Shown: one piece after another, positions 1 to 64,000 of the stretch
How positions within the stretch are numbered: the first letter of the stretch is position 1
How the letters are laid out: each line of letters starts with the position of its first letter
Virus record (IMG/VR): IMGVR_UViG_3300020733_000013
Coordinates: 11,891-75,890 of that record
Length of the DNA stretch: 64,000 bases
Reading direction: 5' to 3' (one strand)
DNA from: a virus
The notes under the pieces: model-generated
What the model was told of the DNA's origin: nothing
The model's database searches: none
The model's input: the letters and a program-made list of their open reading frames with translations, nothing else
Made by a program: the position numbers and the translations under genes

Positions 1-2
1 CC

Positions 3-1100
3 CCCGGTGAGTTGCTAGTTGCACAAGAAATCAATGGTGTGCTTACTTGGGTCAATGGTGGTAGCACGACAGGTGTTCCAATTGATTTAGGCAATGCATC
101 TAACGTTAAACTTGAAGGTGGGTTCAACGGTGCAGTACTACAATCAGACGGCATGGGTAATCTATCATGGGTTACTAATGGTGCTGTGCAATATGCAATC
201 GCAGGTATCACAAGTGCTGATACAGGCGTATTAACAACTACAACAACAAACTATATTCCAACTGGTGCTGCTGTAACAATTACAGGAATTACTGATTCAG
301 GTGGCGCATCGTTCCAAACAGGTGGTGCCGGTGGTACTAACATGTATTATGTTAAACGTAATAATGATGGTTCATTGAGTTTGTATGAGGATAGCGGCTT
401 GTCCTCACCAGTTGCAACTAACGGCTTCTTGTCTTATGTTGCTACTACTGGTACAATCACTGCAATGGTACAAGCATCAGGTGCAGCAAGTGCAGGCGGC
501 TCAAATACACAGATTCAATTTAATGATGGTGGTAGTACATTAAACGGAACAGGTAACTTAACATATAACAAAACAACAAACGTACTTACAATGTCAGGTA
601 ATATTGTTGTTGGAAATGTTGTTGGTAACAGTTATGGTTACTTCAATGGTCCAATAGGAAACACAACTCCTAATACAGGTAAGTTCACTAGCACTTTTGT
701 TGGTAACACAACTGCCAACGTTTTAGTAACAGGTGGCAATGTTTCTGCAACTGCTAATATCACAGCAGATATTATTCATGCCACACACAATGGTTCAGGA
801 ACTAACTTCCAAGTTGGTGATGATGCTTGGATTGGTGATATCAATACTACAAATACACTAGTCATCAAGGGTCAGCAAGACCCTACAACGGGCTATGTTG
901 TATTTGGTAACGCAGATACAACTAGCACATTAGGTCGTAGTGGTTCAGGTGCATTGACATACAACGGTGATTTTACTGCTAACGGTAACGTAACTGCCGG
1001 CAACATCCACTTAGGTACTTGGTCAATCTTTGCAAATACTAACGGTATCTATGCAAACAACGGAACACATACGTTCAGCATTGGTTTGACCCAAATCTGA
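3..1100 (+). CDS. Virion fibre/structural protein, 5' truncated by window edge
   Basis: Frame is open from position 3 (PGELLVAQE...). G/T/N-rich; motifs LQSDGMGNLSW and GGSNTQIQFNDGG are shared with other fibre genes in the window. Confidence 0.7.
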   Translation, partial: PGELLVAQEINGVLTWVNGGSTTGVPIDLGNASNVKLEGGFNGAVLQSDGMGNLSWVTNGAVQYAIAGITSADTGVLTTTTTNYIPTGAAVTITGITDSGGASFQTGGAGGTNMYYVKRNNDGSLSLYEDSGLSSPVATNGFLSYVATTGTITAMVQASGAASAGGSNTQIQFNDGGSTLNGTGNLTYNKTTNVLTMSGNIVVGNVVGNSYGYFNGPIGNTTPNTGKFTSTFVGNTTANVLVTGGNVSATANITADIIHATHNGSGTNFQVGDDAWIGDINTTNTLVIKGQQDPTTGYVVFGNADTTSTLGRSGSGALTYNGDFTANGNVTAGNIHLGTWSIFANTNGIYANNGTHTFSIGLTQI

Positions 1101-1106
1101 TAAATA
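1101..1106 (+). promoter_or_regulatory. T4-like late promoter core TAAATA (representative of ~23 sites, listed in findings)
   Basis: GATAAATA just after a stop codon, upstream of a structural gene; resembles the T4 late promoter TATAAATA. Confidence 0.7.
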
Positions 1107-1111
1107 CTTAA

Positions 1112-1176
1112 TACGCTCTTAATTCTGAGAGTTTATGCAGTACCCACTGCGTAGCGGCTAGAACCCGCTATTTTTT
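1112..1176 (+). promoter_or_regulatory. Structured 5' leader / small RNA candidate (three tandem hairpins plus T6)
   Basis: Stems GCTCTT/GAGAGT, TATGCAGT/ACTGCGTA, TAGCGG/CCGCTA followed by TTTTTT. Confidence 0.5.
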
Positions 1177-1190
1177 ATAAGGAAAAACAA

Positions 1191-2417
1191 ATGGGACGTC
1201 CTCTAAACAAAAAGTGGTTCGGTAACGAAAACGTTAACGACTCAGGTGAAACACAAAGTAATTTAACTCCTGCATCTGGTGTACAGATTGAAGGTGAAGG
1301 TGTTGCTAGTGTTACAATTAATACTGCTGGTTCATATTCTGCAGGTTTGCCATCAGTAACATTCAGCGCACCTAACTTAGCTGGTGCCGGTGGTGTTACC
1401 GCTACTGGTGTAACACATGGTAAGGCATTATCAGCAGCTACTACTGCTAATGGTTCAGGATACAACTTTGGTGATGTATTGACTGTAGTAGGTGGAACTT
1501 CTACTACAGCAGCTACATTTACAGTTGCTTCAACATTGGTAGTATCAGCAGTTAAAAGTGCTGGCGGTACAGGTTATGCTGACGGTGACTTGTTAACATT
1601 CAGTACAGGTTTCTCACCATCATTAATCTTGCGTGTCAATCGTCCAGGTGGCGGTACAGGTTCACCGGACAATTTTACAATTACTCAAGCTGGTCGCCGT
1701 ACTAGTGCTAACCCAACTAACCCTGTGACTTATGATAGTCGCACAGGTTCAGGGTCAGGATGTACAGTTACTTTAGGTTTTGGTGTTTATAGTTTCAGTA
1801 CTGTAGTACAAGAAGGTGATTATACTGCAATGCCAAGTAACCCTGTTAGCTTTACAGGTGGTAGTGGTACAGGAGCAGCAGCAACAGTACCGTTTGGTGT
1901 AAAAAGTGTTTATGTTACTGATCCAGGTTCTGGATACACAACAGTTGCAGATGCAGCAATTACATTCAGTGCAGGCGCCGCAGCAGCTACACCAGTATTG
2001 ACAGTTGCAAGTGACACACCTTACAGTGCAGAAGCATTCCCAAGCATTATTGCTTATGGTGTTGCTACACTAGGTGGTACAAATCAGTATGCTGATATTA
2101 TCAAACAAGAAAACACAACTCGTTACAAAATCAGAACAGGTGATGGCGTAGGTTATTGCAACTTGAAAACAACTGGCGTTGCAAGCGCAGTTGGTGAAAT
2201 GACTATCAAAGCAACTGACAGTGCAGGTAAAACATACTATGTCAAGAAATTGACAGCACGTAGAGTAACATTAGTTCCATACGGTTCAAGTGGTTGGTTA
2301 TTCCCATCTACTACAGAATCAGATGGAACAGTTGTTTATCAATCTGCTCACTGGACAATGACAACTAGTGATCCTACATATAACAGTTCAACAACTGTTA
2401 TTATCGAAAACGCTTAA
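1191..2417 (+). CDS. Virion structural protein (G/T/S-rich, repeated GSGY motifs)
   Basis: 408 aa, SD AAGGA; repeated (G)GSGYxxGD / DPGSGYT motifs typical of myovirus tail/baseplate-associated proteins. Confidence 0.6.
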   Translation: MGRPLNKKWFGNENVNDSGETQSNLTPASGVQIEGEGVASVTINTAGSYSAGLPSVTFSAPNLAGAGGVTATGVTHGKALSAATTANGSGYNFGDVLTVVGGTSTTAATFTVASTLVVSAVKSAGGTGYADGDLLTFSTGFSPSLILRVNRPGGGTGSPDNFTITQAGRRTSANPTNPVTYDSRTGSGSGCTVTLGFGVYSFSTVVQEGDYTAMPSNPVSFTGGSGTGAAATVPFGVKSVYVTDPGSGYTTVADAAITFSAGAAAATPVLTVASDTPYSAEAFPSIIAYGVATLGGTNQYADIIKQENTTRYKIRTGDGVGYCNLKTTGVASAVGEMTIKATDSAGKTYYVKKLTARRVTLVPYGSSGWLFPSTTESDGTVVYQSAHWTMTTSDPTYNSSTTVIIENA

Positions 2418-2432
2418 TCTTTTAAGCACAAC

Positions 2433-2460
2433 AAAAAAGCCGCTTTATGCGGCTTTTTTT
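2433..2460. terminator. Bidirectional intrinsic terminator
   Basis: A6-GCCGC-TTTAT-GCGGC-T7 between convergent genes. Confidence 0.85.
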
Positions 2461-2864
2461 ACCAACTCATTTAATTTATCTTGTACAATGTCAAAGTTGA
2501 TTGTATTGAATAGTCCAGGATGCATTGGCTTAGGATAATGTTTAATATCTATCCAGCAGTATCCACAGTGTTCGTCATTGAGTGAGGGTAAAAATTCATC
2601 CTCTACTTTACAAAAGAATGTATGATATACAAAACTATGATTGACGAATTTTTGAATAGGGATTAATTTAGGATTATTAGGGAAATAACTAAGTTCTTCA
2701 CGGCATTCACGTTCAATGCCTTCAAATAGTGATTCACCCTTTTCTACTTTGCCACCAGGAATTCCCCAGTTTCCTGGGTTCTTGTCATCGTTGCGTAGTA
2801 GATATAAGAATCTGTTAGTAGAACTAGAGTAAAAGAATACTCCAGCTGCGGTATTTTCATTCAT
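2445..2864 (-). CDS. Nudix hydrolase
   Basis: Nudix box GGKVEKGESLFEGIERECREEL. Start moved to ATG 2864 (MNENTAAG) to avoid overlap with the upstream gene. Confidence 0.85.
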   Translation of the reverse strand: MNENTAAGVFFYSSSTNRFLYLLRNDDKNPGNWGIPGGKVEKGESLFEGIERECREELSYFPNNPKLIPIQKFVNHSFVYHTFFCKVEDEFLPSLNDEHCGYCWIDIKHYPKPMHPGLFNTINFDIVQDKLNELVKKAA

Positions 2865-2881
2865 ACTATGATTTATCACAG

Positions 2882-4255
2882 TTAGATGACGATAGAATAA
2901 TCTCCCTGATCGTAATAACCTTCGTATGCTTTCATCCATTCACCTTCAGCAAAACGATATTGAACACCTGATGTTAAGTTAGTAACATATTCAACAGGTC
3001 CATATGCAGTGCTATCAAATGCAACATGCCAATTTGTTCCGTCAAATTGAATAATGTCGTTTGCATTTGCGTATAAGTTACCCCATGCTGTACTAACTGA
3101 TGAATGAGTTGGATCGCCAATCGCTTCAACTATCAAATAACGTTGACCATTTGCTGCGTTGGGTAATCCTATGCCCGGACCTTTGACCATTGGATTAATG
3201 ATACTATCAACTGCTGGTAGTGTATTCTGTGGTAGTGTATCGCCATCAATATTGAATATCAATAATCTATCATCATTTGGATTAAATGCAATAGTGCCTA
3301 CAATTTCAGTATCCATGTAAGGATTCTGTAACCAAATCTGACTGATACCAGGCTTGACCGTTCCATATACATTTAACACACTAGTCCAATATGGTCCGGT
3401 CGTATCTGGATTAGGTGGTAAATCTAATGACGCAGCACCACTACTTAAATTCTCATTAGCTGGTAATATTTGTAAACTGTTACCTATCAACAACAGTTTG
3501 TATCCGTATGGTGTGATCTTCTGTCTTGTTCCGATCAATAAATGGTCGTCTTTCATGTCACTAATTGCATTACCTTGGAAGATACTTGCAATGATTTTGT
3601 GAATAACACCTAACTTCTTAACTTTAATACTAGAACTTAGCCAGATAGGCATTTGAAACTTCCAACTCATAATATCAATAGGATTACCTGAACCCATTGG
3701 AACTGTCCTACTACTGAATGTTAGTCCATCTTGGTAAACAACACTTAAACTTGTCCAATCAATGAAGTTATCAGTACTTTGTATTTCCATTGCAGGATTA
3801 AACAATACACCCAATTGTTCAATCAGTTCAAGTTTTTGATTGTAGTTTGTTGTCCAAAAATCTACATTGATTCTTAATGTGTAGGGCACTGGCATGATAC
3901 GTTCTACTGTAAATGCCTGACCCTGTGTTGTTTCATAACTTTGTGTATCAACATTAAATGTACGTTGACGCACAGCTACCTTATCTAAGAAGTATGGATC
4001 TTGTGTACGTTTTTGATCGTATTCTAATCCGGTGATATAGTATGTAATTAATGGTGCGCTTGGCAAACTGCTTGCACTATTGTCAGCAATTACTGAACTT
4101 GCCATCCTGCTTGAGTCACCATATTGAATAGGTACACGAACAATGATATCGTTTCCCGCAGGATCTTTTCCTTTAGTAACATTCCAATCACTGAAAATAC
4201 GTGCGAACTGTACTAAGAATCTGCGTATCTGCTGGTCGTAAAAATATTTTGCCAT
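2882..4255 (-). CDS. Tail sheath stabiliser / tail completion protein (T4 gp15-like) with C-terminal extension
   Basis: YFYDQQIRRFLVQF...VPIQYG...MPVPY...QKLELIEQL..LFNP pattern of gp15-like proteins; structural context. Confidence 0.7.
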   Translation of the reverse strand: MAKYFYDQQIRRFLVQFARIFSDWNVTKGKDPAGNDIIVRVPIQYGDSSRMASSVIADNSASSLPSAPLITYYITGLEYDQKRTQDPYFLDKVAVRQRTFNVDTQSYETTQGQAFTVERIMPVPYTLRINVDFWTTNYNQKLELIEQLGVLFNPAMEIQSTDNFIDWTSLSVVYQDGLTFSSRTVPMGSGNPIDIMSWKFQMPIWLSSSIKVKKLGVIHKIIASIFQGNAISDMKDDHLLIGTRQKITPYGYKLLLIGNSLQILPANENLSSGAASLDLPPNPDTTGPYWTSVLNVYGTVKPGISQIWLQNPYMDTEIVGTIAFNPNDDRLLIFNIDGDTLPQNTLPAVDSIINPMVKGPGIGLPNAANGQRYLIVEAIGDPTHSSVSTAWGNLYANANDIIQFDGTNWHVAFDSTAYGPVEYVTNLTSGVQYRFAEGEWMKAYEGYYDQGDYSIVI

Positions 4256-4256
4256 G

Positions 4257-6143
4257 TTAATCCGTTACTATTTTGAATACTTCTGAGAGTGACTGTTGTT
4301 CTGGTACACTTGTACCATTTGTCAATACAGTCACGTTGCTGTTGTTAATGAATGAACCCAATTGAGATTGTGATTGGTTCGTTCCTGGTGTTGCTCTGAT
4401 GTTTTCACTAATTCTTACCCATAGTGTTCCATCATAACGATATAGTAAATTAGGTAGATAATCAGTGCGTAAGAAATAATCACCTATGTTTGCACTACTT
4501 GGGAATGCAATACCTGATTTAACTGGTAATCCGTTTGGTGAAGTACCATCACCTGACAAGTATGCACCTAAATAACCAAATCCTTGTGGAGTTACACGTA
4601 AGATAAAGTTAAATCGTGGGTCACAGTCTGCTCTAAAGTCCATTACACTTGATACAGTACCGGTAAACTCGCCACTGATTGTGATAGTTGTACCTTGCGG
4701 GATAGCAACAGTGATAGGAGTGTCAACTGCAATATGATTGTTTACTAAGTCAACGTCAATAACTCTAGTAGGACTTACGAAAGGATTAACAGTTGCTCCT
4801 GCACTACTTACAACATTTGCACTAACTTCACAACCAACCATGATTTGGTCACTGATATCGCTTAAACCAATAATCACTGAACCTAAATCAGATCCACTTG
4901 CATGGAATTCTTGTGTAGGCATTTGATCGGCTGTACTGAATGTGTTATCACTAGTACCATATGGTCCAGTAATATCACCCACTGCTTTTGCTGTTAATAC
5001 TAAATTGCCATCAACTTGACCCGAAGTACCACTACGTTCTGGTGCAAGTTTTGCTGTCTCTAAGTTTAGACTAATAAACTTACGTAATGCGTCAAAATCA
5101 TCACCACCTAGTGTTTCTAAATCTTTTAATGCAGCAGCACCAATGCGTAATACTGGACTAGGATTTCTATATCCAGGTGTACTAATCATTTGCAAAGTAG
5201 GTCTAGTTGGGATAGGTACACCCGAGTTCGCTATAATGTTGACAGGTAATGCAGGTTGGCTATTTGCTGTAGGTACAACATATAATTGACTACGGTCATA
5301 TCCTGTCTTAGGTAATAGTCTTGCTGCTTCTGCAATAGCTGCATCATTGATTGCAATGTTTTTATTATAGCGACCTAGTACATCACGTAGATTATCACTT
5401 GTACTTACATCCCAATATGTTGTGTCAGTTGGTGCAACACCTGCAGGAACTGGTCCTGGTTGTTTTGGTGTATAAGTTTTGTCTCCGTAAGTCACTGTAT
5501 ATCCTGGTACATAAACTGCTGTGTTTTTCCAATCACCTAAGTAATTGTCTTGATTCATTGGCTGACTTAATATATTGCTAAATTCTTGACTGTCAACTAA
5601 TGGTTCACATTTAATACGCCATAAGTGCGGGAACCATGTTTGACTGAATCCTTCACTTGCAAAATTAGCATCAGTGATTTGATAATATCTACGCAATCCA
5701 ATTGGAATTTGATCGTTCAATGGATGATAGTCAGTTAAGTGTGGTAATTCAAATACATCACCAACCATTAATTTACGTCCTATCACATCAATCATGTCGT
5801 TGTAATGTACTGTGACAAAAATAATATCGTTTGTTAAAAATAATCCAAACTGACTTAAATCAAAATCTAAATTTTGTACGTTGTAATGTCCACGCAATCT
5901 ATAAATTGATGTGTCATATTTACGGTCACGATTTTCCAAGAACAATAAATCCTGAATTTTTGTAGGATCAGGTGTTGTTTGTTGGGGCTGTGTCAAATCT
6001 GCACTAGCACCCTGATCTGTGATGCCCAGATATTTGTGAACATACATATCCGTTGCACCCACAGTAAACATTTCCTTGATACTTCTATCTAGGAATCTAT
6101 AATCGTTTGATTTATCTGAGCGATAAAGGCTGAGTCTGGGCAT
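4257..6143 (-). CDS. Neck protein (T4 gp14-like) with inserted domains
   Basis: N-terminal LSQFGL...GDVFELPHL...YYQIT region resembles gp14; adjacent to the gp15-like gene; late box at 6164-6169 on the minus strand. Confidence 0.55.
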   Translation of the reverse strand: MPRLSLYRSDKSNDYRFLDRSIKEMFTVGATDMYVHKYLGITDQGASADLTQPQQTTPDPTKIQDLLFLENRDRKYDTSIYRLRGHYNVQNLDFDLSQFGLFLTNDIIFVTVHYNDMIDVIGRKLMVGDVFELPHLTDYHPLNDQIPIGLRRYYQITDANFASEGFSQTWFPHLWRIKCEPLVDSQEFSNILSQPMNQDNYLGDWKNTAVYVPGYTVTYGDKTYTPKQPGPVPAGVAPTDTTYWDVSTSDNLRDVLGRYNKNIAINDAAIAEAARLLPKTGYDRSQLYVVPTANSQPALPVNIIANSGVPIPTRPTLQMISTPGYRNPSPVLRIGAAALKDLETLGGDDFDALRKFISLNLETAKLAPERSGTSGQVDGNLVLTAKAVGDITGPYGTSDNTFSTADQMPTQEFHASGSDLGSVIIGLSDISDQIMVGCEVSANVVSSAGATVNPFVSPTRVIDVDLVNNHIAVDTPITVAIPQGTTITISGEFTGTVSSVMDFRADCDPRFNFILRVTPQGFGYLGAYLSGDGTSPNGLPVKSGIAFPSSANIGDYFLRTDYLPNLLYRYDGTLWVRISENIRATPGTNQSQSQLGSFINNSNVTVLTNGTSVPEQQSLSEVFKIVTD

Positions 6144-6184
6144 ATCGTTATCCGTTTATCTACTATTTAGTGCAAAAGTATTAC

Positions 6185-6213
6185 TTGACAGTAAATGGAT
6201 TCTCATATATAAT
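6185..6213 (+). promoter_or_regulatory. Sigma70-type early promoter
   Basis: Perfect TTGACA-N17-TATAAT. Confidence 0.9.
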
Positions 6214-6238
6214 TGATACATTGTTAACAGGAGCACAC

Positions 6239-7402
6239 ATGGCAACTCGCAAGCCGAAACTTACAGGCGATCACTTTGTTAAAGCACTGAATCCAAAACA
6301 TGCTGATACAAAATATACAGGGGACGAACCTTTCTTCCCCATCCAACCACAGAGTGAAGACCGTACTATTGCACTTACCCGTGCTTTCACATGGTATCAT
6401 CACTTCTATGCTAAAAAAGACGCAAAAGAACTGTTGTGTCAGTATTTAGAACTACATGACCGAACTGTTGGAGCAAAACAAATACGTAAGGTTCACGAAA
6501 GTGAATTTATTATGACATTGTGCTGGCTTGCACGTATGAGTTTGCGTGGGCTTGAGTTGAGTGAGCATGAAGAATTAACACTTGAAAACGAAATTTCACG
6601 ATTGACTAAGTTGGTCAACAAGCCTGAGGTCATTGAAAAAGAGGACATGGTTGTAGTGTCCAATCGCCCTAATGTGCAAGAAATTATGCGAGAAAAAGCA
6701 CGAGAGGCAGCAGGTGAACTTGAAGGCATGTTTGACGAGTTTTACATTGACGGCAAGACCTCAATGAAAACAGTTGATGTTGTTGCAAAATACAATGTCA
6801 TGTCACAGCATATTCCAATTATCTTAGAAATCTGGAAAGCAAAAAAGGAAGAGTTTGAAATGTTGTCTGAAACTGACGACCGTGAACTCAAAGAATCCTA
6901 TGGTAATCTAGGTAAAATTCAGTTGCGTAACATTCTTAAATTCATTGAGAATGTCATTGGTGATTTGAACAGTTATATCTCAATTAAGAAAGCAAGCAAG
7001 GCTCCGCGCAAACGCAAAGCAGTTCCTGTTGAGAAGATTGTTGCTAAACTCAAATACTTAAAGGAATTCAAAGATGCAGTCAATAAACTTGACCTCGTAT
7101 CAGTACACCCTACTAAATTACACGGAGCTAGTGAAGCATGGGTTTACGACACAGCAAAGCGTAAACTTCACCACTATATCGCCGATGAATATTCAAAGAG
7201 TTTCACGGTCAAAGGCAACGCTTTACTTGGTTTTGACACAAATATTTCCGAAATCAAAACTCTTAGAAAGCCCGGTGAGCAAATTAAAGAAATCATGGGT
7301 TCTAAACCTGCCGCAAGAAAGTATTTCAAAGACATTAAAGCAGTCAGTGCGACTCCTAATGGCCGATTCAACGAGAATATGCTAATCCTGCGATGCTTTT
7401 GA
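6239..7402 (+). CDS. Hypothetical early protein (basic, helical)
   Basis: SD AGGAG before ATG 6239, downstream of the sigma70 promoter. The ORF-track start 6170 lies upstream of the promoter. Confidence 0.75.
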   Translation: MATRKPKLTGDHFVKALNPKHADTKYTGDEPFFPIQPQSEDRTIALTRAFTWYHHFYAKKDAKELLCQYLELHDRTVGAKQIRKVHESEFIMTLCWLARMSLRGLELSEHEELTLENEISRLTKLVNKPEVIEKEDMVVVSNRPNVQEIMREKAREAAGELEGMFDEFYIDGKTSMKTVDVVAKYNVMSQHIPIILEIWKAKKEEFEMLSETDDRELKESYGNLGKIQLRNILKFIENVIGDLNSYISIKKASKAPRKRKAVPVEKIVAKLKYLKEFKDAVNKLDLVSVHPTKLHGASEAWVYDTAKRKLHHYIADEYSKSFTVKGNALLGFDTNISEIKTLRKPGEQIKEIMGSKPAARKYFKDIKAVSATPNGRFNENMLILRCF

Positions 7403-7418
7403 TTGACAAGGTGTAATA

Positions 7419-7628
7419 ATGAACGAAGCTGAAAACACTTTTAGGACACTAAAGGAAGAACCACTACTTATTAAAAGTGTGTGGTGCTACTTAGGTTTAC
7501 ATAGGTGGACTCAGTGGAGTAAGCCCATGAATCGTATTGAGGGCGCATACAATGTTGACTTGCAAACTAGGACCTGTAGTTGTTGCAATCAGTATAGTGT
7601 TAAAGTTTTGAGAAAGACATATAGATGA
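7419..7628 (+). CDS. Small hypothetical protein, possible Zn-binding (C...H...CxxC)
   Basis: WCYLGLHRW...RTCSCC; ATGA coupling to the next gene. Confidence 0.65.
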   Translation: MNEAENTFRTLKEEPLLIKSVWCYLGLHRWTQWSKPMNRIEGAYNVDLQTRTCSCCNQYSVKVLRKTYR

Positions 7629-7861
7629 ACGAACGAATTAAACAACTTGCTGAAAAGGCTAGAGAACAGGCTGAACTATTCAATAGTGTGAGAAATAAAC
7701 TCACTGCCGAAGAGTGGGAAGAAATTTACAACGAAAAGTTCGCCGAGTTGATTGTGAAAGAATGTGCCGAACTTACTTTGGATTATAAGAACGACCAGTA
7801 TTATCAAGGTTGGTTGGATTATAGGGACGAGATTAAACAACATTTCGGAGTTGAAGAATGA
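7625..7861 (+). CDS. Small paralogous protein, HFGVEE family (copy 1)
   Basis: MNERIKQLAE...EKFAELIVKECA...IKQHFGVEE. Confidence 0.8.
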   Translation: MNERIKQLAEKAREQAELFNSVRNKLTAEEWEEIYNEKFAELIVKECAELTLDYKNDQYYQGWLDYRDEIKQHFGVEE

Positions 7862-8124
7862 ACGATGTTAACAAATTTCGACAACTTGCTGAACAGGACA
7901 AACCTTACCTGGACAAAGAGTTCAAAGAACTTGTTGAAAAAGTAGGTTTAATAGCTCCAGCTGATTTTGCAGGTGACGGTCATTATTATACAGGTGACGG
8001 TACACGAATTTATCTTGACCGTCGTTTGCAAATGTTTGCTAAAGAGTTGGTAGAACAAACTCGCCAGCAAACTGCTAAAGAATCTGTTAAACAGATTAAA
8101 CAACATTTCGGAGTTGAAGAATGA
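7858..8124 (+). CDS. Small paralogous protein, HFGVEE family (copy 2)
   Basis: MNDVNKFRQLAEQ...FAKELV...IKQHFGVEE. Confidence 0.8.
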   Translation: MNDVNKFRQLAEQDKPYLDKEFKELVEKVGLIAPADFAGDGHYYTGDGTRIYLDRRLQMFAKELVEQTRQQTAKESVKQIKQHFGVEE

Positions 8125-8324
8125 ACAACCGAATTCGAGAATTGCTGACTGAGACCAAACCTTACGGTGTTGGCATTGGGTTGATTTGTATGAATGAAAT
8201 TGAAAAGTTCGCTGAGTTATTGATTCGTGAATGTGCTGAGGTTGCCGATAATGCTGATGCCACTAGAGAAAAATGGCAAAGTATTGGCAAATTTGTAAAA
8301 GAACATTTTGGAGTTGAAGAATGA
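8121..8324 (+). CDS. Small paralogous protein, HFGVEE family (copy 3)
   Basis: MNNRIRELL...EKFAELLIRECA...KEHFGVEE. Confidence 0.8.
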   Translation: MNNRIRELLTETKPYGVGIGLICMNEIEKFAELLIRECAEVADNADATREKWQSIGKFVKEHFGVEE

Positions 8325-8536
8325 TTGATCCTAGATCACAGGAAGAAAAATTAGCAAGAATGGATGAGTTGATGAAGCCAATTGAGCAACAACTTATGAT
8401 GTGTGATGACTATAAAGACCAGTTAATGATGGCTAGTTCTATGATGGTCACTGCTTGCGATTTATTTACTCAACATATGGGTACAGAAGGTGCGAAAGAA
8501 ATGTTTACAATTTTTATGGAGAGAAATTTCAAATGA
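8321..8536 (+). CDS. Hypothetical protein (Met-rich)
   Basis: ATGA-coupled to both neighbours. Confidence 0.7.
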   Translation: MIDPRSQEEKLARMDELMKPIEQQLMMCDDYKDQLMMASSMMVTACDLFTQHMGTEGAKEMFTIFMERNFK

Positions 8537-8970
8537 CAAATCAAGTTGATTTAACAAAATATCAGGGGTTCGTTGAGGCAGTTACTAGTCAGGCTAGTAA
8601 TGACTTAACAACATTTATGAATCGCTTAGATTACCTAGATGGTAACTATGTTGAAAACGAGGGTCATGGACCTGATATCAATGTCCCGTTGCTTATCACT
8701 GCATGTATGGGTCTTGCCGCAGAAAGTGGCGAGTTCATTGAAGTGCCCAAGAAAATCATTTTTCAGGGTAAACCACTGACTGAGGCCGAAGTCTTCCATA
8801 TGATTAGGGAGTTAGGAGATGTGATGTGGTATTGGATTAATGCTTGTCGGGCTCTTAACGTAGATCCAAATGATGTTATTCAAGAAAATATCAAAAAACT
8901 TGAAGCTAGATATCCAGGCGGTTCATTTGACGCTACTTACTCGGAAAATCGCAAAGAGGGTGATATTTAA
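8533..8970 (+). CDS. MazG-like NTP pyrophosphohydrolase
   Basis: GLAAESGEFIE...RELGDVMWY...NIKKLEARYP; start at the ATGA overlap 8533. Confidence 0.85.
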   Translation: MTNQVDLTKYQGFVEAVTSQASNDLTTFMNRLDYLDGNYVENEGHGPDINVPLLITACMGLAAESGEFIEVPKKIIFQGKPLTEAEVFHMIRELGDVMWYWINACRALNVDPNDVIQENIKKLEARYPGGSFDATYSENRKEGDI

Positions 8971-8973
8971 TTA

Positions 8974-8995
8974 AAACGGGCCACAGTGCCCGTTT
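8974..8995 (+). terminator. Hairpin/terminator after the MazG-like gene
   Basis: AAACGGGC-CACAGT-GCCCGTTT. Confidence 0.65.
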
Positions 8996-9007
8996 ATTAT
9001 TAGTTTA

Positions 9008-9394
9008 TAGGTGTCCCAGTACCTTGAAATATGGCTATAACCCGTCCTAACCACAGTGACGGTAGAGTGATGACGACTAACATCTAATTTATAGGACTAC
9101 CCATTTGGATGCCTAAACGCCTTGCCACTGCAAGTAACGTTTCCTATATCTTAACGGTTGTGATGTAGTAATACACTTTAAGAATGCCAAAAGATAGTAA
9201 TTGCGATAGATACTTTTGGGCTGGATAACACTTCCCGATGAATCATGTGTTATCATAACAGCGAATGCAGCAAATTCCCTTTATGGGTTAGTGAGACATA
9301 GACAATCCTCCACTGTAATATTTGAATTCATCGTCGCCTAAGTTCCTCAAGAATGTTTTGGTGTGGTAGGTTTATATCTACTCGCCATTGCCTA
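9008..9394 (+). ncRNA. Candidate large structured ncRNA of unknown class
   Basis: ~500-nt gap with no ORF in the track, in an otherwise dense genome, containing many nested helices (see findings). Confidence 0.5.
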
Positions 9395-9489
9395 AGAATA
9401 TTATTCTAAGTCCTAAACAAATATCCCATAGAAATTTTAGATATATAACCCACTTGGATTTCAGATAAATAATGTATCCGGAGAATACA

Positions 9490-10251
9490 ATGGCAGATTA
9501 TACCTTAGACGAATTAAAAGAACAATTATTTCAGAATATTCGTTATCGTATGGGTGAGGGTATCATTGATTTAGAAATTGATCCTCAACATTGCGAAGCA
9601 GCATATCAATATGCAATTAAAATTTACCGTCAACGAGCACAAAATTCCACAAAGGAATCTTATACATTGTTGACAATGACCACCCACACAAATACATATA
9701 CACTACCCAAGGACTTTCAAAATGTCCGTCAAGTATTCCGTAGAACCGTTGGGTTAGAAACAGGCCCAGCAGCTAGTAGTTTTGATCCGTTCAGTAGTGC
9801 TATCTTAAACACCTACTTGTTAAACTATAACTATGCCGGTGGTTTAGCAACGTATGACTTTTATGCAGGATACATTGAAATGGCTGCACGTATGTTTGGT
9901 GGCTATGTTATCTTTACATTCAACAAAGTAACCAAAGAACTTAAAGTTGTACGTGACATTAAAGCTGACGGTGAGCAGATACTTATTTGGGGTGACTTAG
10001 CTAGACCCGAAGAAGAATTGTTACTTGATCCAGGATCAGGTATTTGGATTGGTGACTTTACATTAGCTACATTAAAACTAGTTATTGGTGAAGCACGTGA
10101 GAAGTTTTTAACAATTGCAGGCCCAGGTGGAGGAACCACACTAAATGGTACCGCATTAAAAGCAGAAGGTCTTGCACAACAAAATCAATTGATTGATGAG
10201 TTGAAACGTTATGTTGACGGTTCAGAACCACTAACTTGGATAATCGGATAA
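9490..10251 (+). CDS. Neck protein (T4 gp13-like)
   Basis: ELKEQL..IRYRMGEGIIDLEID N-terminus and GPGGGTTLNG..LKAEG...PLTWIIG C-terminus; SD GGAG before ATG 9490; late box 9466-9471. Confidence 0.75.
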   Translation: MADYTLDELKEQLFQNIRYRMGEGIIDLEIDPQHCEAAYQYAIKIYRQRAQNSTKESYTLLTMTTHTNTYTLPKDFQNVRQVFRRTVGLETGPAASSFDPFSSAILNTYLLNYNYAGGLATYDFYAGYIEMAARMFGGYVIFTFNKVTKELKVVRDIKADGEQILIWGDLARPEEELLLDPGSGIWIGDFTLATLKLVIGEAREKFLTIAGPGGGTTLNGTALKAEGLAQQNQLIDELKRYVDGSEPLTWIIG

Positions 10252-10252
10252 T

Positions 10253-11440
10253 ATGAGAGCAAGTGAGTTCATTGTTGAGTATAAGCAATATCCTCTGGAA
10301 GAGTTTGAGGGTATCAATATGAAACTTAAAGTAGACAACCATGAGTTGATTCTGCAGGCTCTTGACGACTGGGGTAACAAAGTACTAGGTCATGTTAGAA
10401 TGAACATAGGCGATGGTAGTGAACTAGACCCTCAAGATTTACAAGTTGACGAACGTTATAGAGGTCAGGGCATAGCAAAGGTAATGTATGATTACCTTAA
10501 GTCTAAAGGTTATGAAATACATCGTAGTCCTGACCAAACAGATGACGGTAAACATTTTTGGGACAAGAACCGCGGTGAAGAAGGTAATGTTTGGGAAGAT
10601 GTTTTCGGTTCAAAAGCACCAAAGAAATTTGAACCTCTGGAAGAGTTTGAGGAAAATAATCTAAAACTAGAACCCGAACCGTATGAAGGTTGGACTGGCG
10701 AAGGTATTATTATTCGTGCGTATTTGAGTGACAAAGAAGTAGGGCATGTAATCTTTGAACCTACAGAAGATGATGAAACACAATGGTATGCAGTTGATGT
10801 TGAAGTAGATGACAACTATCAGCGTAAAGGTATTGCTACATCTATGTATAACTTGGCTAAGAATATTGCTAAAAAGCGTGGTATAATTATTGTTCGTAGT
10901 CATGCACAAAGTCAAGCCGGTCAAGGTCTTTGGCAAGATAAAAAAGTTTGGGAAGATGTACCTAAACCTGGACCAAGTTCAGGAGCGCCAAAGCAATTTG
11001 GACCTGACGCAAAGATAGAAACTCGCCAAATGACTGTAAAGCAATTAATCTCGTCAGTACCAGGCTTGCCCTACTACAACAATGTAGTTGATGATTGGGA
11101 TGCTAAGGACTATAGTTGGGGAGTTACTAAGAAGGTAATAGAATACGCAACTTATCTAAAAGAACATCCAGAGAGTTTGTCAAAGTTGCCACCCATAATA
11201 GTATTGAACGGCAAGTTTGAAGATGGCGCACATAGAGTGTCTGCTATATGGTTGCTACAACAAAGAATGGATCCTAAAAATCCACTGTGGTCAAATGCCA
11301 AACTAAATGTTCAATTCGTTACTCAAAATATCAACGAATCATTTCTAATATTGGTGAGAAAAATGGTTTCTTTGGTAAGAAACACACAGATGAACAACGA
11401 CAAAGAAAAAGAACCGAAAAACTTTTATCCCCTAAAATAA
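10253..11440 (+). CDS. Putative head-cargo polyprotein: GNAT + GNAT + ParB-like domain
   Basis: Leader MRASEFIVE; acetyl-CoA motifs VDERYRGQGIA and VDDNYQRKGIA; ParB-like PPIIV...DGAHRVSA; linkers VWED, VWED, INES. Confidence 0.75.
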   Translation: MRASEFIVEYKQYPLEEFEGINMKLKVDNHELILQALDDWGNKVLGHVRMNIGDGSELDPQDLQVDERYRGQGIAKVMYDYLKSKGYEIHRSPDQTDDGKHFWDKNRGEEGNVWEDVFGSKAPKKFEPLEEFEENNLKLEPEPYEGWTGEGIIIRAYLSDKEVGHVIFEPTEDDETQWYAVDVEVDDNYQRKGIATSMYNLAKNIAKKRGIIIVRSHAQSQAGQGLWQDKKVWEDVPKPGPSSGAPKQFGPDAKIETRQMTVKQLISSVPGLPYYNNVVDDWDAKDYSWGVTKKVIEYATYLKEHPESLSKLPPIIVLNGKFEDGAHRVSAIWLLQQRMDPKNPLWSNAKLNVQFVTQNINESFLILVRKMVSLVRNTQMNNDKEKEPKNFYPLK

Positions 11441-11529
11441 AATGTTATCATTGTAGCAAAGAAATTGACAGCATGAACTATGCTAGATGGCATGGGGATA
11501 AATGTAAAAATAAAAAGGAAAATATATGA
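11332..11529 (+). pseudogene. Homing-endonuclease remnant (NUMOD3-like + Zn-finger tail)
   Basis: GEKNGFFGKKHTDEQRQRKR...KIKCYHCSKE...YARWHGDKCK with no catalytic GIY-YIG/HNH N-terminus; overlaps the end of the upstream ORF in another frame. Confidence 0.6.
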
Positions 11530-12170
11530 TTGTCGGTGTGTGTGGTTTCATCGGTAGTGGTAAAGATACGATTGCAGACTATCTTTGCACACATCATAAG
11601 TTTAAGCGAATTAGTTTTGCAGCCAGTCTTAAAGATGCAGTAGCAGCAATCTTTGGTTGGGACAGAGAATTACTAGAGGGAACGACAAAAAGCAGTCGTC
11701 AATGGCGTGAACAAGTAGATCCTTGGTGGAGTGAACGATTAGGTAAAGATATCACACCCCGTTGGATACTACAATATTGGGGCACAGAAGTCTGTCGTCA
11801 AGGCTTTCACGATGATATTTGGGTAGCAAGCGTAGAGAATAAACTACGCCAAGCAAAGGATGATATTGTCATCACCGACTGTCGTTTTGCTAACGAGATT
11901 AAAGCTATCAAAGATGCAGGTGGCATCACAGTACGAGTATCTAGGGGAGACGAACCTGAATGGTACAGTGCAGCAGTTGAATACAACAAGGGACCAAACG
12001 GTAATCCCATGTGGGCACTGAGCAAAGCTAAACTAGACAAACTAAAAGTACATGCTAGTGAGTATTCTAGTGTTGGATTAAAGTATGATTATTACCTAGA
12101 CAACAATGGAACAATTGATGAACTACACAATCATATTAGTCAACTGTTAGATCACCACGACGCCACGTAA
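11526..12170 (+). CDS. Deoxynucleoside monophosphate kinase (T4 gp1-like)
   Basis: GFIGSGKDT P-loop, SFAASLKD, TPRWILQYWGTE, ITDCRFANE, HASE. Confidence 0.9.
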   Translation: MIVGVCGFIGSGKDTIADYLCTHHKFKRISFAASLKDAVAAIFGWDRELLEGTTKSSRQWREQVDPWWSERLGKDITPRWILQYWGTEVCRQGFHDDIWVASVENKLRQAKDDIVITDCRFANEIKAIKDAGGITVRVSRGDEPEWYSAAVEYNKGPNGNPMWALSKAKLDKLKVHASEYSSVGLKYDYYLDNNGTIDELHNHISQLLDHHDAT

Positions 12171-12477
12171 TTTCCTTACGTTTCACTACCTCTACACAGT
12201 TTAAACAAACAGTTCTTAGATTACTAGCACTAATATTCTCTAAGTTCCCGTCAATATGAAATACTGTTAGTTGACTGGTGAACAAACTTTTAAAGCCACA
12301 TACATCACATGTGGTTTTTTTCTTGTATGTACCACTTTGCCAATTTGGCTTTCTTGGTTTAAGTTTCTTTTTCTTTCTACCACATTCATCACACGTGCTA
12401 CGATAGTGTGTAATGTCATTGCGTTTATAGTTAACAGCGCAAAAGTTTTTGTTGCATTTAGAACAGATAGGTCTCAT
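12136..12477 (-). CDS. Zn-finger / HNH-like small protein
   Basis: Four CxxC pairs; VFHIDGNLEN...NLRTVCLNC resembles an HNH fold; late box at 12482-12487 on the minus strand. Confidence 0.6.
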   Translation of the reverse strand: MRPICSKCNKNFCAVNYKRNDITHYRSTCDECGRKKKKLKPRKPNWQSGTYKKKTTCDVCGFKSLFTSQLTVFHIDGNLENISASNLRTVCLNCVEVVKRKEITWRRGDLTVD

Positions 12478-12596
12478 GTGATATTTATGCAAGAAACCTT
12501 CGAAGGCACGCTTATTGAGTCTTTTTAGAAAATTTCGCTAAATATCTATACGAACTAGGGCGTTAACCCTCACAATCATAACTAAAGGAAAACAAA

Positions 12597-15500
12597 ATGG
12601 CATTAAATTCACCAGGCGTACAAGTAACGATTATTGACCAAAGTCAATACTTACCTGCAGCCTCAAATTCAGTTCCTCTAATCTTATTGGCAACTGCACA
12701 GAACAAAGCAGACCCGACAGGAACAGCAGTAGCCGCAGCGACAACAGCCGCTAACGCAGGAAAATTATATCAATTAACAAGTCAACGTGACTTGGCAACA
12801 CTATACGGAAACCCATTCTTCTATAAAACTTCTACCGGTACACCAATTCATGGTTACGAGTTAAACGAATATGGATTGTTAGCAGCATGGTCATTGTTAG
12901 GTGTTACAAACGCTTGCTATGTATTACGTGCTGATATCGACTTGTCAAGTCTAGTTGGTACATTAAGTCGTCCAGACGGTGCACCAGCAGACGGAACATA
13001 TTGGTTAGACACAACAAACAGTTCATGGGGTATCTATGAATTTAATGCTACAACTGGTCAGTTTGTTCTAAAAACTCCTACTATCTTTGATAAAGGTATT
13101 TCAGAAGTTGGAACAAATGGTTACCCATATGACACATTAGGTAACATCGGTGATTACGCAGTTGTTCCAAATATGTTAACAAGTTTACCAATCGGTAAGA
13201 GCACATATTTCTATAAAAATAGATTTAATGCATGGGTAGAAATTGGTAGTGCAGCATGGCAAAGTTCATTGTTCACAGTATTGGGAACAAAATCAACTCC
13301 AACTCCAGCGATCACTGCAAACAGTGATAGTTTCTCTATTACTTACAATTCATTTGTAGTTACTATTGCTCCAACACAAGCAACAGTTGATAACATTGTT
13401 ACACAAATTAATAATGCAGGTATCGCTGAATTGTCTGCTACAAATGTTAACGGTAAGTTAGGAATTAGTATATCTTCATACAGAACAAATGCATCAGTTG
13501 CACTAGCTGATGTATCAGGTACATTGTTAGAAAAATTAGGTATCACACCTGGAACATATTATGCACCTGACATTGTTTACGGTGACAGTGCAAGTATGCC
13601 ACTATGGTCATCAAGTCAACAGTATCCACACCCAACAGGTTCTGTTTGGATTAAAACAAGCACAGCAGGTAATGGGTTAGATTTGATTGTAAACAAATAT
13701 TCAGCAGCAAATGCAGGATGGTCATCAGTCAATACTCCAGCATATACAAGTGCAGATGCAGCAAATGCAGACCTTGATAGTGTTGGTGGTAAAAATATCC
13801 CAGCAGGAAGCTTAATTGCCCTATACCAAACACGCAGAGGTTCATTAAGTCCTGTAGTTATCTATGAAAGACTAGCATCAGGTGCAACACTAATTACAGG
13901 TGGAACAAGTAATATTACTATCCCTTCAGGAAAAGTCATTACAGTTGCAGTAAGCCAACCCGGAACATTGACAGATGTTGTCTATTCATTTACAACTTCT
14001 GGTGGTGATTTATCATCATTCATCACAGATTGGACACACGCTAATATTGTTTACACTTCTATAACAGAAACGACTGATGGATCTGTACAATTGAGCCATG
14101 CATTAGGTGGTGAGATTTATGTTCACGATTATCAACCATCCGGTGGTAGTGGTGCAGGACAATCTGCAGGTGTATTGTCAGCATTAGGTTTAACTCCAGA
14201 AATGAGTATGAATGTTACTTATGACAAACCTTTCTTATACACAACAACTGTAACAAGCACATCAAATTCAAACAATGGCGGAAGTGCAACTGGTTCTGTT
14301 ACATTGAATGTAACTTCATCAGGATTATACTATAGCATCATCAGTACTAACAGCACTGCAACTACTGGTTTTCAAGCAGGTGATACAGTTACATTCAGCG
14401 GTGCAGTATTAGGTGGCACAACACCAGCAAATGATTTAGTATTGAATGTGTTAACAGTTGATGGATCAGGTAAGATTCTTACTTTAGCATATGCTTCAGG
14501 TACACCAAGAGTTAACTATCTAACACACTTGTCAAACTGGGTAATGTTAGATTACACTGCTAACGAAGGTGCTCCAGCAGCATTACCACTCAACAGTACA
14601 AATTGGTACTATAGCACTGCTACTGAAGTTGACATTATGGTTCAACAAGGTGGTGCTTGGAAAGGTTACGGAAACGTAGCATATGATAGTAATGGTCATC
14701 CAGCACATACTGGTTCTAACATGACAGACCCAGCAGGTGTAATTATGAGTGCAACAGCTCCAACTACACAAAGTGATGGAACAACAGCAGTTGCATATGG
14801 TGACTTATGGTTAGACACGAGTGACCTAGAAAACTATCCACTAATCTATCGTTGGCAGTCAGTTAACGGTTACGACCAATGGGTCTTAATCAACAATGCA
14901 GATCACCATTCAAGTTCTGGTATTGTATTCGCTGACGCACGTTGGGGCAAAAATAGTAACGTTGACCCAGTCAACGATCCTATCCCAACAATTGCGGGTC
15001 TAATGACAAGTAACTATGTTGACTTAGACGCCCCTAATCCAGCACTATATCCACAAGGTATTTTGTTGTTTAACACACGCCGTTCAGGTTATAACGTTAA
15101 GAAGTTTACAACAAATTACTTTACAGCTAAGAATTTCCAAACAGGTAGCTTACCACTAGTAAGTTACACATGGGTAACAGAAGGTGGGTTGAAAGAAGAC
15201 GGTTCAGCATACATGGGTCGTAAAGCACAACGTAATCTAGTTGTACAAGCGATGAAAGCAGCACTTGATACTAACGTAACAATCCGTGAAGAAGATAACT
15301 TCTTTAACTTGATTAGTTGCCCAGGATATCCTGAATTGCAACCAGATATGGTTACATTGAACAATGACCGTAACAATACAGCTTACATCATTGGTGACAC
15401 ACCATTGCGCTTGAAAGACCAAGCAACTGACATTACTAACTGGGCTAATAACACAGTTGGTGCTACAGAGTCAGGTGAAGATGGTTGGGTAACACGTGAT

Positions 15501-16157
15501 GAATATTTGGGTGTATTCTACCCAAGTGGCATCACAACAGATTTGTCAGGCGCCCCTGCAGTTGTCCCAGCAAGTCACATGATGTTGCGTACATTCTTAC
15601 GTAATGACACAATCGCTTATCCTTGGTTAGCAGCAGCCGGTACACGCCGTGGTACAATTGACAATGCTACAAACATTGGATACCTAGATGCAGCAACAGG
15701 TGAGTTTGTAACTGTTAAGAACCGTATGGCAATACGTGATGTATTATATACAAATCAAATCAACCCAATGGCATACTTCACTGGAATTGGTTTGTTGAAC
15801 TATGGTAATAAGAGTTCATTTGCTTCACAGTCAGCATTAGATAGAACAAACGTAGGTCGCTTAGTCGCTTACATTCGTCAACAACTACAAATTGCTGCTC
15901 GTCCATTCGTATTTGAACCAAACGATGCATTAACACGTAGTCAATTGGCAGGTGTGATTCAATCATTATTTGTCGATTTAGTTGCGAAACGTGGTCTATA
16001 TGATTACATTGTAGTTTGTGATGAATCAAACAACTATGCAGCACGTATTGATAGAAATGAATTATGGGTAGACGTTGCAATTGAGCCAGTAAAAGCGGCT
16101 GAGTTCATCTACATCCCGGTTCGTATTGTTAATACAGGATCACTAGCAGCAGCATAA
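12597..16157 (+). CDS. gp18: Tail sheath protein with large internal insertion
   Basis: SPGVQVTIIDQS N-terminus; C-terminal PWLAAAGTRRG, LYTNQINP, FVFEPND, VVCDESNN, IDRNELWVDVAIEPVKAAEFIYIP. Confidence 0.95.
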   Translation: MALNSPGVQVTIIDQSQYLPAASNSVPLILLATAQNKADPTGTAVAAATTAANAGKLYQLTSQRDLATLYGNPFFYKTSTGTPIHGYELNEYGLLAAWSLLGVTNACYVLRADIDLSSLVGTLSRPDGAPADGTYWLDTTNSSWGIYEFNATTGQFVLKTPTIFDKGISEVGTNGYPYDTLGNIGDYAVVPNMLTSLPIGKSTYFYKNRFNAWVEIGSAAWQSSLFTVLGTKSTPTPAITANSDSFSITYNSFVVTIAPTQATVDNIVTQINNAGIAELSATNVNGKLGISISSYRTNASVALADVSGTLLEKLGITPGTYYAPDIVYGDSASMPLWSSSQQYPHPTGSVWIKTSTAGNGLDLIVNKYSAANAGWSSVNTPAYTSADAANADLDSVGGKNIPAGSLIALYQTRRGSLSPVVIYERLASGATLITGGTSNITIPSGKVITVAVSQPGTLTDVVYSFTTSGGDLSSFITDWTHANIVYTSITETTDGSVQLSHALGGEIYVHDYQPSGGSGAGQSAGVLSALGLTPEMSMNVTYDKPFLYTTTVTSTSNSNNGGSATGSVTLNVTSSGLYYSIISTNSTATTGFQAGDTVTFSGAVLGGTTPANDLVLNVLTVDGSGKILTLAYASGTPRVNYLTHLSNWVMLDYTANEGAPAALPLNSTNWYYSTATEVDIMVQQGGAWKGYGNVAYDSNGHPAHTGSNMTDPAGVIMSATAPTTQSDGTTAVAYGDLWLDTSDLENYPLIYRWQSVNGYDQWVLINNADHHSSSGIVFADARWGKNSNVDPVNDPIPTIAGLMTSNYVDLDAPNPALYPQGILLFNTRRSGYNVKKFTTNYFTAKNFQTGSLPLVSYTWVTEGGLKEDGSAYMGRKAQRNLVVQAMKAALDTNVTIREEDNFFNLISCPGYPELQPDMVTLNNDRNNTAYIIGDTPLRLKDQATDITNWANNTVGATESGEDGWVTRDEYLGVFYPSGITTDLSGAPAVVPASHMMLRTFLRNDTIAYPWLAAAGTRRGTIDNATNIGYLDAATGEFVTVKNRMAIRDVLYTNQINPMAYFTGIGLLNYGNKSSFASQSALDRTNVGRLVAYIRQQLQIAARPFVFEPNDALTRSQLAGVIQSLFVDLVAKRGLYDYIVVCDESNNYAARIDRNELWVDVAIEPVKAAEFIYIPVRIVNTGSLAAA

Positions 16158-16158
16158 T

Positions 16159-16183
16159 AAATGGCGCGGAGACGCGCCATTTT
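16159..16183 (+). terminator. Intrinsic terminator
   Basis: AAATGGCGCG-GAGA-CGCGCCATTTT. Confidence 0.8.
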
Positions 16184-16214
16184 ATAAGATAAATAAAATA
16201 TAGGAGAATATTAT

Positions 16215-16850
16215 ATGGCAACAGCCTCACAATCACTGTTCAATATGACCGTAGGAGCTGACAATGCACCAGCTTCACAGGGCTTGTTGATGCCAAAATT
16301 GCAGTTCCGTTTCAGAGCATTGTTCTTAAACTTCGGCGTTGGTGGTTCTACACAAGAATTGACAAAACAAGTTATTGACATTGCACGTCCAAACGTAAGT
16401 TTTACGGAAATTCCAATTGATGTGTACAACAGTAAAATGTATCTAGCAGGTAAGCATGAGTGGACAACTACTACTGTTAACTTGCGTGACGATGCATCTG
16501 GTAGCGTAAGCAAACTAGTAGGTCAACAACTACAGAAACAAATGGACTTTGTTGAACAAGCTAGTGCTGCAAGTGGACAAGACTATAAGTTCCAAATCAA
16601 TTATGAAGTATTAGACGGTGGTAACGGTGTGTTACAACCTAATGTCTTAGAAACATGGGAACTTTATGGTTGCTTCATTCAAGCTGCAAACTACAATAAC
16701 ATGAACTATTCAACAAACGAACCAGCAACAGTTAGTTTGACAATTCGTTATGATAACGCAATTCAAGCTCCACTTGGTTCAGGTATTGGTACAAGTGTTG
16801 GTCGTGCTTTTGGTGGCTCATCAGTTACTGGTATCGGCAGAAACGGATAA
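16215..16850 (+). CDS. gp19: Tail tube protein
   Basis: Directly follows the sheath gene; RFR..F, ARPNVSF, YLAGKHEW, ETWELYGCF, LTIRYDNA. Confidence 0.85.
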   Translation: MATASQSLFNMTVGADNAPASQGLLMPKLQFRFRALFLNFGVGGSTQELTKQVIDIARPNVSFTEIPIDVYNSKMYLAGKHEWTTTTVNLRDDASGSVSKLVGQQLQKQMDFVEQASAASGQDYKFQINYEVLDGGNGVLQPNVLETWELYGCFIQAANYNNMNYSTNEPATVSLTIRYDNAIQAPLGSGIGTSVGRAFGGSSVTGIGRNG

Positions 16851-16853
16851 TAA

Positions 16854-18014
16854 ATGTCTGGATTCTTTCAGAATCTTTTATCTGATGCCGCAAAAGGCTT
16901 CTTTGGGACAACTTACTTGCGTGATTATCAACATGCAAGTAAGACCTTTAGAACCAATGGTTACGCATACTCACCAAAACTCAAGTTCTTATTTCATGTC
17001 TATTTTGAAATCAACGAACAATATATTTCATCAACCAAAGATTGGCCAGCAGACCATAACTTTGGTTTGTTAGTAAAGTCAATTCAATTACCTAAATATT
17101 CATTTGATCTATCAGTATTAAATCAATACAACCGTAAACGTATCGTTCAGACCAAGATCAAATATGACCCTGTACAGATCACATTCCATGATGATAACGC
17201 AAGTTTGATTCGTAAATTGTGGTATACATACTACACTTACCATTATAAAGATGGTACATACACAGACCAATCTGAACAAAAGGCTGCTGCACAATCAGGC
17301 GGCGCATCATCTCCTAACATAAATCTAAATGATCGTACTATCTATAAAAACAACTTAGAAGGTCAGTTAGATTGGGGCTATATAGGTGAAGGTCAATTGC
17401 CACCTTCAATTACAGCCGGTGTCGAAAGCGGCACAAATAAGATTCCATTCTTTAAAGCTATTAACATTTATGGCTTTAATCAACACAATTTTGCTTTGTA
17501 TAGATTGATTAACCCTGTTATTGAAAGTTTTGGTCATGATACTTATGACTATAGTAACAACAATAGCGGTATGGAAAATCAAATGACCATTCAATACGAA
17601 ACGGTAAAGTATTATGAAGGTGCATTAGATGGCAAGACTCCTGGTAGCACGGTGAAGAACTTTGGAGATCCTGCACATTATGACACTACTCCTAGCCCAA
17701 TCGCACAACCAGGTAGTAATAGTACTATTATGGGTCAAGGCGGCTTAGTTGATGCTGCCGGTGGTATTATGAATGACTTAGCACAAGGTCACTGGGCTGA
17801 CGCTATTCAAAAAGCAGGTGTTGCGGCTAACACATTTAAGAATCCTGCAAATATATTAAATATTGCTAAGGGTGAAGTATTAAGCGGAGTCACTAGTGAT
17901 ATTAACGGAACTGCAACTAGAAATAATTTGTTTAGTTTCCCAATAGATCAGGCTAGTGGTGCAATCAACAAGGTAAAATCTGCGCTTAATAGTGGTCCTA
18001 AAGTAGGAAACTAA
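16854..18014 (+). CDS. Tail-tube-fold baseplate/tube initiator protein (gp48/gp54-like)
   Basis: VKSIQLPKYSF..QYNRKR..IKYDPVQITFHDD, LINPVI, MTIQYE motifs; position after the tube gene. Confidence 0.6.
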   Translation: MSGFFQNLLSDAAKGFFGTTYLRDYQHASKTFRTNGYAYSPKLKFLFHVYFEINEQYISSTKDWPADHNFGLLVKSIQLPKYSFDLSVLNQYNRKRIVQTKIKYDPVQITFHDDNASLIRKLWYTYYTYHYKDGTYTDQSEQKAAAQSGGASSPNINLNDRTIYKNNLEGQLDWGYIGEGQLPPSITAGVESGTNKIPFFKAINIYGFNQHNFALYRLINPVIESFGHDTYDYSNNNSGMENQMTIQYETVKYYEGALDGKTPGSTVKNFGDPAHYDTTPSPIAQPGSNSTIMGQGGLVDAAGGIMNDLAQGHWADAIQKAGVAANTFKNPANILNIAKGEVLSGVTSDINGTATRNNLFSFPIDQASGAINKVKSALNSGPKVGN

Positions 18015-18018
18015 TACC

Positions 18019-18381
18019 ATGGCACAAATTATTGACGCACCACAATCTAATTTAGATAAAACAGTTAGAGTATTTGATTCATTCTATAATATTGATATCA
18101 ATATTCCAATGGATCAATATGATATTGTTCGTTCATACTTTGTTAAAACATGTTCAAGTCTTGATGTTGCAGATAACTTTACCGAATTATTGTTTAGGAT
18201 ATCAGCACTAACAAACCAAGATGTTATGCTATTGTTAGATAGTTTGCAAGGCACAACAAAGATTCAAATGAATGGATTACTTGCTTATTATCTAAACAGT
18301 ATTAGAAGTAAAACAACACTATATGGGATTAGCAACACACCACAACCTAATCCAAGTGTACAACGAAACGTGGTAATCTAA
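18019..18381 (+). CDS. Hypothetical virion-associated protein
   Basis: 120-aa ORF tightly coupled in the structural operon. Confidence 0.65.
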   Translation: MAQIIDAPQSNLDKTVRVFDSFYNIDINIPMDQYDIVRSYFVKTCSSLDVADNFTELLFRISALTNQDVMLLLDSLQGTTKIQMNGLLAYYLNSIRSKTTLYGISNTPQPNPSVQRNVVI

Positions 18382-18833
18382 TGGCTAAGTGGGCACAAGG
18401 AATTTATGTAGTTCAAAACCCTGAAAAGTATATTGGTAAGGGTAGACCTAAGTATCGTAGTGGTTGGGAATTTACGTTTATGCAATTTTGTGACAACAAC
18501 AAAAATGTATTGAAATGGGCAAGTGAACCACTATTCATTCCTTATCGTAGCCCATTAGATGGTAAGATGCACAATTATGTTCCTGACTTTTTGGTAGTCT
18601 ATCAAAATCGTCATGGTAATCAAATTGCTGAAATGGTTGAGATTAAACCAAAGAAACAAAGTCTAATTGAAAGTCGTGTTGCTAATGCTAGAGATAGAGC
18701 AGTAGTGGCAGTCAATCATGCTAAGTGGGGTGCTGCAATGGCATACTGTAAACAAGCTGGACTTACTTTTAGAGTCATCACGGAATCCGATTTATTTTAC
18801 AGCGGCAAAGCGGATTATAAGAAAAAACACTAA
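18381..18833 (+). CDS. Head completion nuclease (T4 gp4-like, TnsA-N fold)
   Basis: NPEKYIG...YRSGWE..FM.FCD..VLKWASE..IPY..YVPDF..EIKP..N.AKW..A...F.VITE. Confidence 0.85.
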   Translation: MAKWAQGIYVVQNPEKYIGKGRPKYRSGWEFTFMQFCDNNKNVLKWASEPLFIPYRSPLDGKMHNYVPDFLVVYQNRHGNQIAEMVEIKPKKQSLIESRVANARDRAVVAVNHAKWGAAMAYCKQAGLTFRVITESDLFYSGKADYKKKH

Positions 18834-18908
18834 GTATCTCTTGGGACAGAGTAAATTACATTTTGGAAAATAGAAACCGAATAAATACTACTATTATAGG
18901 ATAGTAGA

Positions 18909-19397
18909 ATGACCAAGAAATTAAGTGAACTTTTTGACCTACCCCCTTCTGATGATAATGTCAATGAAGAATTGATAGAAGCGGAACAGGTTCAAGAAGT
19001 TACACAAGAAGCATATTCAAATTTAGAAAAAATTGAGAATGCACTACCACAAGTTCGTGGATTAGAGGCCAGTGACACTGAGATGGATACACTTGCACAA
19101 TTAGCAACGGAAAGCTACAAAGACTTAATGGACTTGGGAATGCAAGTTGATAGCCGTTTTGCTAGTGAAATATTCAACAGTGCTGGAACTATGTTAGGTC
19201 ATGCTATCACGGCAAAGACCGCAAAGATTAACAAGAAACTTAAGATGCTAGATTTGCAACTTAAGAAAGCAGCACTTGACCAAAAAGTTGCAGCAAAAAC
19301 TGAAGAAATTGAGAATGTACCTGTTGGAGAAGGTAGCTTAGTAGACCGTAATGAACTACTGAAAACTATTCTGGCAAGTAAAAAACAAGACAAGTGA
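18909..19397 (+). CDS. Hypothetical coiled-coil protein (possible terminase small subunit)
   Basis: Helical 162 aa ending LVDRNELLK, in head-gene context; functional call is tentative. Confidence 0.45.
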   Translation: MTKKLSELFDLPPSDDNVNEELIEAEQVQEVTQEAYSNLEKIENALPQVRGLEASDTEMDTLAQLATESYKDLMDLGMQVDSRFASEIFNSAGTMLGHAITAKTAKINKKLKMLDLQLKKAALDQKVAAKTEEIENVPVGEGSLVDRNELLKTILASKKQDK

Positions 19398-19423
19398 TAA
19401 ATAATTAATACAGGAATTAAACA

Positions 19424-20041
19424 ATGAAAAGCCTACGTCATTATCTAATGGAAAGTGTCAGAACATATCGTTACACGATTAAAATCGCTGGCGATGTCGA
19501 TAAGAATTTTATCGACTTGTTCACACACAATCTTACAAAATTCGATCCAGTAAAGATTGAAGACTCAAAAACTACTCCAGTTCAAAAAGATCCATATGGA
19601 TTTCCTGACCTACAGAATGAATCTATTACGATTATTAAAGCAGAGTTCAAGTACCCTGCAACTGAACCAATGATTCAGCAAATTGCACAATTGTTAGGTA
19701 AGAACATCAATACTGTACGTGTATTAACTACAGATTATGATGACAGTATCAACAGTGAAGCAGACAAATATGCTAATCAAATGGATGCAGAAGAAAAACA
19801 AGCATTACTAAACACTGAAACATTAGAAGATAATGGTAAAGAAGCAAGCAAAGAATATGCAAATCAATACTTAGATAAGGTTGTTCCTAAGAAGCCAAGT
19901 ATTGATATTCCTTATGCAGGCAAACAAACTCCTACTCAACCTAACAAGAGTAAAGAAGGAATCAACACAACTAGTGCTATGGGCAACGGTCGTGTTACAA
20001 TGCCAGCAAAACCACAAACAGGCTCTAGAAAGGCAGGATGA
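19424..20041 (+). CDS. Putative head-associated protein with internal-protein-like leader
   Basis: Starts MKSLRHYLMES; late box 19398-19403; SD AGGA. Confidence 0.55.
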   Translation: MKSLRHYLMESVRTYRYTIKIAGDVDKNFIDLFTHNLTKFDPVKIEDSKTTPVQKDPYGFPDLQNESITIIKAEFKYPATEPMIQQIAQLLGKNINTVRVLTTDYDDSINSEADKYANQMDAEEKQALLNTETLEDNGKEASKEYANQYLDKVVPKKPSIDIPYAGKQTPTQPNKSKEGINTTSAMGNGRVTMPAKPQTGSRKAG

Positions 20042-20280
20042 TGGTGGATTTTACTACTAGTCAATTGTCATGGATAGTAGTTGGTGCATGTGGCATTGGT
20101 GGTACTGGTTACCTCTCAATGAATGCCAATATCAACGATCTAAATACTAAGACAACAGTTATTCAAGTTAAAGCAGAAAATGCAGAATCAAAAATGAATG
20201 ACATGGGTAAACAATTAGATAGAATTGAACAAGCGTTAGCAGTATTGCAAGAAACGCAAAATAGAAAAGGATCAAAATAA
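20038..20280 (+). CDS. Small membrane protein (one TM + coiled coil)
   Basis: Hydrophobic WIVVGACGIGGTGYL followed by a heptad-like region ending KQLDRIEQAL. Confidence 0.6.
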   Translation: MMVDFTTSQLSWIVVGACGIGGTGYLSMNANINDLNTKTTVIQVKAENAESKMNDMGKQLDRIEQALAVLQETQNRKGSK

Positions 20281-22664
20281 TGGATTTTAAAAGCCTATTA
20301 CAGTCATTCGACACATTGAGCGAAGCTGAAACAAAAGATACAAAGACTGGTAGAGTCCATAAAGGTGACTATGGTAATAGTTACGATGCAGGCGAAGACC
20401 ATGAAGTTAAAAGTGCTACTGCTCCTAAAAAGGGACGTGGTCGTCCTAAGAAAGGCAGTGGCGATTCTGGCGAAGTCAAATCATACGATACTAAATCAAT
20501 TGGTAATGTGTTTGGTGCTGGTTCAAAGCCAAACAAGTCAGTTGGAACAGTTTCTAAAAAGCATTCATTAAAAGAATATATTGAAAGTGTTGAATCTAGT
20601 AAACAACTAGATGAAGCAGTTATTGCTCCTACTCAACCAACAAATGGTATGGGTGGAAAACAAACTAGTTCTGGTAACCCACAACAAGATGCACAAAAAA
20701 ATGCAGCAATTAGCAACAATGCTAGAACAGCAATTAGTAAGTTAAGCAATGCTGGAATTAGTATTCCTAACAAATCACAAGCTGCAAATACAGCAATGAA
20801 GGCAGCGATACAACCAAATGCTCAACCAACTCCGCAAGACAAAGATGCTGAAATGAATTTAGCAGCACAAGTAAATAATTTACTTTCAAAAGCTCCTGAA
20901 AGTCAAGTTGACCAATTTACAAACGTTATTAAACAAATGACAAAATCTGCGGCTCCATCAGGATTATCAGAAGAAGCAGTTGAAGAGGGCAAAGACGAAG
21001 GCAAGCCAGGTAAGAACTTTGCTAAGATTGCCAAGTCAGCAGGTGCACATTATGGTTCAAAAGCTGCTGGCGAACGTGTAGCAGGTGCAGTTCGTGCTAA
21101 GTTAATGAAACAAGGTAAACTTGAAGAATCTGCCGAAGAAAAATCATACACATGTGTACATGCTAAAAAAGGTAAATGTGAAGTAACTGCTACCACGAGC
21201 TATGATGCGGCTAAAAAGGCAGCAGCTAAATGGAAACTCAACAGCACATCTGGAATTGATGCACACTTAAACACAACAAAAGTTGCAGTAGATGAAGCAG
21301 CTAAGCCAGACTTCTTAGACATGGACAAAGACGGTAACAAGAAAGAAAGTTTCAAGAAAGCCGTAAATGATAAAAAGTCTAAAAAGAAAGTAGCTGAAAG
21401 CCGCATTCACGAAGATTCAGATTATACATATGAAACGGTTGCTAAAGTATTGGCACGTGAGAAGCCAGGATTGAATACTAGTTCAGATGATTTTTCAAGT
21501 GCAGTTTACCATGAACTAATTGCTATTGGTATGACTCCAAAATCAGCACATAACTTAATGAGTTTCAATGAAGACTTTTTGAGTGATGTAGCAACATCAT
21601 ATGAGCACTATCAAACAAACCCATCATTAGATGAAGGTGCAACTGAAGATTTTGCACAAAAAGCTCCTGGAATCAAGCCAAGCAAAGTTGTTCAAGTTCC
21701 AGCAAAACAAGAACCTACTCCATGGAAAGTAGATCCAATTAACGCGGCTACAGATAGAGCATACAATTTTATCTCTAACTTACGCAAAGACAAAACATTT
21801 GAAAGTGACGATATGAAAGACGTACAATTTGAAAGCTGGGAAAAACAGCTAAACGGTTTATTGAATGAAGGTATCACAGTATCAACAAGTACTGGTCAGC
21901 AAGGTGCTCCTGATTCAGTAAGCATCAATGCAACTGATGCAGACGCAGAACAACTATTGTCAGTACTACGTACTGCTGGTGTTGGCGTATTTGGTGGCAA
22001 CGAAAAACCAGAAATTGGTTACGGTGTAGCGCAAGGTGGTGAAGAAGAACCAACAGGTACAGGTACAGAACCAGAAGCAGCTCCGGAAGTAGTTGGTGAC
22101 GAAGGCGACATGTTAGCATTGATTAAGAAAATGGCTGGTATGGGTGATGAAGGTTCATCACACGGTGGTGACTATGAAGATGAAGAAAGTTCAGAAGAAT
22201 CACAAGATGGTACATTAGAACCAGCTAGTGCAGATGACGAAGAATCTGATGACGAGGAAGAAGAACAAACTGATGAAGGTAATGCTTTCACTGGTAAATT
22301 GAAAGACACACCAAAAGGTGGAGAATTCAAAATGGGTGATAAAGAGTACAAAGACACAAGTTCTATTGAAGAAAACGAAGAAATGTGTGATGAATGCGGT
22401 TACACTATGAACGAGTGTGAATGTGAACATGAACACGGTGACGAAGACCAAGTTGAAGAATGCTGGGCTAACGATGCAGGTGGTGACGCTGAAGGTGGTA
22501 CAGAATTGATGAAACTAAAAGCATTGTTGAGCATGGGCAATGACTTGCACAAAATGAAACGTAGTCAGTCTGTTGGTAATCCAACAAAAGTCACAATGGA
22601 AGATACATTGATGAAAAACTCAACAGAAATGTTGACTGACTGGAAAAAGTTAAGCGGAATCTAA
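20280..22664 (+). CDS. Acidic modular head-internal / scaffold-like polyprotein
   Basis: More than 10 (L/V/I)xE linkers (LSEA, LDEA, VEEG, LEES, VDEA, VAES, IHED, LDEG, LNEG), AT-hook KGRGRPKK, EF-hand-like DMDKDGNKKE, E/D-rich tail. Confidence 0.6.
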   Translation: MDFKSLLQSFDTLSEAETKDTKTGRVHKGDYGNSYDAGEDHEVKSATAPKKGRGRPKKGSGDSGEVKSYDTKSIGNVFGAGSKPNKSVGTVSKKHSLKEYIESVESSKQLDEAVIAPTQPTNGMGGKQTSSGNPQQDAQKNAAISNNARTAISKLSNAGISIPNKSQAANTAMKAAIQPNAQPTPQDKDAEMNLAAQVNNLLSKAPESQVDQFTNVIKQMTKSAAPSGLSEEAVEEGKDEGKPGKNFAKIAKSAGAHYGSKAAGERVAGAVRAKLMKQGKLEESAEEKSYTCVHAKKGKCEVTATTSYDAAKKAAAKWKLNSTSGIDAHLNTTKVAVDEAAKPDFLDMDKDGNKKESFKKAVNDKKSKKKVAESRIHEDSDYTYETVAKVLAREKPGLNTSSDDFSSAVYHELIAIGMTPKSAHNLMSFNEDFLSDVATSYEHYQTNPSLDEGATEDFAQKAPGIKPSKVVQVPAKQEPTPWKVDPINAATDRAYNFISNLRKDKTFESDDMKDVQFESWEKQLNGLLNEGITVSTSTGQQGAPDSVSINATDADAEQLLSVLRTAGVGVFGGNEKPEIGYGVAQGGEEEPTGTGTEPEAAPEVVGDEGDMLALIKKMAGMGDEGSSHGGDYEDEESSEESQDGTLEPASADDEESDDEEEEQTDEGNAFTGKLKDTPKGGEFKMGDKEYKDTSSIEENEEMCDECGYTMNECECEHEHGDEDQVEECWANDAGGDAEGGTELMKLKALLSMGNDLHKMKRSQSVGNPTKVTMEDTLMKNSTEMLTDWKKLSGI

Positions 22665-22685
22665 AAACAAAAAATCCGCATTTTG

Positions 22686-22713
22686 AATAGCCCGCTAGTC
22701 GGGCTATTTTTTT
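22686..22713 (+). terminator. Intrinsic terminator
   Basis: AATAGCCCG-CTAGT-CGGGCTATT followed by a T run. Confidence 0.85.
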
Positions 22714-22764
22714 GGGTTGCATAGACCTTTGTAAACGATAAATACGTAATAAGGTGAACTAAAT

Positions 22765-25700
22765 ATGGCACAACAGATTATTGACTTTGGAGCATTTCCA
22801 AACGATCCAACAGCAGATCCAATTAGAGATGCATTCGCAAAGGTACAAAACAATTTTACAGACTTATACTCAACTGTTTTAAGTACGGGTGTTACCGCAG
22901 TTGATGTAGGTGAAGGTCTATCACAAAACAGAAATACTGGTAACATCATTATCAATACTAATTTTCCTAGTATTACTATTCGCACAGGCCCTGGATTATT
23001 AGTTGGTATTACAAACCCAACAAGCAATAGCACAACTATTTCATCATACAATACACCTTTTACAATTGCATTAGACCAAACAATTAACACAAGTAATGCA
23101 CAGTTTTCAAACACCACTACAGGTAATCTATTAGTCACTAACTTTGTTCAAGGTGACTTTGTGCCATCTGGTAACATGGTCCACAGTTTAGGAACACCTA
23201 CCAATCGTTGGAAAGACTTATGGATTAGTGGTAATACCATTAATGCCGGAGACGCTCAAATTAAGAGTAATGGAGCTAATGTTCTTCTACCAAATACTAC
23301 TATTAGCGGAACATTGGATGTAGGTACTGTTACTGCCACATACATGAGTGGTACATTAACATCAAGTAGTCAACCAAATATTACTAGTGTCGGTGTTCTT
23401 GATAATTTATCAGTATCAGGTGATATTAGTTCAGGTAATTTGTCAGTATCAGGTGACCTACAAGCAGCAGCATTAACTGTTACTGGACAATTCAGTGCAG
23501 GTACTATTACAGGTAATATTGTATTACCACCCGGTGCTACAATTCAAGCTCCTGGTTCAGACACACAATTATTGTTTAACAGTGGTGGCAACACTGCTGC
23601 CGCAACAGGTGTCACGTTTAATCAGTCATCTGGTTTATTAAGTATTGCTGGTAACGTTGCTGGTGGTAATTTAGTAACAGGCGGTCTATTAAGTGTAAGT
23701 GGACAGGCAAACTTACAAGGTGGAGTGATTGCACCAAGTGCTAACGTAACTGGAACAATGAACGTTGGTATTATGATTACACCAAACATTACAGGTTTGA
23801 ACGGTTTATTAACTGTTACTGGTAATGCAAGTATTGGAAACATCACTGCTGTGAGTAGTATCACCGGTGGTGTCATTTCTATGAGTGGTGATATTAGTGG
23901 TGCAAACTTAGTAGGTAGCGGAGCATTACAAATTACAGGTGTTGCAAACGCAGGCGCACTAACAACACCAGGAACATTAAATGTTACCGGAACAAGTAAC
24001 TTAGGCAACACAGTTATCAATGGTACATTAACTGGTCCATCAAATATTATTACAGTTAACGGAAACTTAACTGGTGCAACATTAATTTCTTCTAACATCA
24101 TTAACATTACTGCTAATGCAAACTTAGGTAATGTTATCACACCGGGTATTGTTCGTGCAAGTAGTTCAATCACTGGTTTGTCATTTGTATCAAATACAAC
24201 AATCACTGCAAGCAACACTATTACTGGTGGTAACTTGTTTACTGCTGGAACATTGACAGCAGGTGATACTACTGTTAATAACCATACAGTAAACGGTACA
24301 TTGACTGCTAACAGTACAATGATTGTTAATGGCACATTGACCGCTTACAATATATTGACGGCAAACTCAGGACTAAACACATTTGGTACATTAACAGCTA
24401 ATGGTCCTGCATACTTCAATAACTCATTCACTACAAACGGAACATTCAACGCTAACGGTGCTTTTGTTGCATACAGTACGTTAACAGCTAATGGTGCATT
24501 CACTGCTAATAGTACTATCCAAGCTAATGGACAGATTTCTAGTAATGCAAACATATCTGGTGCAAACTTAACTACTGGTGGTATATTATTTGCCAATGGA
24601 CAAATCACAAGTAATGCAAACATTAACGGTGTTAACTTAATTACAAACGGTGTTGTTCGTGCATCAAGCCATGTTATCACTAGCGGAAACGTATACACTA
24701 ACGGATTGACTGCTAACTCAGATATTAACGTAAATAATGGTTCAAACTTAACAGCACAGGGTGCTATTAGAGCTATTGCAGCATTGCGTGGTGGTACTGT
24801 TTATTCAGATGGTATATTGAATGCAACAGGTGGTATCACTGGTGCTACAATGACATCCAATGGTGCAATATCAGCACTTGGATTAGTAACAGCAAACGCT
24901 GGTATGAATATTCCAAATGGTATATTAAGTGTTGCTAACGATGCAAACGTATTAGGTAACCATAGTGTTTATGGAACATTACTTGCTAATGCCGTATTCA
25001 ATAGTGTAGGTCCATTGAATTCATACGGTGGATTAACTGCTAACAGTACAGTATTGATTACTGCAAATGGAACATTCACTGCGAATGGACCAGCATACTT
25101 CAATAACGCATTTACAACAAATGGTTCATTCACTGCAAATAATGCATTAACTGCTAATGGTACACTAACAGCTAATGGAACAGCTACATTCAATAATACG
25201 TTTCAAGCATACGGTGCAATGCAAGCAAATAGCACATTCACTGCTAATGGACAAATCACTAGTAACGCAAACGTTCAAGGCGCTAACTTGTATACAGGTG
25301 GTAGACTAACTGTATTGCAAAATGCAAACATTGGTAACATTGGTACAACAAACATTGTTGCAACTGGTAATGCAAACGTTAATGGTGCGTTGTTTGCAAA
25401 TGGTAACATCCAAGGTGCTAACTTATCCGCAAATGGCAACATATTTGTTTCAGGCAACAGTAATATTACAGGTAATAGTGTAATGTATGGTTACCATACA
25501 GTAACTGGTAACATCACTGGTGGTAATTTAATAACATTAGGTACTGCCAACGTAGGTAGTTTACAAACAACAGGTAACATTACAAGTGGTAACATAACTG
25601 TTGGTGGAAATATTGGTGTAACTAATATTCTTGGATCGGGAAATATCCAAGGTGCTAACATTATTACTGGTGGTTTAGTAAATGCCGTTGGTACCATAAC

Positions 25701-26958
25701 CGGTGCAAGTTTTATCACTGCGGGTACATTGAATGCAAACGGAGCAGTTGTATCTAATGCAAACGTGAGTGGTGCAAACTTAACAACCAATGGTTTGGTA
25801 AGTTCAAATACACTAGTAACAAGTAATAATGCAACTATTGGTGGAAATTTAAGTGGAGCAAACTTAACAACAAGTGGTTTGGTAAGTTCAAATACATTAA
25901 CTACTACAAACAATGCAACAATTGGTGGAAATCACTTAGTATTAGTCAATAGTAGAACAGTTGGAAATCAAAACGTAGGTGTTGCTATCACTACTACTGC
26001 CGCAGCAAACGTGGGTGGGGTAAGAACTATTAGTTTCGCAGATCAAGGATATATTCCTTTTGCTAGTGGAACAACAATTTATGTTTCTGGAGTTGTGCCA
26101 AGTGGATACAACGGAACTTACACAGTTCAAACAGGAACAAGTTCAAGTGTAAGTTATACCGGTGGCACTGGTACTGGTTCTCAAACTGGTGCAGGTCAAG
26201 TTACAAATAATAGTTCACTGACAGTCGTTGGGAACATTTCATCAGGTAACATTACAGTAGGTGGAAATATTGTTGCAGGTAATGTTAATGGTAATATTTT
26301 CAAAGCAACGAACTTGTTGGGCGAGGGTGGTAATTTAAGCAACATCAATGCATCAAACGTTGTTGGTGTAGTTAGTACTGCAAATTTTGCAAGTTTTTCA
26401 ACCAACGCAACTTTTGCAAGTAATGCAACTTTTGCAACTAATGCAAGTAATGCAGCTTTTGCAACTAATGCAGGTAATGCAACAACAGTTCTTGGATCAA
26501 CACAAACTAATATTACAACAGTTGGTACACTAACTGGATTGTCAGTTAGTGGTGCATTTAACGGTAGCAACATCACTGCAACAGGTAATATTGGTGGTAC
26601 AAATATTACTGCTAGTGGATTTGTTGTCAGAAGTTCAACATCAGGATTGACTGCAACAGGAACAACACAAGGTACAGCACTTGTATTAACAACGCAGATT
26701 AATGTGATTACAACATCAGTTTATGGTACTAATGATTCAGTAAGATTACCAACAATCACACCTGGTATTACTGCATTGATTATCAATGCATCTAGTGCAA
26801 ACATTAGAGTATGGCCTACACCAAGTACAGTTATTGATAGTTTAGGTACTACTGGTTCACCGCAAGCGTTTATAGTTGGACCCGGAGTAAAAATTGAATT
26901 CGTTGCAACATCATTGTCACAATGGTATTCATTAGTTGGATATGCAGTATACAGTTAA
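22765..26958 (+). CDS. Long tail fibre-like protein with N-terminal baseplate anchor
   Basis: N-terminal IDFG..PND.TADPIRDAFAKVQNNF.DLY (T4 gp9/gp10-like anchor); SLGTPTNRWKDLW; extensive LTANG/ITGGNL beta-repeats. Confidence 0.8.
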   Translation: MAQQIIDFGAFPNDPTADPIRDAFAKVQNNFTDLYSTVLSTGVTAVDVGEGLSQNRNTGNIIINTNFPSITIRTGPGLLVGITNPTSNSTTISSYNTPFTIALDQTINTSNAQFSNTTTGNLLVTNFVQGDFVPSGNMVHSLGTPTNRWKDLWISGNTINAGDAQIKSNGANVLLPNTTISGTLDVGTVTATYMSGTLTSSSQPNITSVGVLDNLSVSGDISSGNLSVSGDLQAAALTVTGQFSAGTITGNIVLPPGATIQAPGSDTQLLFNSGGNTAAATGVTFNQSSGLLSIAGNVAGGNLVTGGLLSVSGQANLQGGVIAPSANVTGTMNVGIMITPNITGLNGLLTVTGNASIGNITAVSSITGGVISMSGDISGANLVGSGALQITGVANAGALTTPGTLNVTGTSNLGNTVINGTLTGPSNIITVNGNLTGATLISSNIINITANANLGNVITPGIVRASSSITGLSFVSNTTITASNTITGGNLFTAGTLTAGDTTVNNHTVNGTLTANSTMIVNGTLTAYNILTANSGLNTFGTLTANGPAYFNNSFTTNGTFNANGAFVAYSTLTANGAFTANSTIQANGQISSNANISGANLTTGGILFANGQITSNANINGVNLITNGVVRASSHVITSGNVYTNGLTANSDINVNNGSNLTAQGAIRAIAALRGGTVYSDGILNATGGITGATMTSNGAISALGLVTANAGMNIPNGILSVANDANVLGNHSVYGTLLANAVFNSVGPLNSYGGLTANSTVLITANGTFTANGPAYFNNAFTTNGSFTANNALTANGTLTANGTATFNNTFQAYGAMQANSTFTANGQITSNANVQGANLYTGGRLTVLQNANIGNIGTTNIVATGNANVNGALFANGNIQGANLSANGNIFVSGNSNITGNSVMYGYHTVTGNITGGNLITLGTANVGSLQTTGNITSGNITVGGNIGVTNILGSGNIQGANIITGGLVNAVGTITGASFITAGTLNANGAVVSNANVSGANLTTNGLVSSNTLVTSNNATIGGNLSGANLTTSGLVSSNTLTTTNNATIGGNHLVLVNSRTVGNQNVGVAITTTAAANVGGVRTISFADQGYIPFASGTTIYVSGVVPSGYNGTYTVQTGTSSSVSYTGGTGTGSQTGAGQVTNNSSLTVVGNISSGNITVGGNIVAGNVNGNIFKATNLLGEGGNLSNINASNVVGVVSTANFASFSTNATFASNATFATNASNAAFATNAGNATTVLGSTQTNITTVGTLTGLSVSGAFNGSNITATGNIGGTNITASGFVVRSSTSGLTATGTTQGTALVLTTQINVITTSVYGTNDSVRLPTITPGITALIINASSANIRVWPTPSTVIDSLGTTGSPQAFIVGPGVKIEFVATSLSQWYSLVGYAVYS

Positions 26959-26967
26959 GGAGAAAAC

Positions 26968-27588
26968 ATGATTACTTTAGAGATATTACAAAAACTTTGT
27001 CCAAAGACAAAAGTACAGACGTTGCAATTATATGCGACACCCATGCATGAAGTAGCTCAATACTACAACATGTATGACAACATGAAACGTGCAGCAGCGT
27101 TTGCAGCGCAAACAGCACACGAATCAGGTGGTTTTAATTTTGTGAAAGAGAACTTAAACTATTCAGCAGATGGCCTGCAAAAAATATTTCACAAATACTT
27201 CTCAGATGCAGGAGTAGCACAAGAATATGCAAAAAAACCTGAAAAGATTGCTAACCGTGTTTATGCTAATCGTATGGGCAATGGCCCTGAAGAATCAGGT
27301 GACGGATATCGTTTCTGTGGTCGTGGGCTTATTCAATTGACAGGTCGCACAAACTACACTAAGTTTGCACAAGATTTGGGTATCAGCGTTGACGATTGTG
27401 TAGCATATATGGAAACACCAGAAGGTGCCGTATCTAGTGCAGGTTGGTTTTGGGACAATAACAACTTGAATCAATATTGTGATGGTGATGATTTTGTTAC
27501 ATTGACAAAACGTATCAATGGTGGAACTATTGGAATCGAAGATAGACAACAACACTACACATTAGCATTGCAATTGTTACAAGGATAA
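26968..27588 (+). CDS. Glycoside hydrolase family 19 (chitinase-class) lysin
   Basis: AQTAHESGGF..ENLNYS, GDGYRFCGRGLIQLTGRTNY, SAGWFW, TKRINGGTIG. Confidence 0.9.
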   Translation: MITLEILQKLCPKTKVQTLQLYATPMHEVAQYYNMYDNMKRAAAFAAQTAHESGGFNFVKENLNYSADGLQKIFHKYFSDAGVAQEYAKKPEKIANRVYANRMGNGPEESGDGYRFCGRGLIQLTGRTNYTKFAQDLGISVDDCVAYMETPEGAVSSAGWFWDNNNLNQYCDGDDFVTLTKRINGGTIGIEDRQQHYTLALQLLQG

Positions 27589-27589
27589 T

Positions 27590-29752
27590 ATGAGTCTACC
27601 AGTTTGGCAAACACCCGCAGGTGCCTTAGGAACACATCCAACACAAGATGTAGTTAATATTCAACTATACGCTACTCCTGTATTTCCTGGCACACTTATA
27701 ACCTACGCTTTCTTAAGTGGTGAATTGCCTATTGGTATAAGTTTAAGTACTATTGGAACAATTTCAGGAACTATTGGTAATGTAACATCTGAAACAGTTT
27801 ATAACTTCACAGTAAGAGCAACGGATGAATATGGAAGTTTCAGAGACAGAAGTTTTTCACTAACCGTTGTTCAAGCAAACAGTCCAAAATTTACTACACC
27901 GAGCGGAGTGATACTGGTATCATACGATAGCACATACATTGACTATACCATTCAGTATTATAATCCTGATCCAACTAATGTCGTTACAGTAACTCAATCA
28001 AGTGGATTATTACCTGATGGTTTGTACCTAACAAGTGATGGGCATATCAAAGGGTATGCATTACCACCATTTACAGTTGACCGTAGCCCAGCAGAAACTA
28101 CATTCACTTTTACTTTGCAAATTCATAGTGCATTAGGATCAGATGTTTCTTCCTACTCAATTACTATCATTAACCAGATATTAGTAAACTCATATAACTC
28201 ACGCAGCCCTGTTATATTGAATAGTCAACCAATGGTTGAGCCAGTATCATCTGACCCATACTATGCTTATTATACTTCAAATAATGTAATTCCATTCACT
28301 AGAGGTAATGAACAATTTTCATTCAAAATTTTAGGACATGACTTTGATGGTTCAGGTGTATCTTATTTGTTTGGAGCACTTCCTCAAGGGTTAACAGGTG
28401 ATAGTGTTACTGGTTGGATTACTGGTTCTCCTGTAATGTTAGCTGAGAGTATCAATCAATTTACGTTTGATGTAACTGTTGTAAAATTATCAAACTCATC
28501 TATTACAAGCGGAAAAGAATCTTTTAGCGTAGTGATATCAAACAATATTCCTGAAGATATCATTTGGAATACTGATAGTAACTTGGGAACTATTTTGAAT
28601 GGACAACAAAGTCTGTTAACGTTAAGTGCAACGTCAGCTAAATTTTTAGAATACTACCTAGTTGAAGGTTCATTGCCGCCTAATTTGGGTTTATTGCCAA
28701 CTGGCGAAATTATTGGAAGAGTCTCGTATCAACCAGAGTCAACATATGTTTTAGATGGAACACAAACTACGTTTAGTTTTACCGTTCGTGCATTTAGTCC
28801 TGAATTTACCTTATTACAATCATATAAAAATTTTACTATAACAGTAGATCATTACTTTGATAAACCTACAGAAAATATTTATTTGAAAGCAGCACCTGCA
28901 TTTTCAGGAAGACAAATCATTCAATCATTATTGACAAACGAATCATTGATACCTTCACAATACTTGTTTAGACCTAATGATCCTAACTTTGGTAAAGCAA
29001 AAGATGTTAGATATGTTCATGCTTATGGGATGACTCCTAGTAAAGCAGAAGCATATATTAATGCAATTTCTCAAAATCACTATAATAGAAAACTAATATT
29101 AGGCCCATTACAAACTGCGGTGGCAAGTGATACAAATGGAAACATCATTTACGAAGTAGTTTATAGTCCAATCATTGATGACCTAATTAAGAGTGACAAT
29201 ACAACACTACCACAAACTGTTGTAGTAGAGCAAACAATTTCGTTGCAAGAAGGTCCTTGGACCGTATCAAATAATGACATTTATACCAGCTATACATACA
29301 ATGCTGATGGTTATTACTATACTAGTTTAACTCCGGGATATGTAGATAAACTATATCCGGGTAGTTTAATTAATATGCGTAATCAGGTTACAAGTGTGAT
29401 AAGTCAGAATACGGATAAAAAACTGTTACCATTATGGATGACAACACAGCAAACAGGCATCAGTACTTTGGGGTTTGTTCAAGCATGGGTAGTTTGTTAT
29501 ACGTTACCAGGATACTCAACACCAATCAAAAATAATATTGAAGCTAATTGGGGACATACATTAAACGAAATAGACTTTAGTGTAGATAGATACTTGATTG
29601 ATAAGAGTGCCACTTACAACTATAACGTCAATCTAGCCAAACCACAATGGGTAGAGATTCCAGGAGATCAACCTCCACCTAACCCAAGTGATGAATATGA
29701 TTTAACAATATTGTTCCCTAGAAAAACAATATTGCCAAAAAACATTGATTAA
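27590..29752 (+). CDS. Baseplate/structural protein with repeated putative Ig domains
   Basis: Repeated SGxLPxGLxL..GxIxG..FTFTV units. Confidence 0.75.
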   Translation: MSLPVWQTPAGALGTHPTQDVVNIQLYATPVFPGTLITYAFLSGELPIGISLSTIGTISGTIGNVTSETVYNFTVRATDEYGSFRDRSFSLTVVQANSPKFTTPSGVILVSYDSTYIDYTIQYYNPDPTNVVTVTQSSGLLPDGLYLTSDGHIKGYALPPFTVDRSPAETTFTFTLQIHSALGSDVSSYSITIINQILVNSYNSRSPVILNSQPMVEPVSSDPYYAYYTSNNVIPFTRGNEQFSFKILGHDFDGSGVSYLFGALPQGLTGDSVTGWITGSPVMLAESINQFTFDVTVVKLSNSSITSGKESFSVVISNNIPEDIIWNTDSNLGTILNGQQSLLTLSATSAKFLEYYLVEGSLPPNLGLLPTGEIIGRVSYQPESTYVLDGTQTTFSFTVRAFSPEFTLLQSYKNFTITVDHYFDKPTENIYLKAAPAFSGRQIIQSLLTNESLIPSQYLFRPNDPNFGKAKDVRYVHAYGMTPSKAEAYINAISQNHYNRKLILGPLQTAVASDTNGNIIYEVVYSPIIDDLIKSDNTTLPQTVVVEQTISLQEGPWTVSNNDIYTSYTYNADGYYYTSLTPGYVDKLYPGSLINMRNQVTSVISQNTDKKLLPLWMTTQQTGISTLGFVQAWVVCYTLPGYSTPIKNNIEANWGHTLNEIDFSVDRYLIDKSATYNYNVNLAKPQWVEIPGDQPPPNPSDEYDLTILFPRKTILPKNID

Positions 29753-29772
29753 ATAATGTATGGAAACAAAAC

Positions 29773-30603
29773 ATGAGTAATATTAACACAAACGCAATCA
29801 ACACCGCTTACCCTGTAGCCGGAGCTAACAATAGCAGCCAAGGTTTCAGAGACAACTTTACCAGCATTAAAAACAATTTGGATACTGCTGGTACTGAAAT
29901 ATCAGACTTACAATCAAAAGTTGTTGTTAAAGCAGCACTAAACGGTACTTCATTGAACAATGATATGGGTAATACTCTTATCAGTAATGCAGCAGTTCAA
30001 GGTTTTCGCTCACCTACATTCCCATTAGGTACTAGCATTCCTAGCACAATCATTATTGATGTAACAAAGGGTGATGTGCAATATGGTACAATCGTTCAAA
30101 ACACAACGATTCAGTTTGCAGGATGGGCACCAACTGGTACACAAAGTAATGTCCAAGTTAAGTTTACCATTGCAAACAGTCAAGCAGTTATCACTTTCCC
30201 AAATACAACGTTTGACAGTAGTGCCAATATTTCAAGTGGCATGACGACAACTGCAAGATTGTTAGAAAACTACGGTAGTAATGGTGCACCCGGAACTAAT
30301 GCAGTTTACACAAATTATGTTTCTGTACCTTACGGTGCAACTGAATTGTCTTATAATTTCAGTACAGTCAATTGCGGTAATACAGTAGATGTTGCCCCCA
30401 TTAGCAGAAGTAGAGCAGCGTCATATATTGATACCATCAATAACACACAAGCATCTGCTAGATTTGGTACAGGTGGTTACGGTCAACCCGGAGATGGTCC
30501 TGGTAAAATTTATGTTGACAATACGGGCATTCTTTATGTTTGTGTTGGCGCATATACAGGTAGCTCTGAAATCTGGGGTAAAGTAACACTAAGCGGATTC
30601 TAA
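29773..30603 (+). CDS. Virion structural protein
   Basis: YPVAGANNSSQGFRDNF N-terminus with coiled coil; C-terminal YVCVG..W..V.L; late box 29750-29755. Confidence 0.65.
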   Translation: MSNINTNAINTAYPVAGANNSSQGFRDNFTSIKNNLDTAGTEISDLQSKVVVKAALNGTSLNNDMGNTLISNAAVQGFRSPTFPLGTSIPSTIIIDVTKGDVQYGTIVQNTTIQFAGWAPTGTQSNVQVKFTIANSQAVITFPNTTFDSSANISSGMTTTARLLENYGSNGAPGTNAVYTNYVSVPYGATELSYNFSTVNCGNTVDVAPISRSRAASYIDTINNTQASARFGTGGYGQPGDGPGKIYVDNTGILYVCVGAYTGSSEIWGKVTLSGF

Positions 30604-30640
30604 AATAAATCTGTAGCCAGTCTACGATATAAATATTTTC

Positions 30641-30877
30641 ATGCAACATCCATTCATTAGTGACCTGTCCGACAAAAGTTTAGAAGATTTAGAAAAAACT
30701 ATTTCTGACCTTACTAAAAAATTAACCTTTGTATACCGTATGCAGAATCAACCCATGATTCAACAGATGCATATGGTACTTGAAAGCTACAAGACAGAGT
30801 ATGCTAAAAGAATGGATGATATGTACAAGAAACAAAATCTTGGCAGCAAAATTCAAGTATCAAAAGACAACGAATGA
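30641..30877 (+). CDS. Hypothetical coiled-coil protein
   Basis: TATAAATA at 30628-30635 upstream; ATGA coupling downstream. Confidence 0.65.
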   Translation: MQHPFISDLSDKSLEDLEKTISDLTKKLTFVYRMQNQPMIQQMHMVLESYKTEYAKRMDDMYKKQNLGSKIQVSKDNE

Positions 30878-31482
30878 CAGCACGAATCCAAACTGGCTTC
30901 ACATTTACAACTGGCGTACATTTCAATAATAAGTTCTACATGAACAACTATGATTTGGATGTTACCTTCATGGTTGAAAGTGAAATCATCCACGAACAAA
31001 ACATAGCATTAGAACGTATCAGATACTTTTTGGAGTATGTAATCTCTAACGCAATATTCATTAACCAAGTTGAAGAAGTTGCAATTAACAAATACATTGA
31101 CGCTGGTATTCGTTTATGTACATTGCCCGAAGAACCCTATGACCAAATCATTGGTATCATGTTGTTAACCAAAATGAATGCGTTGACTGAGGGTAGATTG
31201 GTTGTTTCCGACATTGCAATTAGTTCAACTATGAGCGAAGGTGTAAGTTGCTTGTACAGCATGGAAGAAAACTTAGGACCATTTGCCGATAAGGGCTGGT
31301 GGAACAGTAGCCAGATAGATATCAATGATATCAAACCAAAAAACAAGAAAATTGTCAAACTCAATACTACCAAAAACGTTTGGGAAGAACTTAGTTTGGG
31401 TTATCTAAAACTAGACGAAGATATCCCATCTGATGTTCAAAACATTGTGTTTGCCACTTTTGATACTAAAACGGACAAATAA
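30874..31482 (+). CDS. Hypothetical protein
   Basis: 202-aa ORF coupled to the upstream gene. Confidence 0.7.
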   Translation: MTARIQTGFTFTTGVHFNNKFYMNNYDLDVTFMVESEIIHEQNIALERIRYFLEYVISNAIFINQVEEVAINKYIDAGIRLCTLPEEPYDQIIGIMLLTKMNALTEGRLVVSDIAISSTMSEGVSCLYSMEENLGPFADKGWWNSSQIDINDIKPKNKKIVKLNTTKNVWEELSLGYLKLDEDIPSDVQNIVFATFDTKTDK

Positions 31483-31485
31483 CTA

Positions 31486-31514
31486 TTGCTTTCTGTCAAT
31501 ACATAAGTTATAAT
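31486..31514 (+). promoter_or_regulatory. Sigma70-type promoter
   Basis: TTGCTT-N17-TATAAT, 5 nt before ATG 31520 (possibly leaderless mRNA). Confidence 0.7.
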
Positions 31515-31519
31515 AGTTT

Positions 31520-32026
31520 ATGCATTCTGACAAATATGGCTTACAAGTTTTAAACGAATCTGATCTATGTGATTACTACTTACGTAATCCAGATCAGGTA
31601 TTGAAACATGCCATTGTTGAAAAACAAATCACATTCCCTAGCGATTTAGATTTAGAAAATATCCCAGAATTATTAGAGTACGCACCACTTGATATTACTA
31701 TTGACGAGTTTGACAGTATCTATCAAAACACATGGTACATGCCAGATGAATACAAGAATTTTGATATTGTCAAATATGTACTAGACTTGTGCAAAACAGA
31801 CCAAGAACTGCAAAGAGTGGGTGACGAGTTATTGAAGTTTCAGGAACGAGACTTGTTTGTATTACTGTGCTACTGTAAATATTTGGTAGACACAATGCGT
31901 AAACATAATATCGTTTGGGGAGTGGGTAGAGGATCAAGCGTGTCTAGTTATGTATTGTACCTGATAGGGGTACACCGCATAAATAGCATATTCTATGATT
32001 TAGACATAGATGAATTTTTAAAATAG
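31520..32026 (+). CDS. dnaE: DNA polymerase III alpha subunit fragment (split DnaE)
   Basis: RV..EL..F...YLVD.MR...IVWGVGRGSSVSSYVLYLIGVHRIN...L...EFL matches the DnaE GRGS region; it stops before the PDxDxD catalytic motif. Confidence 0.8.
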   Translation: MHSDKYGLQVLNESDLCDYYLRNPDQVLKHAIVEKQITFPSDLDLENIPELLEYAPLDITIDEFDSIYQNTWYMPDEYKNFDIVKYVLDLCKTDQELQRVGDELLKFQERDLFVLLCYCKYLVDTMRKHNIVWGVGRGSSVSSYVLYLIGVHRINSIFYDLDIDEFLK

Positions 32027-32036
32027 GAGTAAGTAT

Positions 32037-32369
32037 ATGCCAGCATATCGTTCAGCGATGGGTAAAATGATTGACATGAATTCAATGGTCACACAAAATG
32101 AAAAAACACGTGCAGTTGGAAACATGAATGTAAACGCACGTGGTGATGTTTTGGATAGTAACAATAATGTTACCCAAGATAACAACAAGCGTATCAGAGC
32201 AGGTTATCAACGTACAGTTAACCCACAAGCAAAAGCAGCAGCACAATATCACAGCGATAACCAATCTTCTTCATTAGTACCAGACGAAGTTGAAGAATTA
32301 TCACCCGAAGAACAGCAATTTGAGCAAGAAGATGCCCAAGAAGTTATCGTAAAGAAATCAAAAAAGTAA
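32037..32369 (+). CDS. Hypothetical protein
   Basis: SD AGGAG; AVGNMNVNARGD motif. Confidence 0.7.
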   Translation: MPAYRSAMGKMIDMNSMVTQNEKTRAVGNMNVNARGDVLDSNNNVTQDNNKRIRAGYQRTVNPQAKAAAQYHSDNQSSSLVPDEVEELSPEEQQFEQEDAQEVIVKKSKK

Positions 32370-32370
32370 C

Positions 32371-32745
32371 ATGACAAAACTAGCATTTGAACCACATAAG
32401 ATTGAAAAAGACAAGTTCCATCCTGTTAAAGATTGGATCGTTGTTACTGATATGAAGTTTGAAGAACGCAGGACTCGTGGTGGGATTATCTTACCCGGTG
32501 ATGATGCTAAGAGTTCTGGAATCAGACCACGTTGGTGTAAAATTTACAAATTTGGCTCTGATTATAATGGTGATTTACAAGAAGGTGACTGGATTTTGGT
32601 AAGTCATGGTCGTTGGACTCGTGGTATCGACATTGAAGACGAAGAGGGTAAAAAGACATTGCGTAGAGTGGATCCTAATGATATACTACTTGCATCGGAT
32701 GAGCCGATGGATGACGAAACAATATCAGATAAGGTATCAGGATGA
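32371..32745 (+). CDS. groES: GroES-like co-chaperonin
   Basis: PVKDWIVV...ERRTRGGIILP...GDWILV...DIL. Confidence 0.8.
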   Translation: MTKLAFEPHKIEKDKFHPVKDWIVVTDMKFEERRTRGGIILPGDDAKSSGIRPRWCKIYKFGSDYNGDLQEGDWILVSHGRWTRGIDIEDEEGKKTLRRVDPNDILLASDEPMDDETISDKVSG

Positions 32746-33116
32746 AATGGTTTTTTAATTGGATGTTTAATGGCTTACACCAAGCTCAACAACAAAAACG
32801 GGAAGAAGAAGATTCGGTTGATAGAGAACAACGCAAAGCAGCAAGCGGTATAAGTATTGGTCTAGTAAGTCCAAAACCCTCAAGACGTTTTACTACTGCA
32901 GGTCAAAAGGTTAACCCCGATGACACTAGTGTAAATTTAAATGCAAACCCAATGCATTTTAAAATCTACCCAGCAACAGGTGGACACATTGTGGAATACA
33001 TGTACTACAATGAAAAGAAAGATACACACGATCAGGCACTACATCTTATCCCGAGTGATCTTGACTTAGGTACAGAACTTGCTAAAATTATGACTTTGGA
33101 AGCATTGAAACGATGA
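32742..33116 (+). CDS. Hypothetical protein
   Basis: ATGA-coupled on both sides. Confidence 0.65.
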   Translation: MKWFFNWMFNGLHQAQQQKREEEDSVDREQRKAASGISIGLVSPKPSRRFTTAGQKVNPDDTSVNLNANPMHFKIYPATGGHIVEYMYYNEKKDTHDQALHLIPSDLDLGTELAKIMTLEALKR

Positions 33117-34039
33117 AAAACGAATTATGGGTCGAGAAGTATCGTCCTAAAACAGTAGAAGACTATGTGTTTGTGGATCAACGTCAAAAAGATCAGGTAC
33201 AAGGTTGGATCAATGATGGAATGATTCCGCACTTGTTAATGAGCGGTGACCCCGGTACTGGTAAAACAACACTAGCCAAAGTTCTAATCAACGAACTTAA
33301 AATTGAACAATGGGATATACTAGAGATTAACGCAAGTCGTGATAACAGTGTTAACATGGTTCGCAATAAGATTCTAGGATTCGCACAAACAATGCCCTTT
33401 GGCAAGTTTAAGATTGTGTTACTAGACGAAGCAGACTATTTGACAGCAGAAGGTCAAGCAGCATTGCGTAGTGATATGGAAGCGTATGCACAAACTGTAC
33501 GTTTCATTCTAACTTGTAACTACCCATATAAAATCATTCCAGCATTGAAAAGTCGATGCCATGAGTTTCACATTACTAAAACAGACCGTGACGAGTTTAC
33601 AGCACGTGCAGCAACTGTATTGGTTACTGAAAATATTGAACTTGATTTAGATGTGTTAGACAGCTATGTTGCAGCAACATATCCTGACTTACGTAAATGT
33701 TTGAATCAATTACAAGTCAATAGCAGTAGCGGTAAACTATTGCCACCATCAACACAAGGTGGTGACGAAGATGGGTTATTGGTTGAGATTACTGGATTGT
33801 TTAAGAGTGGTAAAACACTTGAAGGCAGACAACAACTAATGCAATATCTAAGTTTGTATCCTACCCGATTGGAAGATATCTATCGTTGGATGTATAACAA
33901 TTTAGAATTGTGGGGAACTACGCAAGACACACGTGATGCGAGTATTTTGATTATTCGTAACGGTCTTGCAAACTTAAGTCTAGTGGGAATCCCAGAGATT
34001 AACCTAGCAGCAACATTAATTGAATTGACAAATATATGA
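33113..34039 (+). CDS. Sliding-clamp loader AAA+ subunit (gp44/RFC-like)
   Basis: WVEKYRP, GDPGTGKTT, EINAS, LLDEADYL, FILTCNY, ALKSRC. Confidence 0.92.
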   Translation: MKNELWVEKYRPKTVEDYVFVDQRQKDQVQGWINDGMIPHLLMSGDPGTGKTTLAKVLINELKIEQWDILEINASRDNSVNMVRNKILGFAQTMPFGKFKIVLLDEADYLTAEGQAALRSDMEAYAQTVRFILTCNYPYKIIPALKSRCHEFHITKTDRDEFTARAATVLVTENIELDLDVLDSYVAATYPDLRKCLNQLQVNSSSGKLLPPSTQGGDEDGLLVEITGLFKSGKTLEGRQQLMQYLSLYPTRLEDIYRWMYNNLELWGTTQDTRDASILIIRNGLANLSLVGIPEINLAATLIELTNI

Positions 34040-34296
34040 TGAGATATCTTTTAATCACTTACGTCAGAAAAGCAAATGGTCAGATTGACGAACAAGTAGG
34101 TGTATCACGTAACTTAAAAACAAGAGACATTCAAACTTGCAATGTCATTTTGGATTATGCAAACAGGAAAGTTGATAAGTGTTTTATTGAGGGTAAGGTA
34201 TTAGACCGTGACTGGGAAAAACTTCACGGATACTATCAACAAATTTATCCTGCTATTATTGAACGATTAGAGCACGAAGCTAGTCAACAAAAGTAA
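34036..34296 (+). CDS. Hypothetical protein
   Basis: 86-aa ORF coupled to the clamp loader gene. Confidence 0.65.
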   Translation: MMRYLLITYVRKANGQIDEQVGVSRNLKTRDIQTCNVILDYANRKVDKCFIEGKVLDRDWEKLHGYYQQIYPAIIERLEHEASQQK

Positions 34297-34319
34297 AAAG
34301 GGGCTGAAAAGCCCCTTTT
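34296..34319. terminator. Bidirectional terminator
   Basis: AAAAGGGGC-TGAAAA-GCCCCTTTT between convergent genes. Confidence 0.85.
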
Positions 34320-34321
34320 GT

Positions 34322-35104
34322 TTAACTGTACAATTTAAGTACGTGTTCGATGATCCTGTGTCTCTGTACATCTTTGATATCAAAGTGGCACATTTGTAGA
34401 CCAGGAATCACCCCCTTTCCCAACCTATTTTGTAAGTCTAGTAGCCCGTTGTCGGCTGATTTTCTATCGGCTTGTTCAATGTCGCCAGTAATTACAATCT
34501 TACTGCCAACGCCAATTCTAGTCATAATCATTTTCAGTTGACTAGGAGTTGCATTTTGTGCTTCATCAAGTACAATGTAGCTGTGCTTAAAGTTTCGACC
34601 TCGACAGAATGCTAGGGGTGCGATTTCCACTATCTGTTCTTCTAGCATGTGGGCGATTTCACTTGCCGCATAATACTCTCTTAAAACATCTAATAATGGT
34701 CTAGTCCAAGGTTCCATCTTTTGATTTAAGTCGCCCGGTAAGAAACCATGTTTCTCATCATCAACTCCCACTGCTGGACGTGTCAAAATAATACGGTCAA
34801 CTTCACCTGCTTTCAATGCTTTGATAGCGGCTTGCATAGCTAAGTAAGTTTTACCTGTTCCTGCTGGTCCACCTACAACGACAATATCTACGTTTTCGTT
34901 AAGTAGTGCGAGGATGTATTTTTCTTGATTGACGGACTTGGGCACTAACGTGATAGGCTTTCTATCTAGTTTGATTCGTGCTTGGTCGAAATTGATTGTT
35001 TTAGATTCCTTTGTATAATATGTCTGTGTGTCATGCTTTTTGCTATGTGAATAGCGTGTGTCTTGCTCTTGTTGACGCAATGCGCCAGTTTTTCTCTTGC
35101 TCAA
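34322..35104 (-). CDS. phoH: PhoH-like ATPase
   Basis: GPAGTGKT, LTRPAV, GFLPGDL, RGRNF, LDEAQN, TRIG, ITGD..Q.D, DVQRH; TTG start with SD AGGAG. Confidence 0.93.
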   Translation of the reverse strand: MSKRKTGALRQQEQDTRYSHSKKHDTQTYYTKESKTINFDQARIKLDRKPITLVPKSVNQEKYILALLNENVDIVVVGGPAGTGKTYLAMQAAIKALKAGEVDRIILTRPAVGVDDEKHGFLPGDLNQKMEPWTRPLLDVLREYYAASEIAHMLEEQIVEIAPLAFCRGRNFKHSYIVLDEAQNATPSQLKMIMTRIGVGSKIVITGDIEQADRKSADNGLLDLQNRLGKGVIPGLQMCHFDIKDVQRHRIIEHVLKLYS

Positions 35105-35272
35105 ATTGCATTCTCCTGTTGAGGTTGAGTTCTCATAAAACTCAAAGATATTTAAAGGTATAATGCTGCGTGATAGTAGTGTACTTTAAAAAGAGATTTT
35201 TTTGATAAATATTAGGCTAACCCCTAAATTTCTTTTAGGCTCATTATCATTGCAACGATGATAAATAATACT

Positions 35273-35914
35273 ATGAGCAATCCAACAGACGAATTTTTTG
35301 ATAGCGTAGACTATCCTAGTATCATTGATAACATCAAGGGAATTTACACCAGTGATGGTATGATGAGCACCCTAATGGACTTTGAACGTGTATTAGATGA
35401 AGCAGATTTGTATGCTTTCCGTAACTGGGACTTAGGTGAATTAGTATCCGGTCCTAGAGTACGTAGATATGACGTTGCATGTATGTTTATGTATCCATTA
35501 AAACGTATGCCAGACCCAACTGGGGCTAAACGTCTATTAAAATTGGGTTGTGACGTTAAGTTTAAAAAGACAAAAATCAAAGTACCTATCAAAATTGAAG
35601 GTCCGGGCGACTATAAACCAGGAACTCACTATCCAAAAATGACTGAACGTGATATTTGGTTAGTGTTAATTGAAATGCCAAAAGAACTAATGAACGATAT
35701 TCGTGAAGGTTCTATCGACTTGGCTGAACAAACAATTGATTTAGAGGACTTGGATAAAGCCTACGAACAAGACCTAGATAAAGAAAGTACTGAGGATCAA
35801 GATGATAATGCATCATCGGGTCAAATGCCAGGAATGGATCAAGGTCTAGGTGGTGGTATGAGTCCAGGTGGTTTAGGTGGTCCTGCTCCAATGCAAGGTC
35901 CAGGGGGCATGTAA
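35273..35914 (+). CDS. Hypothetical late protein (acidic, G/M/P-rich tail)
   Basis: Start placed at ATG 35273, downstream of late box 35262-35267. Confidence 0.65.
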   Translation: MSNPTDEFFDSVDYPSIIDNIKGIYTSDGMMSTLMDFERVLDEADLYAFRNWDLGELVSGPRVRRYDVACMFMYPLKRMPDPTGAKRLLKLGCDVKFKKTKIKVPIKIEGPGDYKPGTHYPKMTERDIWLVLIEMPKELMNDIREGSIDLAEQTIDLEDLDKAYEQDLDKESTEDQDDNASSGQMPGMDQGLGGGMSPGGLGGPAPMQGPGGM

Positions 35915-36453
35915 TGAATAAAGTTCTTAATGAAGGTTTTGACTATCACGACTTAGTGGATCAAGTTATCCCAGAAATCTCAATTGACGAGTACGCAGCT
36001 AAAATGGGTACCAACGATGAGATTGTTACACTTACATTTACAACAAAAGGCAAGCAACAAGCTAGTGATTTGGTTGACTGGCTAGAACGCGGATACGACT
36101 TTGTATTAGATGCTGAAGTCAGTGAAGGTGAAGTTTCACCAGGTAAGTATTTAGTATTTGTAGAAATGAATCGTAGAACAAGTGTGCCAGAACGTATTTG
36201 TGAAATGGTTGAAGACATGAAAACATTAACAGATTTAGACAGTGACAAATGGTCTGTTAAGATTGAAGATAAAGAATACAAAGCTGACAAAGAAATTCTA
36301 AAGCAACATATTATTTTAAGCCCGCAAAAATATCGTGAACTCAAAGAAACAGACTTAAATGAAATGCGTCAACGTGCTGGATTAGAAACACATAAGATAT
36401 ACTCTAACCCAGACAAAATTTTAAAAGATTACTTAGCAAAGGCAGGATTATAA
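35914..36453 (+). CDS. Hypothetical protein, possibly head-associated
   Basis: Begins MNKVLNEG and contains LNE-MRQRAGL near the C-terminus. Confidence 0.6.
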   Translation: MNKVLNEGFDYHDLVDQVIPEISIDEYAAKMGTNDEIVTLTFTTKGKQQASDLVDWLERGYDFVLDAEVSEGEVSPGKYLVFVEMNRRTSVPERICEMVEDMKTLTDLDSDKWSVKIEDKEYKADKEILKQHIILSPQKYRELKETDLNEMRQRAGLETHKIYSNPDKILKDYLAKAGL

Positions 36454-36454
36454 A

Positions 36455-37192
36455 ATGGCAACATTACTAGCACAGAAGTCAGGTACAACTGACAATGCGA
36501 TAGCAAAGAGTGACGACCACCATGATGCATTAGCAAGTGATCCTACAGTTAGTGCATTCCCATCAGGAAGTGCATTCGGCTCAACAACACCAGCTGCATC
36601 TACAGCAGCAAGCACAAGTTCATTCGGAGGGTCTTCAAGTGGATTCGGATCAACAACAAGTACAAGTTCAGCAGGAGGCTTTGGCAGCTCCTCAGGTTTC
36701 GGTTCAACAACGTCCAACTCTTTCGGAGCATCAACGTCAGCAACAGCAGGCGGTTTCGGAGCTTCAACTGGATTTGGAGCAGCTTCAACTGGATCAACAG
36801 GTTTCGGCGCGTCAGGCGGGATGAGTGGTGGAATGCAACAAAGTTCTTTCCAATCAGTTCAAAATCAAGGAGAATCATTGAAGTCAGGCGGCGGCGCAAT
36901 GAGTGAAGGTGGAGAATCTACAGTCAAGCTAGACAAAGATGCCACTGACTGGATTAACAAAAAGATGCGCCCAATGATGGGTTGGATCTACATGTTGACA
37001 TGCACTTGCGACTTTGTATTGTTCCCAATCTTATGGTCAGTATTACAAGCAATGACACATGGTAATGTAACTAGTCAATGGCAACCATTGACACTACAAG
37101 GTGCTGGATTGTATCACATCGCAATGGGTGCAGTTCTAGGTATCGCAGCTTACGGTCGTACAAAAGAAAAGGTAGCCGGCGTAGCTTCATAA
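36455..37192 (+). CDS. Holin-like membrane protein (3TM/GTA-holin-like C-terminus) with FG-repeat N-terminus
   Basis: W..K.MRPMMGWIY...DFVLFP...MGAVLGIAAYGRTKEK; nine FG dipeptides in an S/T/G/A tract. Confidence 0.65.
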   Translation: MATLLAQKSGTTDNAIAKSDDHHDALASDPTVSAFPSGSAFGSTTPAASTAASTSSFGGSSSGFGSTTSTSSAGGFGSSSGFGSTTSNSFGASTSATAGGFGASTGFGAASTGSTGFGASGGMSGGMQQSSFQSVQNQGESLKSGGGAMSEGGESTVKLDKDATDWINKKMRPMMGWIYMLTCTCDFVLFPILWSVLQAMTHGNVTSQWQPLTLQGAGLYHIAMGAVLGIAAYGRTKEKVAGVAS

Positions 37193-37195
37193 ATA

Positions 37196-37224
37196 TTGAC
37201 GAATAGCACCTAACGTGCTATACT
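37196..37224 (+). promoter_or_regulatory. Sigma70-type promoter abutting a late box
   Basis: TTGACG-N17-TATACT with extended TG; TAAATA at 37190-37195. Confidence 0.7.
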
Positions 37225-37233
37225 AATAATATT

Positions 37234-38061
37234 ATGAGTGACTATTATCAAACCCTCGGGGTAGCAAAAAACGCTACCCCTGAAGACATTAAAAAAGCAT
37301 ATCGCAGAATGGCTGGCATTCACCATCCAGACAAGGGTGGTGATACTGCACAGTTTCAAAAGATTCAAGAGGCATACGAAACCCTCTCTGATCCACAAAA
37401 ACGTCAACAATACGATAATCCAAATCCATTTGGTCATGGTCAAATGCCTGGTGGATTCCCCGGTGGAATGCATGGCTTTCCCGGTGGATTCAGTTTCCAA
37501 ATGGGTGGATTTGGTATGGACGACATTTTTGGACAAATGTTTGGTCATCCAGGACAACGCGGTAGACCACAACAACCTAGCTATCGTACTATAGTTTGGT
37601 TAACACTTGAACAAGCATACAATGGCGAAGAGCAAATGTTAAACTTCCAAACACCTGGATTAGGTCAACAAACGGTTAAACTGTCAGTGCCCAAAGGCAT
37701 AGATGATGGAGCAACACTGCGTTATGATAACCTAATCAAAGACAGTATCTTAATCGCTGAATTTAGAATTCAACCACATGCTAAGTTCCAACGTGATGGT
37801 ATGAATCTACATTCGGTACATGATATCAGTGTACTAGATTTGATTGTGGGTACAACCATTAAGTTTAAAACTATTTCGGGTAAAGAACTTGATGTTACAG
37901 TAAAACCAGTAACACAACCCGGTAGTTCACTACGCATTGCCGGCGAAGGTATGATAAATGACAGGGGAGCAGGTGACCAATTTATATTGTTGAAACCATT
38001 TATTCCTGATAGAATTGACTCTCGTATAACTGATAGCATTTTGCAATCAAAACAAAAGTAA
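37234..38061 (+). CDS. dnaJ: DnaJ/CbpA-type J-domain co-chaperone (no Zn finger)
   Basis: DYYQTLGV...HHPDKGGD...AYETLSDPQKRQQYD, G/F-rich linker, C-terminal domain. Confidence 0.9.
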   Translation: MSDYYQTLGVAKNATPEDIKKAYRRMAGIHHPDKGGDTAQFQKIQEAYETLSDPQKRQQYDNPNPFGHGQMPGGFPGGMHGFPGGFSFQMGGFGMDDIFGQMFGHPGQRGRPQQPSYRTIVWLTLEQAYNGEEQMLNFQTPGLGQQTVKLSVPKGIDDGATLRYDNLIKDSILIAEFRIQPHAKFQRDGMNLHSVHDISVLDLIVGTTIKFKTISGKELDVTVKPVTQPGSSLRIAGEGMINDRGAGDQFILLKPFIPDRIDSRITDSILQSKQK

Positions 38062-38083
38062 ATACCATTTTAAGGAAGCACTA

Positions 38084-40354
38084 ATGCACCCAGAAATCGA
38101 AGCCATCATTGAACATGCAATTGAATTGGCTAAGTCAAAAAGCCATCAATATTGTACAGTAGAGCACTTGTTACTAAGCCTAGTATCACATGCTCCCTTT
38201 AAGAAAGTGTTAGACTCTTATGGAGTTGACACTGAAATGATGACTAAGGAAATTGACGTATACTTAAATGGGTTACAAGCAATTACAGTAACACTAGGTC
38301 CCGGACAAGAGATTCAACCACGTAAAACAAATAGTTTGGAACGTGTTACAAACCGTGCAGTAGCACAAACATTGTTCTTGGGTCGTAAACAAGTTACAAC
38401 TATTGACCTTTACTTGAGCATTTCAAGCGAAGCAAATAGTCATGCACATTATTTCTTGTTGAAATATGGCATTGAGAAAAGTCAATTTGTACCTTACTGG
38501 CAAAAGAATTACAAGAACGAAGGTGCTCTTGTACGATTAAGCAACGAACAAGCAGACGAAATCTTAGAAGAATACACAACAAACTTGACTGATTTGGCTC
38601 GTCAGCATAAACTAGAACCAATGATCGGTCGTAGCCAAGAAGTTGATGACATTGTAAACGTATTGGCTAAACGTTTCAAAAGCAACGTGTTACTAGTTGG
38701 TGATCCAGGTGTAGGTAAAACTGCTATTGTCGAAGGTATGGCTCAAATGATTGCAGAAGGTAACGTGCCTGAGTTCTTAGTTGGTCACGAAGTTTACAGC
38801 TTGGAAATCGGTAGCTTACTTGCTGGTAGTAAATATCGCGGTGACTTTGAAGAAAAGGTCAAAGCAGTCATTGAAGCACTTAACACCAAGAAACAAACTA
38901 TCTTGTTTATTGACGAAGCACATACAATGCAAGGTGCAGGTTCAAGTTCTCAAAGTGGTCCAGACTTTGCAAACATGATTAAGCCTGCAATTACAAAAGG
39001 TACATTGAAAGTTATTGCAAGTACTACTTGGGAAGAGTACTATGAGAGTTTTGAGAAGGATCGTGCATTAATGCGTAGATTCTATCGTGTCTCAGTAGAT
39101 GAACCAAATCGTGATTCAACAGTTCGCATTTTAAGTGGCTTAAGTGGTCGTTTGGATGACTTCCATAGTGTTAAGATCACACCCGAAGCGGTTGAAGCAG
39201 CAGTTGACAGTGCTACACGTTACATGCATGACCGTAAAAATCCTGATAAATCTATTGACTTATTAGATGCAGCTTGTGCTAAACAACGTGTATTAGGTAA
39301 CAAAGACGCACAAATCACTAAAGAATTGATTTACGAGCAAGTTGAACGTATCTCTGGAGTACCAGCAGATAAACTCAGTAACGACAACAACGAACGTATC
39401 ACAAACCTTGAGTCTAATATCAAAGACAAATTGTACGGTCAAGAGGAATCAGTTAGTAAAGTACTTGACCGTATATATGTCTCGTTTGCAGGTATCGGTA
39501 GTCAAACTAAACCACTTGCAAGTTTCTTATTCTTGGGCCCAACTGGTACAGGTAAGACTGAACTGGCTAAGCAATTGAGCAAGAACTTAGATATGCCATT
39601 ACTCAAATATGATATGAGCGAGTATTCAGAGAAGTTCAATGTTAGTTCATTGCTTGGTGCGCCTCCTGGATATGTTGGTTATGGTGAAAGTAGCTTAGGT
39701 GGTGGTAAACTTATCAATGACTTGAGTAAGAATCCACATGCTATTCTATTGTTTGATGAAGTTGAAAAAGCTCACCCAGATATCTTTAACATTTTCTTGC
39801 AATTACTTGACGAAGGTCGTGTAACAGGAACTAATGGTAAAGAAGTCAATGCTAAAAACTGTATAATTATCATGACCAGTAACTTGGGTAGTAGTGACAG
39901 CGAACGTGCAGTAATTGGTTTTGGTAGTACTGAACGTACGGGTGATGATGAAAAAGCATTGAAGGACTTCTTCAAGCCTGAATTCAGAAACCGTATTGAC
40001 TTGATTACTAAGTTCAACAAACTTGACAATCTTGCAATTAAGAAAGTGGTTATCAAGTTTACTGACGAGTTAAAGAAAGCATTGAAGGATACACAAGATA
40101 TCGTGTTGACTTTAACAGAACCAGTAGTTGATTACTTAGCAGAACAGGGCTACGATAGTAAGATGGGCGCACGTCCTCTTGCACGTAAAATTGATGAACT
40201 AATTCGTGTTCCATTGAGTAAGAAGATTCTTTTTGAACGTATTAGAAGTGCAAATATTACTGTAGTGATGAATGACGGTAAAGTTGATTTTGAAGTACAT
40301 CAAAAAATGATTGCAGAAGTAGGCGAAGATGGCATTATTAAAATCAGCAACTAA
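38084..40354 (+). CDS. clpA: ClpA-type Hsp100 AAA+ ATPase
   Basis: Clp N-domain, GDPGVGKT and GPTGTGKT, LLFDEVEKAHPD, IGF loop, no ClpB M-domain. Confidence 0.9.
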   Translation: MHPEIEAIIEHAIELAKSKSHQYCTVEHLLLSLVSHAPFKKVLDSYGVDTEMMTKEIDVYLNGLQAITVTLGPGQEIQPRKTNSLERVTNRAVAQTLFLGRKQVTTIDLYLSISSEANSHAHYFLLKYGIEKSQFVPYWQKNYKNEGALVRLSNEQADEILEEYTTNLTDLARQHKLEPMIGRSQEVDDIVNVLAKRFKSNVLLVGDPGVGKTAIVEGMAQMIAEGNVPEFLVGHEVYSLEIGSLLAGSKYRGDFEEKVKAVIEALNTKKQTILFIDEAHTMQGAGSSSQSGPDFANMIKPAITKGTLKVIASTTWEEYYESFEKDRALMRRFYRVSVDEPNRDSTVRILSGLSGRLDDFHSVKITPEAVEAAVDSATRYMHDRKNPDKSIDLLDAACAKQRVLGNKDAQITKELIYEQVERISGVPADKLSNDNNERITNLESNIKDKLYGQEESVSKVLDRIYVSFAGIGSQTKPLASFLFLGPTGTGKTELAKQLSKNLDMPLLKYDMSEYSEKFNVSSLLGAPPGYVGYGESSLGGGKLINDLSKNPHAILLFDEVEKAHPDIFNIFLQLLDEGRVTGTNGKEVNAKNCIIIMTSNLGSSDSERAVIGFGSTERTGDDEKALKDFFKPEFRNRIDLITKFNKLDNLAIKKVVIKFTDELKKALKDTQDIVLTLTEPVVDYLAEQGYDSKMGARPLARKIDELIRVPLSKKILFERIRSANITVVMNDGKVDFEVHQKMIAEVGEDGIIKISN

Positions 40355-41048
40355 TTCACCGGGTGTTGACCTGCAAGAGTATCGTGACGAGTTGTACTAT
40401 AGTCAATATCAGTACCGTTGCAGGATCACAATACCTCACTTTCGTAGAGCACAATACTATTCACCAGATGAATTTGAACAAATGGTATTAGGCAATAGTA
40501 AAAAATTCATTAGGTTAAAACAGGATGAAAGAGATACTCTTGCTCAACACTTACCTAGCATCAAAAAAGTATTGCAGTATAGAATTGACAGTAAAAAGAA
40601 CAAGTCTAGCAAAGTTCGCGGTGAATATGATACTATCTCTGTATTCAGCAATGACCTACAATCACTACATGATAATTTTGATAACCTAACAGATGCGTGT
40701 GTTGACTTCACTGAGGTTATCACTACCGGGTATTCGGGGGTCAAAACTTTTGCAAATGAACCTAAACACAAGTATAGAATTTATTTCAAAAGCAAACGAA
40801 TCCCAGAAGACTTCAAAGATGGATTGAAGAAAATCTTAACTACTAACACACAATTGAGACCAAGTCCTGCTCTTAAAATGTGGTTAGATCAGAAAGAAGA
40901 TAGTCAATGGTACTGGAATTTCCGTTACATGTCTAGCAGTTACTTTATTGACTATAATGACGAGAGTTATCTTAGCTATTTGGCACTAATGTATGACGGT
41001 ATGCTGGGTAGAAAGTACAAATTGGAAAAGCGAGCCGATATCGTCTGA
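40329..41048 (+). CDS. Hypothetical protein
   Basis: 239-aa ORF overlapping the clpA end by 26 nt. Confidence 0.65.
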   Translation: MALLKSATNSPGVDLQEYRDELYYSQYQYRCRITIPHFRRAQYYSPDEFEQMVLGNSKKFIRLKQDERDTLAQHLPSIKKVLQYRIDSKKNKSSKVRGEYDTISVFSNDLQSLHDNFDNLTDACVDFTEVITTGYSGVKTFANEPKHKYRIYFKSKRIPEDFKDGLKKILTTNTQLRPSPALKMWLDQKEDSQWYWNFRYMSSSYFIDYNDESYLSYLALMYDGMLGRKYKLEKRADIV

Positions 41049-41082
41049 GCATGATAAATACTCTATTAATGGAGTATTTACC

Positions 41083-41244
41083 ATGGCAAAGATTATTGAG
41101 AACGTACTAGTTGTTAAAGTCAGCAAACTAGTAAAAGAGGGAGCGGATGAGAATCTGATTCCACAAGACACCCAACAAGCATTAGAACAAGTCGCCCAAG
41201 AATTATTGGGTGATTCCGTCATTGTAGAAGTGGAACGAGCATAA
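41083..41244 (+). CDS. Small hypothetical protein
   Basis: MAKIIENVLVVKVSKLVK; SD GGAG and late box 41055-41060 favour ATG 41083. Confidence 0.65.
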   Translation: MAKIIENVLVVKVSKLVKEGADENLIPQDTQQALEQVAQELLGDSVIVEVERA

Positions 41245-41582
41245 TGGCACAAAGTTCAGCATATCAATTGTTGCCACAAACAGCATACAAACAAGTTTCA
41301 CAAGTGATTGGTGATAAAGTTCCTGCCGCCGCATATTATATCAAGCAAAACAATATGCAGACATTCACATGGAATCTTACAACATTTACCGGTCTATTAC
41401 AAATTCAAGCAACACTAGCAGATAATCCAGGCAATGGTGACTGGTTCACTATCTATAACCTATCAGGTAATCAATTAACTCAAACTAGCTTTACTAATAT
41501 ATCTGGTAACTTTGTTTGGGTTCGTGCTGTAATCAATAACTTTGGTTTTGGTGTTGTTCAAAGTGTTAAGGTTAGCTATTAA
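41244..41582 (+). CDS. Small beta-sandwich-like virion protein
   Basis: IQATLA..P...DWF...GNFVWVRA; TAATG coupling. Confidence 0.6.
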   Translation: MAQSSAYQLLPQTAYKQVSQVIGDKVPAAAYYIKQNNMQTFTWNLTTFTGLLQIQATLADNPGNGDWFTIYNLSGNQLTQTSFTNISGNFVWVRAVINNFGFGVVQSVKVSY

Positions 41583-44500
41583 TGAAAATTGCCGCACTAT
41601 TAGAAAGTAAACAACCATTGATGGAAGGTGGTAATTTAAGTGTGGGCAAACATGAAGCAGAACACTTAGATTTGAAAGTTACAAAACGTAGCTACATGGT
41701 TCCCAAACTCAATGAACTATTAAACGCAATCAATAAAGCATTCAATGTAAAACACAAGGCTCCATTATGGAGTAGTGAATTATTGTCAAGCGGTAAGTTT
41801 TTGAGTGGTAGTAGTTTACATTTCTTTGATGTTGCGGGTATCAGTGATGATACATTCTTTGCTAAGAAGCCAACTGTAGGTGATATTGATACCATGGTTG
41901 ACAAACGTTTGGAATTCATTTTACAAGAATTCTTAACAAGTGCAACAAATAAACAAATTGGTCCTGCAAAATTGCTAGGATTTCAAAAAGGTAACGAACA
42001 ATATTCTGCATTGTTTGAGTTACAAGACCCACCCGTAAAAGTACAAATTGACTTTGAATTTGTTTCTTTTGAGAATGGAATGCCTAGCGACTGGGCAAGA
42101 TTTAGTCATAGCAGTTCATGGGATGATATCCAACAAGGTGTTAAGGGTGTATTTCATAAGTGGTTGATTCAATCATTGACTACACTAACCAACAAGCAAT
42201 TCCTGTTACGTAAAATGATCGGTCGTGGTGCAATGCGTAAAGAAGAGGACATCCCTACAACAGACAACATGTATAGTTTTGCCGTGTCTAGTAAAGAAGG
42301 TGGCGGATTACGTGCTAAGTACGAACCAGTATTAAATCCTAACACAAACAAACCATTAGTGATTAAGGGTTTGCCTGTAATGAAAGCAGCACCTGCAGCT
42401 GGATACGAACAAAACATTGGTAAGATTTTTTCAACTATACTAGGCAAACGTCTTGACCCTAAACAAATGCAAGCTATCTCTAATAACTTCTGGTCATTCA
42501 CTGGGTTAGTACAGTTGATGGGTAAGATATTATCACCAGAAGATAAACAAACAGTATTGCTCGGTTTCTTAAACAAAACAATCGGTAAAGGTAGTCAAGG
42601 TCTTTACAAGAACAATCCAGAAAAAGATATCAGTGAAAAAACAACAGCAATCAATTATCTAGTTAAAACATTAGGACTACAATTGCCACCTGAGTTCAAT
42701 CAAATGATGGCTGACTATAGAAAAAACTATAAGATGACTGAACTATCAGAAGCAGGTCCTAACTATAAGCGTCAAGGTATCCCACACATTTACAAGCCTG
42801 GCTCAACAGTTGAATTGAAAGATAATGAGTTCATTGAGTTATGTAAAGAAATCATGGCTGATGGTGGTAAACTTGAAGGTGTACCAATCAACTTGAAAGT
42901 TGATGGTGCAGGCATCAGATTTGGTAAAGACCAAAATGGTCGTCCATTCTTTATGACAAGTAAAGTTACAGAACCTAAATACATTGAGAATTTTGGTGAC
43001 TTTGAAAAGTATGGTCGTAGTGTTGGACAAGACGAAGAACGATTGAACTTTACTAAGCAATATGACAATGCATTAAAGACAATATTGACTGCTCCATTTA
43101 TGAAAGTTATCCCTAGTGATACTATCGTACAAGCAGAAATGATGTATACTCCAATGGCTCAACAAGAGAATGGCGGCTTGAAGTTTGTTAACATCCCTTA
43201 TGATCCTAAAAAGTTGGGTAAAGAGATGACTCTTGTACCATTCATGTTCAAACAGTTTAGCACTGGACAAGTTCGTCCTGACAGTCAAAAGATTAAAGAA
43301 GCACTATTAAAAACAAGCAATAGTAAAATTAAAATGGTTAACAACAACTTGCAACATAAAGGTATTGATGTTGCTAAGATTGTTAGTCCTATTGTTAAAA
43401 ACGCAGATACATTAAGTGCTGCGGTTGCTACTCGTGGAACAAATCCTACAAAAGAAAAAGCAAAAGCTATCTTGTCTCAAGCTAGACAACAACTAAGCAA
43501 TGCTATTATCAATGGACCTATTCCAGGTAAAGATCAATTGGGTGACATGATTGAAGGTCTTGTTATCAATATGCCTAGTGGTTTACTAGCTAAAGTAACA
43601 AGCACAGACATGGCAAACAAGATGGCTACTAAAATGGCTGCTCGTCAACCAGTCAAAGGTAATCAACGCCCTGCTGTAGTTGCTGTGGGCAGTGCGATTG
43701 GGCATGTAGGACATCAACAATTATTCAACCATGCAATCGCTCTAGCAAAACAAGTTGGTGGTCAACCTTACATGTTTATAGGACCTGCAGAAGGTAAAGA
43801 TGATCCTATTCCACCAAGTGTTAAAGTTGAAACATGGCATAAGTTATACCCACAACTAGCGAGTAACATATCAACTGTTAGTCATGAGGGCGGTACATTA
43901 CTACAGAAAATCAAACATGAGTTGATTAATCCTCAACCAGGTAAACCACCAAGATATGATACAATTTATATTGTTGTTGGTAGTGATAGACATGACATGG
44001 CTGAAAGTTGGAGCAAATCTCTAATGAAAGCAGTTAACAAGTTCCCTGGATATGAAGGTGTTAAAGTTGTTCCACATGTAACGTCACGTGATAAGAATGA
44101 AGGTGGTACAGGTATAAGCGGAACATTACTACGTAGTGTTTTATCAGACAAAACAAAAACTCCAGAACAGCAATTTGAAGTTTGGAATCATGCTTACAAT
44201 AGTGGTAACTATGGTGCTCAGAAACTACCGGCAGAGTGGATTCAGCACTTAATGAATATTGCTCGTAAGGGTATGGGAATGCAAACTATGAATGAGTCAA
44301 GAATCTTTAATCCAAAGTCATTAGTTAATGTATATTATGTTTCCCCTAATGGCAATCGTCATAAGTTAGCAAAAAGCATTCCGTATGATTTAGTTGAGAA
44401 ACTATTACATGCATTGAAAGTTAAAAAGAACATTGACATTCACATGGATGATGTTGAAGTTCGTCCTGCTGATCCCTCACAATATACAGTGAGCACCAGT

Positions 44501-45733
44501 CAGTTTGATGAAGGTTCAGAAGAAGCATTACAATATGCAACTAAAGCACATGCTGGGCAAACTCGTTCAGGTGGTGATCCATATATCAGTCACCCAGTTC
44601 GTGTAGCTAATCATATCAAGCAATTTAAAAAATCACATAACCTAGATGCATTAATTAGTGCAGCATACTTACATGATACAATTGAAGATACTGACACAAC
44701 ACAAGAAATCTTACACGATTTGTTTGGCGGATTAGTTGCTAGTCTTGTAATGGAACTTACAAGCGATCCAGAACAAATTAAAAAGATAGGTAAGGCTCAA
44801 TATCTAGCACACAAAATGGCTGCAATGAGTAGCTATGCACTAGTTATCAAACTTGCTGATAGATTAGATAATGTCAAAGATATCACTACTGCTAAGACTC
44901 CTGAATGGAGACACAAATATGCAACTGAAACTAATCACATCTTAGATTACATTGAAAAGCATCGTGCTTTGTCAGGTACCCATACTAAATTGATTGATAT
45001 GATTCGTGCTAAGTTGGCTGAGATTGACCAACCACAGCAAGATGTGGCGGAAGGCAAGAACATGCCAGACTTAGAACATGTTGGCGAAAGAGTAGTATCT
45101 GTTATGGATGCTGAACGCAGACTTGCCCATGGAGATAGAATATTTGCGTTCCACGAAATGGATGAAGAGCCGTTTGAGATTCACAATGTCGGTGAGTTGG
45201 CAGGATATGATACTGAACAGTTATTGGCAGTACCACAAAGTGTAGCGGAAGAAGCAGACGAACAAAAAAGCTCAAATGTCTTTCAATCTATGGGTAGTCA
45301 ATTAATTGCTATGGGTAATGATGCTGATAAAATTAAAAGGCATGACCCATCAGTTATTGAAAAAGCAATTGATGCTAAATTAGAAAAAATCAATGATCCA
45401 AAACTTACACATGTTACGAAATCCTTTTTGAGTAAAGTTGTTAAGTTCAATAGAAGTAATCCAAAAACAATGGCAGCAATATTTGGATTTACCTTCTCTA
45501 TTATTGCTAGAGTATCAATGCAATTTAGTCATAATATGGGACTTAGTCCAACACAAGCAACATTACTAATAGAAGCATTATTGCCTACATTGGGTAATTT
45601 CTTGGGTTACATTGTCAATGGGTTTAGTGTAAAAGACAGTGTACAAGCTGGATTGATTGCTGGAACAATTGGCGTCGGCGGCACCTTGGCTGCAAGCGGT
45701 GCATTGTCTGAAGATTATTTAGACGAAAAATAA
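41582..45733 (+). CDS. Multi-enzyme putative head-cargo polyprotein (nucleotidyltransferase-like; KxDG ligase-like; HxGH cytidylyltransferase-like; RelA/SpoT HD hydrolase; small cassettes)
   Basis: LSGSS...GDIDTMVD; INLKVDGAG...EGLVI; AIGHVGH...VVGSDR...ISGTLLR; HAGQTR..GDPYISHP..LHDTIEDT..IKLADRLDN; linkers LMEG, LSEA, MNES, FDEG, VAEG, VAEE, LSED. Confidence 0.8.
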   Translation: MKIAALLESKQPLMEGGNLSVGKHEAEHLDLKVTKRSYMVPKLNELLNAINKAFNVKHKAPLWSSELLSSGKFLSGSSLHFFDVAGISDDTFFAKKPTVGDIDTMVDKRLEFILQEFLTSATNKQIGPAKLLGFQKGNEQYSALFELQDPPVKVQIDFEFVSFENGMPSDWARFSHSSSWDDIQQGVKGVFHKWLIQSLTTLTNKQFLLRKMIGRGAMRKEEDIPTTDNMYSFAVSSKEGGGLRAKYEPVLNPNTNKPLVIKGLPVMKAAPAAGYEQNIGKIFSTILGKRLDPKQMQAISNNFWSFTGLVQLMGKILSPEDKQTVLLGFLNKTIGKGSQGLYKNNPEKDISEKTTAINYLVKTLGLQLPPEFNQMMADYRKNYKMTELSEAGPNYKRQGIPHIYKPGSTVELKDNEFIELCKEIMADGGKLEGVPINLKVDGAGIRFGKDQNGRPFFMTSKVTEPKYIENFGDFEKYGRSVGQDEERLNFTKQYDNALKTILTAPFMKVIPSDTIVQAEMMYTPMAQQENGGLKFVNIPYDPKKLGKEMTLVPFMFKQFSTGQVRPDSQKIKEALLKTSNSKIKMVNNNLQHKGIDVAKIVSPIVKNADTLSAAVATRGTNPTKEKAKAILSQARQQLSNAIINGPIPGKDQLGDMIEGLVINMPSGLLAKVTSTDMANKMATKMAARQPVKGNQRPAVVAVGSAIGHVGHQQLFNHAIALAKQVGGQPYMFIGPAEGKDDPIPPSVKVETWHKLYPQLASNISTVSHEGGTLLQKIKHELINPQPGKPPRYDTIYIVVGSDRHDMAESWSKSLMKAVNKFPGYEGVKVVPHVTSRDKNEGGTGISGTLLRSVLSDKTKTPEQQFEVWNHAYNSGNYGAQKLPAEWIQHLMNIARKGMGMQTMNESRIFNPKSLVNVYYVSPNGNRHKLAKSIPYDLVEKLLHALKVKKNIDIHMDDVEVRPADPSQYTVSTSQFDEGSEEALQYATKAHAGQTRSGGDPYISHPVRVANHIKQFKKSHNLDALISAAYLHDTIEDTDTTQEILHDLFGGLVASLVMELTSDPEQIKKIGKAQYLAHKMAAMSSYALVIKLADRLDNVKDITTAKTPEWRHKYATETNHILDYIEKHRALSGTHTKLIDMIRAKLAEIDQPQQDVAEGKNMPDLEHVGERVVSVMDAERRLAHGDRIFAFHEMDEEPFEIHNVGELAGYDTEQLLAVPQSVAEEADEQKSSNVFQSMGSQLIAMGNDADKIKRHDPSVIEKAIDAKLEKINDPKLTHVTKSFLSKVVKFNRSNPKTMAAIFGFTFSIIARVSMQFSHNMGLSPTQATLLIEALLPTLGNFLGYIVNGFSVKDSVQAGLIAGTIGVGGTLAASGALSEDYLDEK
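45038..45252 (+). repeat. Two degenerate copies of the QGVAEG repeat inside the 1383-aa gene
   Basis: CAAGATGTGGCGGAAGG at 45038-45054 (1 mismatch in 17) and CAAAGTGTAGCGGAAGA at 45236-45252; period 198 nt. Confidence 0.8.
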
Positions 45734-45783
45734 TTTGACCCCCTCTTTATTGTGTAAATATCTTTATCTTTAAAGAGGACCTT

Positions 45784-46761
45784 ATGGCAACAAAGAAAAC
45801 AACTACAACTGCTACACCAGCAGTTAAGACAACTAAAGCTCCTGCAAAAGCTAAAGCAGAAGCAAAAACAGTACCAGTCGAAAAGGTACAAGAAATTGCT
45901 GAACAAGCACAACAAGAACAAAAACCCGCAGATGGTCAAGTTCAAGTTAACGTAGATTTTCTACGCACAACTAAAGTACATATTGCTATGCCATGTTATG
46001 GTGGTATGTTGACTGAATCTACATTCATGTCATTCATCAAGTGGGCAAATACTGCTCGTCAATTGGGTATTGATTGGACATTAGAAACAATGGTCAATGA
46101 GTCACTTATCAGTCGTGCTCGTAACACACTAACAGCAAAGTTCTTAGAACAAGAAGGTGCAACACACTTGTTCTTTGTTGATGCAGATATTGGTTGGGAA
46201 CCATGGCATTTGTTAGTTCTATTGAACCGTGATGTTGATGTTATCGGTGGATTGTACCCAATGAAAACAATGCCAATCAAATGGGTTGTTAATGGATTTG
46301 AAGGTGCAGAAGAAGGTACAGATGGCTTACAAGAAGTAAGTAAAGCAGGTACAGGTTTCTTGTTGATGAAACGTCATGTATTTGAGAAAATGAACAGTCA
46401 CCCAGCTGTTAAACCATACAAAAATGATATCGGTTTAGATCCAAAATATGACCAACACTTGAAAACATACTTTGACACAGCAGTTCGTCAAGGTCGTTAC
46501 TACAGTGAAGACTGGACATTCTGTGAAAACTGGCGTGATATTGGTGGTAAAGTTTGGGTTGACAAACGTGTATTATTGCGTCATAGTGGTTCATATGTAT
46601 TCTGCATGGAAAATCAGAACTATTTGATGGATACAATTGGTCCTATGTATGTTCAACAACAGCAACAAGTAGCACAACAGCAACAAGCACCAGCAGTTGC
46701 TACCCCTGTGGCTACACAAAACAAAGCTCCTGTAAAGAAAGCAGCAACACGTAAGAAGTAA
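45784..46761 (+). CDS. Glycosyltransferase-like (GT-A fold) protein
   Basis: IAMPCYGG, ESLISRARN, HLFFVDADIGW (DxD), GTGFLLMKR.VF, SEDWTFC. Confidence 0.75.
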   Translation: MATKKTTTTATPAVKTTKAPAKAKAEAKTVPVEKVQEIAEQAQQEQKPADGQVQVNVDFLRTTKVHIAMPCYGGMLTESTFMSFIKWANTARQLGIDWTLETMVNESLISRARNTLTAKFLEQEGATHLFFVDADIGWEPWHLLVLLNRDVDVIGGLYPMKTMPIKWVVNGFEGAEEGTDGLQEVSKAGTGFLLMKRHVFEKMNSHPAVKPYKNDIGLDPKYDQHLKTYFDTAVRQGRYYSEDWTFCENWRDIGGKVWVDKRVLLRHSGSYVFCMENQNYLMDTIGPMYVQQQQQVAQQQQAPAVATPVATQNKAPVKKAATRKK

Positions 46762-46782
46762 AATCTTACAACTCCCCACTAC

Positions 46783-46809
46783 AAGGCTATCTATATGGTA
46801 GCCTTTTTT
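46783..46809 (+). terminator. Intrinsic terminator
   Basis: AAGGCTATC-TATAT-GGTAGCCTT-TTTT. Confidence 0.7.
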
Positions 46810-46841
46810 CATAAATACTCTATACAACCCGTAAACCAAAG

Positions 46842-47720
46842 ATGAACCTAAAAGAATTTGACGAATTTAAACTTGGGGATGCTGTACATTTCCATGACGA
46901 ACTTAACCCTGCAATCTTCAACGGGGAACATATGAAGCCACAGGTTCGTGAACAATTATTAACTATTGCAGACGATTTTCTGTCACATTTGGGTATTGAT
47001 AACCTAGACATTGACGATATTACTATCAGCGGTAGTTCAGCAGCATATAGCTATACAAAGCATTCAGACATTGACCTACATATTCTTGTAGATATGAACA
47101 AGTTCAGTGATGACGACATTTACCGTGAGTTATTTGACGCTAAAAAAGTCATATATAATGACCAACATGACATTAAAATCAATGGATTTGAAGTTGAATT
47201 GTATGTACAAGATACAAATCAGCCCGTAATTAGTTTGGGTGAATATAGTGTATTAAACGACAAATGGATCAAATTGCCACGTAAACGCAGGGCGCATTTT
47301 GACCAAGCAGCTACACAATTAAAATATAGAAAACTTTATAAATTAGCAGAGTTTGCTTACAAGTCTAACAACGTTCACAAAATTGAAAACGTGTTAAGAA
47401 CCATTAAAAAATATCGTCAAGCTGGATTAGATAAAGCCGGTGAGTTCAGCCCAGAAAACTTAGCATATAAAGCACTACGTACAAACAAAGTGATTGACAA
47501 GTTGTATAAAAAGGTTGATGAACTACACAGCAAAGAATTAAGTATCCCTGAAGATATGTATGAATGTTCAGGATATATACCAAGCGAAAAAGAAAAGAAT
47601 GATCCTCGTTTTAGTCGTGCGTTAAGTGTAGATGTAGGACCTAATGCGATTAAGAAAAATGCAAAAGCGTTTGGGTTTAAGGTTAGTAGAGCGGGTATTC
47701 CCCCGTTGTTAAGGAAATAA
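46842..47720 (+). CDS. Pol-beta-superfamily nucleotidyltransferase with internal-protein-like leader
   Basis: ISGSSAAYSY...SDIDLHIL...VELYVQD; leader MNLKEFDE; short C-terminal module after MYE. Confidence 0.7.
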   Translation: MNLKEFDEFKLGDAVHFHDELNPAIFNGEHMKPQVREQLLTIADDFLSHLGIDNLDIDDITISGSSAAYSYTKHSDIDLHILVDMNKFSDDDIYRELFDAKKVIYNDQHDIKINGFEVELYVQDTNQPVISLGEYSVLNDKWIKLPRKRRAHFDQAATQLKYRKLYKLAEFAYKSNNVHKIENVLRTIKKYRQAGLDKAGEFSPENLAYKALRTNKVIDKLYKKVDELHSKELSIPEDMYECSGYIPSEKEKNDPRFSRALSVDVGPNAIKKNAKAFGFKVSRAGIPPLLRK

Positions 47721-47723
47721 AGA

Positions 47724-50700
47724 ATGGCAATATATAATAAGAATCCGCCAGCAGTTGATGCATCAGCAGCCCCAGAATTGAGTGGTGTAGTTCATCACGT
47801 TAATCCTCCTACCGAGCTAGTTAGCAATCGTATTGACACAACATACCTAGATAGAACAACAGAAATTATCAATAATCCGGGTGGGAATAATAATCAAATA
47901 CAATATGCTTATGGTGGACAGTTCAAGGGTGATAATGGTTTTGTATTTGATCCAAACACCAAGTCAGTATATCTACGTGGTAACTTAAACTTAGGTGGAT
48001 ACTTAAAGGGTAAAATCTATACTAACCCATTTAACTTTCATTTGACAGGTGGTGTTGCTGATTCTGTATTGACAACCGATGGCACTGGAAACTTGTCATG
48101 GGGTAACGTACAGACTATTCTAAATTATGGCAACGCAAACGTTGCATCATACTTAGCAAGTTATAGTGGTAACTCAACTGCCAATAATTCTCAGATAAAC
48201 AATTTATCAATAACAAATAGTTTATCAATCAATGGTGGCGGCACACTATCATTAGATGTTAGCCAACTACAATTAGCAGGTGGAACAAACGGACAATATC
48301 TAAAAACATATGGTAATGGTACCGTTGCTTGGTCAACCGATATTGATTTAGAACAAACTAATGTAACATTAACTGGATCAACTATCTCATTAGATAGTGC
48401 AGGTAATAGTGGTGTTTGGGGTGGAAGTATCCCTAATGCAAATGTAATAGGTGGATTTGTAAACAATGATGGTTCCAATAACGCATTAATGACATTTAGC
48501 ACCAATGGTTCAAATGTAATGTCTATTAACGTAGATGGTAGTATTTTTGCGGGAGGGGCATTTGATACATTAGATAATTTAGACTCGGCAAGTAGTGGTT
48601 GGGTCGTTGCAGGTAATGGTCTTGCACTAACTAATAATGGAAGCAGAATCAAGTTCCATGACGGTACTACACAATATACAGCATATCCAGGTGTTGATGC
48701 AGTTATCAGTGAGAGTGATCCTGGCTTAGGCGATGGGCGTGTTTGGTTTAACAGTGTTGAAGGTCGTGCTTTTATAAAGTATAGTGGACAGTGGGTAGAT
48801 ATGAACCCACAAATTGCACCTAATCCTGATTTAAATGCAAACTCAATTACATTTGAAGACGGTAGTGTATTAACTACGGGTAATATTCAGGGTAGTTCTT
48901 ATAGTAATAGCAACGTAGCAAGTTATTTACCAACGTACACTGGTAATATTTCTGCAAACAATGTATTGTTATCAAGTACATTAGTTACTAGTTCAATTCA
49001 AGGTAATACGGGTCTTGTTATCAATTCAACTGATACAATGAACATGTTGGTTAATAATGTGAGTGGTATCGAAGTGACCGGTGGCTCAGTTGGTATATAT
49101 GCTCAAAATATATTGTCGTTACAATTCGATGGAGCCAACGCAGATTTTAGAAATCAACATGTTAATAATGTCAACTCACTTAATGTAAATGGAAACATTA
49201 CAGGAAACTACATTATTGGTAATGGTAGTCAACTAACAGATATAATTACATCTAATTTAACAAACACTACTCAAACGTTTGTACTTAACAATGATGGGTC
49301 GTTTGGTGTAAAAGATAGTGGTAGTGCGACTAACTTCAACCTTGACCAAACAACACCTAATATTGATTTAAGAACAAGTCATGGTACTGGTTTCTTTACA
49401 TCAGCTTCTACTATTACATTTAGAACCAATGGAGTTAAAAATTGGATTTTTGACGGTAGTGGTAACTTAAGTACTCAAGGTAGTATTAATCTTGGCGCAA
49501 CACATGGTAACATTGTTGTAGGTGATGCAACTCCTACAGGTTCGCCCGGCTTAAGTGCGTCTAGCAGTCTAACACTTACTGCAAACAGAGAAGGAACATC
49601 TACATGGATGGTCTTTGGTGCTGACGGTAACTTATCTTTACCCGGCAATTTGTCTTATGTTGGATCTGATTCTGCAAATATCATTGGATTTAACTCAGCT
49701 AATTTTGCAGGTAATTTAAGTGCTTCTAATATATATACCAACAACTATTATCTAGCTAACGGTGATCCATTACCGTTAGTATCAGGATCAAGTAATGTTA
49801 CAACGACTGGTAATGTTACTGCAGGTAATGTAATTGCAGGTAACTTCAGTGGTAATGGTAGTCAATTGACACATATCAGTGGTGCAAACGTTGTTGGCAC
49901 AGTAGCTAATGCAAACTATGCTGTTTATTCAGGTACTGCTTATAGTGTGTCAGGAAGTAATGTCTCTGGTACAGTCGCTTTAGCAAGTCATGCCACTGTT
50001 GCTGATTCAGCAAATAGTGTATCAGGAAGCAATGTATCTGGTCCAGTAGCATTCGCAACAGTTGCTAATAGTGTAGCCGCTGCTAACGTATCTGGATTAG
50101 GTAACGTATCATTAATTAATAAAGACGGTAATGCGAGCAATGTATTATATGGAAATGGTGTATTTGCTGCACCTGCACCAAGCTCTAGTTATAGTAACAG
50201 CAATGTAACAACACTATTATCAAGTTTTGGTAGCAACACACTAGTAACAACAGGTAACGTAACCGCAGGATATTTCATTGGTAACGGTAGTCAATTAACT
50301 GGATTACCTGCAAGTTACGCAAATAGCAATGTTGCAACATACTTACCAACTTATACAGGTACATTACCAAACGTAGGGTCTATAACTGCTAATGGTGCTA
50401 TTACTTCAAATAATACAATCACTGGCGCTAATATAATTGCTAACGGAAATGTTACTGTCAACACACTATTGTTATATGGATCAAATGCTACACTATCCAC
50501 TACAAATGGTAGTTCTGTACAGTTTGCTGGCAGAGTCAACTTTAACAATACTGGAACAAGTTTTGTTGCTAGCGGAAACGCCAACGTAAACGGTAGTTTA
50601 ATAGTTGGATCTAGTGTATCACTAAGCGGTAATCTTACATTGACTAATTCAGGATATATTACAACTACTAGCGGAACAAATGGTAACGTAAACATTGATC

Positions 50701-51284
50701 CTGATGGTACAGGTAACGTAAACGTAACCGGTAATGTAATTATTAGCGGCTCAGTGACTGGTGGTGGAATTAGACAAACTACTGCAACATCAGCACCAAG
50801 TAGTCCTACTGTCGGCGACCAATGGTACAATAGTTCAACTGATGTATTGTATCAATATGTTAATGATGGTGTAAGTAGTTATTGGTTAGACATTGCAGGT
50901 CCAGGATACAGTAATCCACAAACCATTACCAAAGTATCTAATTTTGTAAATGCAGGTACATTTGTCACACTAGACAATATCAAAGCTACAGTAACAACAA
51001 GTGGTAATCGTGGATTAAGTTTATCCGGAGTATCGAGTTCGTTTACTGCTACAATAGGTGCTACTTATGCTGTAAGCGGTGGCACAGGTGGCTCAAGCAC
51101 CAATGGTACAACATCTATCACTACCACTCCTTCAACTGCTGCCTTTGGTTGGAACTTTACAGGTAATGGTGATATATCAACATACATTGTCACTGACACA
51201 ACAAATAATAGAGCCTATCGCATTACATTGCAAATAGGCGGTGGCTACAACAATAACATGATTACAATTGAGAGGTTAATCTAA
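47724..51284 (+). CDS. Tail fibre-like protein
   Basis: Repeats YxNxNVAxYL, GNGSQLT, LTTDGTGNLSW, APSSPTVGDQWYNS. Confidence 0.75.
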   Translation: MAIYNKNPPAVDASAAPELSGVVHHVNPPTELVSNRIDTTYLDRTTEIINNPGGNNNQIQYAYGGQFKGDNGFVFDPNTKSVYLRGNLNLGGYLKGKIYTNPFNFHLTGGVADSVLTTDGTGNLSWGNVQTILNYGNANVASYLASYSGNSTANNSQINNLSITNSLSINGGGTLSLDVSQLQLAGGTNGQYLKTYGNGTVAWSTDIDLEQTNVTLTGSTISLDSAGNSGVWGGSIPNANVIGGFVNNDGSNNALMTFSTNGSNVMSINVDGSIFAGGAFDTLDNLDSASSGWVVAGNGLALTNNGSRIKFHDGTTQYTAYPGVDAVISESDPGLGDGRVWFNSVEGRAFIKYSGQWVDMNPQIAPNPDLNANSITFEDGSVLTTGNIQGSSYSNSNVASYLPTYTGNISANNVLLSSTLVTSSIQGNTGLVINSTDTMNMLVNNVSGIEVTGGSVGIYAQNILSLQFDGANADFRNQHVNNVNSLNVNGNITGNYIIGNGSQLTDIITSNLTNTTQTFVLNNDGSFGVKDSGSATNFNLDQTTPNIDLRTSHGTGFFTSASTITFRTNGVKNWIFDGSGNLSTQGSINLGATHGNIVVGDATPTGSPGLSASSSLTLTANREGTSTWMVFGADGNLSLPGNLSYVGSDSANIIGFNSANFAGNLSASNIYTNNYYLANGDPLPLVSGSSNVTTTGNVTAGNVIAGNFSGNGSQLTHISGANVVGTVANANYAVYSGTAYSVSGSNVSGTVALASHATVADSANSVSGSNVSGPVAFATVANSVAAANVSGLGNVSLINKDGNASNVLYGNGVFAAPAPSSSYSNSNVTTLLSSFGSNTLVTTGNVTAGYFIGNGSQLTGLPASYANSNVATYLPTYTGTLPNVGSITANGAITSNNTITGANIIANGNVTVNTLLLYGSNATLSTTNGSSVQFAGRVNFNNTGTSFVASGNANVNGSLIVGSSVSLSGNLTLTNSGYITTTSGTNGNVNIDPDGTGNVNVTGNVIISGSVTGGGIRQTTATSAPSSPTVGDQWYNSSTDVLYQYVNDGVSSYWLDIAGPGYSNPQTITKVSNFVNAGTFVTLDNIKATVTTSGNRGLSLSGVSSSFTATIGATYAVSGGTGGSSTNGTTSITTTPSTAAFGWNFTGNGDISTYIVTDTTNNRAYRITLQIGGGYNNNMITIERLI

Positions 51285-52633
51285 TGAGTTTTCCAGCAAG
51301 TCCAACAAATGGGCAATTAGTAACAATTAACAATATCACTTATCAGTGGAATAGTACTAGTAATACTTGGACTCGTTCAAGCCCCACAACCGGGTACTTA
51401 TCAGATTATATTCAAGTAGTTGATTCTACTGATAACAGTGGTATGACTACAAATAGTGTCATGGTCTTTGATACTGTATTAAGTGGTTCAGGCATACCAT
51501 ATAATACAAGCACAGGTGTGTTTACATTAACCGGTGGCAAAACTTATGAATTGTATGCAAGTCTTAACTGGTCAGGTTTTAGTGACGCATCAGGTGGATG
51601 GATGGCATATCAATGGGTAGATGCAACTGCAGGTACTGGGCTAATACCTAACAACGGTGCTATTGCACTAGCAGAACCTATCAATCGCAACACTAACGAA
51701 ACTATTCAACCCGGTGTAAAGGTACTTTATACACCTACAACAAATCAAACAGTTAAACTTATGGTAACTGGGTCTAGTGGCACTGCTACTACTCGTGGTA
51801 ACTTTGGTTGTTACGCAACCATAATGCAAATTGGCGGTAGCAGTTTAATGTCTAATGTTACTATCGGCGGTGGAGCTGCTAGTACAAGCACAACTACAGG
51901 TGCAGTGATTGTTAACGGTGGCGCAGGTATATCAGGCAATACAAACATTGGTGGTAATATTATCACAGTCGGTACAATCACATCTGTTGGTAATGTAAAC
52001 AGTACTGCGTTTGCTGTAGGCAACGGAGCTGTTGGAAATGTTGCATTAGGATTTTTCCCAACAGCAGGAACAGCAGCAATGATGGCTATTCGTGATTATT
52101 CTACTGTTAATAGTTCTGTATATTTTGATACAGTTATTGGTAGTAATGCTACCGGTGGTTCGTTTCAATTTAGAGGAAGTAATGCATTTACTCAATATGC
52201 TAATATTAATAGTTATGGCATTAATCTACCAACAAGACCTGCATTTAGAGTATATGGCTCCGGCAGCTCCGGCATCAGTGCTACGACAACATTGACCAGC
52301 AGTAATTTTACACTTGACTATCAACAAGGTTCAGCTTTGAATACATCAACTGGTGTATTCACAGCGCCTATTGCCGGATTATATTACATAACGCTTGTCG
52401 CAAGAATTTATAGTACTAGCACTGTGGCTAGTTCAATACAGGTAAACAAAACTAGTGGAGGTACTACAACTACACAAGTTTATCTAGAATGGGCTGCCAA
52501 TACTTCAGTGAACCACATAGGTGGTAGTACCATTGCCAAGTTAGCTGTCGGTGATACTTTGGTATTAAAAGTAACTAACGGTAATATAATCTTTGACGCT
52601 AACGATAACTGGTGCGTGGCATATATTGGATAA
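51284..52633 (+). CDS. Fibre/adhesin with C1q-like domains
   Basis: RPAFRV...NTSTGVFTAPIAGLYY...LAVGDTL; a second YNTSTGVFTL unit in the N-terminal half. Confidence 0.75.
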   Translation: MSFPASPTNGQLVTINNITYQWNSTSNTWTRSSPTTGYLSDYIQVVDSTDNSGMTTNSVMVFDTVLSGSGIPYNTSTGVFTLTGGKTYELYASLNWSGFSDASGGWMAYQWVDATAGTGLIPNNGAIALAEPINRNTNETIQPGVKVLYTPTTNQTVKLMVTGSSGTATTRGNFGCYATIMQIGGSSLMSNVTIGGGAASTSTTTGAVIVNGGAGISGNTNIGGNIITVGTITSVGNVNSTAFAVGNGAVGNVALGFFPTAGTAAMMAIRDYSTVNSSVYFDTVIGSNATGGSFQFRGSNAFTQYANINSYGINLPTRPAFRVYGSGSSGISATTTLTSSNFTLDYQQGSALNTSTGVFTAPIAGLYYITLVARIYSTSTVASSIQVNKTSGGTTTTQVYLEWAANTSVNHIGGSTIAKLAVGDTLVLKVTNGNIIFDANDNWCVAYIG

Positions 52634-52649
52634 GACTAAATACTAAGAT

Positions 52650-52859
52650 ATGATAACTTTCCCACAAAATCCAGCGGTAAATCAAGAATATGTAGCGACA
52701 AATGCAGTCACTTATGTCTGGACCGGTAACCGCTGGGACAGCATAACAGCGATTAGAGAAGGCAGTCAATATGTATACGAAGCAGGTTCTGCGAACTCAA
52801 TCTATAACGGTCCCGGCGATGAGATACTCGATGGTGGCGATGTAAACGGCAACGTATAA
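52650..52859 (+). CDS. Small fibre-associated protein
   Basis: N-terminus FPQNP...TYVWTGNRW parallels FPASP...TYQWNSTSNTW of the upstream gene; ends with a DGG motif. Confidence 0.6.
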   Translation: MITFPQNPAVNQEYVATNAVTYVWTGNRWDSITAIREGSQYVYEAGSANSIYNGPGDEILDGGDVNGNV

Positions 52860-52872
52860 ATCAGGAATAAAA

Positions 52873-54474
52873 ATGACAACAAGAATAAAAATCAGACGAG
52901 ATTCATCTAGTAATTGGAGCACAGTTAATCCAATATTAGCCTTAGGAGAACTAGGACTAGACACTACTCTTAATAAGTTAAAAGTAGGTGATGGCACCAC
53001 TCATTGGACTAGTTTAAATTTTATTCACGATGGTGCTGATACCGGTGATATCAGTTTCAATGGTACATGGATACACAACACAGGTTCGGGCAATATCTAT
53101 ATTAGTCCGCAAGACGGTAACACATGGTTATATTTACCAAGTGACAGTCAAGCTGGTAGTGAGACGGTTGACTTAGCAAACGTTGATGACAACGGAGTAG
53201 TTACTATCAGAACCAATAGTCATGTATGGTCATTTGATAGTACAGGTAAATTAAATGTCCCTCAAAATGCAGGCATAGACGTTAACTGGGCAAGTGATAC
53301 TGCAGGTAGTGGTAGTGATGGACACTATGATTCTGCAAGAATTAATAATGACCATGCAAATGGATTATACATCACAAACACAATGGATGGTACTCCTAGT
53401 ACTTGGTTGTTTGGTAAAGAAGGCAATCTAACACTACCCTCAAATTCTAGTGCAATTAACTATGCGAATGGCACAAGCATTTTAAGTGGGTTAGGTGTTA
53501 ATAGTATTGATGGTGGTTTAGCTGACAATAGTGTTGGAATCACAATAACTACATATACTCTCGCTACTGACACAGGTGGATATGACAACAGTGGTTCAGT
53601 AACATACAACATTGCTAGTGAAGGTGCATTAACAGCCGGAGTATTTATAAAAGGTCTTACAGTAGGTCATACACAAACAATAACCGGTGACTATAATCAA
53701 GGTGACAATACTGTATCTTGGGGTCAGAGTGGTATAGATTACGAATTGTGGGAACAAGTAGCATCAGTGACAGCGTTTGTTACCGATAGTAGAGGTTACA
53801 CATTCTATACAGTAGTACAAGATTCATGGGATGTTCCGCATGGTCCTTGTTTAGTTGAAGGCACTCAGATTACAATGGCTGATGGCTCACACAAAGCTAT
53901 TGAAGATATTCAACATGGTGAACTAGTTCGTGTATGGAACTTTGACTTAGGTGAATTCAGTGAAGCACAACCAATATGGATCAAAGTTGCAGAAGAAACA
54001 ACTGGACACGATGTTTATACATTCAGTGACGGTACAAAACTACGCACAGTTGGACATCATGTGTTTAACAAAGAAGCTGGTAAGTTTACTAAGTTGAAAT
54101 ACAAAGATACTCCAATCGGAACTACAACGTTCAATGAGAAGGGTGAAGAAGTTACACTATTAAGTAAAGAGCGTGTAACAGAACCAACTCGTTATTACAA
54201 CGTATGGACTCAATACCACTTGAACTTGTTTGCTGATGGTATATTAACAAGTAACAGATTCAACAACACATACCCAATCGTTGACATGAAGTTTGTCAAA
54301 GATGATAGAAAACTAAGAGATATCAGTGAGTTTGCTGGTATTGATGAGAAATATATCAGTGGATTAAGATTACAAGAACAATCACAAGAATACACTGCTC
54401 AATATATCAGTGATTACGTTCACAATAGATTAGAGCGTTTAGATATCGCTAATCAAAAAACACAGGAAGTATAA
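52873..54474 (+). CDS. Fibre protein: Mtd-N-like domain plus C-terminal Hint domain
   Basis: IKIRRD..NW...NPILALGELGLDT..KLKVGDG...W..L; CLVEGTQITMADGSHKAIEDI...YNV...FADGILTSN. Confidence 0.8.
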   Translation: MTTRIKIRRDSSSNWSTVNPILALGELGLDTTLNKLKVGDGTTHWTSLNFIHDGADTGDISFNGTWIHNTGSGNIYISPQDGNTWLYLPSDSQAGSETVDLANVDDNGVVTIRTNSHVWSFDSTGKLNVPQNAGIDVNWASDTAGSGSDGHYDSARINNDHANGLYITNTMDGTPSTWLFGKEGNLTLPSNSSAINYANGTSILSGLGVNSIDGGLADNSVGITITTYTLATDTGGYDNSGSVTYNIASEGALTAGVFIKGLTVGHTQTITGDYNQGDNTVSWGQSGIDYELWEQVASVTAFVTDSRGYTFYTVVQDSWDVPHGPCLVEGTQITMADGSHKAIEDIQHGELVRVWNFDLGEFSEAQPIWIKVAEETTGHDVYTFSDGTKLRTVGHHVFNKEAGKFTKLKYKDTPIGTTTFNEKGEEVTLLSKERVTEPTRYYNVWTQYHLNLFADGILTSNRFNNTYPIVDMKFVKDDRKLRDISEFAGIDEKYISGLRLQEQSQEYTAQYISDYVHNRLERLDIANQKTQEV

Positions 54475-54476
54475 GA

Positions 54477-57400
54477 ATGTCAACAATTCAAATTAGAAAA
54501 GATACATCAGATAATTGGGCAGCAGCCAATCCAACACTTGCATTAGGTGAGTTAGGTTTAGATACAACACATAATCAAATTAAAGCAGGTGACGGTGTTA
54601 CAGCATGGGATAGTTTACCCTATCTTAAAGGAGATACAGGTAACATAACATTTAGTGGCGGCGAACTTAACAATTCGACAGGTGGAGATATAGCTATTAC
54701 ACCAAGCGAAGGTAACACAGCTTTAATCTTACCCGGTGATACTAACTCTAACGCAGGCGAACCTACATTCCTTCAGAATACAGGATCTGGTGGTATTGTA
54801 CTATCTACTGGTCAAGGTAATTTAAATATTGGTAATGCTGATGGTCCCACACAACCAACACATTTACATATTAGACAAGACAATCCAGCAAACGTTAATT
54901 TATTCTTAGGTGATGACAATCAATTTGTTAAATTAGCAACTGATGGTACAACAGTTGTTCAAGCAAGAATAGGTTCAGAAGCACAAGCAATAGTTAGTGG
55001 TGCACCTATTGGAATAACATATTCTACTCAAATTACATATATCACTAGAGCAACACCTGCAGTAGTAACGGTTGCTGATACTAGTGGATTAAGTGCAGGT
55101 GTAACAGTTTATTTGCATGAAATCACACAAACAGATTGGATTTCTTTGAGGGATACCTCCTACTATGTAGGTTCAGTAATTGATGGCACTACTTTTAATT
55201 TGTACACTGATTCTGGACTAACAACGCCTCTAAATACCACAGCAATAAATTCTGAATGGGGTGGCGGTGATCCACAAGCAGACGGAAATGCTGTATTATT
55301 GTCAAACCCCGGTGAAGCATATATAATTGCCGGCTTTGATAGTACTAACATTACTAATGGATGGGGTAATTCTTATATAGGCGGCGGCAATGTCACTATT
55401 GAAACAACAAATGGGTTGTTTACATTTGATAGTACCGGTGCTCTTAATTTAGAAGCATACGGTGTCATTCGCAATGGCGGTGAAGGATCAGTTAATATTG
55501 TTGGTAGTAATTTTGCTCAACTACAATGGACTGTTGATGGTATTAATACACCAAATCCAAACTATGATTCAAACGTTTATAATTGGTTGTATGTAGATGA
55601 ATATGGTACACACATTGGTGGTAGCACAAACTATGGATGGGACTTTAATACAAACGGTGTACTAAATGCACCTGCTCTAGGTGAAGTTATTGCTACACAT
55701 GAGTTCAACATCACTGCTAGAGACTATCAACACGAAGGCACTACATTTGTTAATGTATTAAATCCTGCAGAAGTTCAAAACCCAGCAGACAATCAACCTT
55801 TCTACATCAAAGGTGTACAATATTTAAATAACGGTGATATCGTTGTAATTGGTGAAAGTTATGGTTTTAATACAGCATTTGTAAAAAGAATACATAGCAG
55901 TAACACTAGTGGTTACGCAGGAAATACAGTTTGGTCTTATCAACTATCAGGTAGCCCATATGGTTATGGATTAACAACTGACGCTAGTAATAATGTCTAT
56001 ATTACACTACAAAGCAATAATGATAGCTATGTTTTAAAATTAGACAGTAACGGCAATAAAGTATGGGAAACAAAAATTCACGGAACTAGCAAGACTGTAA
56101 ATGGCTTTAATTTAGATTACAACCAGAATGGATCAATAAGTCTTGTTGGTGTAATTAATAGTGGTGGAAACGACCAAAGTTTTATTGCTCAACTTGATTG
56201 TGTTACTGGTGCTGTTAATTGGGAAAAATCTATCAGTGGTGCTGGATATGAAGATAGTTTTGGTATAGGTTGTGATAGTGCAGGTAATACACTAATTGTT
56301 GGTAATACACAAGATTCAAATCCAACTAAAGTATTTTTAGCATTGTTTGATATTAATGGTACTTTAACTTGGCAAAAATACTGGGGTAATGGAATTAATA
56401 TAAACAGTGCATTGCAAGGTGCCGATGTTTGCATTGACAGTTCAGGTAACTGGTATGTTTATACAACATGGAACAATGAGTCTATTAGTGTAGGTGTTAC
56501 AAAAATTGATTCTAGTGGTACTATTATCTGGAGTAAAGGCTTACAAGGTACATGTGAAGATTGGGCAGCAAGTATTGCAGTAGATAGTAGTGATAACCTA
56601 TATATCTATGGTACTATGACTAACCTTAATGGTATGTTTGACCAACAAACTTTCATAGGTGTAATGAGCCCAGCTGGATCATTACTGCATCAACATTACT
56701 TTGGTAAGAGAGGTAATTTTAATTTTCCAGGTGAAGCACCATGGGGCGATAATCCTTATTCAAATCAAGCTGGTCAAATGATTAGTGTTAATGGAACTAA
56801 CATTGTAGTAGCTGGTATGGTATCGACAGTTGGATTTGGTGATAACGCAACAGATCCAACTGAATCAATAACTGGATGGGTCGCACAAGTTCCTGCATTA
56901 TCTAATGATAGTTATAAAATTGGTGAATTTGAATTTTTAGTTTCTAATTTTAGTTTCAGTGATGTTGCTATTACCCCCGGTTCAGGTGCATTAACAATTG
57001 ATAATGCTGGATTAACAGTAACAATTAGCGGATCAGTATTTACATTACAACCTACTAATATCACATTCACAACATATCGTTTAGGTGATATGACATGGAC
57101 ATTTAGACAAGACGGTACACTCAATATGCCTTTTGGTAGCATTGGGTACATGGAATTGGGAACTAATGGCTTAGATTTGTATAGTGATATAGCTTCATGG
57201 GTTGGTCTTAACTATAACAATACCAACTGGGTAAGAGTTACTTCTGACGGTGCGTTTGTCAACACAAGCGGTGAATATCAATGGAGTTTCAACGATGATG
57301 GTTCAACAAGTTTACCAGGTAGTTTACATATCTCTCCAAACAGTGGAAATCCTATCATTGCTGCGAACAACAATAACTCATTAACAGTTGGTGCAGATTT

Positions 57401-59678
57401 AGATGTGACCGTTTCTTCAGCAAGTGGTGGTAAACAATGGGTATTTGATAGAAACGGTAAACTAACACTACCAGCTAATAGCTCAAATGACAGTGTAATA
57501 TACTCAGAAGCCGGTAACATAGAGTTATATACTAATAGGGAAAGTGGCTCTACTAAGATTCGTAACAAAGCAACACTAGACCAAACATGGACATTTAGTG
57601 ATGCTGGTTTAACATTCCCTGATACTACTACACAAACTACAGCATATACTGGACAAGTGGGCGCAGGTAATTCAGGATGGGCTTTATTATACGGTGGCAA
57701 TAAATTAGGATCAGGTGGTGAGCATGATTGGGTTGACTTTGATGGATCAGTAGTAGACGGTCAAGGTTATGTTTACTTCTTTGGTGGTACTATAGCATTT
57801 AGTCAAGGAAGCGGGGTATACAATCCTATCATTACAAAAGTAAACAGTGACGGTGGAGTAGAATGGTCTACTGTTATTCACGACTATTATGGTAAAGCGG
57901 TAGCAGCATTTTATATTGAAAGCAGCGGAGGCAACTATGTATTGTTGTACACAGATGATGAAACTGACACTACTACAACAAAACAATGGACTTATGGAGT
58001 AAATCCAGCAGACGGTTCATTATCTGAACAAAGCTACACTATTCCATCACAGTCCGGAGTTGGTGTTTGCTTGAGAGATGGTTGGGCATATACTTTGGCC
58101 GGGTCAGGTACATTAGCTATAGGTTGGGCAGGTTTCACTACAAATGAAATTGCTACAACTACATTAACTATTCTAACAGACCCTGCTCCAGATTCAACAT
58201 CATTTAGTGTGTTGAAGACTAATGTACCGGGACTAACATTATATAATTATAGTGTTTGTTTTATTGATACAATGAATACTATATCAGGTATTGATGACAA
58301 TTCAACTTATTGGACTATTCATGTAGGCACACCAGCAGACTTTACTACTGGTTCACATACTATTCAGATTCCACAAAACAGTAACGCAACTATTGGCGTT
58401 GTATACACGGGCGGCGGCGCTTGGTTGTCTGTTGGTACTGCTGGGAACACATATGAATATTATTCTAGTACCGCAGTTGATAAAACTAACGGTACTATCT
58501 ATGCAGTAGGTAATGATGATAATGGACATAGCATTGTATCTAGTTTTAGTATAAGTAGTGGACTAGTTGCAAACTGGCATAAACGAATCAATTTAAGTAC
58601 ATCATATCTTCAATTAACCGGTGTTGATGTTGATATTGGTGGCAGTGCAATTTATGTAGTTGGTGATGGTGATAACGGTTGTGGTTATATTACTAAAATG
58701 GATTCAACTGGACACATAATATGGCAAAGAAAAATTGATGACAGTGGTCAACCTTTTGGCGTCAGTGAATTAAGTGTAGCGGTGGGTACAGGTAATGAAA
58801 TTATTGTTGCTTGTGGCAGTTATGGCAGCGACTTCACACAGAATAATGCTGTTCTAATTGTTAGATTTAATTCAAACGGTGATACAGTATGGCAGCGTCA
58901 ACTTGATACCAGTTGGAGTGATTATGCAGGCGCCGGTTGGGACAGCTACGGTACCGGAACTCCAAGATTCGTATCAGCGGACGGTATCAGCTATTATCTA
59001 TCATTAGCGATTAACGGTAGTGGACCGCAAACAGACGGTGGTGGTGTTAAACTACCATTGAATGGAGAAGGCACAGGCTCATGGGGTAGCGGAGACGGCA
59101 CATGGAACTATACCAATGTATCATGGCCAATAACTTCAATTGACGTTACTGCTGATAGCACTAGTATCACTGATTTCGTAGTATCTACTCTTAGCACCAC
59201 TAGTGGTTCAGGTTCTACTCCAAGTGTGTATACTGGTATTAAACCAGCAAATACTACTATCATTGGTTCTGATGCAATTAAGGGAATTGATAGAGCCGCA
59301 GTCAGTCATGGTAACGATACTATCACACTAGATATAACACATAATGGTAAATTCATTTACTATTATACTAATACTAGCGCTGGTTATCCAACTATCATTG
59401 TACCTAATAATAATAGTGTTCAATTACCAATTGGATATACTGTTACTATGGCAGTAGATACATTCAGTTACAACGGCTCACATTATGTAGTTAACATTAA
59501 TACCAATGGTGATACTAGCAATGGATTGATTATTAATGCTAGTGGAATTATAGCAGACAGCTATACTGGTAACTATTGGGGTATCGCAGGTGACGGTAAA
59601 CCTGGTATCTATACATTAATGAAAGTAGATACTAATCGCTGGATACTAAGTGGTCCTAACGTGTTCATCAACGATTAA
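54477..59678 (+). CDS. Giant fibre/adhesin: Mtd-N-like domain plus two beta-propeller regions
   Basis: IQIRKD..NW..ANPTLALGELGLDT; repeated D.SGN.Y / K.DSSG...W.K blades; WxFxxxGxLxxP repeats. Confidence 0.8.
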   Translation: MSTIQIRKDTSDNWAAANPTLALGELGLDTTHNQIKAGDGVTAWDSLPYLKGDTGNITFSGGELNNSTGGDIAITPSEGNTALILPGDTNSNAGEPTFLQNTGSGGIVLSTGQGNLNIGNADGPTQPTHLHIRQDNPANVNLFLGDDNQFVKLATDGTTVVQARIGSEAQAIVSGAPIGITYSTQITYITRATPAVVTVADTSGLSAGVTVYLHEITQTDWISLRDTSYYVGSVIDGTTFNLYTDSGLTTPLNTTAINSEWGGGDPQADGNAVLLSNPGEAYIIAGFDSTNITNGWGNSYIGGGNVTIETTNGLFTFDSTGALNLEAYGVIRNGGEGSVNIVGSNFAQLQWTVDGINTPNPNYDSNVYNWLYVDEYGTHIGGSTNYGWDFNTNGVLNAPALGEVIATHEFNITARDYQHEGTTFVNVLNPAEVQNPADNQPFYIKGVQYLNNGDIVVIGESYGFNTAFVKRIHSSNTSGYAGNTVWSYQLSGSPYGYGLTTDASNNVYITLQSNNDSYVLKLDSNGNKVWETKIHGTSKTVNGFNLDYNQNGSISLVGVINSGGNDQSFIAQLDCVTGAVNWEKSISGAGYEDSFGIGCDSAGNTLIVGNTQDSNPTKVFLALFDINGTLTWQKYWGNGININSALQGADVCIDSSGNWYVYTTWNNESISVGVTKIDSSGTIIWSKGLQGTCEDWAASIAVDSSDNLYIYGTMTNLNGMFDQQTFIGVMSPAGSLLHQHYFGKRGNFNFPGEAPWGDNPYSNQAGQMISVNGTNIVVAGMVSTVGFGDNATDPTESITGWVAQVPALSNDSYKIGEFEFLVSNFSFSDVAITPGSGALTIDNAGLTVTISGSVFTLQPTNITFTTYRLGDMTWTFRQDGTLNMPFGSIGYMELGTNGLDLYSDIASWVGLNYNNTNWVRVTSDGAFVNTSGEYQWSFNDDGSTSLPGSLHISPNSGNPIIAANNNNSLTVGADLDVTVSSASGGKQWVFDRNGKLTLPANSSNDSVIYSEAGNIELYTNRESGSTKIRNKATLDQTWTFSDAGLTFPDTTTQTTAYTGQVGAGNSGWALLYGGNKLGSGGEHDWVDFDGSVVDGQGYVYFFGGTIAFSQGSGVYNPIITKVNSDGGVEWSTVIHDYYGKAVAAFYIESSGGNYVLLYTDDETDTTTTKQWTYGVNPADGSLSEQSYTIPSQSGVGVCLRDGWAYTLAGSGTLAIGWAGFTTNEIATTTLTILTDPAPDSTSFSVLKTNVPGLTLYNYSVCFIDTMNTISGIDDNSTYWTIHVGTPADFTTGSHTIQIPQNSNATIGVVYTGGGAWLSVGTAGNTYEYYSSTAVDKTNGTIYAVGNDDNGHSIVSSFSISSGLVANWHKRINLSTSYLQLTGVDVDIGGSAIYVVGDGDNGCGYITKMDSTGHIIWQRKIDDSGQPFGVSELSVAVGTGNEIIVACGSYGSDFTQNNAVLIVRFNSNGDTVWQRQLDTSWSDYAGAGWDSYGTGTPRFVSADGISYYLSLAINGSGPQTDGGGVKLPLNGEGTGSWGSGDGTWNYTNVSWPITSIDVTADSTSITDFVVSTLSTTSGSGSTPSVYTGIKPANTTIIGSDAIKGIDRAAVSHGNDTITLDITHNGKFIYYYTNTSAGYPTIIVPNNNSVQLPIGYTVTMAVDTFSYNGSHYVVNINTNGDTSNGLIINASGIIADSYTGNYWGIAGDGKPGIYTLMKVDTNRWILSGPNVFIND

Positions 59679-59687
59679 GGAATAAAA

Positions 59688-60383
59688 ATGTCTATACTAC
59701 AAGCAATAGTAGCAGTATCTAGCTTAGGAACAGCAGGTCCAACAAGTATTATATCCAGCGGTATATTGTTTGACCTTGACATGAAGAACTATGTATCGGG
59801 TACTGGCTGGCCAGATGCAAGTAGTAATCATAATGACTTTTCATTTACTAATACGCCAACTGTAGTTAATACCGGAACTAACACAGCATACTGGGATAAT
59901 ACTGCTGGCGTTTACGTCAACGCTCAACCCACAAGTGACTCAGCAATATTACCAAACGGTAATTATACTAAGGGCGTTTTGCTTCGCACTGACGACGGTA
60001 ATACCGGTACTGGTAACATACTTTCAAGTGTTAATGGTATAGATGTGTTCTGGACTAACGGTGGTAATATAATACAAGGTGGACATAACGGAGACTGGAG
60101 TCACGTTGTGGGTAATACTTCTATTCCTGTCAGTCAGTGGGTTTATGTTGCAGTTACCTTTGACACAACGACAGGTTGGAAACTATATCAAAACGGGGTT
60201 CTTATTGGATCTAACACTGACGCAGCCAATGTAATGGGAGCTGATAGCATACCAGACATTGCAGGCTTCACTGGTAATTATGGTTGGACAGGAAAATATG
60301 CAGCCGCACATGAGTACACAAGAGCACTATCATTAACAGAGATACAGCAAAACTACCAATATTATCTATCAAGATATAGTTAA
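59688..60383 (+). CDS. LamG/concanavalin A-like lectin domain protein
   Basis: QWVYVAVTFD...KLYQNG...YTRALS..EIQQNY. Confidence 0.85.
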   Translation: MSILQAIVAVSSLGTAGPTSIISSGILFDLDMKNYVSGTGWPDASSNHNDFSFTNTPTVVNTGTNTAYWDNTAGVYVNAQPTSDSAILPNGNYTKGVLLRTDDGNTGTGNILSSVNGIDVFWTNGGNIIQGGHNGDWSHVVGNTSIPVSQWVYVAVTFDTTTGWKLYQNGVLIGSNTDAANVMGADSIPDIAGFTGNYGWTGKYAAAHEYTRALSLTEIQQNYQYYLSRYS

Positions 60384-60973
60384 CGTATACCTTGAGTTTT
60401 TAACTTAACACAAGTATTGCACTTTCCACAGGGTGCAATACTTTTTTCGTTGTAGATTGGATGACGGCAGCTCCAAAACATATCACGTAACGGTGTAGGT
60501 AACATATCATATATCTCACGCTTAGTCATATCAAGAACAGGATAAATCTTCTCAGCACTAGTGAATGCTCTTAATATGTTATTAGCACGAATGATTCTAG
60601 CTTCAATAGTATGACTACTATCAGTTGATTGCATACCTATAGCAACTTTTTTGATATCAGGGTTGGCCATACAAACATAACCAGCAAAGAAGTTGATAGA
60701 GTCAGAGTCAAACATAAACGTATCACCGTATGGTTGTGTACCAATCAAACTATCACTATATTGAAAAGAAAATCCTAACTTCTTTAACTCACCTAATGCA
60801 AGTTTTACTGCAATAGCTTCTGCTTTATCTCGTTCTTCTACGTTCTTATTATGCACATGATGAATGTGAATATTGTAGTCTTTGTATTCATCTTCAGTGA
60901 GTAATTTGTAAACCGTGCCTAAGCTGTCTAACCCGCCTGAGTACATTGCTAGTATTGTTTGTTTTTGTTCCAT
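60380..60973 (-). CDS. QueC-like PP-loop ATPase
   Basis: MYSGGLDS PP-loop; MTKREI; WSC...CGKCNTC Zn motif. Confidence 0.7.
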   Translation of the reverse strand: MEQKQTILAMYSGGLDSLGTVYKLLTEDEYKDYNIHIHHVHNKNVEERDKAEAIAVKLALGELKKLGFSFQYSDSLIGTQPYGDTFMFDSDSINFFAGYVCMANPDIKKVAIGMQSTDSSHTIEARIIRANNILRAFTSAEKIYPVLDMTKREIYDMLPTPLRDMFWSCRHPIYNEKSIAPCGKCNTCVKLKTQGIR

Positions 60974-61404
60974 ATATAAAATGTGTAAATGTCGTTAATT
61001 TTGTGTTCGTCTGGTACTGGATTTAATTCATCAGCTTTTGGAAAATACACTGCATATCTACTTTTCCATGTGGTTCTTAGAAAAGACCTAACTATAAATC
61101 TATCACAGTTGGGTAGTATCACAGATAATAACTTCTCAGTAAACTCTTTACCAAACGCTATACCACCATCCATGATAACTGTATCAAAGTGTTCGTTCAG
61201 TTGAAACCAGTCTTTCTGCTTTATCTTAATATCAGCATATTTAGGTTCTACATCCCATGCTTCAGTACACAGGGGTAATAACAATTTAGTGCTTCCTAGC
61301 AACAACACACGACCCTGAACATATGATTCAAATACTTTATAATCATCGTTGTTGGGCGCTGCTGGCCACTGCAAATTAATCCAGAAGTCTTTGTCTGATT
61401 CCAT
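60949..61404 (-). CDS. Hypothetical protein, possible degenerate SAM-methyltransferase fold
   Basis: RVLLLGST...DW....FDTVIMDG; TATAAATA on the minus strand at 61409-61416. Confidence 0.45.
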   Translation of the reverse strand: MESDKDFWINLQWPAAPNNDDYKVFESYVQGRVLLLGSTKLLLPLCTEAWDVEPKYADIKIKQKDWFQLNEHFDTVIMDGGIAFGKEFTEKLLSVILPNCDRFIVRSFLRTTWKSRYAVYFPKADELNPVPDEHKINDIYTFYIWNKNKQY

Positions 61405-61463
61405 GCTTTATTTATAACCAAAAATTTGATAAATATAATATCGGTACTATAAGGACAATAATA

Positions 61464-62294
61464 ATGCGTATACCAAACATCAATTTAGCAAAAGCACAAA
61501 ACATCAAAGCAGCTTTCCAAGCAGCAAGTAGAGGCAAATATCACTGGGTGCGTGATACCCCGGATCCAAGAGACCAAATCTATCAATTGCAACCACTACA
61601 AACTACACCCGGTACTGTAGATTTGCGTCAATATGCAAGCCCCATTGATGACCAAGGTAATCTAGGAAGTTGTACTGGTAATGCTATTGCAGGACAGATT
61701 GATTTGATTGATAAAAAAGGTGGTAAAAATCTACGAGTTAGTCGTTTGTTCATTTATTACCAAGAACGTGTATTGGAAGGGACAACACGCTATGATTCAG
61801 GTGCTTATATCCGTGATGGTATCAAAGCATGTTATACATACGGTGCCCCATTAGAAAGTCTATGGCCTTATAATATCAACCAGTTTGCAGTTAAACCTAA
61901 TACATCAGCAACAAATGATGCATTAAATCGTAAAGTTACAGGGTATCAAAAATGTACAGATTTTAACGCAGTCAAAAATGCATTAGCAAACGGAAATCCA
62001 GTGACTATTGGATTTGACGTATATAGTAGTTTTGAGTCAGGAAACTGGTATAATACAACCGGTATCATGCCATACCCTAACACAAACAGAGAATCATTAT
62101 TAGGTGGACATGCGGTTTGTTTAGTTGGTTACAACGACAACTTAAACAATAGTGGTCATGGTTATTTCCTAGCAAGAAACAGTTGGGGAACTAGCTGGGG
62201 ATTACAGGGTTATTTCTGGATGCCATATCAAGTTATTCAGAATACTAATATGAGTAGTGACTTCTGGCTAATCTCAGCAGTGCATAATCCATAA
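61464..62294 (+). CDS. Papain-like cysteine peptidase (C1 family)
   Basis: VDLR...DQGNLGSCTGNA (Cys), GGHAV (His), RNSWGTSWG..GYF (Asn). Confidence 0.92.
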   Translation: MRIPNINLAKAQNIKAAFQAASRGKYHWVRDTPDPRDQIYQLQPLQTTPGTVDLRQYASPIDDQGNLGSCTGNAIAGQIDLIDKKGGKNLRVSRLFIYYQERVLEGTTRYDSGAYIRDGIKACYTYGAPLESLWPYNINQFAVKPNTSATNDALNRKVTGYQKCTDFNAVKNALANGNPVTIGFDVYSSFESGNWYNTTGIMPYPNTNRESLLGGHAVCLVGYNDNLNNSGHGYFLARNSWGTSWGLQGYFWMPYQVIQNTNMSSDFWLISAVHNP

Positions 62295-62344
62295 AAACAG
62301 TTCTGTTAAAAAAACGATAAATATCTAATATACGGAATTTATCT

Positions 62345-64000
62345 ATGAAAATTAATGAAACTTTCACAACCACATCAACTGATCCAGTAGGAAATCAGAG
62401 CCAACAAGCTCCTCACTTTGGTCGTTCAAACAAGGTCTTAGAAAAGAAAGACAAAGTTGAAGAAACTAGTGCAGGTGCTACAGGTTCAGGATCAATTGCT
62501 ACTGTATCAAATCCAATCGGTGGAATTAAGTCTCGTGGTAGTATTTTTTCTGGTGTAAAAACTAGCTCAAAATATCCCAACAGCAGAAAAGCTGGCATCA
62601 AAGAAAATAAAGAAGTAGAAGAAGGTCGATATTATAATCGTGATGCATATCAACGTGACTATGATTCAAGTCGTACAGGGTTTGGTCGTAGAGGTCGTGA
62701 AGACGATGAATATGTCAATGGACCAGATAAACTAACTTACAAAGTTCGTATCTTAGTGATTAACCCAGAAGGTGCTGAGGAAGATAGAACTGTAACTATC
62801 ACTACGGCAAAAGGTCCTGAATTTGCAAAAACACGTTCAATTAAACATTTAACTGACAAGGGTTATAAAATTCGTAAAGTATTTGATCCTGTAGAATCAG
62901 GATTAAATGAAGATGATGAACCTGAAGGTGAAACATTAAAAAATAGTCTTCACACTATTGTTCGTGTAGCATCAGATTTAGATGAAAGATTAAGTGTTGA
63001 TGAAGATTTTCCTGAATGGGTAAGTGAGAAAATCGGTACTGTAAAATCAATGTTGGTTAGTGTCATGGATTATTTAATCAGTGACCAAGAAATGCGTCAT
63101 GATCCTGATGCCATGAATGAAAGTGGTGGTCGTACAGTTTATGACATGGACAAAGAATATGGCGCACCTGCACAAAGACATAAGCCAGTAATTGCTCGTG
63201 GTAGTAGTTCAAGATATGATCCAGATGCAGTAGATCCTATGCACAGAGATCAACGCAGATTCCAAGCTGACCAAGATCGTTACTTGCAAGCACAGCGTGA
63301 TGCCATTGCCAAAATGAAAGCTGAAAAAGGCTTAGAAGAAGGCAGTGACGAACTATATCAAAAGGCTATTCACAAGTATGCTCAACGAGTAGCAGATGAC
63401 TACTTGGGTGGTGGCAATGAATATCTTTATGGTGCCAACAAGTTTGATAGCGAAATGTTTGGAGTAGATCCTAAACAAGCACAACAAGACTTTAAGACAT
63501 TGTTTGCTCAACTAACAAAACAACAAGGTGTGGCGGAAGGATTGGATGGCCGTGCTAGTGCTACCCCGGCAATAAACAAACGCGGAAAATTCACATCGTG
63601 GGACGAGAATGAACCTATGCGTTTGAAATGTCAAGATGGTGAGTTCAGAACCATACAAGAAATCAATGTGCTTAGACAGAAAATGGGAATGAAACCTTTT
63701 TCTATCAAAGGCGAACAAGGTGTGGCGGAAGGCTCTGAGAACTTTACAATAACACAAAAGAAAGATCAGTCATATCCCGGCTCACTTCAGGTCGTTATCA
63801 CTGATAAATCTACTGGTAAACAAAAAGTTATTGCTGGCGATCCAAGAAAAATAAAACAACAAATCAAACAAGAGTTTGGTATAGATTATAACTTTAGTCA
63901 ACAAGGTGTGGCGGAAGGCAGAGTGTTGCACCGAGATTTGAAATCTTGGACAGATGACGCAAAATCGCAAGGGTTGAATGTTATTAAACCAAAAAATGAT
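62345..64000 (+). CDS. Modular putative head-cargo polyprotein with QGVAEG repeats, 3' truncated (missing from the ORF track)
   Basis: ATG 62345 after late box 62318-62323; by my translation open to the window end (MKINETF...VEETSAG...VEEGRYY...LNEDD...MNESG...KGLEEGS...QGVAEGL...QGVAEGS...QGVAEGR...). Confidence 0.85.
   Translation, partial: MKINETFTTTSTDPVGNQSQQAPHFGRSNKVLEKKDKVEETSAGATGSGSIATVSNPIGGIKSRGSIFSGVKTSSKYPNSRKAGIKENKEVEEGRYYNRDAYQRDYDSSRTGFGRRGREDDEYVNGPDKLTYKVRILVINPEGAEEDRTVTITTAKGPEFAKTRSIKHLTDKGYKIRKVFDPVESGLNEDDEPEGETLKNSLHTIVRVASDLDERLSVDEDFPEWVSEKIGTVKSMLVSVMDYLISDQEMRHDPDAMNESGGRTVYDMDKEYGAPAQRHKPVIARGSSSRYDPDAVDPMHRDQRRFQADQDRYLQAQRDAIAKMKAEKGLEEGSDELYQKAIHKYAQRVADDYLGGGNEYLYGANKFDSEMFGVDPKQAQQDFKTLFAQLTKQQGVAEGLDGRASATPAINKRGKFTSWDENEPMRLKCQDGEFRTIQEINVLRQKMGMKPFSIKGEQGVAEGSENFTITQKKDQSYPGSLQVVITDKSTGKQKVIAGDPRKIKQQIKQEFGIDYNFSQQGVAEGRVLHRDLKSWTDDAKSQGLNVIKPKND
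63522..63918 (+). repeat. Three identical 19-nt in-frame direct repeats AACAAGGTGTGGCGGAAGG
   Basis: 63522-63540, 63714-63732, 63900-63918; periods 192 and 186 nt; intervening sequences unrelated. Confidence 0.95.

What the first reader, a model, noticed from the sequence alone, without database searches (positions are those of the whole stretch)
10253..64000. Window-wide family of putative capsid-targeted, protease-processed polyproteins
Seen: at least seven late ORFs start with a short leader ending in Glu: MRASEFIVE (10253), MKSLRHYLME (19424), MDFKSLLQSFDTLSE (20280), MNKVLNE (35914), MKIAALLE (41582), MNLKEFDE (46842), MKINE (62345). In the multidomain ones, nearly every recognisable domain boundary coincides with (L/V/I/M/F)xE-(G/S/A/D). 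Known: T4 internal proteins carry a ~10-aa capsid-targeting leader (IPIII MKTYQEFIAE) removed by gp21, and IPI* is injected to block a host restriction enzyme. Inference: this phage extends that logic to enzyme-sized polyproteins, packaging a pre-made toolkit delivered with the DNA.
Basis: partly seen in the sequence, partly recalled or inferred. Interest (0 to 1): 0.82.

Follow-up and report, generated by a model that had tools for sequence, protein, structure and literature searches.

The report
Leader-tagged, cleavable phage cargo polyproteins
A fragment of an uncultured giant T4-related phage encodes about ten proteins, several of them chains of unrelated enzymes, that start with a short T4-style "pack me into the head" leader and have joints that look like cutting sites for the head-maturation protease; this suggests ready-made enzymes injected with the DNA, but no cut or packaging has been measured.

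Summary
All seven leaders are at the stated starts, and three more lie just upstream of the window. The loose motif alone is weak (19 of 70 ORFs against 11 expected). Stronger support:
- A scoring matrix trained on other contigs picks out 10253, 62345 and 46842.
- In six of the seven, homologues keep the h-x-E (hydrophobic, any residue, Glu) site while leader length varies.
- Free-standing copies of a module carry a leader exactly where the window's polyprotein has an internal joint.
- In the 1383-aa protein, 6 of 9 motif sites fall in or beside inter-domain segments (p about 1e-4), marking 5 of 6 boundaries.
- Homologues gain, lose and swap cassettes at these joints.
- One joint, QGVAEG, is fixed as DNA and recurs in at least 120 viral contigs.

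The idea is not wholly new: T4 Alt, phiKZ/SPN3US ejection proteins and "polyvalent proteins" are precedents. I class it as a new variant of a known kind. This scan already reported the QGVAEG cassette system in at least eight other genomes.

The parts
10253..11440 (+). 395-aa protein: leader MRASEFIVE (10253-10279), two GNAT acetyltransferase modules each ending VWE|D (10589-10597, 10946-10954), and a C-terminal domain of unknown fold
   Evidence: Pfam GNAT hit, E = 1e-16. Highest leader score of the contig, 11.1 bits. The same leader, MRAxEFI[VI]E, precedes at least 11 unrelated cargos elsewhere. The GNAT module recurs as a cassette in L001 and P0093.
19424..20041 (+). 205-aa protein of unknown function with leader MKSLRHYLME (19424-19453)
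   Evidence: Homologues keep the site: MRGLKQFITE|SVKTY and ..KKYLAE|SVRTY.
20280..22664 (+). 794-aa charged, low-complexity protein with leader MDFKSLLQSFDTLSE (20280-20324) and an AT-hook-like GRGRPKKG motif
   Evidence: Leader conserved in L093 (MDFKSLLDQLSQLSE|A) and L008 (MDIRSILNKLDTVVLAE|A). In L045 the module that follows it sits internally, after VSE|G. h-x-E-[GSAD] occurs 10 times against 5 expected.
35914..36453 (+). 179-aa homologue of a virion structural protein, with leader MNKVLNE (35914-35934)
   Evidence: phrog_13138, E = 6e-20. Syntenic homologue RaK2 ORF169 is annotated 'virion structural protein' and starts MKEQLNE|QG. L099 and L057 have longer N-terminal extensions that end LLE|GLQY and LSE|GLQY.
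41582..45733 (+). 1383-aa polyprotein. Leader MKIAALLESKQPLME (41582-41626); domain 1 (residues 17-387); LSE|A (42743-42751); RNA-ligase-like domain (392-684); PPAT/NadD-like nucleotidyltransferase (695-901); MNE|S (44288-44296); small beta domain; FDE|G (44504-44512); small alarmone hydrolase (972-1153); VAE|G (45044-45052); C-terminal part
   Evidence: AlphaFold model with pLDDT 83.7 and its low-confidence segments. Fold matches with Z = 21.6, 12.5 and 11.7. In 119 homologues a variable leader always ends h-x-E|GGN, some genes start directly at MGGN, and the C-terminal cassettes vary after about residue 900.
45038..45055 (+). Copy of the DNA-fixed linker (CAAGATGTGGCGGAAGGC, peptide QDVAEG)
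   Evidence: 4 matches in the window against 0.03 expected.
46842..47720 (+). 292-aa nucleotidyltransferase-like protein. Cassette insertion joint IPE|DMYE|C at 47544-47564. Conserved C-terminal tail SGYIPS...PPLLRK
   Evidence: 1663 homologues. They carry 0, 1 or 2 different cassettes between ..LSLPE and SGYIPS, and every cassette ends h-x-E|small. Leu3 and Glu5 are nearly invariant. Residues 1-18 and 234-245 are low-confidence in a weak model.
62345..64000 (+). Polyprotein truncated by the contig end (552 aa seen). Leader MKINE (62345-62359), joints VEE|G (62615-62623) and LEE|G (63332-63340), and three QGVAEG joints
   Evidence: Modules recur in other contexts and as free-standing genes with leaders: MKINDLLGE|GWRSRDSY... 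against the window's KEVEE|GRYYNRDAY.... h-x-E-[GSAD] occurs 8 times against 2.9 expected, and VAEG 3 times against 0.0 expected.
63524..63541 (+). QGVAEG linker DNA, copy 1
63716..63733 (+). QGVAEG linker DNA, copy 2 (exact CAAGGTGTGGCGGAAGGC)
63902..63919 (+). QGVAEG linker DNA, copy 3 (exact)

Best explanation
These ORFs are head-cargo proteins of a T4-related jumbo phage.

Proposed mechanism (inferred):
1. A short N-terminal leader, consensus M-[KRN]-[IL]-x-[ED]-[LFI]-[LIF]-x-E, targets the protein to the scaffolding core of the prohead. This is how the T4 capsid-targeting sequence works.
2. The gp21-type prohead protease then cuts after Glu in hydrophobic-x-Glu|small sites. That removes the leader and, in the multi-module proteins, separates the modules.
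3. The freed enzymes stay in the head and enter the cell with the DNA. They include GNAT acetyltransferases, nucleotidyltransferases, an RNA-ligase-like domain and a small alarmone hydrolase.
4. Because every module is bounded by the same kind of joint, modules can be gained, lost and swapped in frame. One joint, QGVAEG, is also fixed as DNA.

Shown here: the leader family, conservation of the sites, the coincidence of sites with structural and homology boundaries, cassette exchange at the joints, and a gp21-type protease in a relative.

Inferred, not shown: targeting, cleavage, packaging and injection.
For: 1. Leaders are present and enriched under an independently trained matrix. They are linked to the internal joints (58/80 against 302/1044).
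2. The leader MRAxEFI[VI]E precedes at least 11 unrelated cargos, with synonymous DNA variation, which points to selection on the peptide. It resembles the T4 CTS MKTYQEFIAE (sequence attested in PMC8442874). In the T4 CTS, residues 4 and 7 target and residues 8 and 10 direct processing (PMC9026906).
3. The site is conserved while leader length varies. In the 41582 family Glu15-Gly16-Gly17-Asn18 are at least 90% invariant; leaderless genes start MGGN, and other forms place an extra ~120-aa module before E|GGN. The same holds for 19424, 20280, 35914 and 62345.
4. Leader and joint occupy the same position: free-standing MKINDLLGE|GWRSRDSY... against the internal KEVEE|GRYYNRDAY....
5. Structure: 6 of 9 sites fall in or beside inter-domain segments (p = 9e-5). 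Fold-derived domain limits 392, 901, 972 and 1153 each sit within 5 residues of a site.
6. Cassettes are inserted at h-x-E joints in 1663 homologues of 46842 and after residue ~900 in the 41582 family.
7. Relative G004 has a Peptidase_S77 gene (91 bits). It sits next to a portal gene, a scaffold (28 h-x-E against 13.8 expected, starting MLDALKSLFE|N) and a major capsid protein with ..KYLSE|SAS about 41 residues before the conserved GVQPM.
8. RaK2 ORF169, the syntenic homologue of 35914, is annotated as a virion structural protein. The contig-9808 protein hits a 'virion structural protein' PHROG.
Against: - There is no direct evidence of cleavage or packaging.
- The own contig has no protease gene, but it is only 22% complete.
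- Glu is generally commoner in linkers: any Glu gives 14 of 71 in the low-confidence segments, p = 0.02.
- h-x-E enrichment in the scaffold could partly reflect coiled-coil heptads.
- Three motif matches lie inside folded domains, and one boundary of 41582 (residues 689-694) has no site.
- Five-residue leaders (62345, 46842) are shorter than any documented T4 propeptide (7 residues in Alt).
- The P1' residue is not always small (E|Y in 10253, E|F in 46842).
- The DNA-level fixation of QGVAEG is not explained by a protease site alone.
- The T4 late-promoter motif is not enriched.
Confidence: 0.62

Rival explanations
1. The joints and leaders are architectural and recombinational features only. 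On this view the proteins act as intact multi-domain cytoplasmic enzymes. The h-x-E|G joints are flexible linkers kept because they allow in-frame cassette exchange, and the N-terminal motif serves translation or folding.
For: - QGVAEG is conserved as DNA (CAAGGTGTGGCGGAAGGC, using GC-rich codons in a 38% GC genome). It occurs in at least 120 viral contigs, which points to a DNA-level role.
- Glu and Gly are common in linkers.
- There are no virion data.
- The enzymes involved (nucleotidyltransferases, GNAT, alarmone hydrolase) are cytoplasmic types.
Against: - The leader is conserved as a peptide, with synonymous DNA variation, in front of unrelated cargos.
- A flexible linker would not need residue-specific conservation of P3-hydrophobic and P1-Glu, yet Glu15/Gly16 are at least 90% conserved within an otherwise variable leader.
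- Leaderless MGGN forms show the leader is an appendage, not part of the fold.
- Most non-QGVAEG joints (LPE, VSE, VTE, LEE, VGE) differ in sequence but keep the h-x-E pattern.
Confidence: 0.2
2. The proteins are processed, but by another protease and not necessarily inside the head. One candidate is the papain-like Peptidase_C1 encoded at 61464-62294, immediately upstream of the 62345 polyprotein. It would cut one residue earlier (h-x|E), because papain-type enzymes prefer a hydrophobic P2 residue.
For: Peptidase_C1 hit, E = 5e-19, adjacent to a polyprotein gene. The pattern h-x|E also fits a hydrophobic-P2 preference (own knowledge of papain-family specificity).
Against: No Peptidase_C1 is found in four relatives, including the 71%-complete G004, which does have the leader genes and an S77 protease. 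The invariant residue is the Glu, which is the hallmark of T4 gp21-type specificity (PMC9026906).
Confidence: 0.08
3. The pattern is a chance resemblance: short N-terminal peptides ending in Glu are common, and the reader picked them after the fact.
For: The loose motif is expected in about 16% of ORFs by chance, and the ClpA-like and other proteins also match it.
Against: Enrichment under the independently trained matrix. Conservation in homologues. The structural test, p = 9e-5. The leader-joint association, p = 2e-14.
Confidence: 0.03

Closest known systems
Phage T4 internal proteins IPI, IPII, IPIII and Alt: capsid-targeting sequence removed by prohead protease gp21 (PMC9026906)
   Same: - A short N-terminal leader ending hydrophobic-x-Glu (T4 MKTYQEFIAE; here MRASEFIVE, MKIKEVIIAE).
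- The leader is portable between unrelated cargos.
- The cargo set is variable between related phages.
- A gp21-family protease is present in the clade.
- Alt shows that an enzyme can be cargo.
   Different: - Here several unrelated modules are strung in one ORF, with protease-type sites between them.
- Leaders vary from 5 to about 22 residues.
- One joint is fixed at the DNA level across many phages.
- The cargo is unrelated to the T4 internal proteins.
- Nothing has been shown experimentally.
Ejection and inner-body proteins of phiKZ, 201phi2-1 and SPN3US, processed by their prohead proteases (PMC10052503, PMC5694885)
   Same: Giant phages that package tens of megadaltons of protein, enzymes included, after cleavage C-terminal to Glu. 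Propeptides there can hold several cleavage sites.
   Different: Their motif is A-x-E (SPN3US) or S/A/G-x-E (phiKZ, own knowledge), and propeptides are mostly 111-254 residues. Here P3 is hydrophobic as in T4, leaders are short, and the products would be several distinct modules rather than one mature fragment.
Polyvalent proteins of phages and conjugative elements (Iyer et al. 2017, PMC5512222)
   Same: Proteins with 2 to 15 domains that combine unrelated enzymatic activities, predicted to be packaged and delivered with the DNA and in some cases proteolytically released. GNAT domains are among their repertoire.
   Different: Those proteins typically carry their own metallopeptidase or other processing domain, plus hallmark domains that were not detected here. 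In this window, processing would be done in trans by the prohead protease at short repeated joints, and entry would be through a T4-type leader.
Hyperplastic internal-protein locus of T-even phages, where cassettes are exchanged between conserved flanks (Repoila et al. 1994, own knowledge; PMC9026906 notes CTS-like proteins in T2 and T6)
   Same: Conserved short flanks allow different cargo genes to be exchanged between related phages.
   Different: Here the exchange happens inside an ORF, in frame, at an 18-nt joint.

Membership tests
T4-type CTS-bearing, gp21-processed head-internal proteins | N-terminal leader of about 10 residues ending in (L/I)-x-E | tested here: met
All seven ORFs, plus three upstream, have such a leader. 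The site is conserved in homologues for six of the seven.
T4-type CTS-bearing, gp21-processed head-internal proteins | The phage encodes a gp21-family (Peptidase_S77) prohead protease | tested here: inconclusive
   No hit on the own contig, which is only 22% complete. The relative G004 (270 kb) has one at 91 bits inside a T4-like head module.
T4-type CTS-bearing, gp21-processed head-internal proteins | The protein is present in the virion with its leader removed | not testable with these tools
   Indirect only: the RaK2 ORF169 homologue of 35914 is annotated as a virion structural protein, and there are PHROG 'virion structural protein' hits for 35914 and contig-9808.
T4-type CTS-bearing, gp21-processed head-internal proteins | The leader is sufficient to target foreign proteins into the head | not testable with these tools
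   This needs leader-reporter fusions in a cultured relative.
Polyvalent proteins (Iyer et al. 2017) | Two or more unrelated enzymatic or effector domains in one polypeptide of a phage or mobile element | tested here: met
   41582 combines an RNA-ligase-like domain, a PPAT/NadD-like domain and a small alarmone hydrolase. 10253 has two GNAT modules plus another domain.
Polyvalent proteins (Iyer et al. 2017) | An embedded processing peptidase or a hallmark domain (MPTase, MuF and similar) | tested here: not met
   Pfam scans of the whole proteins and of the sub-segments found no such domain. Pfam sensitivity is limited, and several modules have no assigned fold.
phiKZ/SPN3US-type processed ejection proteins | Cleavage motif with small P3 (A-x-E or S/A/G-x-E) and homology to the conserved giant-phage head protein set | tested here: not met
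   The conserved P3 here is L/I/V/M/F. The nearest cultured relatives by tail sheath are PA5oct, Atu_ph07 and RaK2-type phages, not phiKZ-like ones.

The most novel reading that the evidence does not exclude
The leader plus the h-x-E joints form a general plug-and-play grammar for loading arbitrary protein modules into the capsid of a large clade of freshwater T4-related jumbo phages. Any module bounded by the joints would be packaged, cut free and injected. The DNA-fixed QGVAEG joint would act as an in-frame recombination point, letting phages trade ready-to-inject counter-defence enzymes (RNA ligase, NAD/CoA-type nucleotidyltransferase, alarmone hydrolase, acetyltransferases) much as an integron trades gene cassettes.
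Probability: 0.4. Interest if true: 0.82.

Novelty: new variant of a known kind. Interest (0 to 1): 0.7.

Why it matters
If the reading is right, a widespread group of uncultured giant phages delivers a changeable set of pre-made enzymes with its DNA. These would act before any phage gene is expressed, in the first seconds of infection when host defences act.

The module list points to particular targets:
- an alarmone hydrolase, against (p)ppGpp/(p)ppApp signalling;
- an RNA-ligase-like domain, for repair of cleaved tRNA;
- a PPAT/NadD-like nucleotidyltransferase;
- GNAT acetyltransferases.

The short leader and joint would also be a compact, transferable tag for loading foreign proteins into large capsids. 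The cassette exchange at the joints shows how such arsenals could diversify.

The system looks testable. The cultured cyanophage DSL-LC03 has an NTase homologue that starts MNLESFLE, and RaK2 has a structural protein that starts MKEQLNE.

Tried and rejected
- Megablast of the tail sheath gene against cultured phages found nothing. Only protein-level relatives exist.
- The T4 late promoter motif TATAAATA is not enriched, so 'late' could not be confirmed that way.
- Pfam on the sub-segments of 41582, 62345 and 10253 named no further domains.
- The AlphaFold model of 46842 was weak (pLDDT 62) because the alignment lacked diversity, so it is used only as a hint.
- I considered the adjacent papain-like peptidase as the processing enzyme. 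It is absent from four relatives.
- I considered an internal ribosome-binding site or start codon at the QGVAEG DNA. No start codon lies at a consistent distance downstream.
- The RaK2 and PA5oct papers give no N-terminal processing data for the homologues in the text that is held.
- A full-text search for 'QGVAEG' found no phage paper.
- No structural test was made of 62345 or 10253, because only two structure predictions were allowed.


Full report
**What the DNA is.** The window is bases 11891-75890 of a 75.9-kb IMG/VR viral contig that CheckV rates 22% complete, which implies a genome of roughly 350 kb. It carries T4-like neck and tail genes: sheath stabiliser, sheath at 12597-16157, tube, and head closure. 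It also carries fibres, an endolysin, a clamp loader, PhoH, a GroES-like protein, DnaJ and a ClpA-like ATPase. By tail sheath, the nearest cultured phages are jumbo phages of the PA5oct, Atu_ph07 and Phosso type, at about 46% amino-acid identity. There is no DNA-level match to any cultured phage.

**Checking the observation.** All seven ORFs begin with the quoted peptides at the quoted coordinates. Three more ORFs on the contig, just upstream of the window, begin in the same style: MKIKEVIIAE|G, MKLNEF... and MRLYEF.... [LIVMF]-x-E within the first 16 residues occurs in 19 of 70 ORFs against 11 expected (p about 0.01), and the matches include proteins that are certainly not cargo. So I looked for tests that do not depend on this contig.

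**Independent tests of the leader.**
- I trained a position matrix on the N-termini of 79 ORFs from other phage contigs, chosen only because they contain an internal QGVAEG-type joint. Applied to this contig, it ranks 10253 (11.1 bits), 62345 (8.6), contig-7702 (8.4) and 46842 (5.8) at the top. Three ORFs score 8 bits or more against 0.07 expected.
- In those other contigs, ORFs with an internal joint have h-x-E (hydrophobic, any residue, Glu) in the first 16 residues in 58 of 80 cases, against 302 of 1044 for ORFs without one (p = 2e-14).
- The leader MRAxEFI[VI]E, which is the window's MRASEFIVE, stands in front of at least 11 unrelated proteins. Its DNA varies synonymously among them, so it is the peptide that is selected.
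- It resembles the T4 capsid-targeting sequence MKTYQEFIAE (sequence attested in PMC8442874). In T4, residues 4 and 7 of that sequence direct targeting and residues 8 and 10 direct processing (PMC9026906).

**Conservation of the sites in homologues.**
- 41582 family: in 119 homologues the leader varies from 5 to about 22 residues but always ends h-x-E|GGN. Glu15, Gly16, Gly17 and Asn18 are at least 90% invariant. Some genes start directly at MGGN, and some insert an extra ~120-residue module before E|GGN.
- 19424: MRGLKQFITE|SVKTY and ..KKYLAE|SVRTY.
- 20280: MDFKSLLDQLSQLSE|A and MDIRSILNKLDTVVLAE|A.
- 35914: ..NPLLE|GLQY and ..QRLSE|GLQY. The syntenic RaK2 ORF169, annotated as a virion structural protein, has MKEQLNE|QG.
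- 62345: MKISSLFE|M and MKIKTLLE|T.
- 46842 is the exception. Across 1663 homologues Glu8 is not conserved, but Leu3 and Glu5 are, so the likely leader is MNLKE. A cultured freshwater cyanophage, DSL-LC03, has a single-module homologue that starts MNLESFLE|Q.

**Leader and internal joint are interchangeable.** The module GRYYNRDAYQRDYDSSRTGFGRR follows KEVEE| inside the window's 62345 protein. In five other contigs the same module is a free-standing gene that starts MKINDLLGE|GWRSRDSYQRDYDSSRTGFGR. In the 270-kb relative it is fused behind a cytidylyltransferase, after ELEE|G. The module after the 20280 leader (LSE|A) sits internally after VSE|G in L045.

**Cassette exchange at the joints.**
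- Homologues of 46842 carry no cassette, one cassette or two between ...LSLPE and the conserved tail SGYIPS. The cassettes include a PF18905 module, a ~130-residue module, a GNAT module of the kind found in 10253, and others. Every cassette ends h-x-E|small.
- The 41582 family shares about 900 residues and then diverges, just before MNE|S, into cassettes carrying many different Pfam domains.
- In the 94%-identical relative L001, modules of 62345 and 10253 are redistributed among different ORFs.
- Pooled over five proteins, homology breakpoints lie beside a site for 21 of 46 HSP (BLAST local-alignment) starts (7.3 expected) and 24 of 52 ends (9.2 expected).

An AlphaFold model of residues 1-1200 of the 41582 protein, built from 52 sequences, has mean pLDDT 83.7. 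Its low-confidence segments are 1-16, 388-391, 689-694, 902-913, 965-974 and 1151-1200.
- Of nine h-x-E-[GSAD] matches, six (Glu8, 15, 390, 905, 977, 1157) lie in or within 3 residues of those segments, which make up 10.7% of the residues (p = 9e-5).
- Five of the six segments carry a site.
- The other three matches are inside domains. Glu658-Gly659 looks like ligase motif IV (EGLVI) and is nearly invariant for that reason.
- Fold matches give domain limits that agree with the sites: RNA-ligase-like 392-684 (Z 11.7), PPAT/NadD-like nucleotidyltransferase 695-901 (Z 12.5), and small alarmone hydrolase/Mesh1 972-1153 (Z 21.6, 26-30% identity).
- Caveat: Glu in general is somewhat enriched in these segments (p = 0.02).

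**The protease.** No Peptidase_S77 gene lies on the own contig, which says little because the contig is a fragment. The 270-kb relative G004 shares the DnaJ/ClpA block and a row of leader-bearing genes: MILLE|GGN, MRLRELFVE|S, MRLRNLFE|N, MRASDLE|L and MRLIDIINE|G. It also encodes an S77 protease (91 bits) in a T4-like head module. That module includes a portal gene and a scaffold that starts MLDALKSLFE|N and holds 28 h-x-E against 13.8 expected. It also includes a major capsid protein with ..KYLSE|SAS about 41 residues before the conserved GVQPM, which is where T4 gp23 is trimmed. A papain-like peptidase sits just upstream of 62345, but none is found in four relatives.

**The DNA-fixed joint.** The three QGVAEG joints of 62345 and the DVAEG joint of 41582 share CAAGGTGTGGCGGAAGGC. 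That is 4 matches at 3 mismatches or fewer, against 0.03 expected. It uses GC-rich codons in a 38% GC genome. Most other copies of the peptide use the same codons, although that sample is biased by how the loci were chosen. A protease site alone does not explain this. In-frame recombination at the joint is the simplest added explanation, and it is not shown.

**Earlier notes of this scan.** I had already found the QGVAEG joint and the module shuffling before I looked up the scan's earlier findings. At least eight earlier reports on other genomes describe the same cassette polyproteins with the same reading. They agree with what I found independently here. What this window adds:
- the leader family across many genes of one genome;
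- the cassettes of the 46842 and 41582 families, which do not use QGVAEG;
- the structural test on 41582.

**Verdict.** The interpretation (targeting leader plus prohead-protease sites, giving packaged and processed cargo) is the best-supported reading, at about 0.6. It rests entirely on comparison, and no cut or packaging has been measured. The concept has clear precedents: T4 internal proteins and Alt, phiKZ/SPN3US ejection proteins, and polyvalent proteins (PMC9026906, PMC10052503, PMC5512222). The held literature has no description of this joint or of these polyproteins. I class it as a new variant of a known kind.

Noticed in passing
window 44495-45040 (residues 972-1153 of the 41582 protein): This domain has a small alarmone hydrolase / Mesh1-type fold (Z 21.6, 26-30% identity to (p)ppGpp and (p)ppApp hydrolases). 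A phage-borne alarmone hydrolase could counter stringent-response or toxSAS-type defences.
   Followed up: partly
window 42755-44284 (residues 392-901 of the 41582 protein): An RNA-ligase-like nucleotidyltransferase domain (KxDG motif at 439-442, EGLVI at 658-662; Z 11.7 to Naegleria RNA ligase) is followed by a PPAT/NadD-like HxGH nucleotidyltransferase (Z 12.5). The junction between them (689-694) is the only boundary without an h-x-E site.
   Followed up: partly
window 61464-62294 (+): A papain-family cysteine peptidase (Peptidase_C1, E = 5e-19) lies immediately upstream of the 62345 polyprotein. It is absent from four related contigs. Its role is unknown.
   Followed up: partly
window 47565-47720 (C-terminal tail of the 46842 protein): A conserved ~50-residue basic tail (SGYIPSEKEKNDPR...RAGIPPLLRK) is kept downstream of every inserted cassette in hundreds of homologues. 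Why the tail must stay C-terminal is unexplained.
   Followed up: no
L138:231-617 (contig bases 231-617, upstream of the window): A 128-aa ORF matches only the N-terminal part of T4-type major head proteins (phrog_138, profile positions 53-112 of 444, including the GVQPMTG motif). It is either a fragment or a small paralogue.
   Followed up: no
window 32371-32745, 37234-38061, 38084-40354: The phage encodes its own chaperone set: a GroES-like head morphogenesis protein, DnaJ, and a 756-aa ClpA/ClpB-like ATPase. The DnaJ and ClpA genes lie just upstream of the leader-bearing genes, and the same arrangement is seen in the 270-kb relative.
   Followed up: no
window 20430-20460 (20280 protein, residues ~50-60): An AT-hook-like motif (KKGRGRPKKG) sits in a leader-bearing, highly charged 794-aa protein and is conserved in a homologue (KRGRGRPKKG). 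This is compatible with a DNA-binding internal head protein.
   Followed up: no
window 31520-32026 and L138:3162-3752: Two separate small ORFs each match a different part of DNA polymerase profiles (phrog_11127, phrog_11778), which suggests a split polymerase.
   Followed up: no
L016:7919-9010 (-) in relative G004: The scaffold protein holds 28 hydrophobic-x-Glu triplets in 363 residues (13.8 expected) and starts with a leader-like MLDALKSLFE. The protease itself has MVVE|S at residues 17-20.
   Followed up: partly

Follow-up and report, generated by a model that had tools for sequence, protein, structure and literature searches.

A short translated repeat is a swap point for whole modules in a polyprotein gene of an uncultured giant lake phage

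Introduction

The internal proteins IPI, IPII, IPIII and Alt of phage T4 carry a capsid-targeting sequence that is removed by the prohead protease gp21, and it has been proposed that evolution uses this short leader to bring varied proteins into heads (PMC3012670, PMC9026906, PMC5694885). Proteases of the T4 type cut after Glu, with residues P3 and P1 deciding (PMC9026906, PMC5694885); in the T4 capsid-targeting sequence, processing is governed by residues 8 and 10 (PMC9026906). At the VENN joint of CdiA-CT and the core/tip junction of Rhs proteins, module homology starts or ends at a short conserved tract, and recombination there has been proposed as a means of reloading (PMC3150448).

Here, we analyze a 64,000-nucleotide stretch of DNA, hereafter the window, from an uncultured giant T4-type lake phage represented by a 76-kb contig that is 22% complete. 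Two of its genes contain copies of a short repeat, termed the joint. As in VENN and Rhs proteins, a short conserved peptide-coding tract is the exact point of divergence. The joint system also resembles the T4 internal proteins in combining diverse, probably anti-defence, cargo of a T4-type phage with a short conserved peptide that ends in hydrophobic-x-Glu. Our literature search found no paper describing the joint, and QGVAEG was absent from phage papers.

Repeat copies in the window

With at most one mismatch allowed, CARRRTGTRGCGGAAGR matched five times across the window, compared with no matches in 100 shuffles. Two 17-nt copies lie in frame on the plus strand of a 1383-aa ORF (P0001, 41582-45733). 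Copy 1, CAAGATGTGGCGGAAGG, at 45038..45054 encodes QDVAEG (Q1153-G1158), and copy 2, CAAAGTGTAGCGGAAGA, at 45236..45252 encodes QSVAEE (Q1219-E1224); they enclose 66 codons (45053-45250). Both are degenerate in-frame members of the canonical spelling CAAGGTGTGGCGGAA(GG), with one mismatch to the canonical 17-mer in copy 1 and three in copy 2, every one of them G-to-A. The remaining three matches (63524, 63716 and 63902, together spanning 63524..63918 on the plus strand) are canonical copies in a second polyprotein gene (62345-64000) that is truncated by the contig end. The initial annotation had recognized the 198-nt, 66-codon module between QDVAEG and QSVAEE as well as the same repeat in the second gene, and both descriptions are accurate. 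It had also matched the cassette sizes. The likeness is real (198, 192 and 186 nt between copies) but does not define the system, as internal modules range from 4 to 955 aa in the wider set described below.

In the five copies, Ala is encoded by GCG every time and Val by GTG in four, codons that account for 5% and 7.7% of the contig's Ala and Val codons, respectively. Modules of the second gene reappear within other genes of relatives (including P0011, P0013, P0016 and P0019), and no match was found when this polyprotein was used as a query against known phages.

Modules of the 1383-aa gene

The classification of P0001 as a multi-domain polyprotein is based on domain matches and on the occurrence of its domains as stand-alone proteins in other phages; in the orthologue L001 (56% identical), they are spread over separate genes. 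The gene starts with the sequence MKIAALLE (41582..41605, plus strand), which ends in L-x-E and, as read from the sequence, resembles a T4 capsid-targeting or processing leader; it may have such a role here. It is followed by an N-terminal domain of unassigned function (phrog_19290, residues 25-369), a KxDG-motif region that is ligase-like by eye only and has no family match, and a cytidylyltransferase-like domain (residues 675-855). A small domain with an HD hydrolase, a 66-aa domain and a hydrophobic tail complete the protein.

The HD cassette (residues 906-1157; 44297..45052, plus strand) was delimited by Pfam and PDB matches and by nucleotide identity, and comprises a small N-terminal part, an FDE|G site and a RelA/SpoT-type small alarmone hydrolase domain. 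Pfam HD_4 matches residues 982-1120 with 62.1 bits against a cut-off of 27.2, the MESH1/SAH chains 3nr1, 5vxa and 6z3o align over residues 981-1137 (1e-15 to 2e-9), and alignments with free-standing phage HD proteins reach residues 1154-1156. These endpoints agree with the earlier observation that the first copy marks the end of the HD domain. By these matches, the module falls among the RelA/SpoT-type small alarmone hydrolases, with activity being predicted.

The 66-aa domain, M66 (residues 1158-1223; 45053..45250, plus strand), was defined from 27 carrier proteins of 188-1481 aa (68-100% identity) and an AlphaFold2 model. It is a conserved acidic alpha/beta mini-domain in which [IM]PDLE is followed by GDRIFAFHEMDEEP and QLLAVP, and the model (pLDDT 84.7, pTM 0.72) leaves both ends unstructured. 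Searches of Pfam, PDB and BFVD returned no match for M66, the best BFVD E-value being 0.02, to unnamed small phage proteins. A role as a universal capsid-targeting tag was ruled out, as M66 is present in just 4 of 134 joint-bearing ORFs.

The 160-aa C-terminal tail with its stop codon (45251..45733, plus strand) is 100% identical in L002 and P0003/P0004 despite differing upstream modules. Its segments are hydrophobic, Gly/Ala-rich and membrane-helix-like by eye, and the tail has no family match. A membrane-like tail is unusual among T4-type internal proteins, which counts against reading the gene products as head cargo.

Module exchange at the first copy

At 45038, the joint is live, and whole modules are swapped there. 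The HD module is common to the window and two relatives, L002 and L003 (97-99% identical), and divergence begins directly after the joint. To the right of the HD module, the window has M66, L002 has a GNAT-like 107-aa module and an 80-aa module, and L003 has a module containing SNNTITEY. The two extra modules of L002, a near-identical orthologue, amount to 561 nt and are placed exactly at copy 1. The closest partner by nucleotide identity also changes exactly at this repeat. Over the HD cassette, up to the joint, the window is 98.7% identical to L003 and 97.1% to L002; at and after the joint, it has one mismatch to L002 in about 260 aligned nt.

Similar exchanges extend beyond this gene. M66 and the membrane-like tail (98-100% identical) stand behind three different upstream partners, in two gene families; in P0003 and P0004, they follow a different cytidylyltransferase gene. 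In P0025, M66 is preceded by a 9-residue N-terminal leader, MKIKQIITE, where the window has the joint. The GNAT module of L002 recurs in another gene of L006 with 92% identity, and Logan contigs assembled from other lake samples contain each of the window-type, L002-type and L003-type architectures again. No RNA dataset was among the sequencing runs listed. Unrelated modules on either side of the repeat, with relatives differing by whole modules, were found at 45038; at 45236, this pattern was found only among more distant M66 carriers.

Several predictions of the initial annotation are borne out by these comparisons. Orthologues differ precisely at the boundary, L002 by its two added modules and L003 by a different one, both at copy 1. 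Homologues of M66 occur in at least five other backbones. The repeat is a dispersed element and no local tandem duplication, as the modules that it flanks are mutually unrelated. The further proposal that the repeat lets modules move stands in part: movement between different genes occurs exactly at the repeat, but that the repeat causes this movement, rather than merely marking permissible junctions, and that recombination is the mechanism at the joint, are what we infer.

The second copy

The copy at 45236 looks frozen in this lineage, with M66 and the 160-aa tail apparently moving as one 226-residue unit. The right neighbour is identical in all five QSVAE relatives. M66 copies from lake contigs that are less closely related (about 90% nucleotide identity) have another module straight after 45251. 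M66 proved not to be bounded always by xxVAEG, a point that the initial annotation had raised: among the 27 proteins, the conserved QLLAVP is followed by QGVAE|G in 15, by QSVAE|E in four, and in the others by nothing or by a variant (AGMAE|S, QHMSE|S and PAE|S among them).

Right neighbours number one per five members for M66 with QSVAE and 11 per 13 for M66 with QGVAE; more widely, the 89 members of module families with a canonical QGVAE end show 77 different right neighbours, and the 23 members with one-substitution variants show 13. The samples behind this live-versus-frozen contrast are small and phylogenetically non-independent, and kinship among the five QSVAE members is very close.

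The joint across the wider set

The canonical joint, a tract of 15-18 nt, was found in at least 120 viral contigs with GC contents of 30 to 66%, almost always in frame. Exact 17-mers are in frame in 168 of 169 cases, counting ORFs of at least 60 aa. Complete genomes have two to six copies each, at dispersed loci.

Codon use was assessed in 29 ORFs that were picked by peptide homology to an unrelated module, without regard to codons. All 43 QGVAE sites in this set use the spelling GTG GCG, against background frequencies of 18.6% for GTG and 8.9% for GCG, and 41 share an identical 15-mer. The sites represent 39 unique contexts, and conservation ends within 3 nt of the joint on both sides.

At the peptide level, single substitutions of QGVAEG are distributed unevenly, with 53 at P5, 13 at P4, 11 at P3, 19 at P2, four at P1 and 74 at P1'. 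Glu at P1 is nearly invariant family-wide and P3 remains hydrophobic (10 of 11 substitutions there are to hydrophobic residues); both window copies read V-A-E. Part of this peptide conservation could be a by-product of the DNA conservation.

A candidate protease site

The determinants of T4-type cleavage, namely a hydrophobic P3, Glu at P1 and an exposed segment, are present at both copies. On this basis, the joint is probably also a cut site of the head-maturation protease. Joint-bearing genomes related to the window phage through the giant tail sheath (52-58% identity) encode Peptidase_S77 together with Gp23 (G007 and G008) or Peptidase_S77 (G011 and G012). Protease and major capsid protein genes were absent from the window's own 76-kb contig, a 22% fragment, and no Pfam S77 match was obtained in G006, which has three joints. 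Two distant relatives found via another part of P0002, G004 and G005, lack the joint; the Peptidase_S77 match in G005 was therefore given no weight.

Proposed mechanism

We consider it probable, with moderate confidence, that both repeats derive by decay from a dual-use joint, which combines a protease-type linker with a DNA exchange tract in polyprotein genes. Its carriers would form a clade of giant T4-type phages from fresh water, uncultured and about 340-400 kb in size, whose precursor polyproteins are chains of autonomous enzymes and small proteins linked by the joint. The peptide Q-G-V-A-E|G would serve as an unstructured linker. Because it bears determinants of the T4 gp21-type prohead protease, cleavage at the joint would free the modules as separate proteins, most likely within the head, where they would be packaged as ejected cargo. 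The 1383-aa gene would thereby release an alarmone hydrolase, M66 and the tail.

Junctions fall at the 15-18-nt tract. As it is identically spelled, the tract could be the crossover place at which cassettes are inserted, deleted and exchanged in frame, whether the partners are different polyprotein genes or relatives infecting the same cell. The enzymology may come from the phage itself, by template switching or by recombination over short homology. At 15-18 nt, the tract is short for classical homologous recombination, which counts against the proposal. A joint that keeps the canonical spelling would stay exchangeable, and one that drifts towards the AT-rich composition of the genome would become fixed. 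Under this mechanism, 45038 would still accept insertions and exchanges between the HD module and M66, and 45236 would be frozen, with the result that M66 and the tail now travel together.

If the dual-use reading is correct, giant lake phages would have a common pool of small effector modules, in which an alarmone hydrolase would be found next to transferases, domains resembling acetyltransferases and many unknowns. A single short sequence would allow any module to be spliced in frame into any carrier and later released by the head protease. The evolution of phage counter-defence cargo would be directly traceable because the breakpoints are exact to the base. For loading T4-type capsids with foreign proteins, the joint would offer a design rule taken from nature, and it would be a clear example of synonymous sites under selection for recombination. 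The locus itself shows exchange across two different gene families at 98-100% identity, its three architectures are found together in lake metagenomes, and a live joint and a decayed, frozen one can be contrasted beside a single domain.

Alternative explanations

In a bolder version of this proposal, which we regard as doubtful, a dedicated phage enzyme would recognize the joint, or a programmed template switch would act there, and in-frame cassettes would be actively moved among polyprotein genes and among co-infecting phages in an integron-like manner, with the same six codons forming the protease release site for head-delivered effectors.

It is unlikely that the tract acts at the DNA level only, whether a dedicated nuclease or recombinase targets it or it is a homing-type element, with the peptide being a mere translation. 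The extreme nucleotide lock, the exact breakpoints and the two to six dispersed copies in complete genomes would suit such a target. However, the tract is practically confined to in-frame positions within genes (168 of 169), and substitutions spare Glu at P1 and leave P3 hydrophobic, such that variants keep the T4-type protease signature; the repeat is thus more than a DNA element. Nor does the joint have dyad symmetry, as it is a translated, non-palindromic direct repeat, and an unsystematic search met with no associated enzyme gene.

A function at the peptide level only, as a protease site or flexible linker with DNA identity due to recent common descent, is distinctly improbable. Variants do retain hydrophobic-x-E, and a second mosaic breakpoint, found by comparison with L002 and L003, has no DNA repeat in common. 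It lies at an M-N-E site (residues 903-905; 44288..44296, plus strand), with nucleotide similarity to both relatives beginning at 44303; the window reads ..TMNE|SR and the relatives ..SLEE|TR, preceded by unrelated sequence, and the L001 ORF stops about seven residues short of this point. Viable junctions can thus form at protease-like sites without the joint. Speaking against common descent, 43 of 43 sites use two rare codons, although they represent 39 unrelated contexts with fully diverged flanks. Neutral drift would have randomized third codon positions in contigs of 30-66% GC, and neighbours are far more diverse at canonical joints than at one-substitution variants.

There is very little likelihood that the joint is an RNA or translation signal, in which rare GTG GCG codons or an SD-like AAGG/GGAAGG cause ribosome pausing or internal starts and the modules are made separately. 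The Val codon is indeed fixed as GTG, its commonest substitution is ATG (8 of 11), and in the window GGAAGG lies 7 nt upstream of the in-frame ATG of Met1161. However, few modules have Met near their start, and a start-codon role leaves the GCG lock unexplained. Real starts of the contig, taken from first ATGs, have an AAGGA-type SD 6-9 nt upstream, whereas AAGG of the joint lies 1 nt before GTG; this spacing rules out an internal start at the joint GTG.

An artefact is hardly credible: metagenome assemblers can mis-join at repeats, but this repeat is shorter than the final assembly k-mers, the three architectures were each recovered independently, from different samples and assemblies (ENA proteins, IMG/VR contigs and the Logan k=31 contigs X3, X12 and X4/X5), which rules out a chimera, and the unrelatedness of the modules flanking the copies rules out local tandem duplication.

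Comparison with known systems

Viral polyproteins, such as those with picornavirus 3C sites, resemble the joint system in that a single translation product is cut at repeated short motifs to yield functional units. Giant phages of the phiKZ/SPN3US type have processed inner-body and ejection proteins, and cleavage after Glu occurs at several sites in giant-phage head proteins. Unlike the joint, the sites of both lack nucleotide-level conservation and are not known as recombination points, and module content is stable among relatives.

Integrons share with the joint system arrays of unrelated small cassettes and a repeated boundary site at which gain, loss and reshuffling occur. Their cassettes are whole genes moved by an integrase (IntI) at imperfect-palindrome sites (attC/attI); the joint system has in-frame protein modules, a translated direct repeat without the imperfect inverted repeat of attC, and no known integrase.

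The likeness to polymorphic toxin joints is best treated as analogy only. VENN and Rhs systems are bacterial; each protein has a single variable C-terminal toxin, accompanied by a cognate immunity gene and by orphan modules that are untranslated. The joint system belongs to phages and forms multi-cassette in-frame arrays with no immunity partners seen, and its joint probably has a second role as a protease site. In place of a delivery protein with a C-terminal toxin and an immunity gene, there are several joints per ORF with modules anywhere, and these are mostly non-toxin-like (HD hydrolase, GNAT-like, transferase-like).

The T4 internal proteins are processed after Glu with P3 and P1 as determinants (residues 8 and 10 of the capsid-targeting sequence), as is predicted for the joint. 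T4 uses one gene per cargo with a single N-terminal leader, whereas the joint is internal and links many unrelated modules per ORF. Unlike the T4 leaders, the joint is fixed at synonymous positions and recurs in several genes.

A short in-frame repeat borders a 66-residue module

The polyprotein gene P0001 (41582-45733, 1383 aa) carries two copies of a short repeat, hereafter the joint, in frame on the plus strand: copy 1, CAAGATGTGGCGGAAGG (45038-45054, Q1153-D-V-A-E-G), and copy 2, CAAAGTGTAGCGGAAGA (45236-45252, Q1219-S-V-A-E-E). They bracket 66 codons (M66; 45053-45250, plus strand) and, as the initial annotation held, copy 1 marks the end of the HD domain. Residues 982-1120 match Pfam HD_4, MESH1/SAH structures align over residues 981-1137, and free-standing phage HD proteins align up to residues 1154-1156. 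In copy 1 (45048-45064), the in-frame ATG of Met1161 comes 7 nt after a GGAAGG, a spacing that agrees with the Shine-Dalgarno spacing of the contig’s real genes (6-9 nt); Met1161 might serve as an internal start of M66 and the 160-aa C-terminal tail, in the window’s lineage only.

A degenerate 17-nt pattern of the joint matched five times in the window, compared with none in 100 shuffles. The other three copies are identical (CAAGGTGTGGCGGAAGG) and all lie in a second polyprotein gene (62345-64000), which is incomplete as it is truncated by the contig end. Alanine is encoded by GCG in all five copies and valine by GTG in four, codons that account for 5% of alanine and 7.7% of valine codons across the contig (38% GC). 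All four differences of the P0001 copies from the canonical 17-mer, three of them in copy 2, are G-to-A and run in the same direction as the compositional drift of the genome.

Several P0001 domains are separate proteins in other phages. In L001, a 56%-identical orthologue, they are split into separate genes with a free-standing HD, and the L001 ORF stops some 7 residues short of a module border of P0001. The split polyprotein gene and the HD gene are separated there by an IscA/HesB-like Fe-S scaffold gene with a C-terminal CGCG motif (L001:7480-7803).

Modules are exchanged at the joint

The HD cassette (residues 906-1157) is 97.1% and 98.7% identical at the nucleotide level in two related loci, L002 and L003, and past Q-x-V-A-E all three loci diverge. 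The window continues into M66, L002 into a GNAT-like 107-aa module, an 80-aa module, a second joint, and then M66, and L003 into an unrelated module starting SNNTITEY. The 561-nt insertion of L002 sits exactly between two joint copies; the check on orthologues proposed in the initial annotation came out in its favor. The window is itself a mosaic, closest to L003 on the left and with one mismatch to L002 in about 260 aligned nt on the right, and the switch coincides with the joint. In two database proteins (P0003, P0004), M66 and the tail are 98-100% identical to those of the window but are preceded by the SNNTITEY module and a different cytidylyltransferase gene. M66 plus tail thus forms the C-terminal end in two distinct gene families. 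At 92% identity, the GNAT module of L002 recurs in another ORF of locus L006, and this ORF also carries the last visible module of the window’s second polyprotein; the latter module is likewise found in the M66-led polyproteins P0011, P0013, P0016, and P0019. The repeat is real, in frame, and, as proposed, dispersed, and the whole-module differences located exactly at it support movement of modules between different cargo genes.

An assembly chimera is excluded by the recurrence of all three architectures in Logan contigs from other lake samples. X3 is of the window type and contiguous across 44674-45800 with zero mismatches, X12 is of the L002 type, its 545-nt insertion having a joint copy on either side, and X4 and X5 are of the L003 type. 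Short X4/X5 contigs (121-132 nt only) place M66 in a fourth left-hand context, behind a different upstream sequence without the joint (translated ..IVYTAHK|GKNMPD), with the break at window position 45051 inside the glutamate codon of the joint. The spacer that separates the polyprotein gene from the next gene contains an intergenic indel polymorphism (45800-45853), with 52 nt skipped in X4 and X5 (two lake samples) and a similar 51-nt skip in X12.

M66 is found in 27 proteins of 188-1481 aa (68-100% identity) and, as expected by the initial annotation, in other polyprotein backbones, at least five in number. Its AlphaFold2 model (pLDDT 84.7, pTM 0.72) indicates a real folded unit, a small domain of alpha/beta type whose ends are unstructured; family and fold searches with M66 returned no match. 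The largest group combines a conserved N-terminal leader and M66, a hypervariable string of cassettes split by QGVAE|[GA], and a conserved C-terminal module. The conserved QLLAVP of M66 is followed by QGVAE|G in 15 of the 27 proteins and by QSVAE|E in four; the remainder have QGVTE, QGVEE, AGMAE|S, AGMFE|A, QHMSE|S, PAE|S, PAD|S, or no site. On the left, a glutamate nearly always lies within a few residues, and in P0025 M66 is preceded by a 9-residue N-terminal leader, MKIKQIITE. Given these right-end variants and the upstream glutamate, the claim that M66 is always bounded by xxVAEG has to be relaxed to a hydrophobic-x-Glu site, which is almost always present. A 191-aa ORF 4.2 kb before the window start (G000:C1:7693-8265) opens with a 10-residue leader similar to that of P0025, MKIKEVIIAE|G, which is built like a T4 capsid-targeting sequence (CTS).

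When followed by QSVAE, M66 has the same right neighbor, the tail, in five of five relatives; with canonical QGVAE, it has 11 different right neighbors among 13 members. M66 is a widely reused domain that moves jointly with the tail in the window’s lineage. Across module families grouped at ≥90% identity, canonical right junctions (29 families, 89 members) have 77 distinct right neighbors and one-substitution variants (9 families, 23 members) have 13, where the minimum possible ratio of neighbors to members for pairs is 0.5; the direction of this contrast, drawn from small and phylogenetically non-independent samples, fits exchange depending on the canonical spelling.

Both the DNA and the peptide are constrained

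The exact 17-mer is present in at least 120 viral contigs. Among 169 occurrences listed, 168 are in frame within ORFs of at least 60 aa, at loci of 30-66% GC. Spelling was assessed in 29 distinct ORFs from loci collected via peptide homology to an unrelated module, which avoids ascertainment by spelling. All 43 QGVAE sites in these ORFs are spelled GTG GCG and 41 share an identical 15-mer, against background usage in the same ORFs of 18.6% for GTG and 8.9% for GCG. As rare codons are locked in 39 unique contexts and information content reaches noise within 3 nt either side, the nucleotide sequence of the joint is held fixed independently of its flanks. A site acting through its peptide only would leave this codon lock unaccounted for.

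The peptide is also constrained. Single-residue variants of QGVAEG, counted in unique contexts across 180 non-redundant proteins, number 53 at P5, 13 at P4, 11 at P3 (10 of them to Met, Ile, or Leu), 19 at P2, four at P1, and 74 at P1', where P5 to P1 (Q-G-V-A-E) precede the putative cut; variants thus keep P3 and P1. This spectrum, together with the strict frame, is left unaccounted for if the joint is a DNA-only site. It agrees with the genetics of the T4 CTS, in which processing is governed by residues 8 and 10 (P3, P1) and blocked by Asp at P1 (PMC9026906); T4-, phiKZ-, and SPN3US-type proteases all cut after Glu (PMC5694885). At a second mosaic breakpoint of P0001 (44296/44303), the window reads M-N-E and L002/L003 read L-E-E with no DNA repeat common to them, so protease-like sites mark module borders even without a DNA joint. 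A further alternative, an internal translation start at the joint, conflicts with the spacing seen for real ribosome-binding sites.

We therefore favor a dual role for the joint. The phage’s Peptidase_S77 protease would probably cut at the joint, with the products serving as head cargo. The identical tract itself may be the crossover substrate, a reading toward which the balance tips slightly; it would account for the spelling lock because copies that recombine would be the copies that spread.

The source is a T4-type giant phage

The window encodes a giant tail sheath (1186 aa), tail tube, fibers, clamp loader, and ClpA/B-like ATPase and spans the 3' 64 kb of a viral contig of 75.9 kb, which is about 22% complete. 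The same joint occurs in five near-complete genomes of 300-400 kb, each with a sheath 52-58% identical to that of the window. Four encode Peptidase_S77, the T4-type prohead protease, and the Gp23 capsid protein is also encoded in the two that gave a positive check. The source is thus an uncultured T4-type giant phage of fresh water. The fifth genome, G006 (342,865 bp, 99% complete, reached through L064), has the giant sheath and three copies of the joint and gives no Pfam match to Peptidase_S77 or Gp23; diverged head genes or a different maturation system would account for this. Lake metagenomes of at least 21 studies (2012-2018) contain the window stretch.

Located 1.2 kb upstream of P0001 is the gene for the ClpA/B-like protein (38084-40354, plus strand; 756 aa, two AAA+ domains; phrog_4871 ‘ATP-dependent protease’, E 3e-235). 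Two adjoining plus-strand fiber-like genes (52873-54474, 533 aa; 54477-59678, 1733 aa) share an N-terminal domain, which matches Pfam Mtd_N (BPP-1 major tropism determinant type) as scored on the 1733-aa protein only; the first ~85 residues of the 533-aa protein match tail-fiber PHROGs.

Comparison with known systems

Among known systems, the T4 internal proteins with their CTS come closest (PMC3012670, PMC9026906). For the recombination logic, the closest precedent is the VENN-encoding joint of CdiA toxins, a short conserved tract at which module homology starts and stops exactly; crossing over between such tracts has been proposed (PMC3150448). The literature searched contained no in-frame arrays of multiple cassettes that occur in several genes and are linked by a tract with fixed silent sites. 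To these precedents, the locus adds cross-gene exchange at near-identity, the coexistence of three architectures at the population level, a contrast between live and frozen joints, and M66 as a widely reused domain that travels with its tail in the window’s lineage.

Follow-up and report, generated by a model that had tools for sequence, protein, structure and literature searches.

A codon-fixed linker between small coding modules in a candidate head-cargo gene of a probable T4-related phage

Introduction

At the right-hand end of the window, the 64,000-nucleotide stretch of viral DNA analysed here, an open reading frame carries one short sequence in identical copies with unrelated coding sequence between them. 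What holds such a sequence constant to the letter, and what a joint of this kind would do for the phage, are the questions that this locus raises. The explanation that we favor, with a probability of about 0.6, is that the frame encodes a head-cargo polyprotein in which the linker would be both a crossover point and a prohead protease site. The gene would belong to a giant (about 300-340 kb) T4-related freshwater myovirus, and its product would begin with a short N-terminal leader, after which come small modules that fold independently, each joined to the next by a standard linker. The features of the locus are the following.

62317..62323, + strand: ATAAATA, core of a weak T4 late-promoter-like box, 21 nt upstream of the ATG
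62345..64000, + strand: putative cargo polyprotein gene, open frame, part of a mosaic ORF network
62345..62410, + strand: N-terminal leader region (MKINE...); related ORFs begin MKINEFITE, MKINEIISE or MKISSLFE
62609..62626, + strand: degenerate joint KEVEEG, preceding the RYYNRDAYQRDYDSS module
62897..62914, + strand: degenerate joint SGLNED, preceding a widespread helical module (residues 192-264)
63326..63343, + strand: degenerate linker KGLEEG (AAAGGCTTAGAAGAAGGC), 6 of 18 bases off the canonical spelling
63344..63523, + strand: module 1, 60 aa, SDELYQKAI...
63524..63541, + strand: canonical linker 1, CAAGGTGTGGCGGAAGGA = QGVAEG
63542..63715, + strand: module 2, 58 aa, LDGRASATPAINK...
63716..63733, + strand: canonical linker 2, CAAGGTGTGGCGGAAGGC
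63734..63901, + strand: module 3, 56 aa, SENFTITQKK...
63902..63919, + strand: canonical linker 3, CAAGGTGTGGCGGAAGGC
63920..64000, + strand: module 4, RVLHRDLKSW..., truncated (27+ aa)

The gene and its modules

The frame is open from 62345 to the end of the window, with a complete 5' end and 552 codons present; since the 75,890-bp record ends where the window ends, the gene is truncated at its 3' side. It belongs to a mosaic network of 242 ORFs at 101 loci. ATAAATA lies upstream of 19.5% of the ORFs with a linker or leader and of 9.0% of other ORFs. Searches of Pfam and PHROGs gave no match for the frame, nor did tblastn against 50,697 GenBank phage records, and Foldseek with the AF2 model against PDB and BFVD returned nothing convincing (best 0.07, 7e-4; TM about 0.1).

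No two of the four C-terminal modules (60, 58, 56 and 27+ aa) are similar to each other by blastp at E<1. In the AlphaFold model of the ORF (pTM 0.27), the linkers fall in disordered stretches of pLDDT<50 between confident small domains; linkers 1 and 2 are both below 50, while module 2 is predicted to be folded (pLDDT 85-92) and module 3 to have three strands and one helix (pLDDT 86-94). Homology starts cluster at the KEVEEG joint at 62609, and in a linker-less relative the same RYYNRDAYQRDYDSS module is preceded by ELEEG. Thirty-three database matches begin at residue 192, where the helical module starts, and module 1 is found in 20 database proteins, in other contexts. In L104 and P0008 a canonical QGVAEG precedes a module homologous to the one that follows KGLEEG.

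A fixed spelling

The 19-mer AACAAGGTGTGGCGGAAGG occurs at 63522, 63714 and 63900 with zero mismatches and periods of 192 and 186 nt, all three copies reading Q-G-V-A-E-G in the frame of ORF 62345..64000, and it had 0 matches in 100 dinucleotide-preserving shuffles. KGLEEG, at 63326, stands 198 nt ahead of the first QGVAEG codon. GTG accounts for 8.3% of Val codons and GCG for 5.2% of Ala codons in the window, so that the spelling of the repeat is atypical. An earlier note on this DNA had described a frame missed by the gene track and running from 62345 to the window end, the three identical in-frame copies with their periods, the upstream KGLEEG, the unrelated intervening sequences and the unusual GTG-GCG spelling, and all of these observations hold. 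It had also suggested that conservation acts on the DNA, and had proposed a wider scan for the 17-19-mer with regard to frame and synonymous sites, the outcome of which supports that suggestion.

The 17-mer core is present in more than 120 IMG/VR contigs and lies in an open QGVAEG frame in 164 of 165 copies. Linker spacings are multiples of 3 in 239 of 251 cases, with a mode of 150-240 nt, and each genome carries only 3-7 linkers. The exact spelling CAAGGTGTGGCGGAAGG encodes 163 of the 181 QGVAEG peptides of the fetched loci; corrected for ascertainment its share is about 82%, against a codon-usage expectation of 0.2-0.4%. When only the third positions of Val and Ala were left free, in place of the fully degenerate pattern CARGGNGTNGCNGARGG, 83 of 120 stretches proved canonical. 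The conserved information is confined to positions -3 to +19 around the linker, with sharp edges and flanks that are not conserved. As a control, 47 leaders of the form MRAxEFxxE carry ordinary synonymous codons, and peptide constraint alone therefore does not account for the fixed linker spelling.

The spelling could be thought to serve translation or RNA: it might cause a pause at rare codons during co-translational folding, resemble an internal ribosome-binding site or form an RNA motif. Both GTG and GCG are indeed rare in the window, and on inspection of the sequence AAGG and GGAAGG within the linker are weakly Shine-Dalgarno-like. We consider this reading very unlikely nonetheless. GTC and GCC, which would be rare synonymous spellings as well, hardly occur, which argues that one sequence is kept and not rarity as such, and the preferred codons CAA, GGT and GAA are just as fixed, whereas degenerate linkers use common codons. 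Rfam, searched at permissive thresholds over 61000-64000, returned no family, no conserved flank is able to pair with the motif, and the recombination breakpoints described below would be left unexplained.

In 596 Gb of prokaryote genomes the 17-mer had single matches in a near-chance number, mostly in genomes of 60-70% G+C, which offered no host clue and no CRISPR-spacer context. A search of the literature for QGVAEG brought up a single fungal paper with no bearing on the motif, and no published description of the linker was found in the literature on CTS and modular shuffling.

The linker as a recombination joint

Breakpoints were taken as the ends of homology by blastn at >=88% identity, that is, of near-identical DNA between contigs; blastp HSP ends at >=60% identity were tried and rejected for this purpose, being too fuzzy and mostly near no linker. 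Internal homology ends fall at a linker in 101 of 190 cases against 1.2% by chance, a 43-fold excess, with 47% of the ends lying away from linkers. ORF starts and stops, considered as a second class of breakpoint, had no enrichment. Among pairs of sites 130 share one flank and only 7 share both, with identity stopping 0-4 nt beyond the linker, and 14 homologous segments extend from linker to linker with one module each. The unit shared between contigs is a single module between two linkers.

The share of breakpoints among linker-like sites touched by a near-identical segment declines with divergence of the core, from 64/74 at 0 mismatches (86%) and 14/18 at 1 mismatch to 8/18 at 2 and 1/7 at 6 or more (Fisher 1.6e-6 for sites with 0-1 mismatches against all those with more). 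Few degenerate sites enter this dose-response, which is also confounded, some of their matches being located within modules. Judged by these sequence comparisons, the linker is the main recombination joint of these loci.

The same behavior is seen at the linkers of the window itself, whose modules recur rearranged, in other genes and orders, in L125, P0002 and P0008. In L125, another module takes the place of module 3, and module 4 stands in a different gene, where another module precedes it and it continues for about another 60 aa. In four independent freshwater runs the unitigs have branch points at 63522/63539, 63713-16/63735 and 63902/63920 (analysis of contigs and unitigs at k=31, read only where a run covers the stretch). 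An X7 contig has 63342-63521 swapped for 243 other letters, in X6 and X7 (two other samples) the leader region is swapped for 69 other letters with a joint 62346->62411, and in X6 and X11 module 2 forms a separate unitig at 2-4 times the backbone depth. The joints 63111->63900 and 63540->63897, with sides of 21-23 letters, were discarded as deletions, being really contig ends that enter a linker. No backward joints are listed among the contig joints, which derive from contigs and not from raw reads. The recombination handle proposed in the earlier note is supported by comparison of related loci, where module content and order vary with breakpoints at the linker, and the cassette heterogeneity that it had suggested looking for is present in independent lake samples as contigs that branch at linker edges.

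All data are short-read metagenome assemblies and many contigs end at or near a linker, so the mosaic might be attributed to assemblers joining different phages at the common 17-21-mer. This can hardly be the case: final contigs are decided by k-mers longer than the 17-21-mer, and a read exceeds it by far, every junction is in frame, the same junctions recur across separate samples, branching at k=31 demands real alternative neighbors, and a one-module mosaic is also found in protein databases from other pipelines.

As to how exchange occurs, the likely agent is the general UvsX-type recombination of the phage acting on 17-21 bp of identity; RecA/UvsX is present in the relatives G001-G003. In T4-type phages, PeSL shuffling is known as recombination between short repeats that deletes, inserts and replaces small nonessential cassettes (PMC2839356, PMC4122927). 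By a similar route, deletion or mini-circle followed by reinsertion at any other in-frame linker, the linker DNA would be the crossover point for gain, loss and swap of single modules within and between phages. If only identically spelled linkers exchange, the copies would therefore evolve in concert; mutated copies would be either converted back or recombinationally isolated, and the rare-codon GTG GCG spelling would thereby be kept as a frozen accident.

Alternatively, the linker may be the target of dedicated, unrecognised in-frame exchange machinery, such as a homing-type endonuclease or a mini-circle-making recombinase, that exchanges cassettes at the 17-21 bp motif, in which case the codon lock would reflect a protein-DNA recognition site rather than a need for microhomology. 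The sharp edges of the conserved information are in keeping with this, their length being typical of homing-endonuclease sites, and the 86% share of breakpoints among touched canonical sites is very high for plain microhomology. GIY-YIG genes (9 loci) and HNH genes (4 loci) occur among 128 loci, with 4-5 endonuclease genes abutting a linker ORF (L016, L032, L052, L099, L106). We hold this to be unlikely, however, as endonuclease genes are near only about 10% of loci, and there the canonical linkers are intact although the enzyme would then cut them in the genome that encodes it. Besides mosaic ORFs and ordinary core genes, no gene family recurs beside linkers. The tyrosine recombinase family PF00589 was found in 0 of five related records, two of them at least 97% complete, and in 14 of 14 control genomes, and the serine recombinase family PF00239 in 0 of the five records, neither type being detected in the two near-complete genomes. 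Were such machinery to exist, the system would amount to a domain-level 'integron' for injected effectors, with the population pool of modules as the library and the head protease as the means of release.

Leaders and the head protease

The second half of the explanation that we favor concerns the fate of the protein. In T4, gp21 cuts after L/I-X-E (PMC9026906) and the capsid targeting sequence is MKTYQEFIAE (PMC8442874). A targeting-type leader (MRAxEFIxE, MKIxxLFE or similar) opens 45 of 97 linker ORFs, while among other ORFs 16% have one; these leaders, for example MRAQEFITE and MKIDQLFE, end in hydrophobic-x-Glu, and many neighboring ORFs start likewise. The leader of the window ORF itself (MKINE...) is a weak match to the pattern. 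Elsewhere in the window the following genes were noted.

10253..11440, + strand: gene with a strong T4-like targeting leader, MRASEFIVE, and no linker
41582..45733, + strand: second candidate cargo protein, 1383 aa, leader MKIAALLES

The 1383-aa ORF has cytidylyltransferase-like and HD domains and contains a fourth in-frame near copy of the linker, QDVAEG, at 45038-45055. Twenty-one post-linker modules also occur directly after a targeting-type leader, in the same register, and the degenerate linkers KGLEEG, QGMTEG and ELEEG keep a G-hydrophobic-x-E-G/D/A pattern.

Peptidase_S77, the gp21 type of protease, is encoded in the linker-bearing relatives G001 (8e-25) and G003 (4e-27), in both of which the Gp23 capsid protein has L-A/K-E ahead of the part that aligns with the mature N-terminus in T4. 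A gp21-type protease was not detected in G002 or G004, and in G002, estimated to be 99% complete, neither gp21 nor gp23 was detectable. The record that contains the window is 22% complete and has no head genes. In the linker, P3 is Val, where T4 favors Leu or Ile. The T4-like leaders, the equivalence in position of leader and linker, the gp21-type protease of relatives and the disorder of the linkers are indirect support for a protease site, which makes that role of the linker plausible. The G-V-A-E|G peptide would be a hydrophobic-x-Glu site for a gp21-type prohead protease, and after targeting to the prohead core the chain would be split into individual small proteins, which would remain in the head and pass into the host together with the DNA, as the internal proteins of T4 do.

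The disorder of the linkers between folded domains would be expected equally of a flexible spacer in an uncut multi-domain ('polyvalent') protein, in which the linker is a recombination joint and not a protease site. In some systems polyvalent proteins that carry GNAT, ParB_N and nucleotidyltransferase domains are known to be delivered in one piece (PMC5512222), and these domains are present in the linker-protein family too. A pure spacer, however, needs no invariant Glu, whereas the G-hydrophobic-x-E-G/D/A pattern is kept where the DNA has diverged or the genome is without the canonical motif, and the linker Glu has the same register as the final Glu of the targeting leaders. We therefore regard an uncut chain as improbable.

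A different protease has also been considered, namely the product of the gene immediately upstream.

61464..62294, + strand: papain-family (Peptidase_C1) gene, Pfam 4.7e-19

Papain-family enzymes favor a hydrophobic P2 residue, and a cysteine peptidase that adjoins the ORF on the same strand could in principle process the polyprotein at V-A|E. We rejected this neighbor both as processing enzyme and as conserved partner, and rate such a role as extremely unlikely, because no homologue occurs in any other of the ~128 linker loci, nor in four large related records, of which two reach at least 97% completeness.

Comparison with known systems

The internal proteins of T4 (IPI, IPII, IPIII and Alt) resemble the putative cargo described here in their short leaders similar to MKTYQEFIAE that end in hydrophobic-x-Glu, in the gp21-type protease that the relatives G001 and G003 encode, and in a cargo that is small, diverse, fast-turning-over and located in variable loci of T4-type phages (PMC9026906, PMC3012670, PMC8442874). 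Each T4 internal protein, in contrast, has its own gene and one leader, whereas here many cargo modules are fused in frame, and the internal standard site is fixed at the DNA level while the leaders are not.

With PeSLs the linkers have in common conserved short repeats at the end points of replacements (here 101/190 ends and 14 single-module segments), and the mini-circle model also fits single modules between two direct-repeat linkers. A PeSL, roughly 50 bp long or longer, combines promoter and terminator between genes and carries whole genes along; the linker, of 17-21 bp, lies in frame within coding sequence, transfers protein domains within a gene, and as a coding repeat lacks the intergenic early promoter and stem-loop terminator that define a PeSL. 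The glycine-rich motifs of the T-even adhesin gp38 (PMC3157838, citing Tetart et al. 1998) are similarly short coding motifs between hypervariable segments and proposed crossover sites. As described there, they form the structural core of one domain, in fixed order and in one gene, while the linkers are predicted disordered spacers between independent domains whose order is free, and one linker spelling is common to unrelated genes and phages.

Polyvalent proteins (PMC5512222) share with the present family the presence of many unrelated domains in one polypeptide predicted to travel with the DNA, and Pfam domains in 67 of the linker polyproteins include GNAT, ParB_N, Pol-beta nucleotidyltransferase, deaminase, chitinase/LysM and SutA-RBD. 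Most modules here, however, are tiny (50-80 aa) and without assigned function, no embedded peptidase (zincin-like MPTase or other) was found among the Pfam matches of these 67 polyproteins, and polyvalent proteins are not known to have a standard joint with locked codons.

In integrons, the IntI tyrosine recombinase acts on attC sites, imperfect inverted repeats that fold single-stranded. The likeness lies in promoterless units captured and reshuffled at a short standard site and in a large population cassette pool, but an integrase and an attI are missing here, as is an attC-type imperfect palindrome, the 17-mer being neither self-complementary nor flanked by conserved sequence; the cassettes are translated in frame as one chain, and joints are few per genome. 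A CRISPR array is non-coding, with repeats of 28-37 bp and spacers derived from invaders; the repeat described here is 17-21 bp and lies in an open frame, and its 'spacers' are multiples of 3 that are predicted to fold as protein domains. The integron/CRISPR-like library that had been suggested for this locus therefore survives as an analogy only, given the missing recombinase in near-complete relatives, the lack of attC- or CRISPR-like properties and the 3-7 linkers per genome. The module library is spread through the phage population instead of being kept in one array.

Implications

If the favored explanation holds, these phages would possess a standardised form of protein-domain shuffling, in which one short sequence keeps a new module in frame, the existing leader targets it and the existing protease releases it. 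This would be a natural plug-and-play diversification of injected, probably anti-defence, proteins, and would also show plainly how selection or concerted evolution can act on synonymous sites in the service of recombination. The pool of hundreds of modules of 50-80 residues is a catalogue of candidate host-takeover or anti-defence proteins, and the joint suggests a design rule for loading several cargo proteins into phage capsids.

The repeat array of the window gene

The 19-mer AACAAGGTGTGGCGGAAGG occurs in three exact copies in the window (63522, 63714 and 63900) and has no match in any shuffled window. All three copies encode QGVAEG in the frame of an open reading frame (ORF) that runs from 62345 to 64000 with no stop by that position. 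Since the window occupies the last 64 kb of its record (75,890 bp; CheckV completeness 22%), this linker gene is truncated at the contig end. The modules between linkers measure 60, 58 and 56 aa and have undetectable mutual similarity, while GTG and GCG, the Val-Ala codons of the canonical linker, make up 8.3% of Val and 5.2% of Ala codons in the window. The earlier note had described three identical in-frame repeats, a degenerate copy upstream, unrelated modules and atypical codons, and each of these factual statements is correct. Further features of the locus are as follows.

45038, near-linker QDVAEG, in frame within a 1383-aa ORF (41582-45733)
61464-62294, + strand, papain-family cysteine peptidase (Peptidase_C1, 4.7e-19)
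62609, degenerate joint KEVEEG, N-terminal part of the linker ORF (62345-64000)
62897, degenerate joint SGLNED, N-terminal part of the same ORF
63326, degenerate linker KGLEEG, 6 mismatches to the canonical 18 bases

The joints KEVEEG and SGLNED are start and stop points of database homology. Residue 256/257 of the ORF (63105-63125; DPDA/MNESGG) is a module boundary without a linker; the same site holds QGLEEG in the database protein P0002 and a canonical linker in contigs of sequencing runs X6 and X11.

Module exchange at the linker

Searched against 5.8 billion proteins, the window ORF gave 271 hits, none with an informative name; nearly all align with a single module (12-17% of the query), often with 70-99% identity, and no full-length colinear relative is among them. 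P0002 is 99% identical to residues 1-256 of the window ORF and then continues, where the window is linker-less, into other modules behind its QGLEEG, and in the related protein P0008 module 1 (63344-63523) is preceded by a canonical linker. At L125, another linker locus, module 4 (63920-64000, cut by the record end) lies in another gene behind a different module, and a helical module followed by QGMTEG leads directly into module 2 (63542-63715), after which comes a module other than the window's. Logan contigs (k=31) from four independent runs stop and fork at 63522/63539, 63713-63716/63735 and 63902/63920 with differing continuations, and modules 2 and 4 form unitigs of their own, several-fold deeper than the backbone. 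One Logan contig has 63342-63521 swapped for 243 other letters, and a strain about 95% identical upstream departs from the window at 63111 into a canonical linker. Cassette content therefore varies among genomes that are otherwise 95-99% identical, and the gain and loss of cassettes with breakpoints at the repeat, suggested earlier as a check, is found in related loci and in the independent runs alike. Assembly chimerism is an unlikely source of this mosaic, because the frame is kept, the pattern recurs across samples and a protein-level mosaic appears in other pipelines.

Among 315 linker sites, 130 pairs are alike on one flank only (at least 70% identity over 60 nt) and 7 on both; on the unlike side of the former, the match extends 0-4 nt past the linker, which equals the chance expectation. 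When homology ends were located by contig-versus-contig blastn (at least 88% identity, at least 100 nt) with the linker ignored, 101 of 190 distinct internal ends were no more than 6 nt from a linker (chance expectation 1.2%), as befits the recombination handle for cassettes that the earlier note had proposed. Ends away from linkers were not enriched at ORF starts or stops. In fourteen segments (median 238 nt) both ends are linkers, with exactly one module between them.

The breakpoint share was also compared across sites of the peptide pattern xG[VILM]xE[GDAS] that are touched by near-identical DNA of another contig. Breakpoints were present at 64/74 sites without mismatch to the canonical core, at 14/18 with one, 8/18 with two, 2/5 with three, 4/7 with four to five and 1/7 with at least six mismatches (0-1 versus at least 2, Fisher p = 1.6e-6), the degenerate classes being small and some matches possibly lying inside modules.

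Fixed spelling of the linker

The exact 17-mer CAAGGTGTGGCGGAAGG is present in more than 120 IMG/VR contigs among the matches listed, with unrelated flanks. Nearly all copies (164/165) encode QGVAEG within open frames of 60 codons or more, and the distance from one copy to the next, mostly 150-240 nt, is divisible by three in 239 of 251 cases. Near-complete genomes carry 3-7 copies each, on a single strand and at one to three loci. Prokaryote genomes totalling 596 Gb contain the 17-mer at about chance frequency, mostly where G+C is 60-70%.

The canonical spelling is used in 163 of 181 QGVAEG peptides of the fetched loci. As these loci had been found via an exact copy, Weinberg's proband correction was applied, giving a probability of 0.82 for the exact spelling given the peptide, against a codon-usage expectation of 0.004 in the same loci and 0.002 in the window. 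With the third positions of Val and Ala left free, GTG GCG was found in 83 of 120 stretches; about a dozen linker-like sites have GTA GCG or GTG GCA, and the remaining stretches belong to unrelated high-G+C phages. Information content is restricted to positions -3 to +19, (A/G)A(G/A) CAA GGT GTG GCG GAA GG(C/T) T. As codon control we used 47 distinct MRAxEFxxE gene starts from the same loci, short peptide motifs of similar length that are presumably recognised, like the linker, by one and the same assembly machinery.

Codon counts in the 47 MRAxEFxxE leaders
Ala: GCA 30, GCC 8, GCT 8, GCG 1
First Glu: GAA 29, GAG 18
Last Glu: GAA 34, GAG 13
Phe: TTT 33, TTC 14

The leaders use ordinary codons, so a functional peptide is not enough to fix its codons in these genomes, and the linker is therefore under an extra nucleic-acid constraint. 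The claim that conservation acts on DNA and not only on peptide is thus upheld, as are the frame and codon bias anticipated for related contigs. A purely translational cause of the fixed spelling fails, because what is retained is one particular sequence and not codon rarity in general.

The simplest mechanism to fit all observations would be general homologous recombination between short identical stretches. Comparable short-repeat recombination has been proposed for the cassette-shuffling PeSLs of T4-type phages (PMC2839356) and for gp38 at its glycine-rich motifs (PMC3157838). Two linkers in direct repeat would recombine with loss of one module, possibly as a circle, and an excised module or a co-infecting genome could recombine with any other linker, giving an in-frame insertion. 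Exchange limited to identical spellings would hold the linker copies together as one family in concerted evolution, which decayed copies would leave; we propose that both the frozen rare codons and the dose-response arise because only identically spelled linkers recombine. A dedicated nuclease or recombinase acting on the linker is an improbable alternative: homing-endonuclease genes adjoin linker ORFs in a few loci, but neither a homing-endonuclease nor a recombinase gene recurring with linkers was found, nor any integrase or resolvase in related records. The adjoining genes are free-standing GIY-YIG or HNH genes directly at the start of linker ORFs (L016:3241-3984, L032:7870-8589, L052:1959-2678, L099:12659-13342 and L106:5933-6517).

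Predicted cleavage at the linker

The T4 prohead protease gp21 cleaves after L/I-X-E (PMC9026906), and its cut removes the capsid targeting sequence MKTYQEFIAE, which by itself can bring foreign proteins into the head (PMC8442874, PMC9026906, PMC3012670). A hydrophobic-x-E ending at residue 8-11 is found in 45 of 97 linker ORFs with complete 5' ends (e.g., MRAQEFITE, MRAHEFIVE, MKIDQLFE, MNLNNLFE) versus 16% of other ORFs in the same loci (Fisher 8e-11), many of which are MRAxEFIxE genes too. In some genes the leader abuts the linker (MRINEILVE-QGVAEG, MRATEFIIE-GVAEG, MKTLREYINLIESAE-QGVAEG). Twenty-one linker-preceded modules have homologues behind a leader in the same register (e.g., QGVAEG/WQKVNK and MRATEFITE/DWNKVNK), the leader ending in hydrophobic-x-E in 20 of them; the linker Glu therefore corresponds in position to the Glu that marks the cut in T4 leaders.

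Degenerate linker copies retain G-hydrophobic-x-E-G/D/A, and relatives lacking the canonical motif in 212-270 kb have ELEEG before a module that KEVEEG precedes in the window. The capsid proteins of the related records G001 and G003 have L-K-E and L-A-E directly before the segment aligning with the mature N-terminal region of T4 gp23, which hints at T4-like specificity. An AlphaFold2 model of window ORF residues 192-525 (75 aligned sequences) contains small domains at pLDDT 80-94 whose mutual arrangement is not fixed (pTM 0.27). The pLDDT falls below 50 at canonical linkers (model residues 202-212 and 266-271), a third low stretch (329-334) coinciding with the model end. Leaders, register, degenerate copies, capsid protein and structure are all consistent with the predicted linker cleavage. 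The papain-family peptidase at 61464-62294, unusual for a phage, was rejected as processing enzyme, being confined to the window's record and absent from all related loci and four large related records.

Module content and phage lineage

In Pfam searches of 67 linker-bearing proteins most linker-bounded modules had no assigned family; the remainder included DUF6321 (8), GP88 (6), GNAT acetyltransferases (4) and ParB_N (2), with single cases of nucleotidyltransferases, deaminase, chitinase/LysM, NT5C and the SutA RNA-polymerase-binding domain. The range is similar to that of the domains in polyvalent proteins (PMC5512222). No structural neighbours of the window modules were found. By the T4 precedent of IPI and Alt, the modules may serve in anti-defence or host takeover.

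The window carries T4-type genes for tail sheath, sheath stabiliser, tube, head-tail adaptor and clamp loader, and the runs containing its sequence are metagenomes of freshwater, lake water and lake sediment. Three linker-bearing records of 300-343 kb have sheaths 52-56% identical to the window's; all three encode a RecA/UvsX-type recombinase, and two also have genes for a Peptidase_S77 (gp21-type) prohead protease, a scaffold protein and a capsid protein of the Gp23 family. In the record of L045 (G002; 342,865 bp, CheckV 99%), which has the window's sheath type and five linker copies, neither a gp21-type protease nor a Gp23-family capsid gene was detected by Pfam or protein search. Relatives of the window ORF were not found among GenBank phages.

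Several neighbouring genes were also observed. A 756-aa Clp-type AAA+ ATPase (38084-40354, + strand; PHROG 'ATP-dependent protease', 3e-235) recurs at L125:4194-6482, and its homologues lie about 10 kb or less from linker genes in nine loci. Just upstream of the putative cargo locus, a 1733-aa ORF (54477-60383, + strand), its neighbour with a tail-fibre-like N-terminus (52873-54474) and a 231-aa concanavalin/Laminin_G_3 protein are probably host-recognition proteins. A QueC-like PP-loop gene (60380-61404, - strand; PHROG 2.5e-18), overlapped on the opposite strand by a 151-aa ORF of no assigned function, hints at 7-deazaguanine DNA modification. Upstream of the window, L180:1-1961 (G000:C1:1-1961) holds a run of small paralogous ORFs of about 65-130 aa, all with a terminal F/L-x-L-R-W/Y-S/T/L/E motif, one of which (225-617) has a segment matching Gp23-family capsid proteins in their N-terminal portion (E 3.7e-13).

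Each ingredient is precedented in T4-type phages, namely targeting leaders with gp21 processing, crossovers at short conserved motifs, and cargo loci that are hypervariable, and literature searches found no published description of the QGVAEG linker. What is new is their merger in one in-frame, codon-locked joint common to hundreds of contigs, with the protein domain as the unit of exchange and a very high fraction of joints being recent breakpoints. Two related giant phages (L128 and L132, from records G005 and G006 of 212 and 270 kb) have a module in common as well as leaders of the MRLRxLFE type; the canonical linker is absent from their records at up to two mismatches and their junctions read ELEEG. 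Comparison with these phages would be a natural way to date the codon-locked joint.
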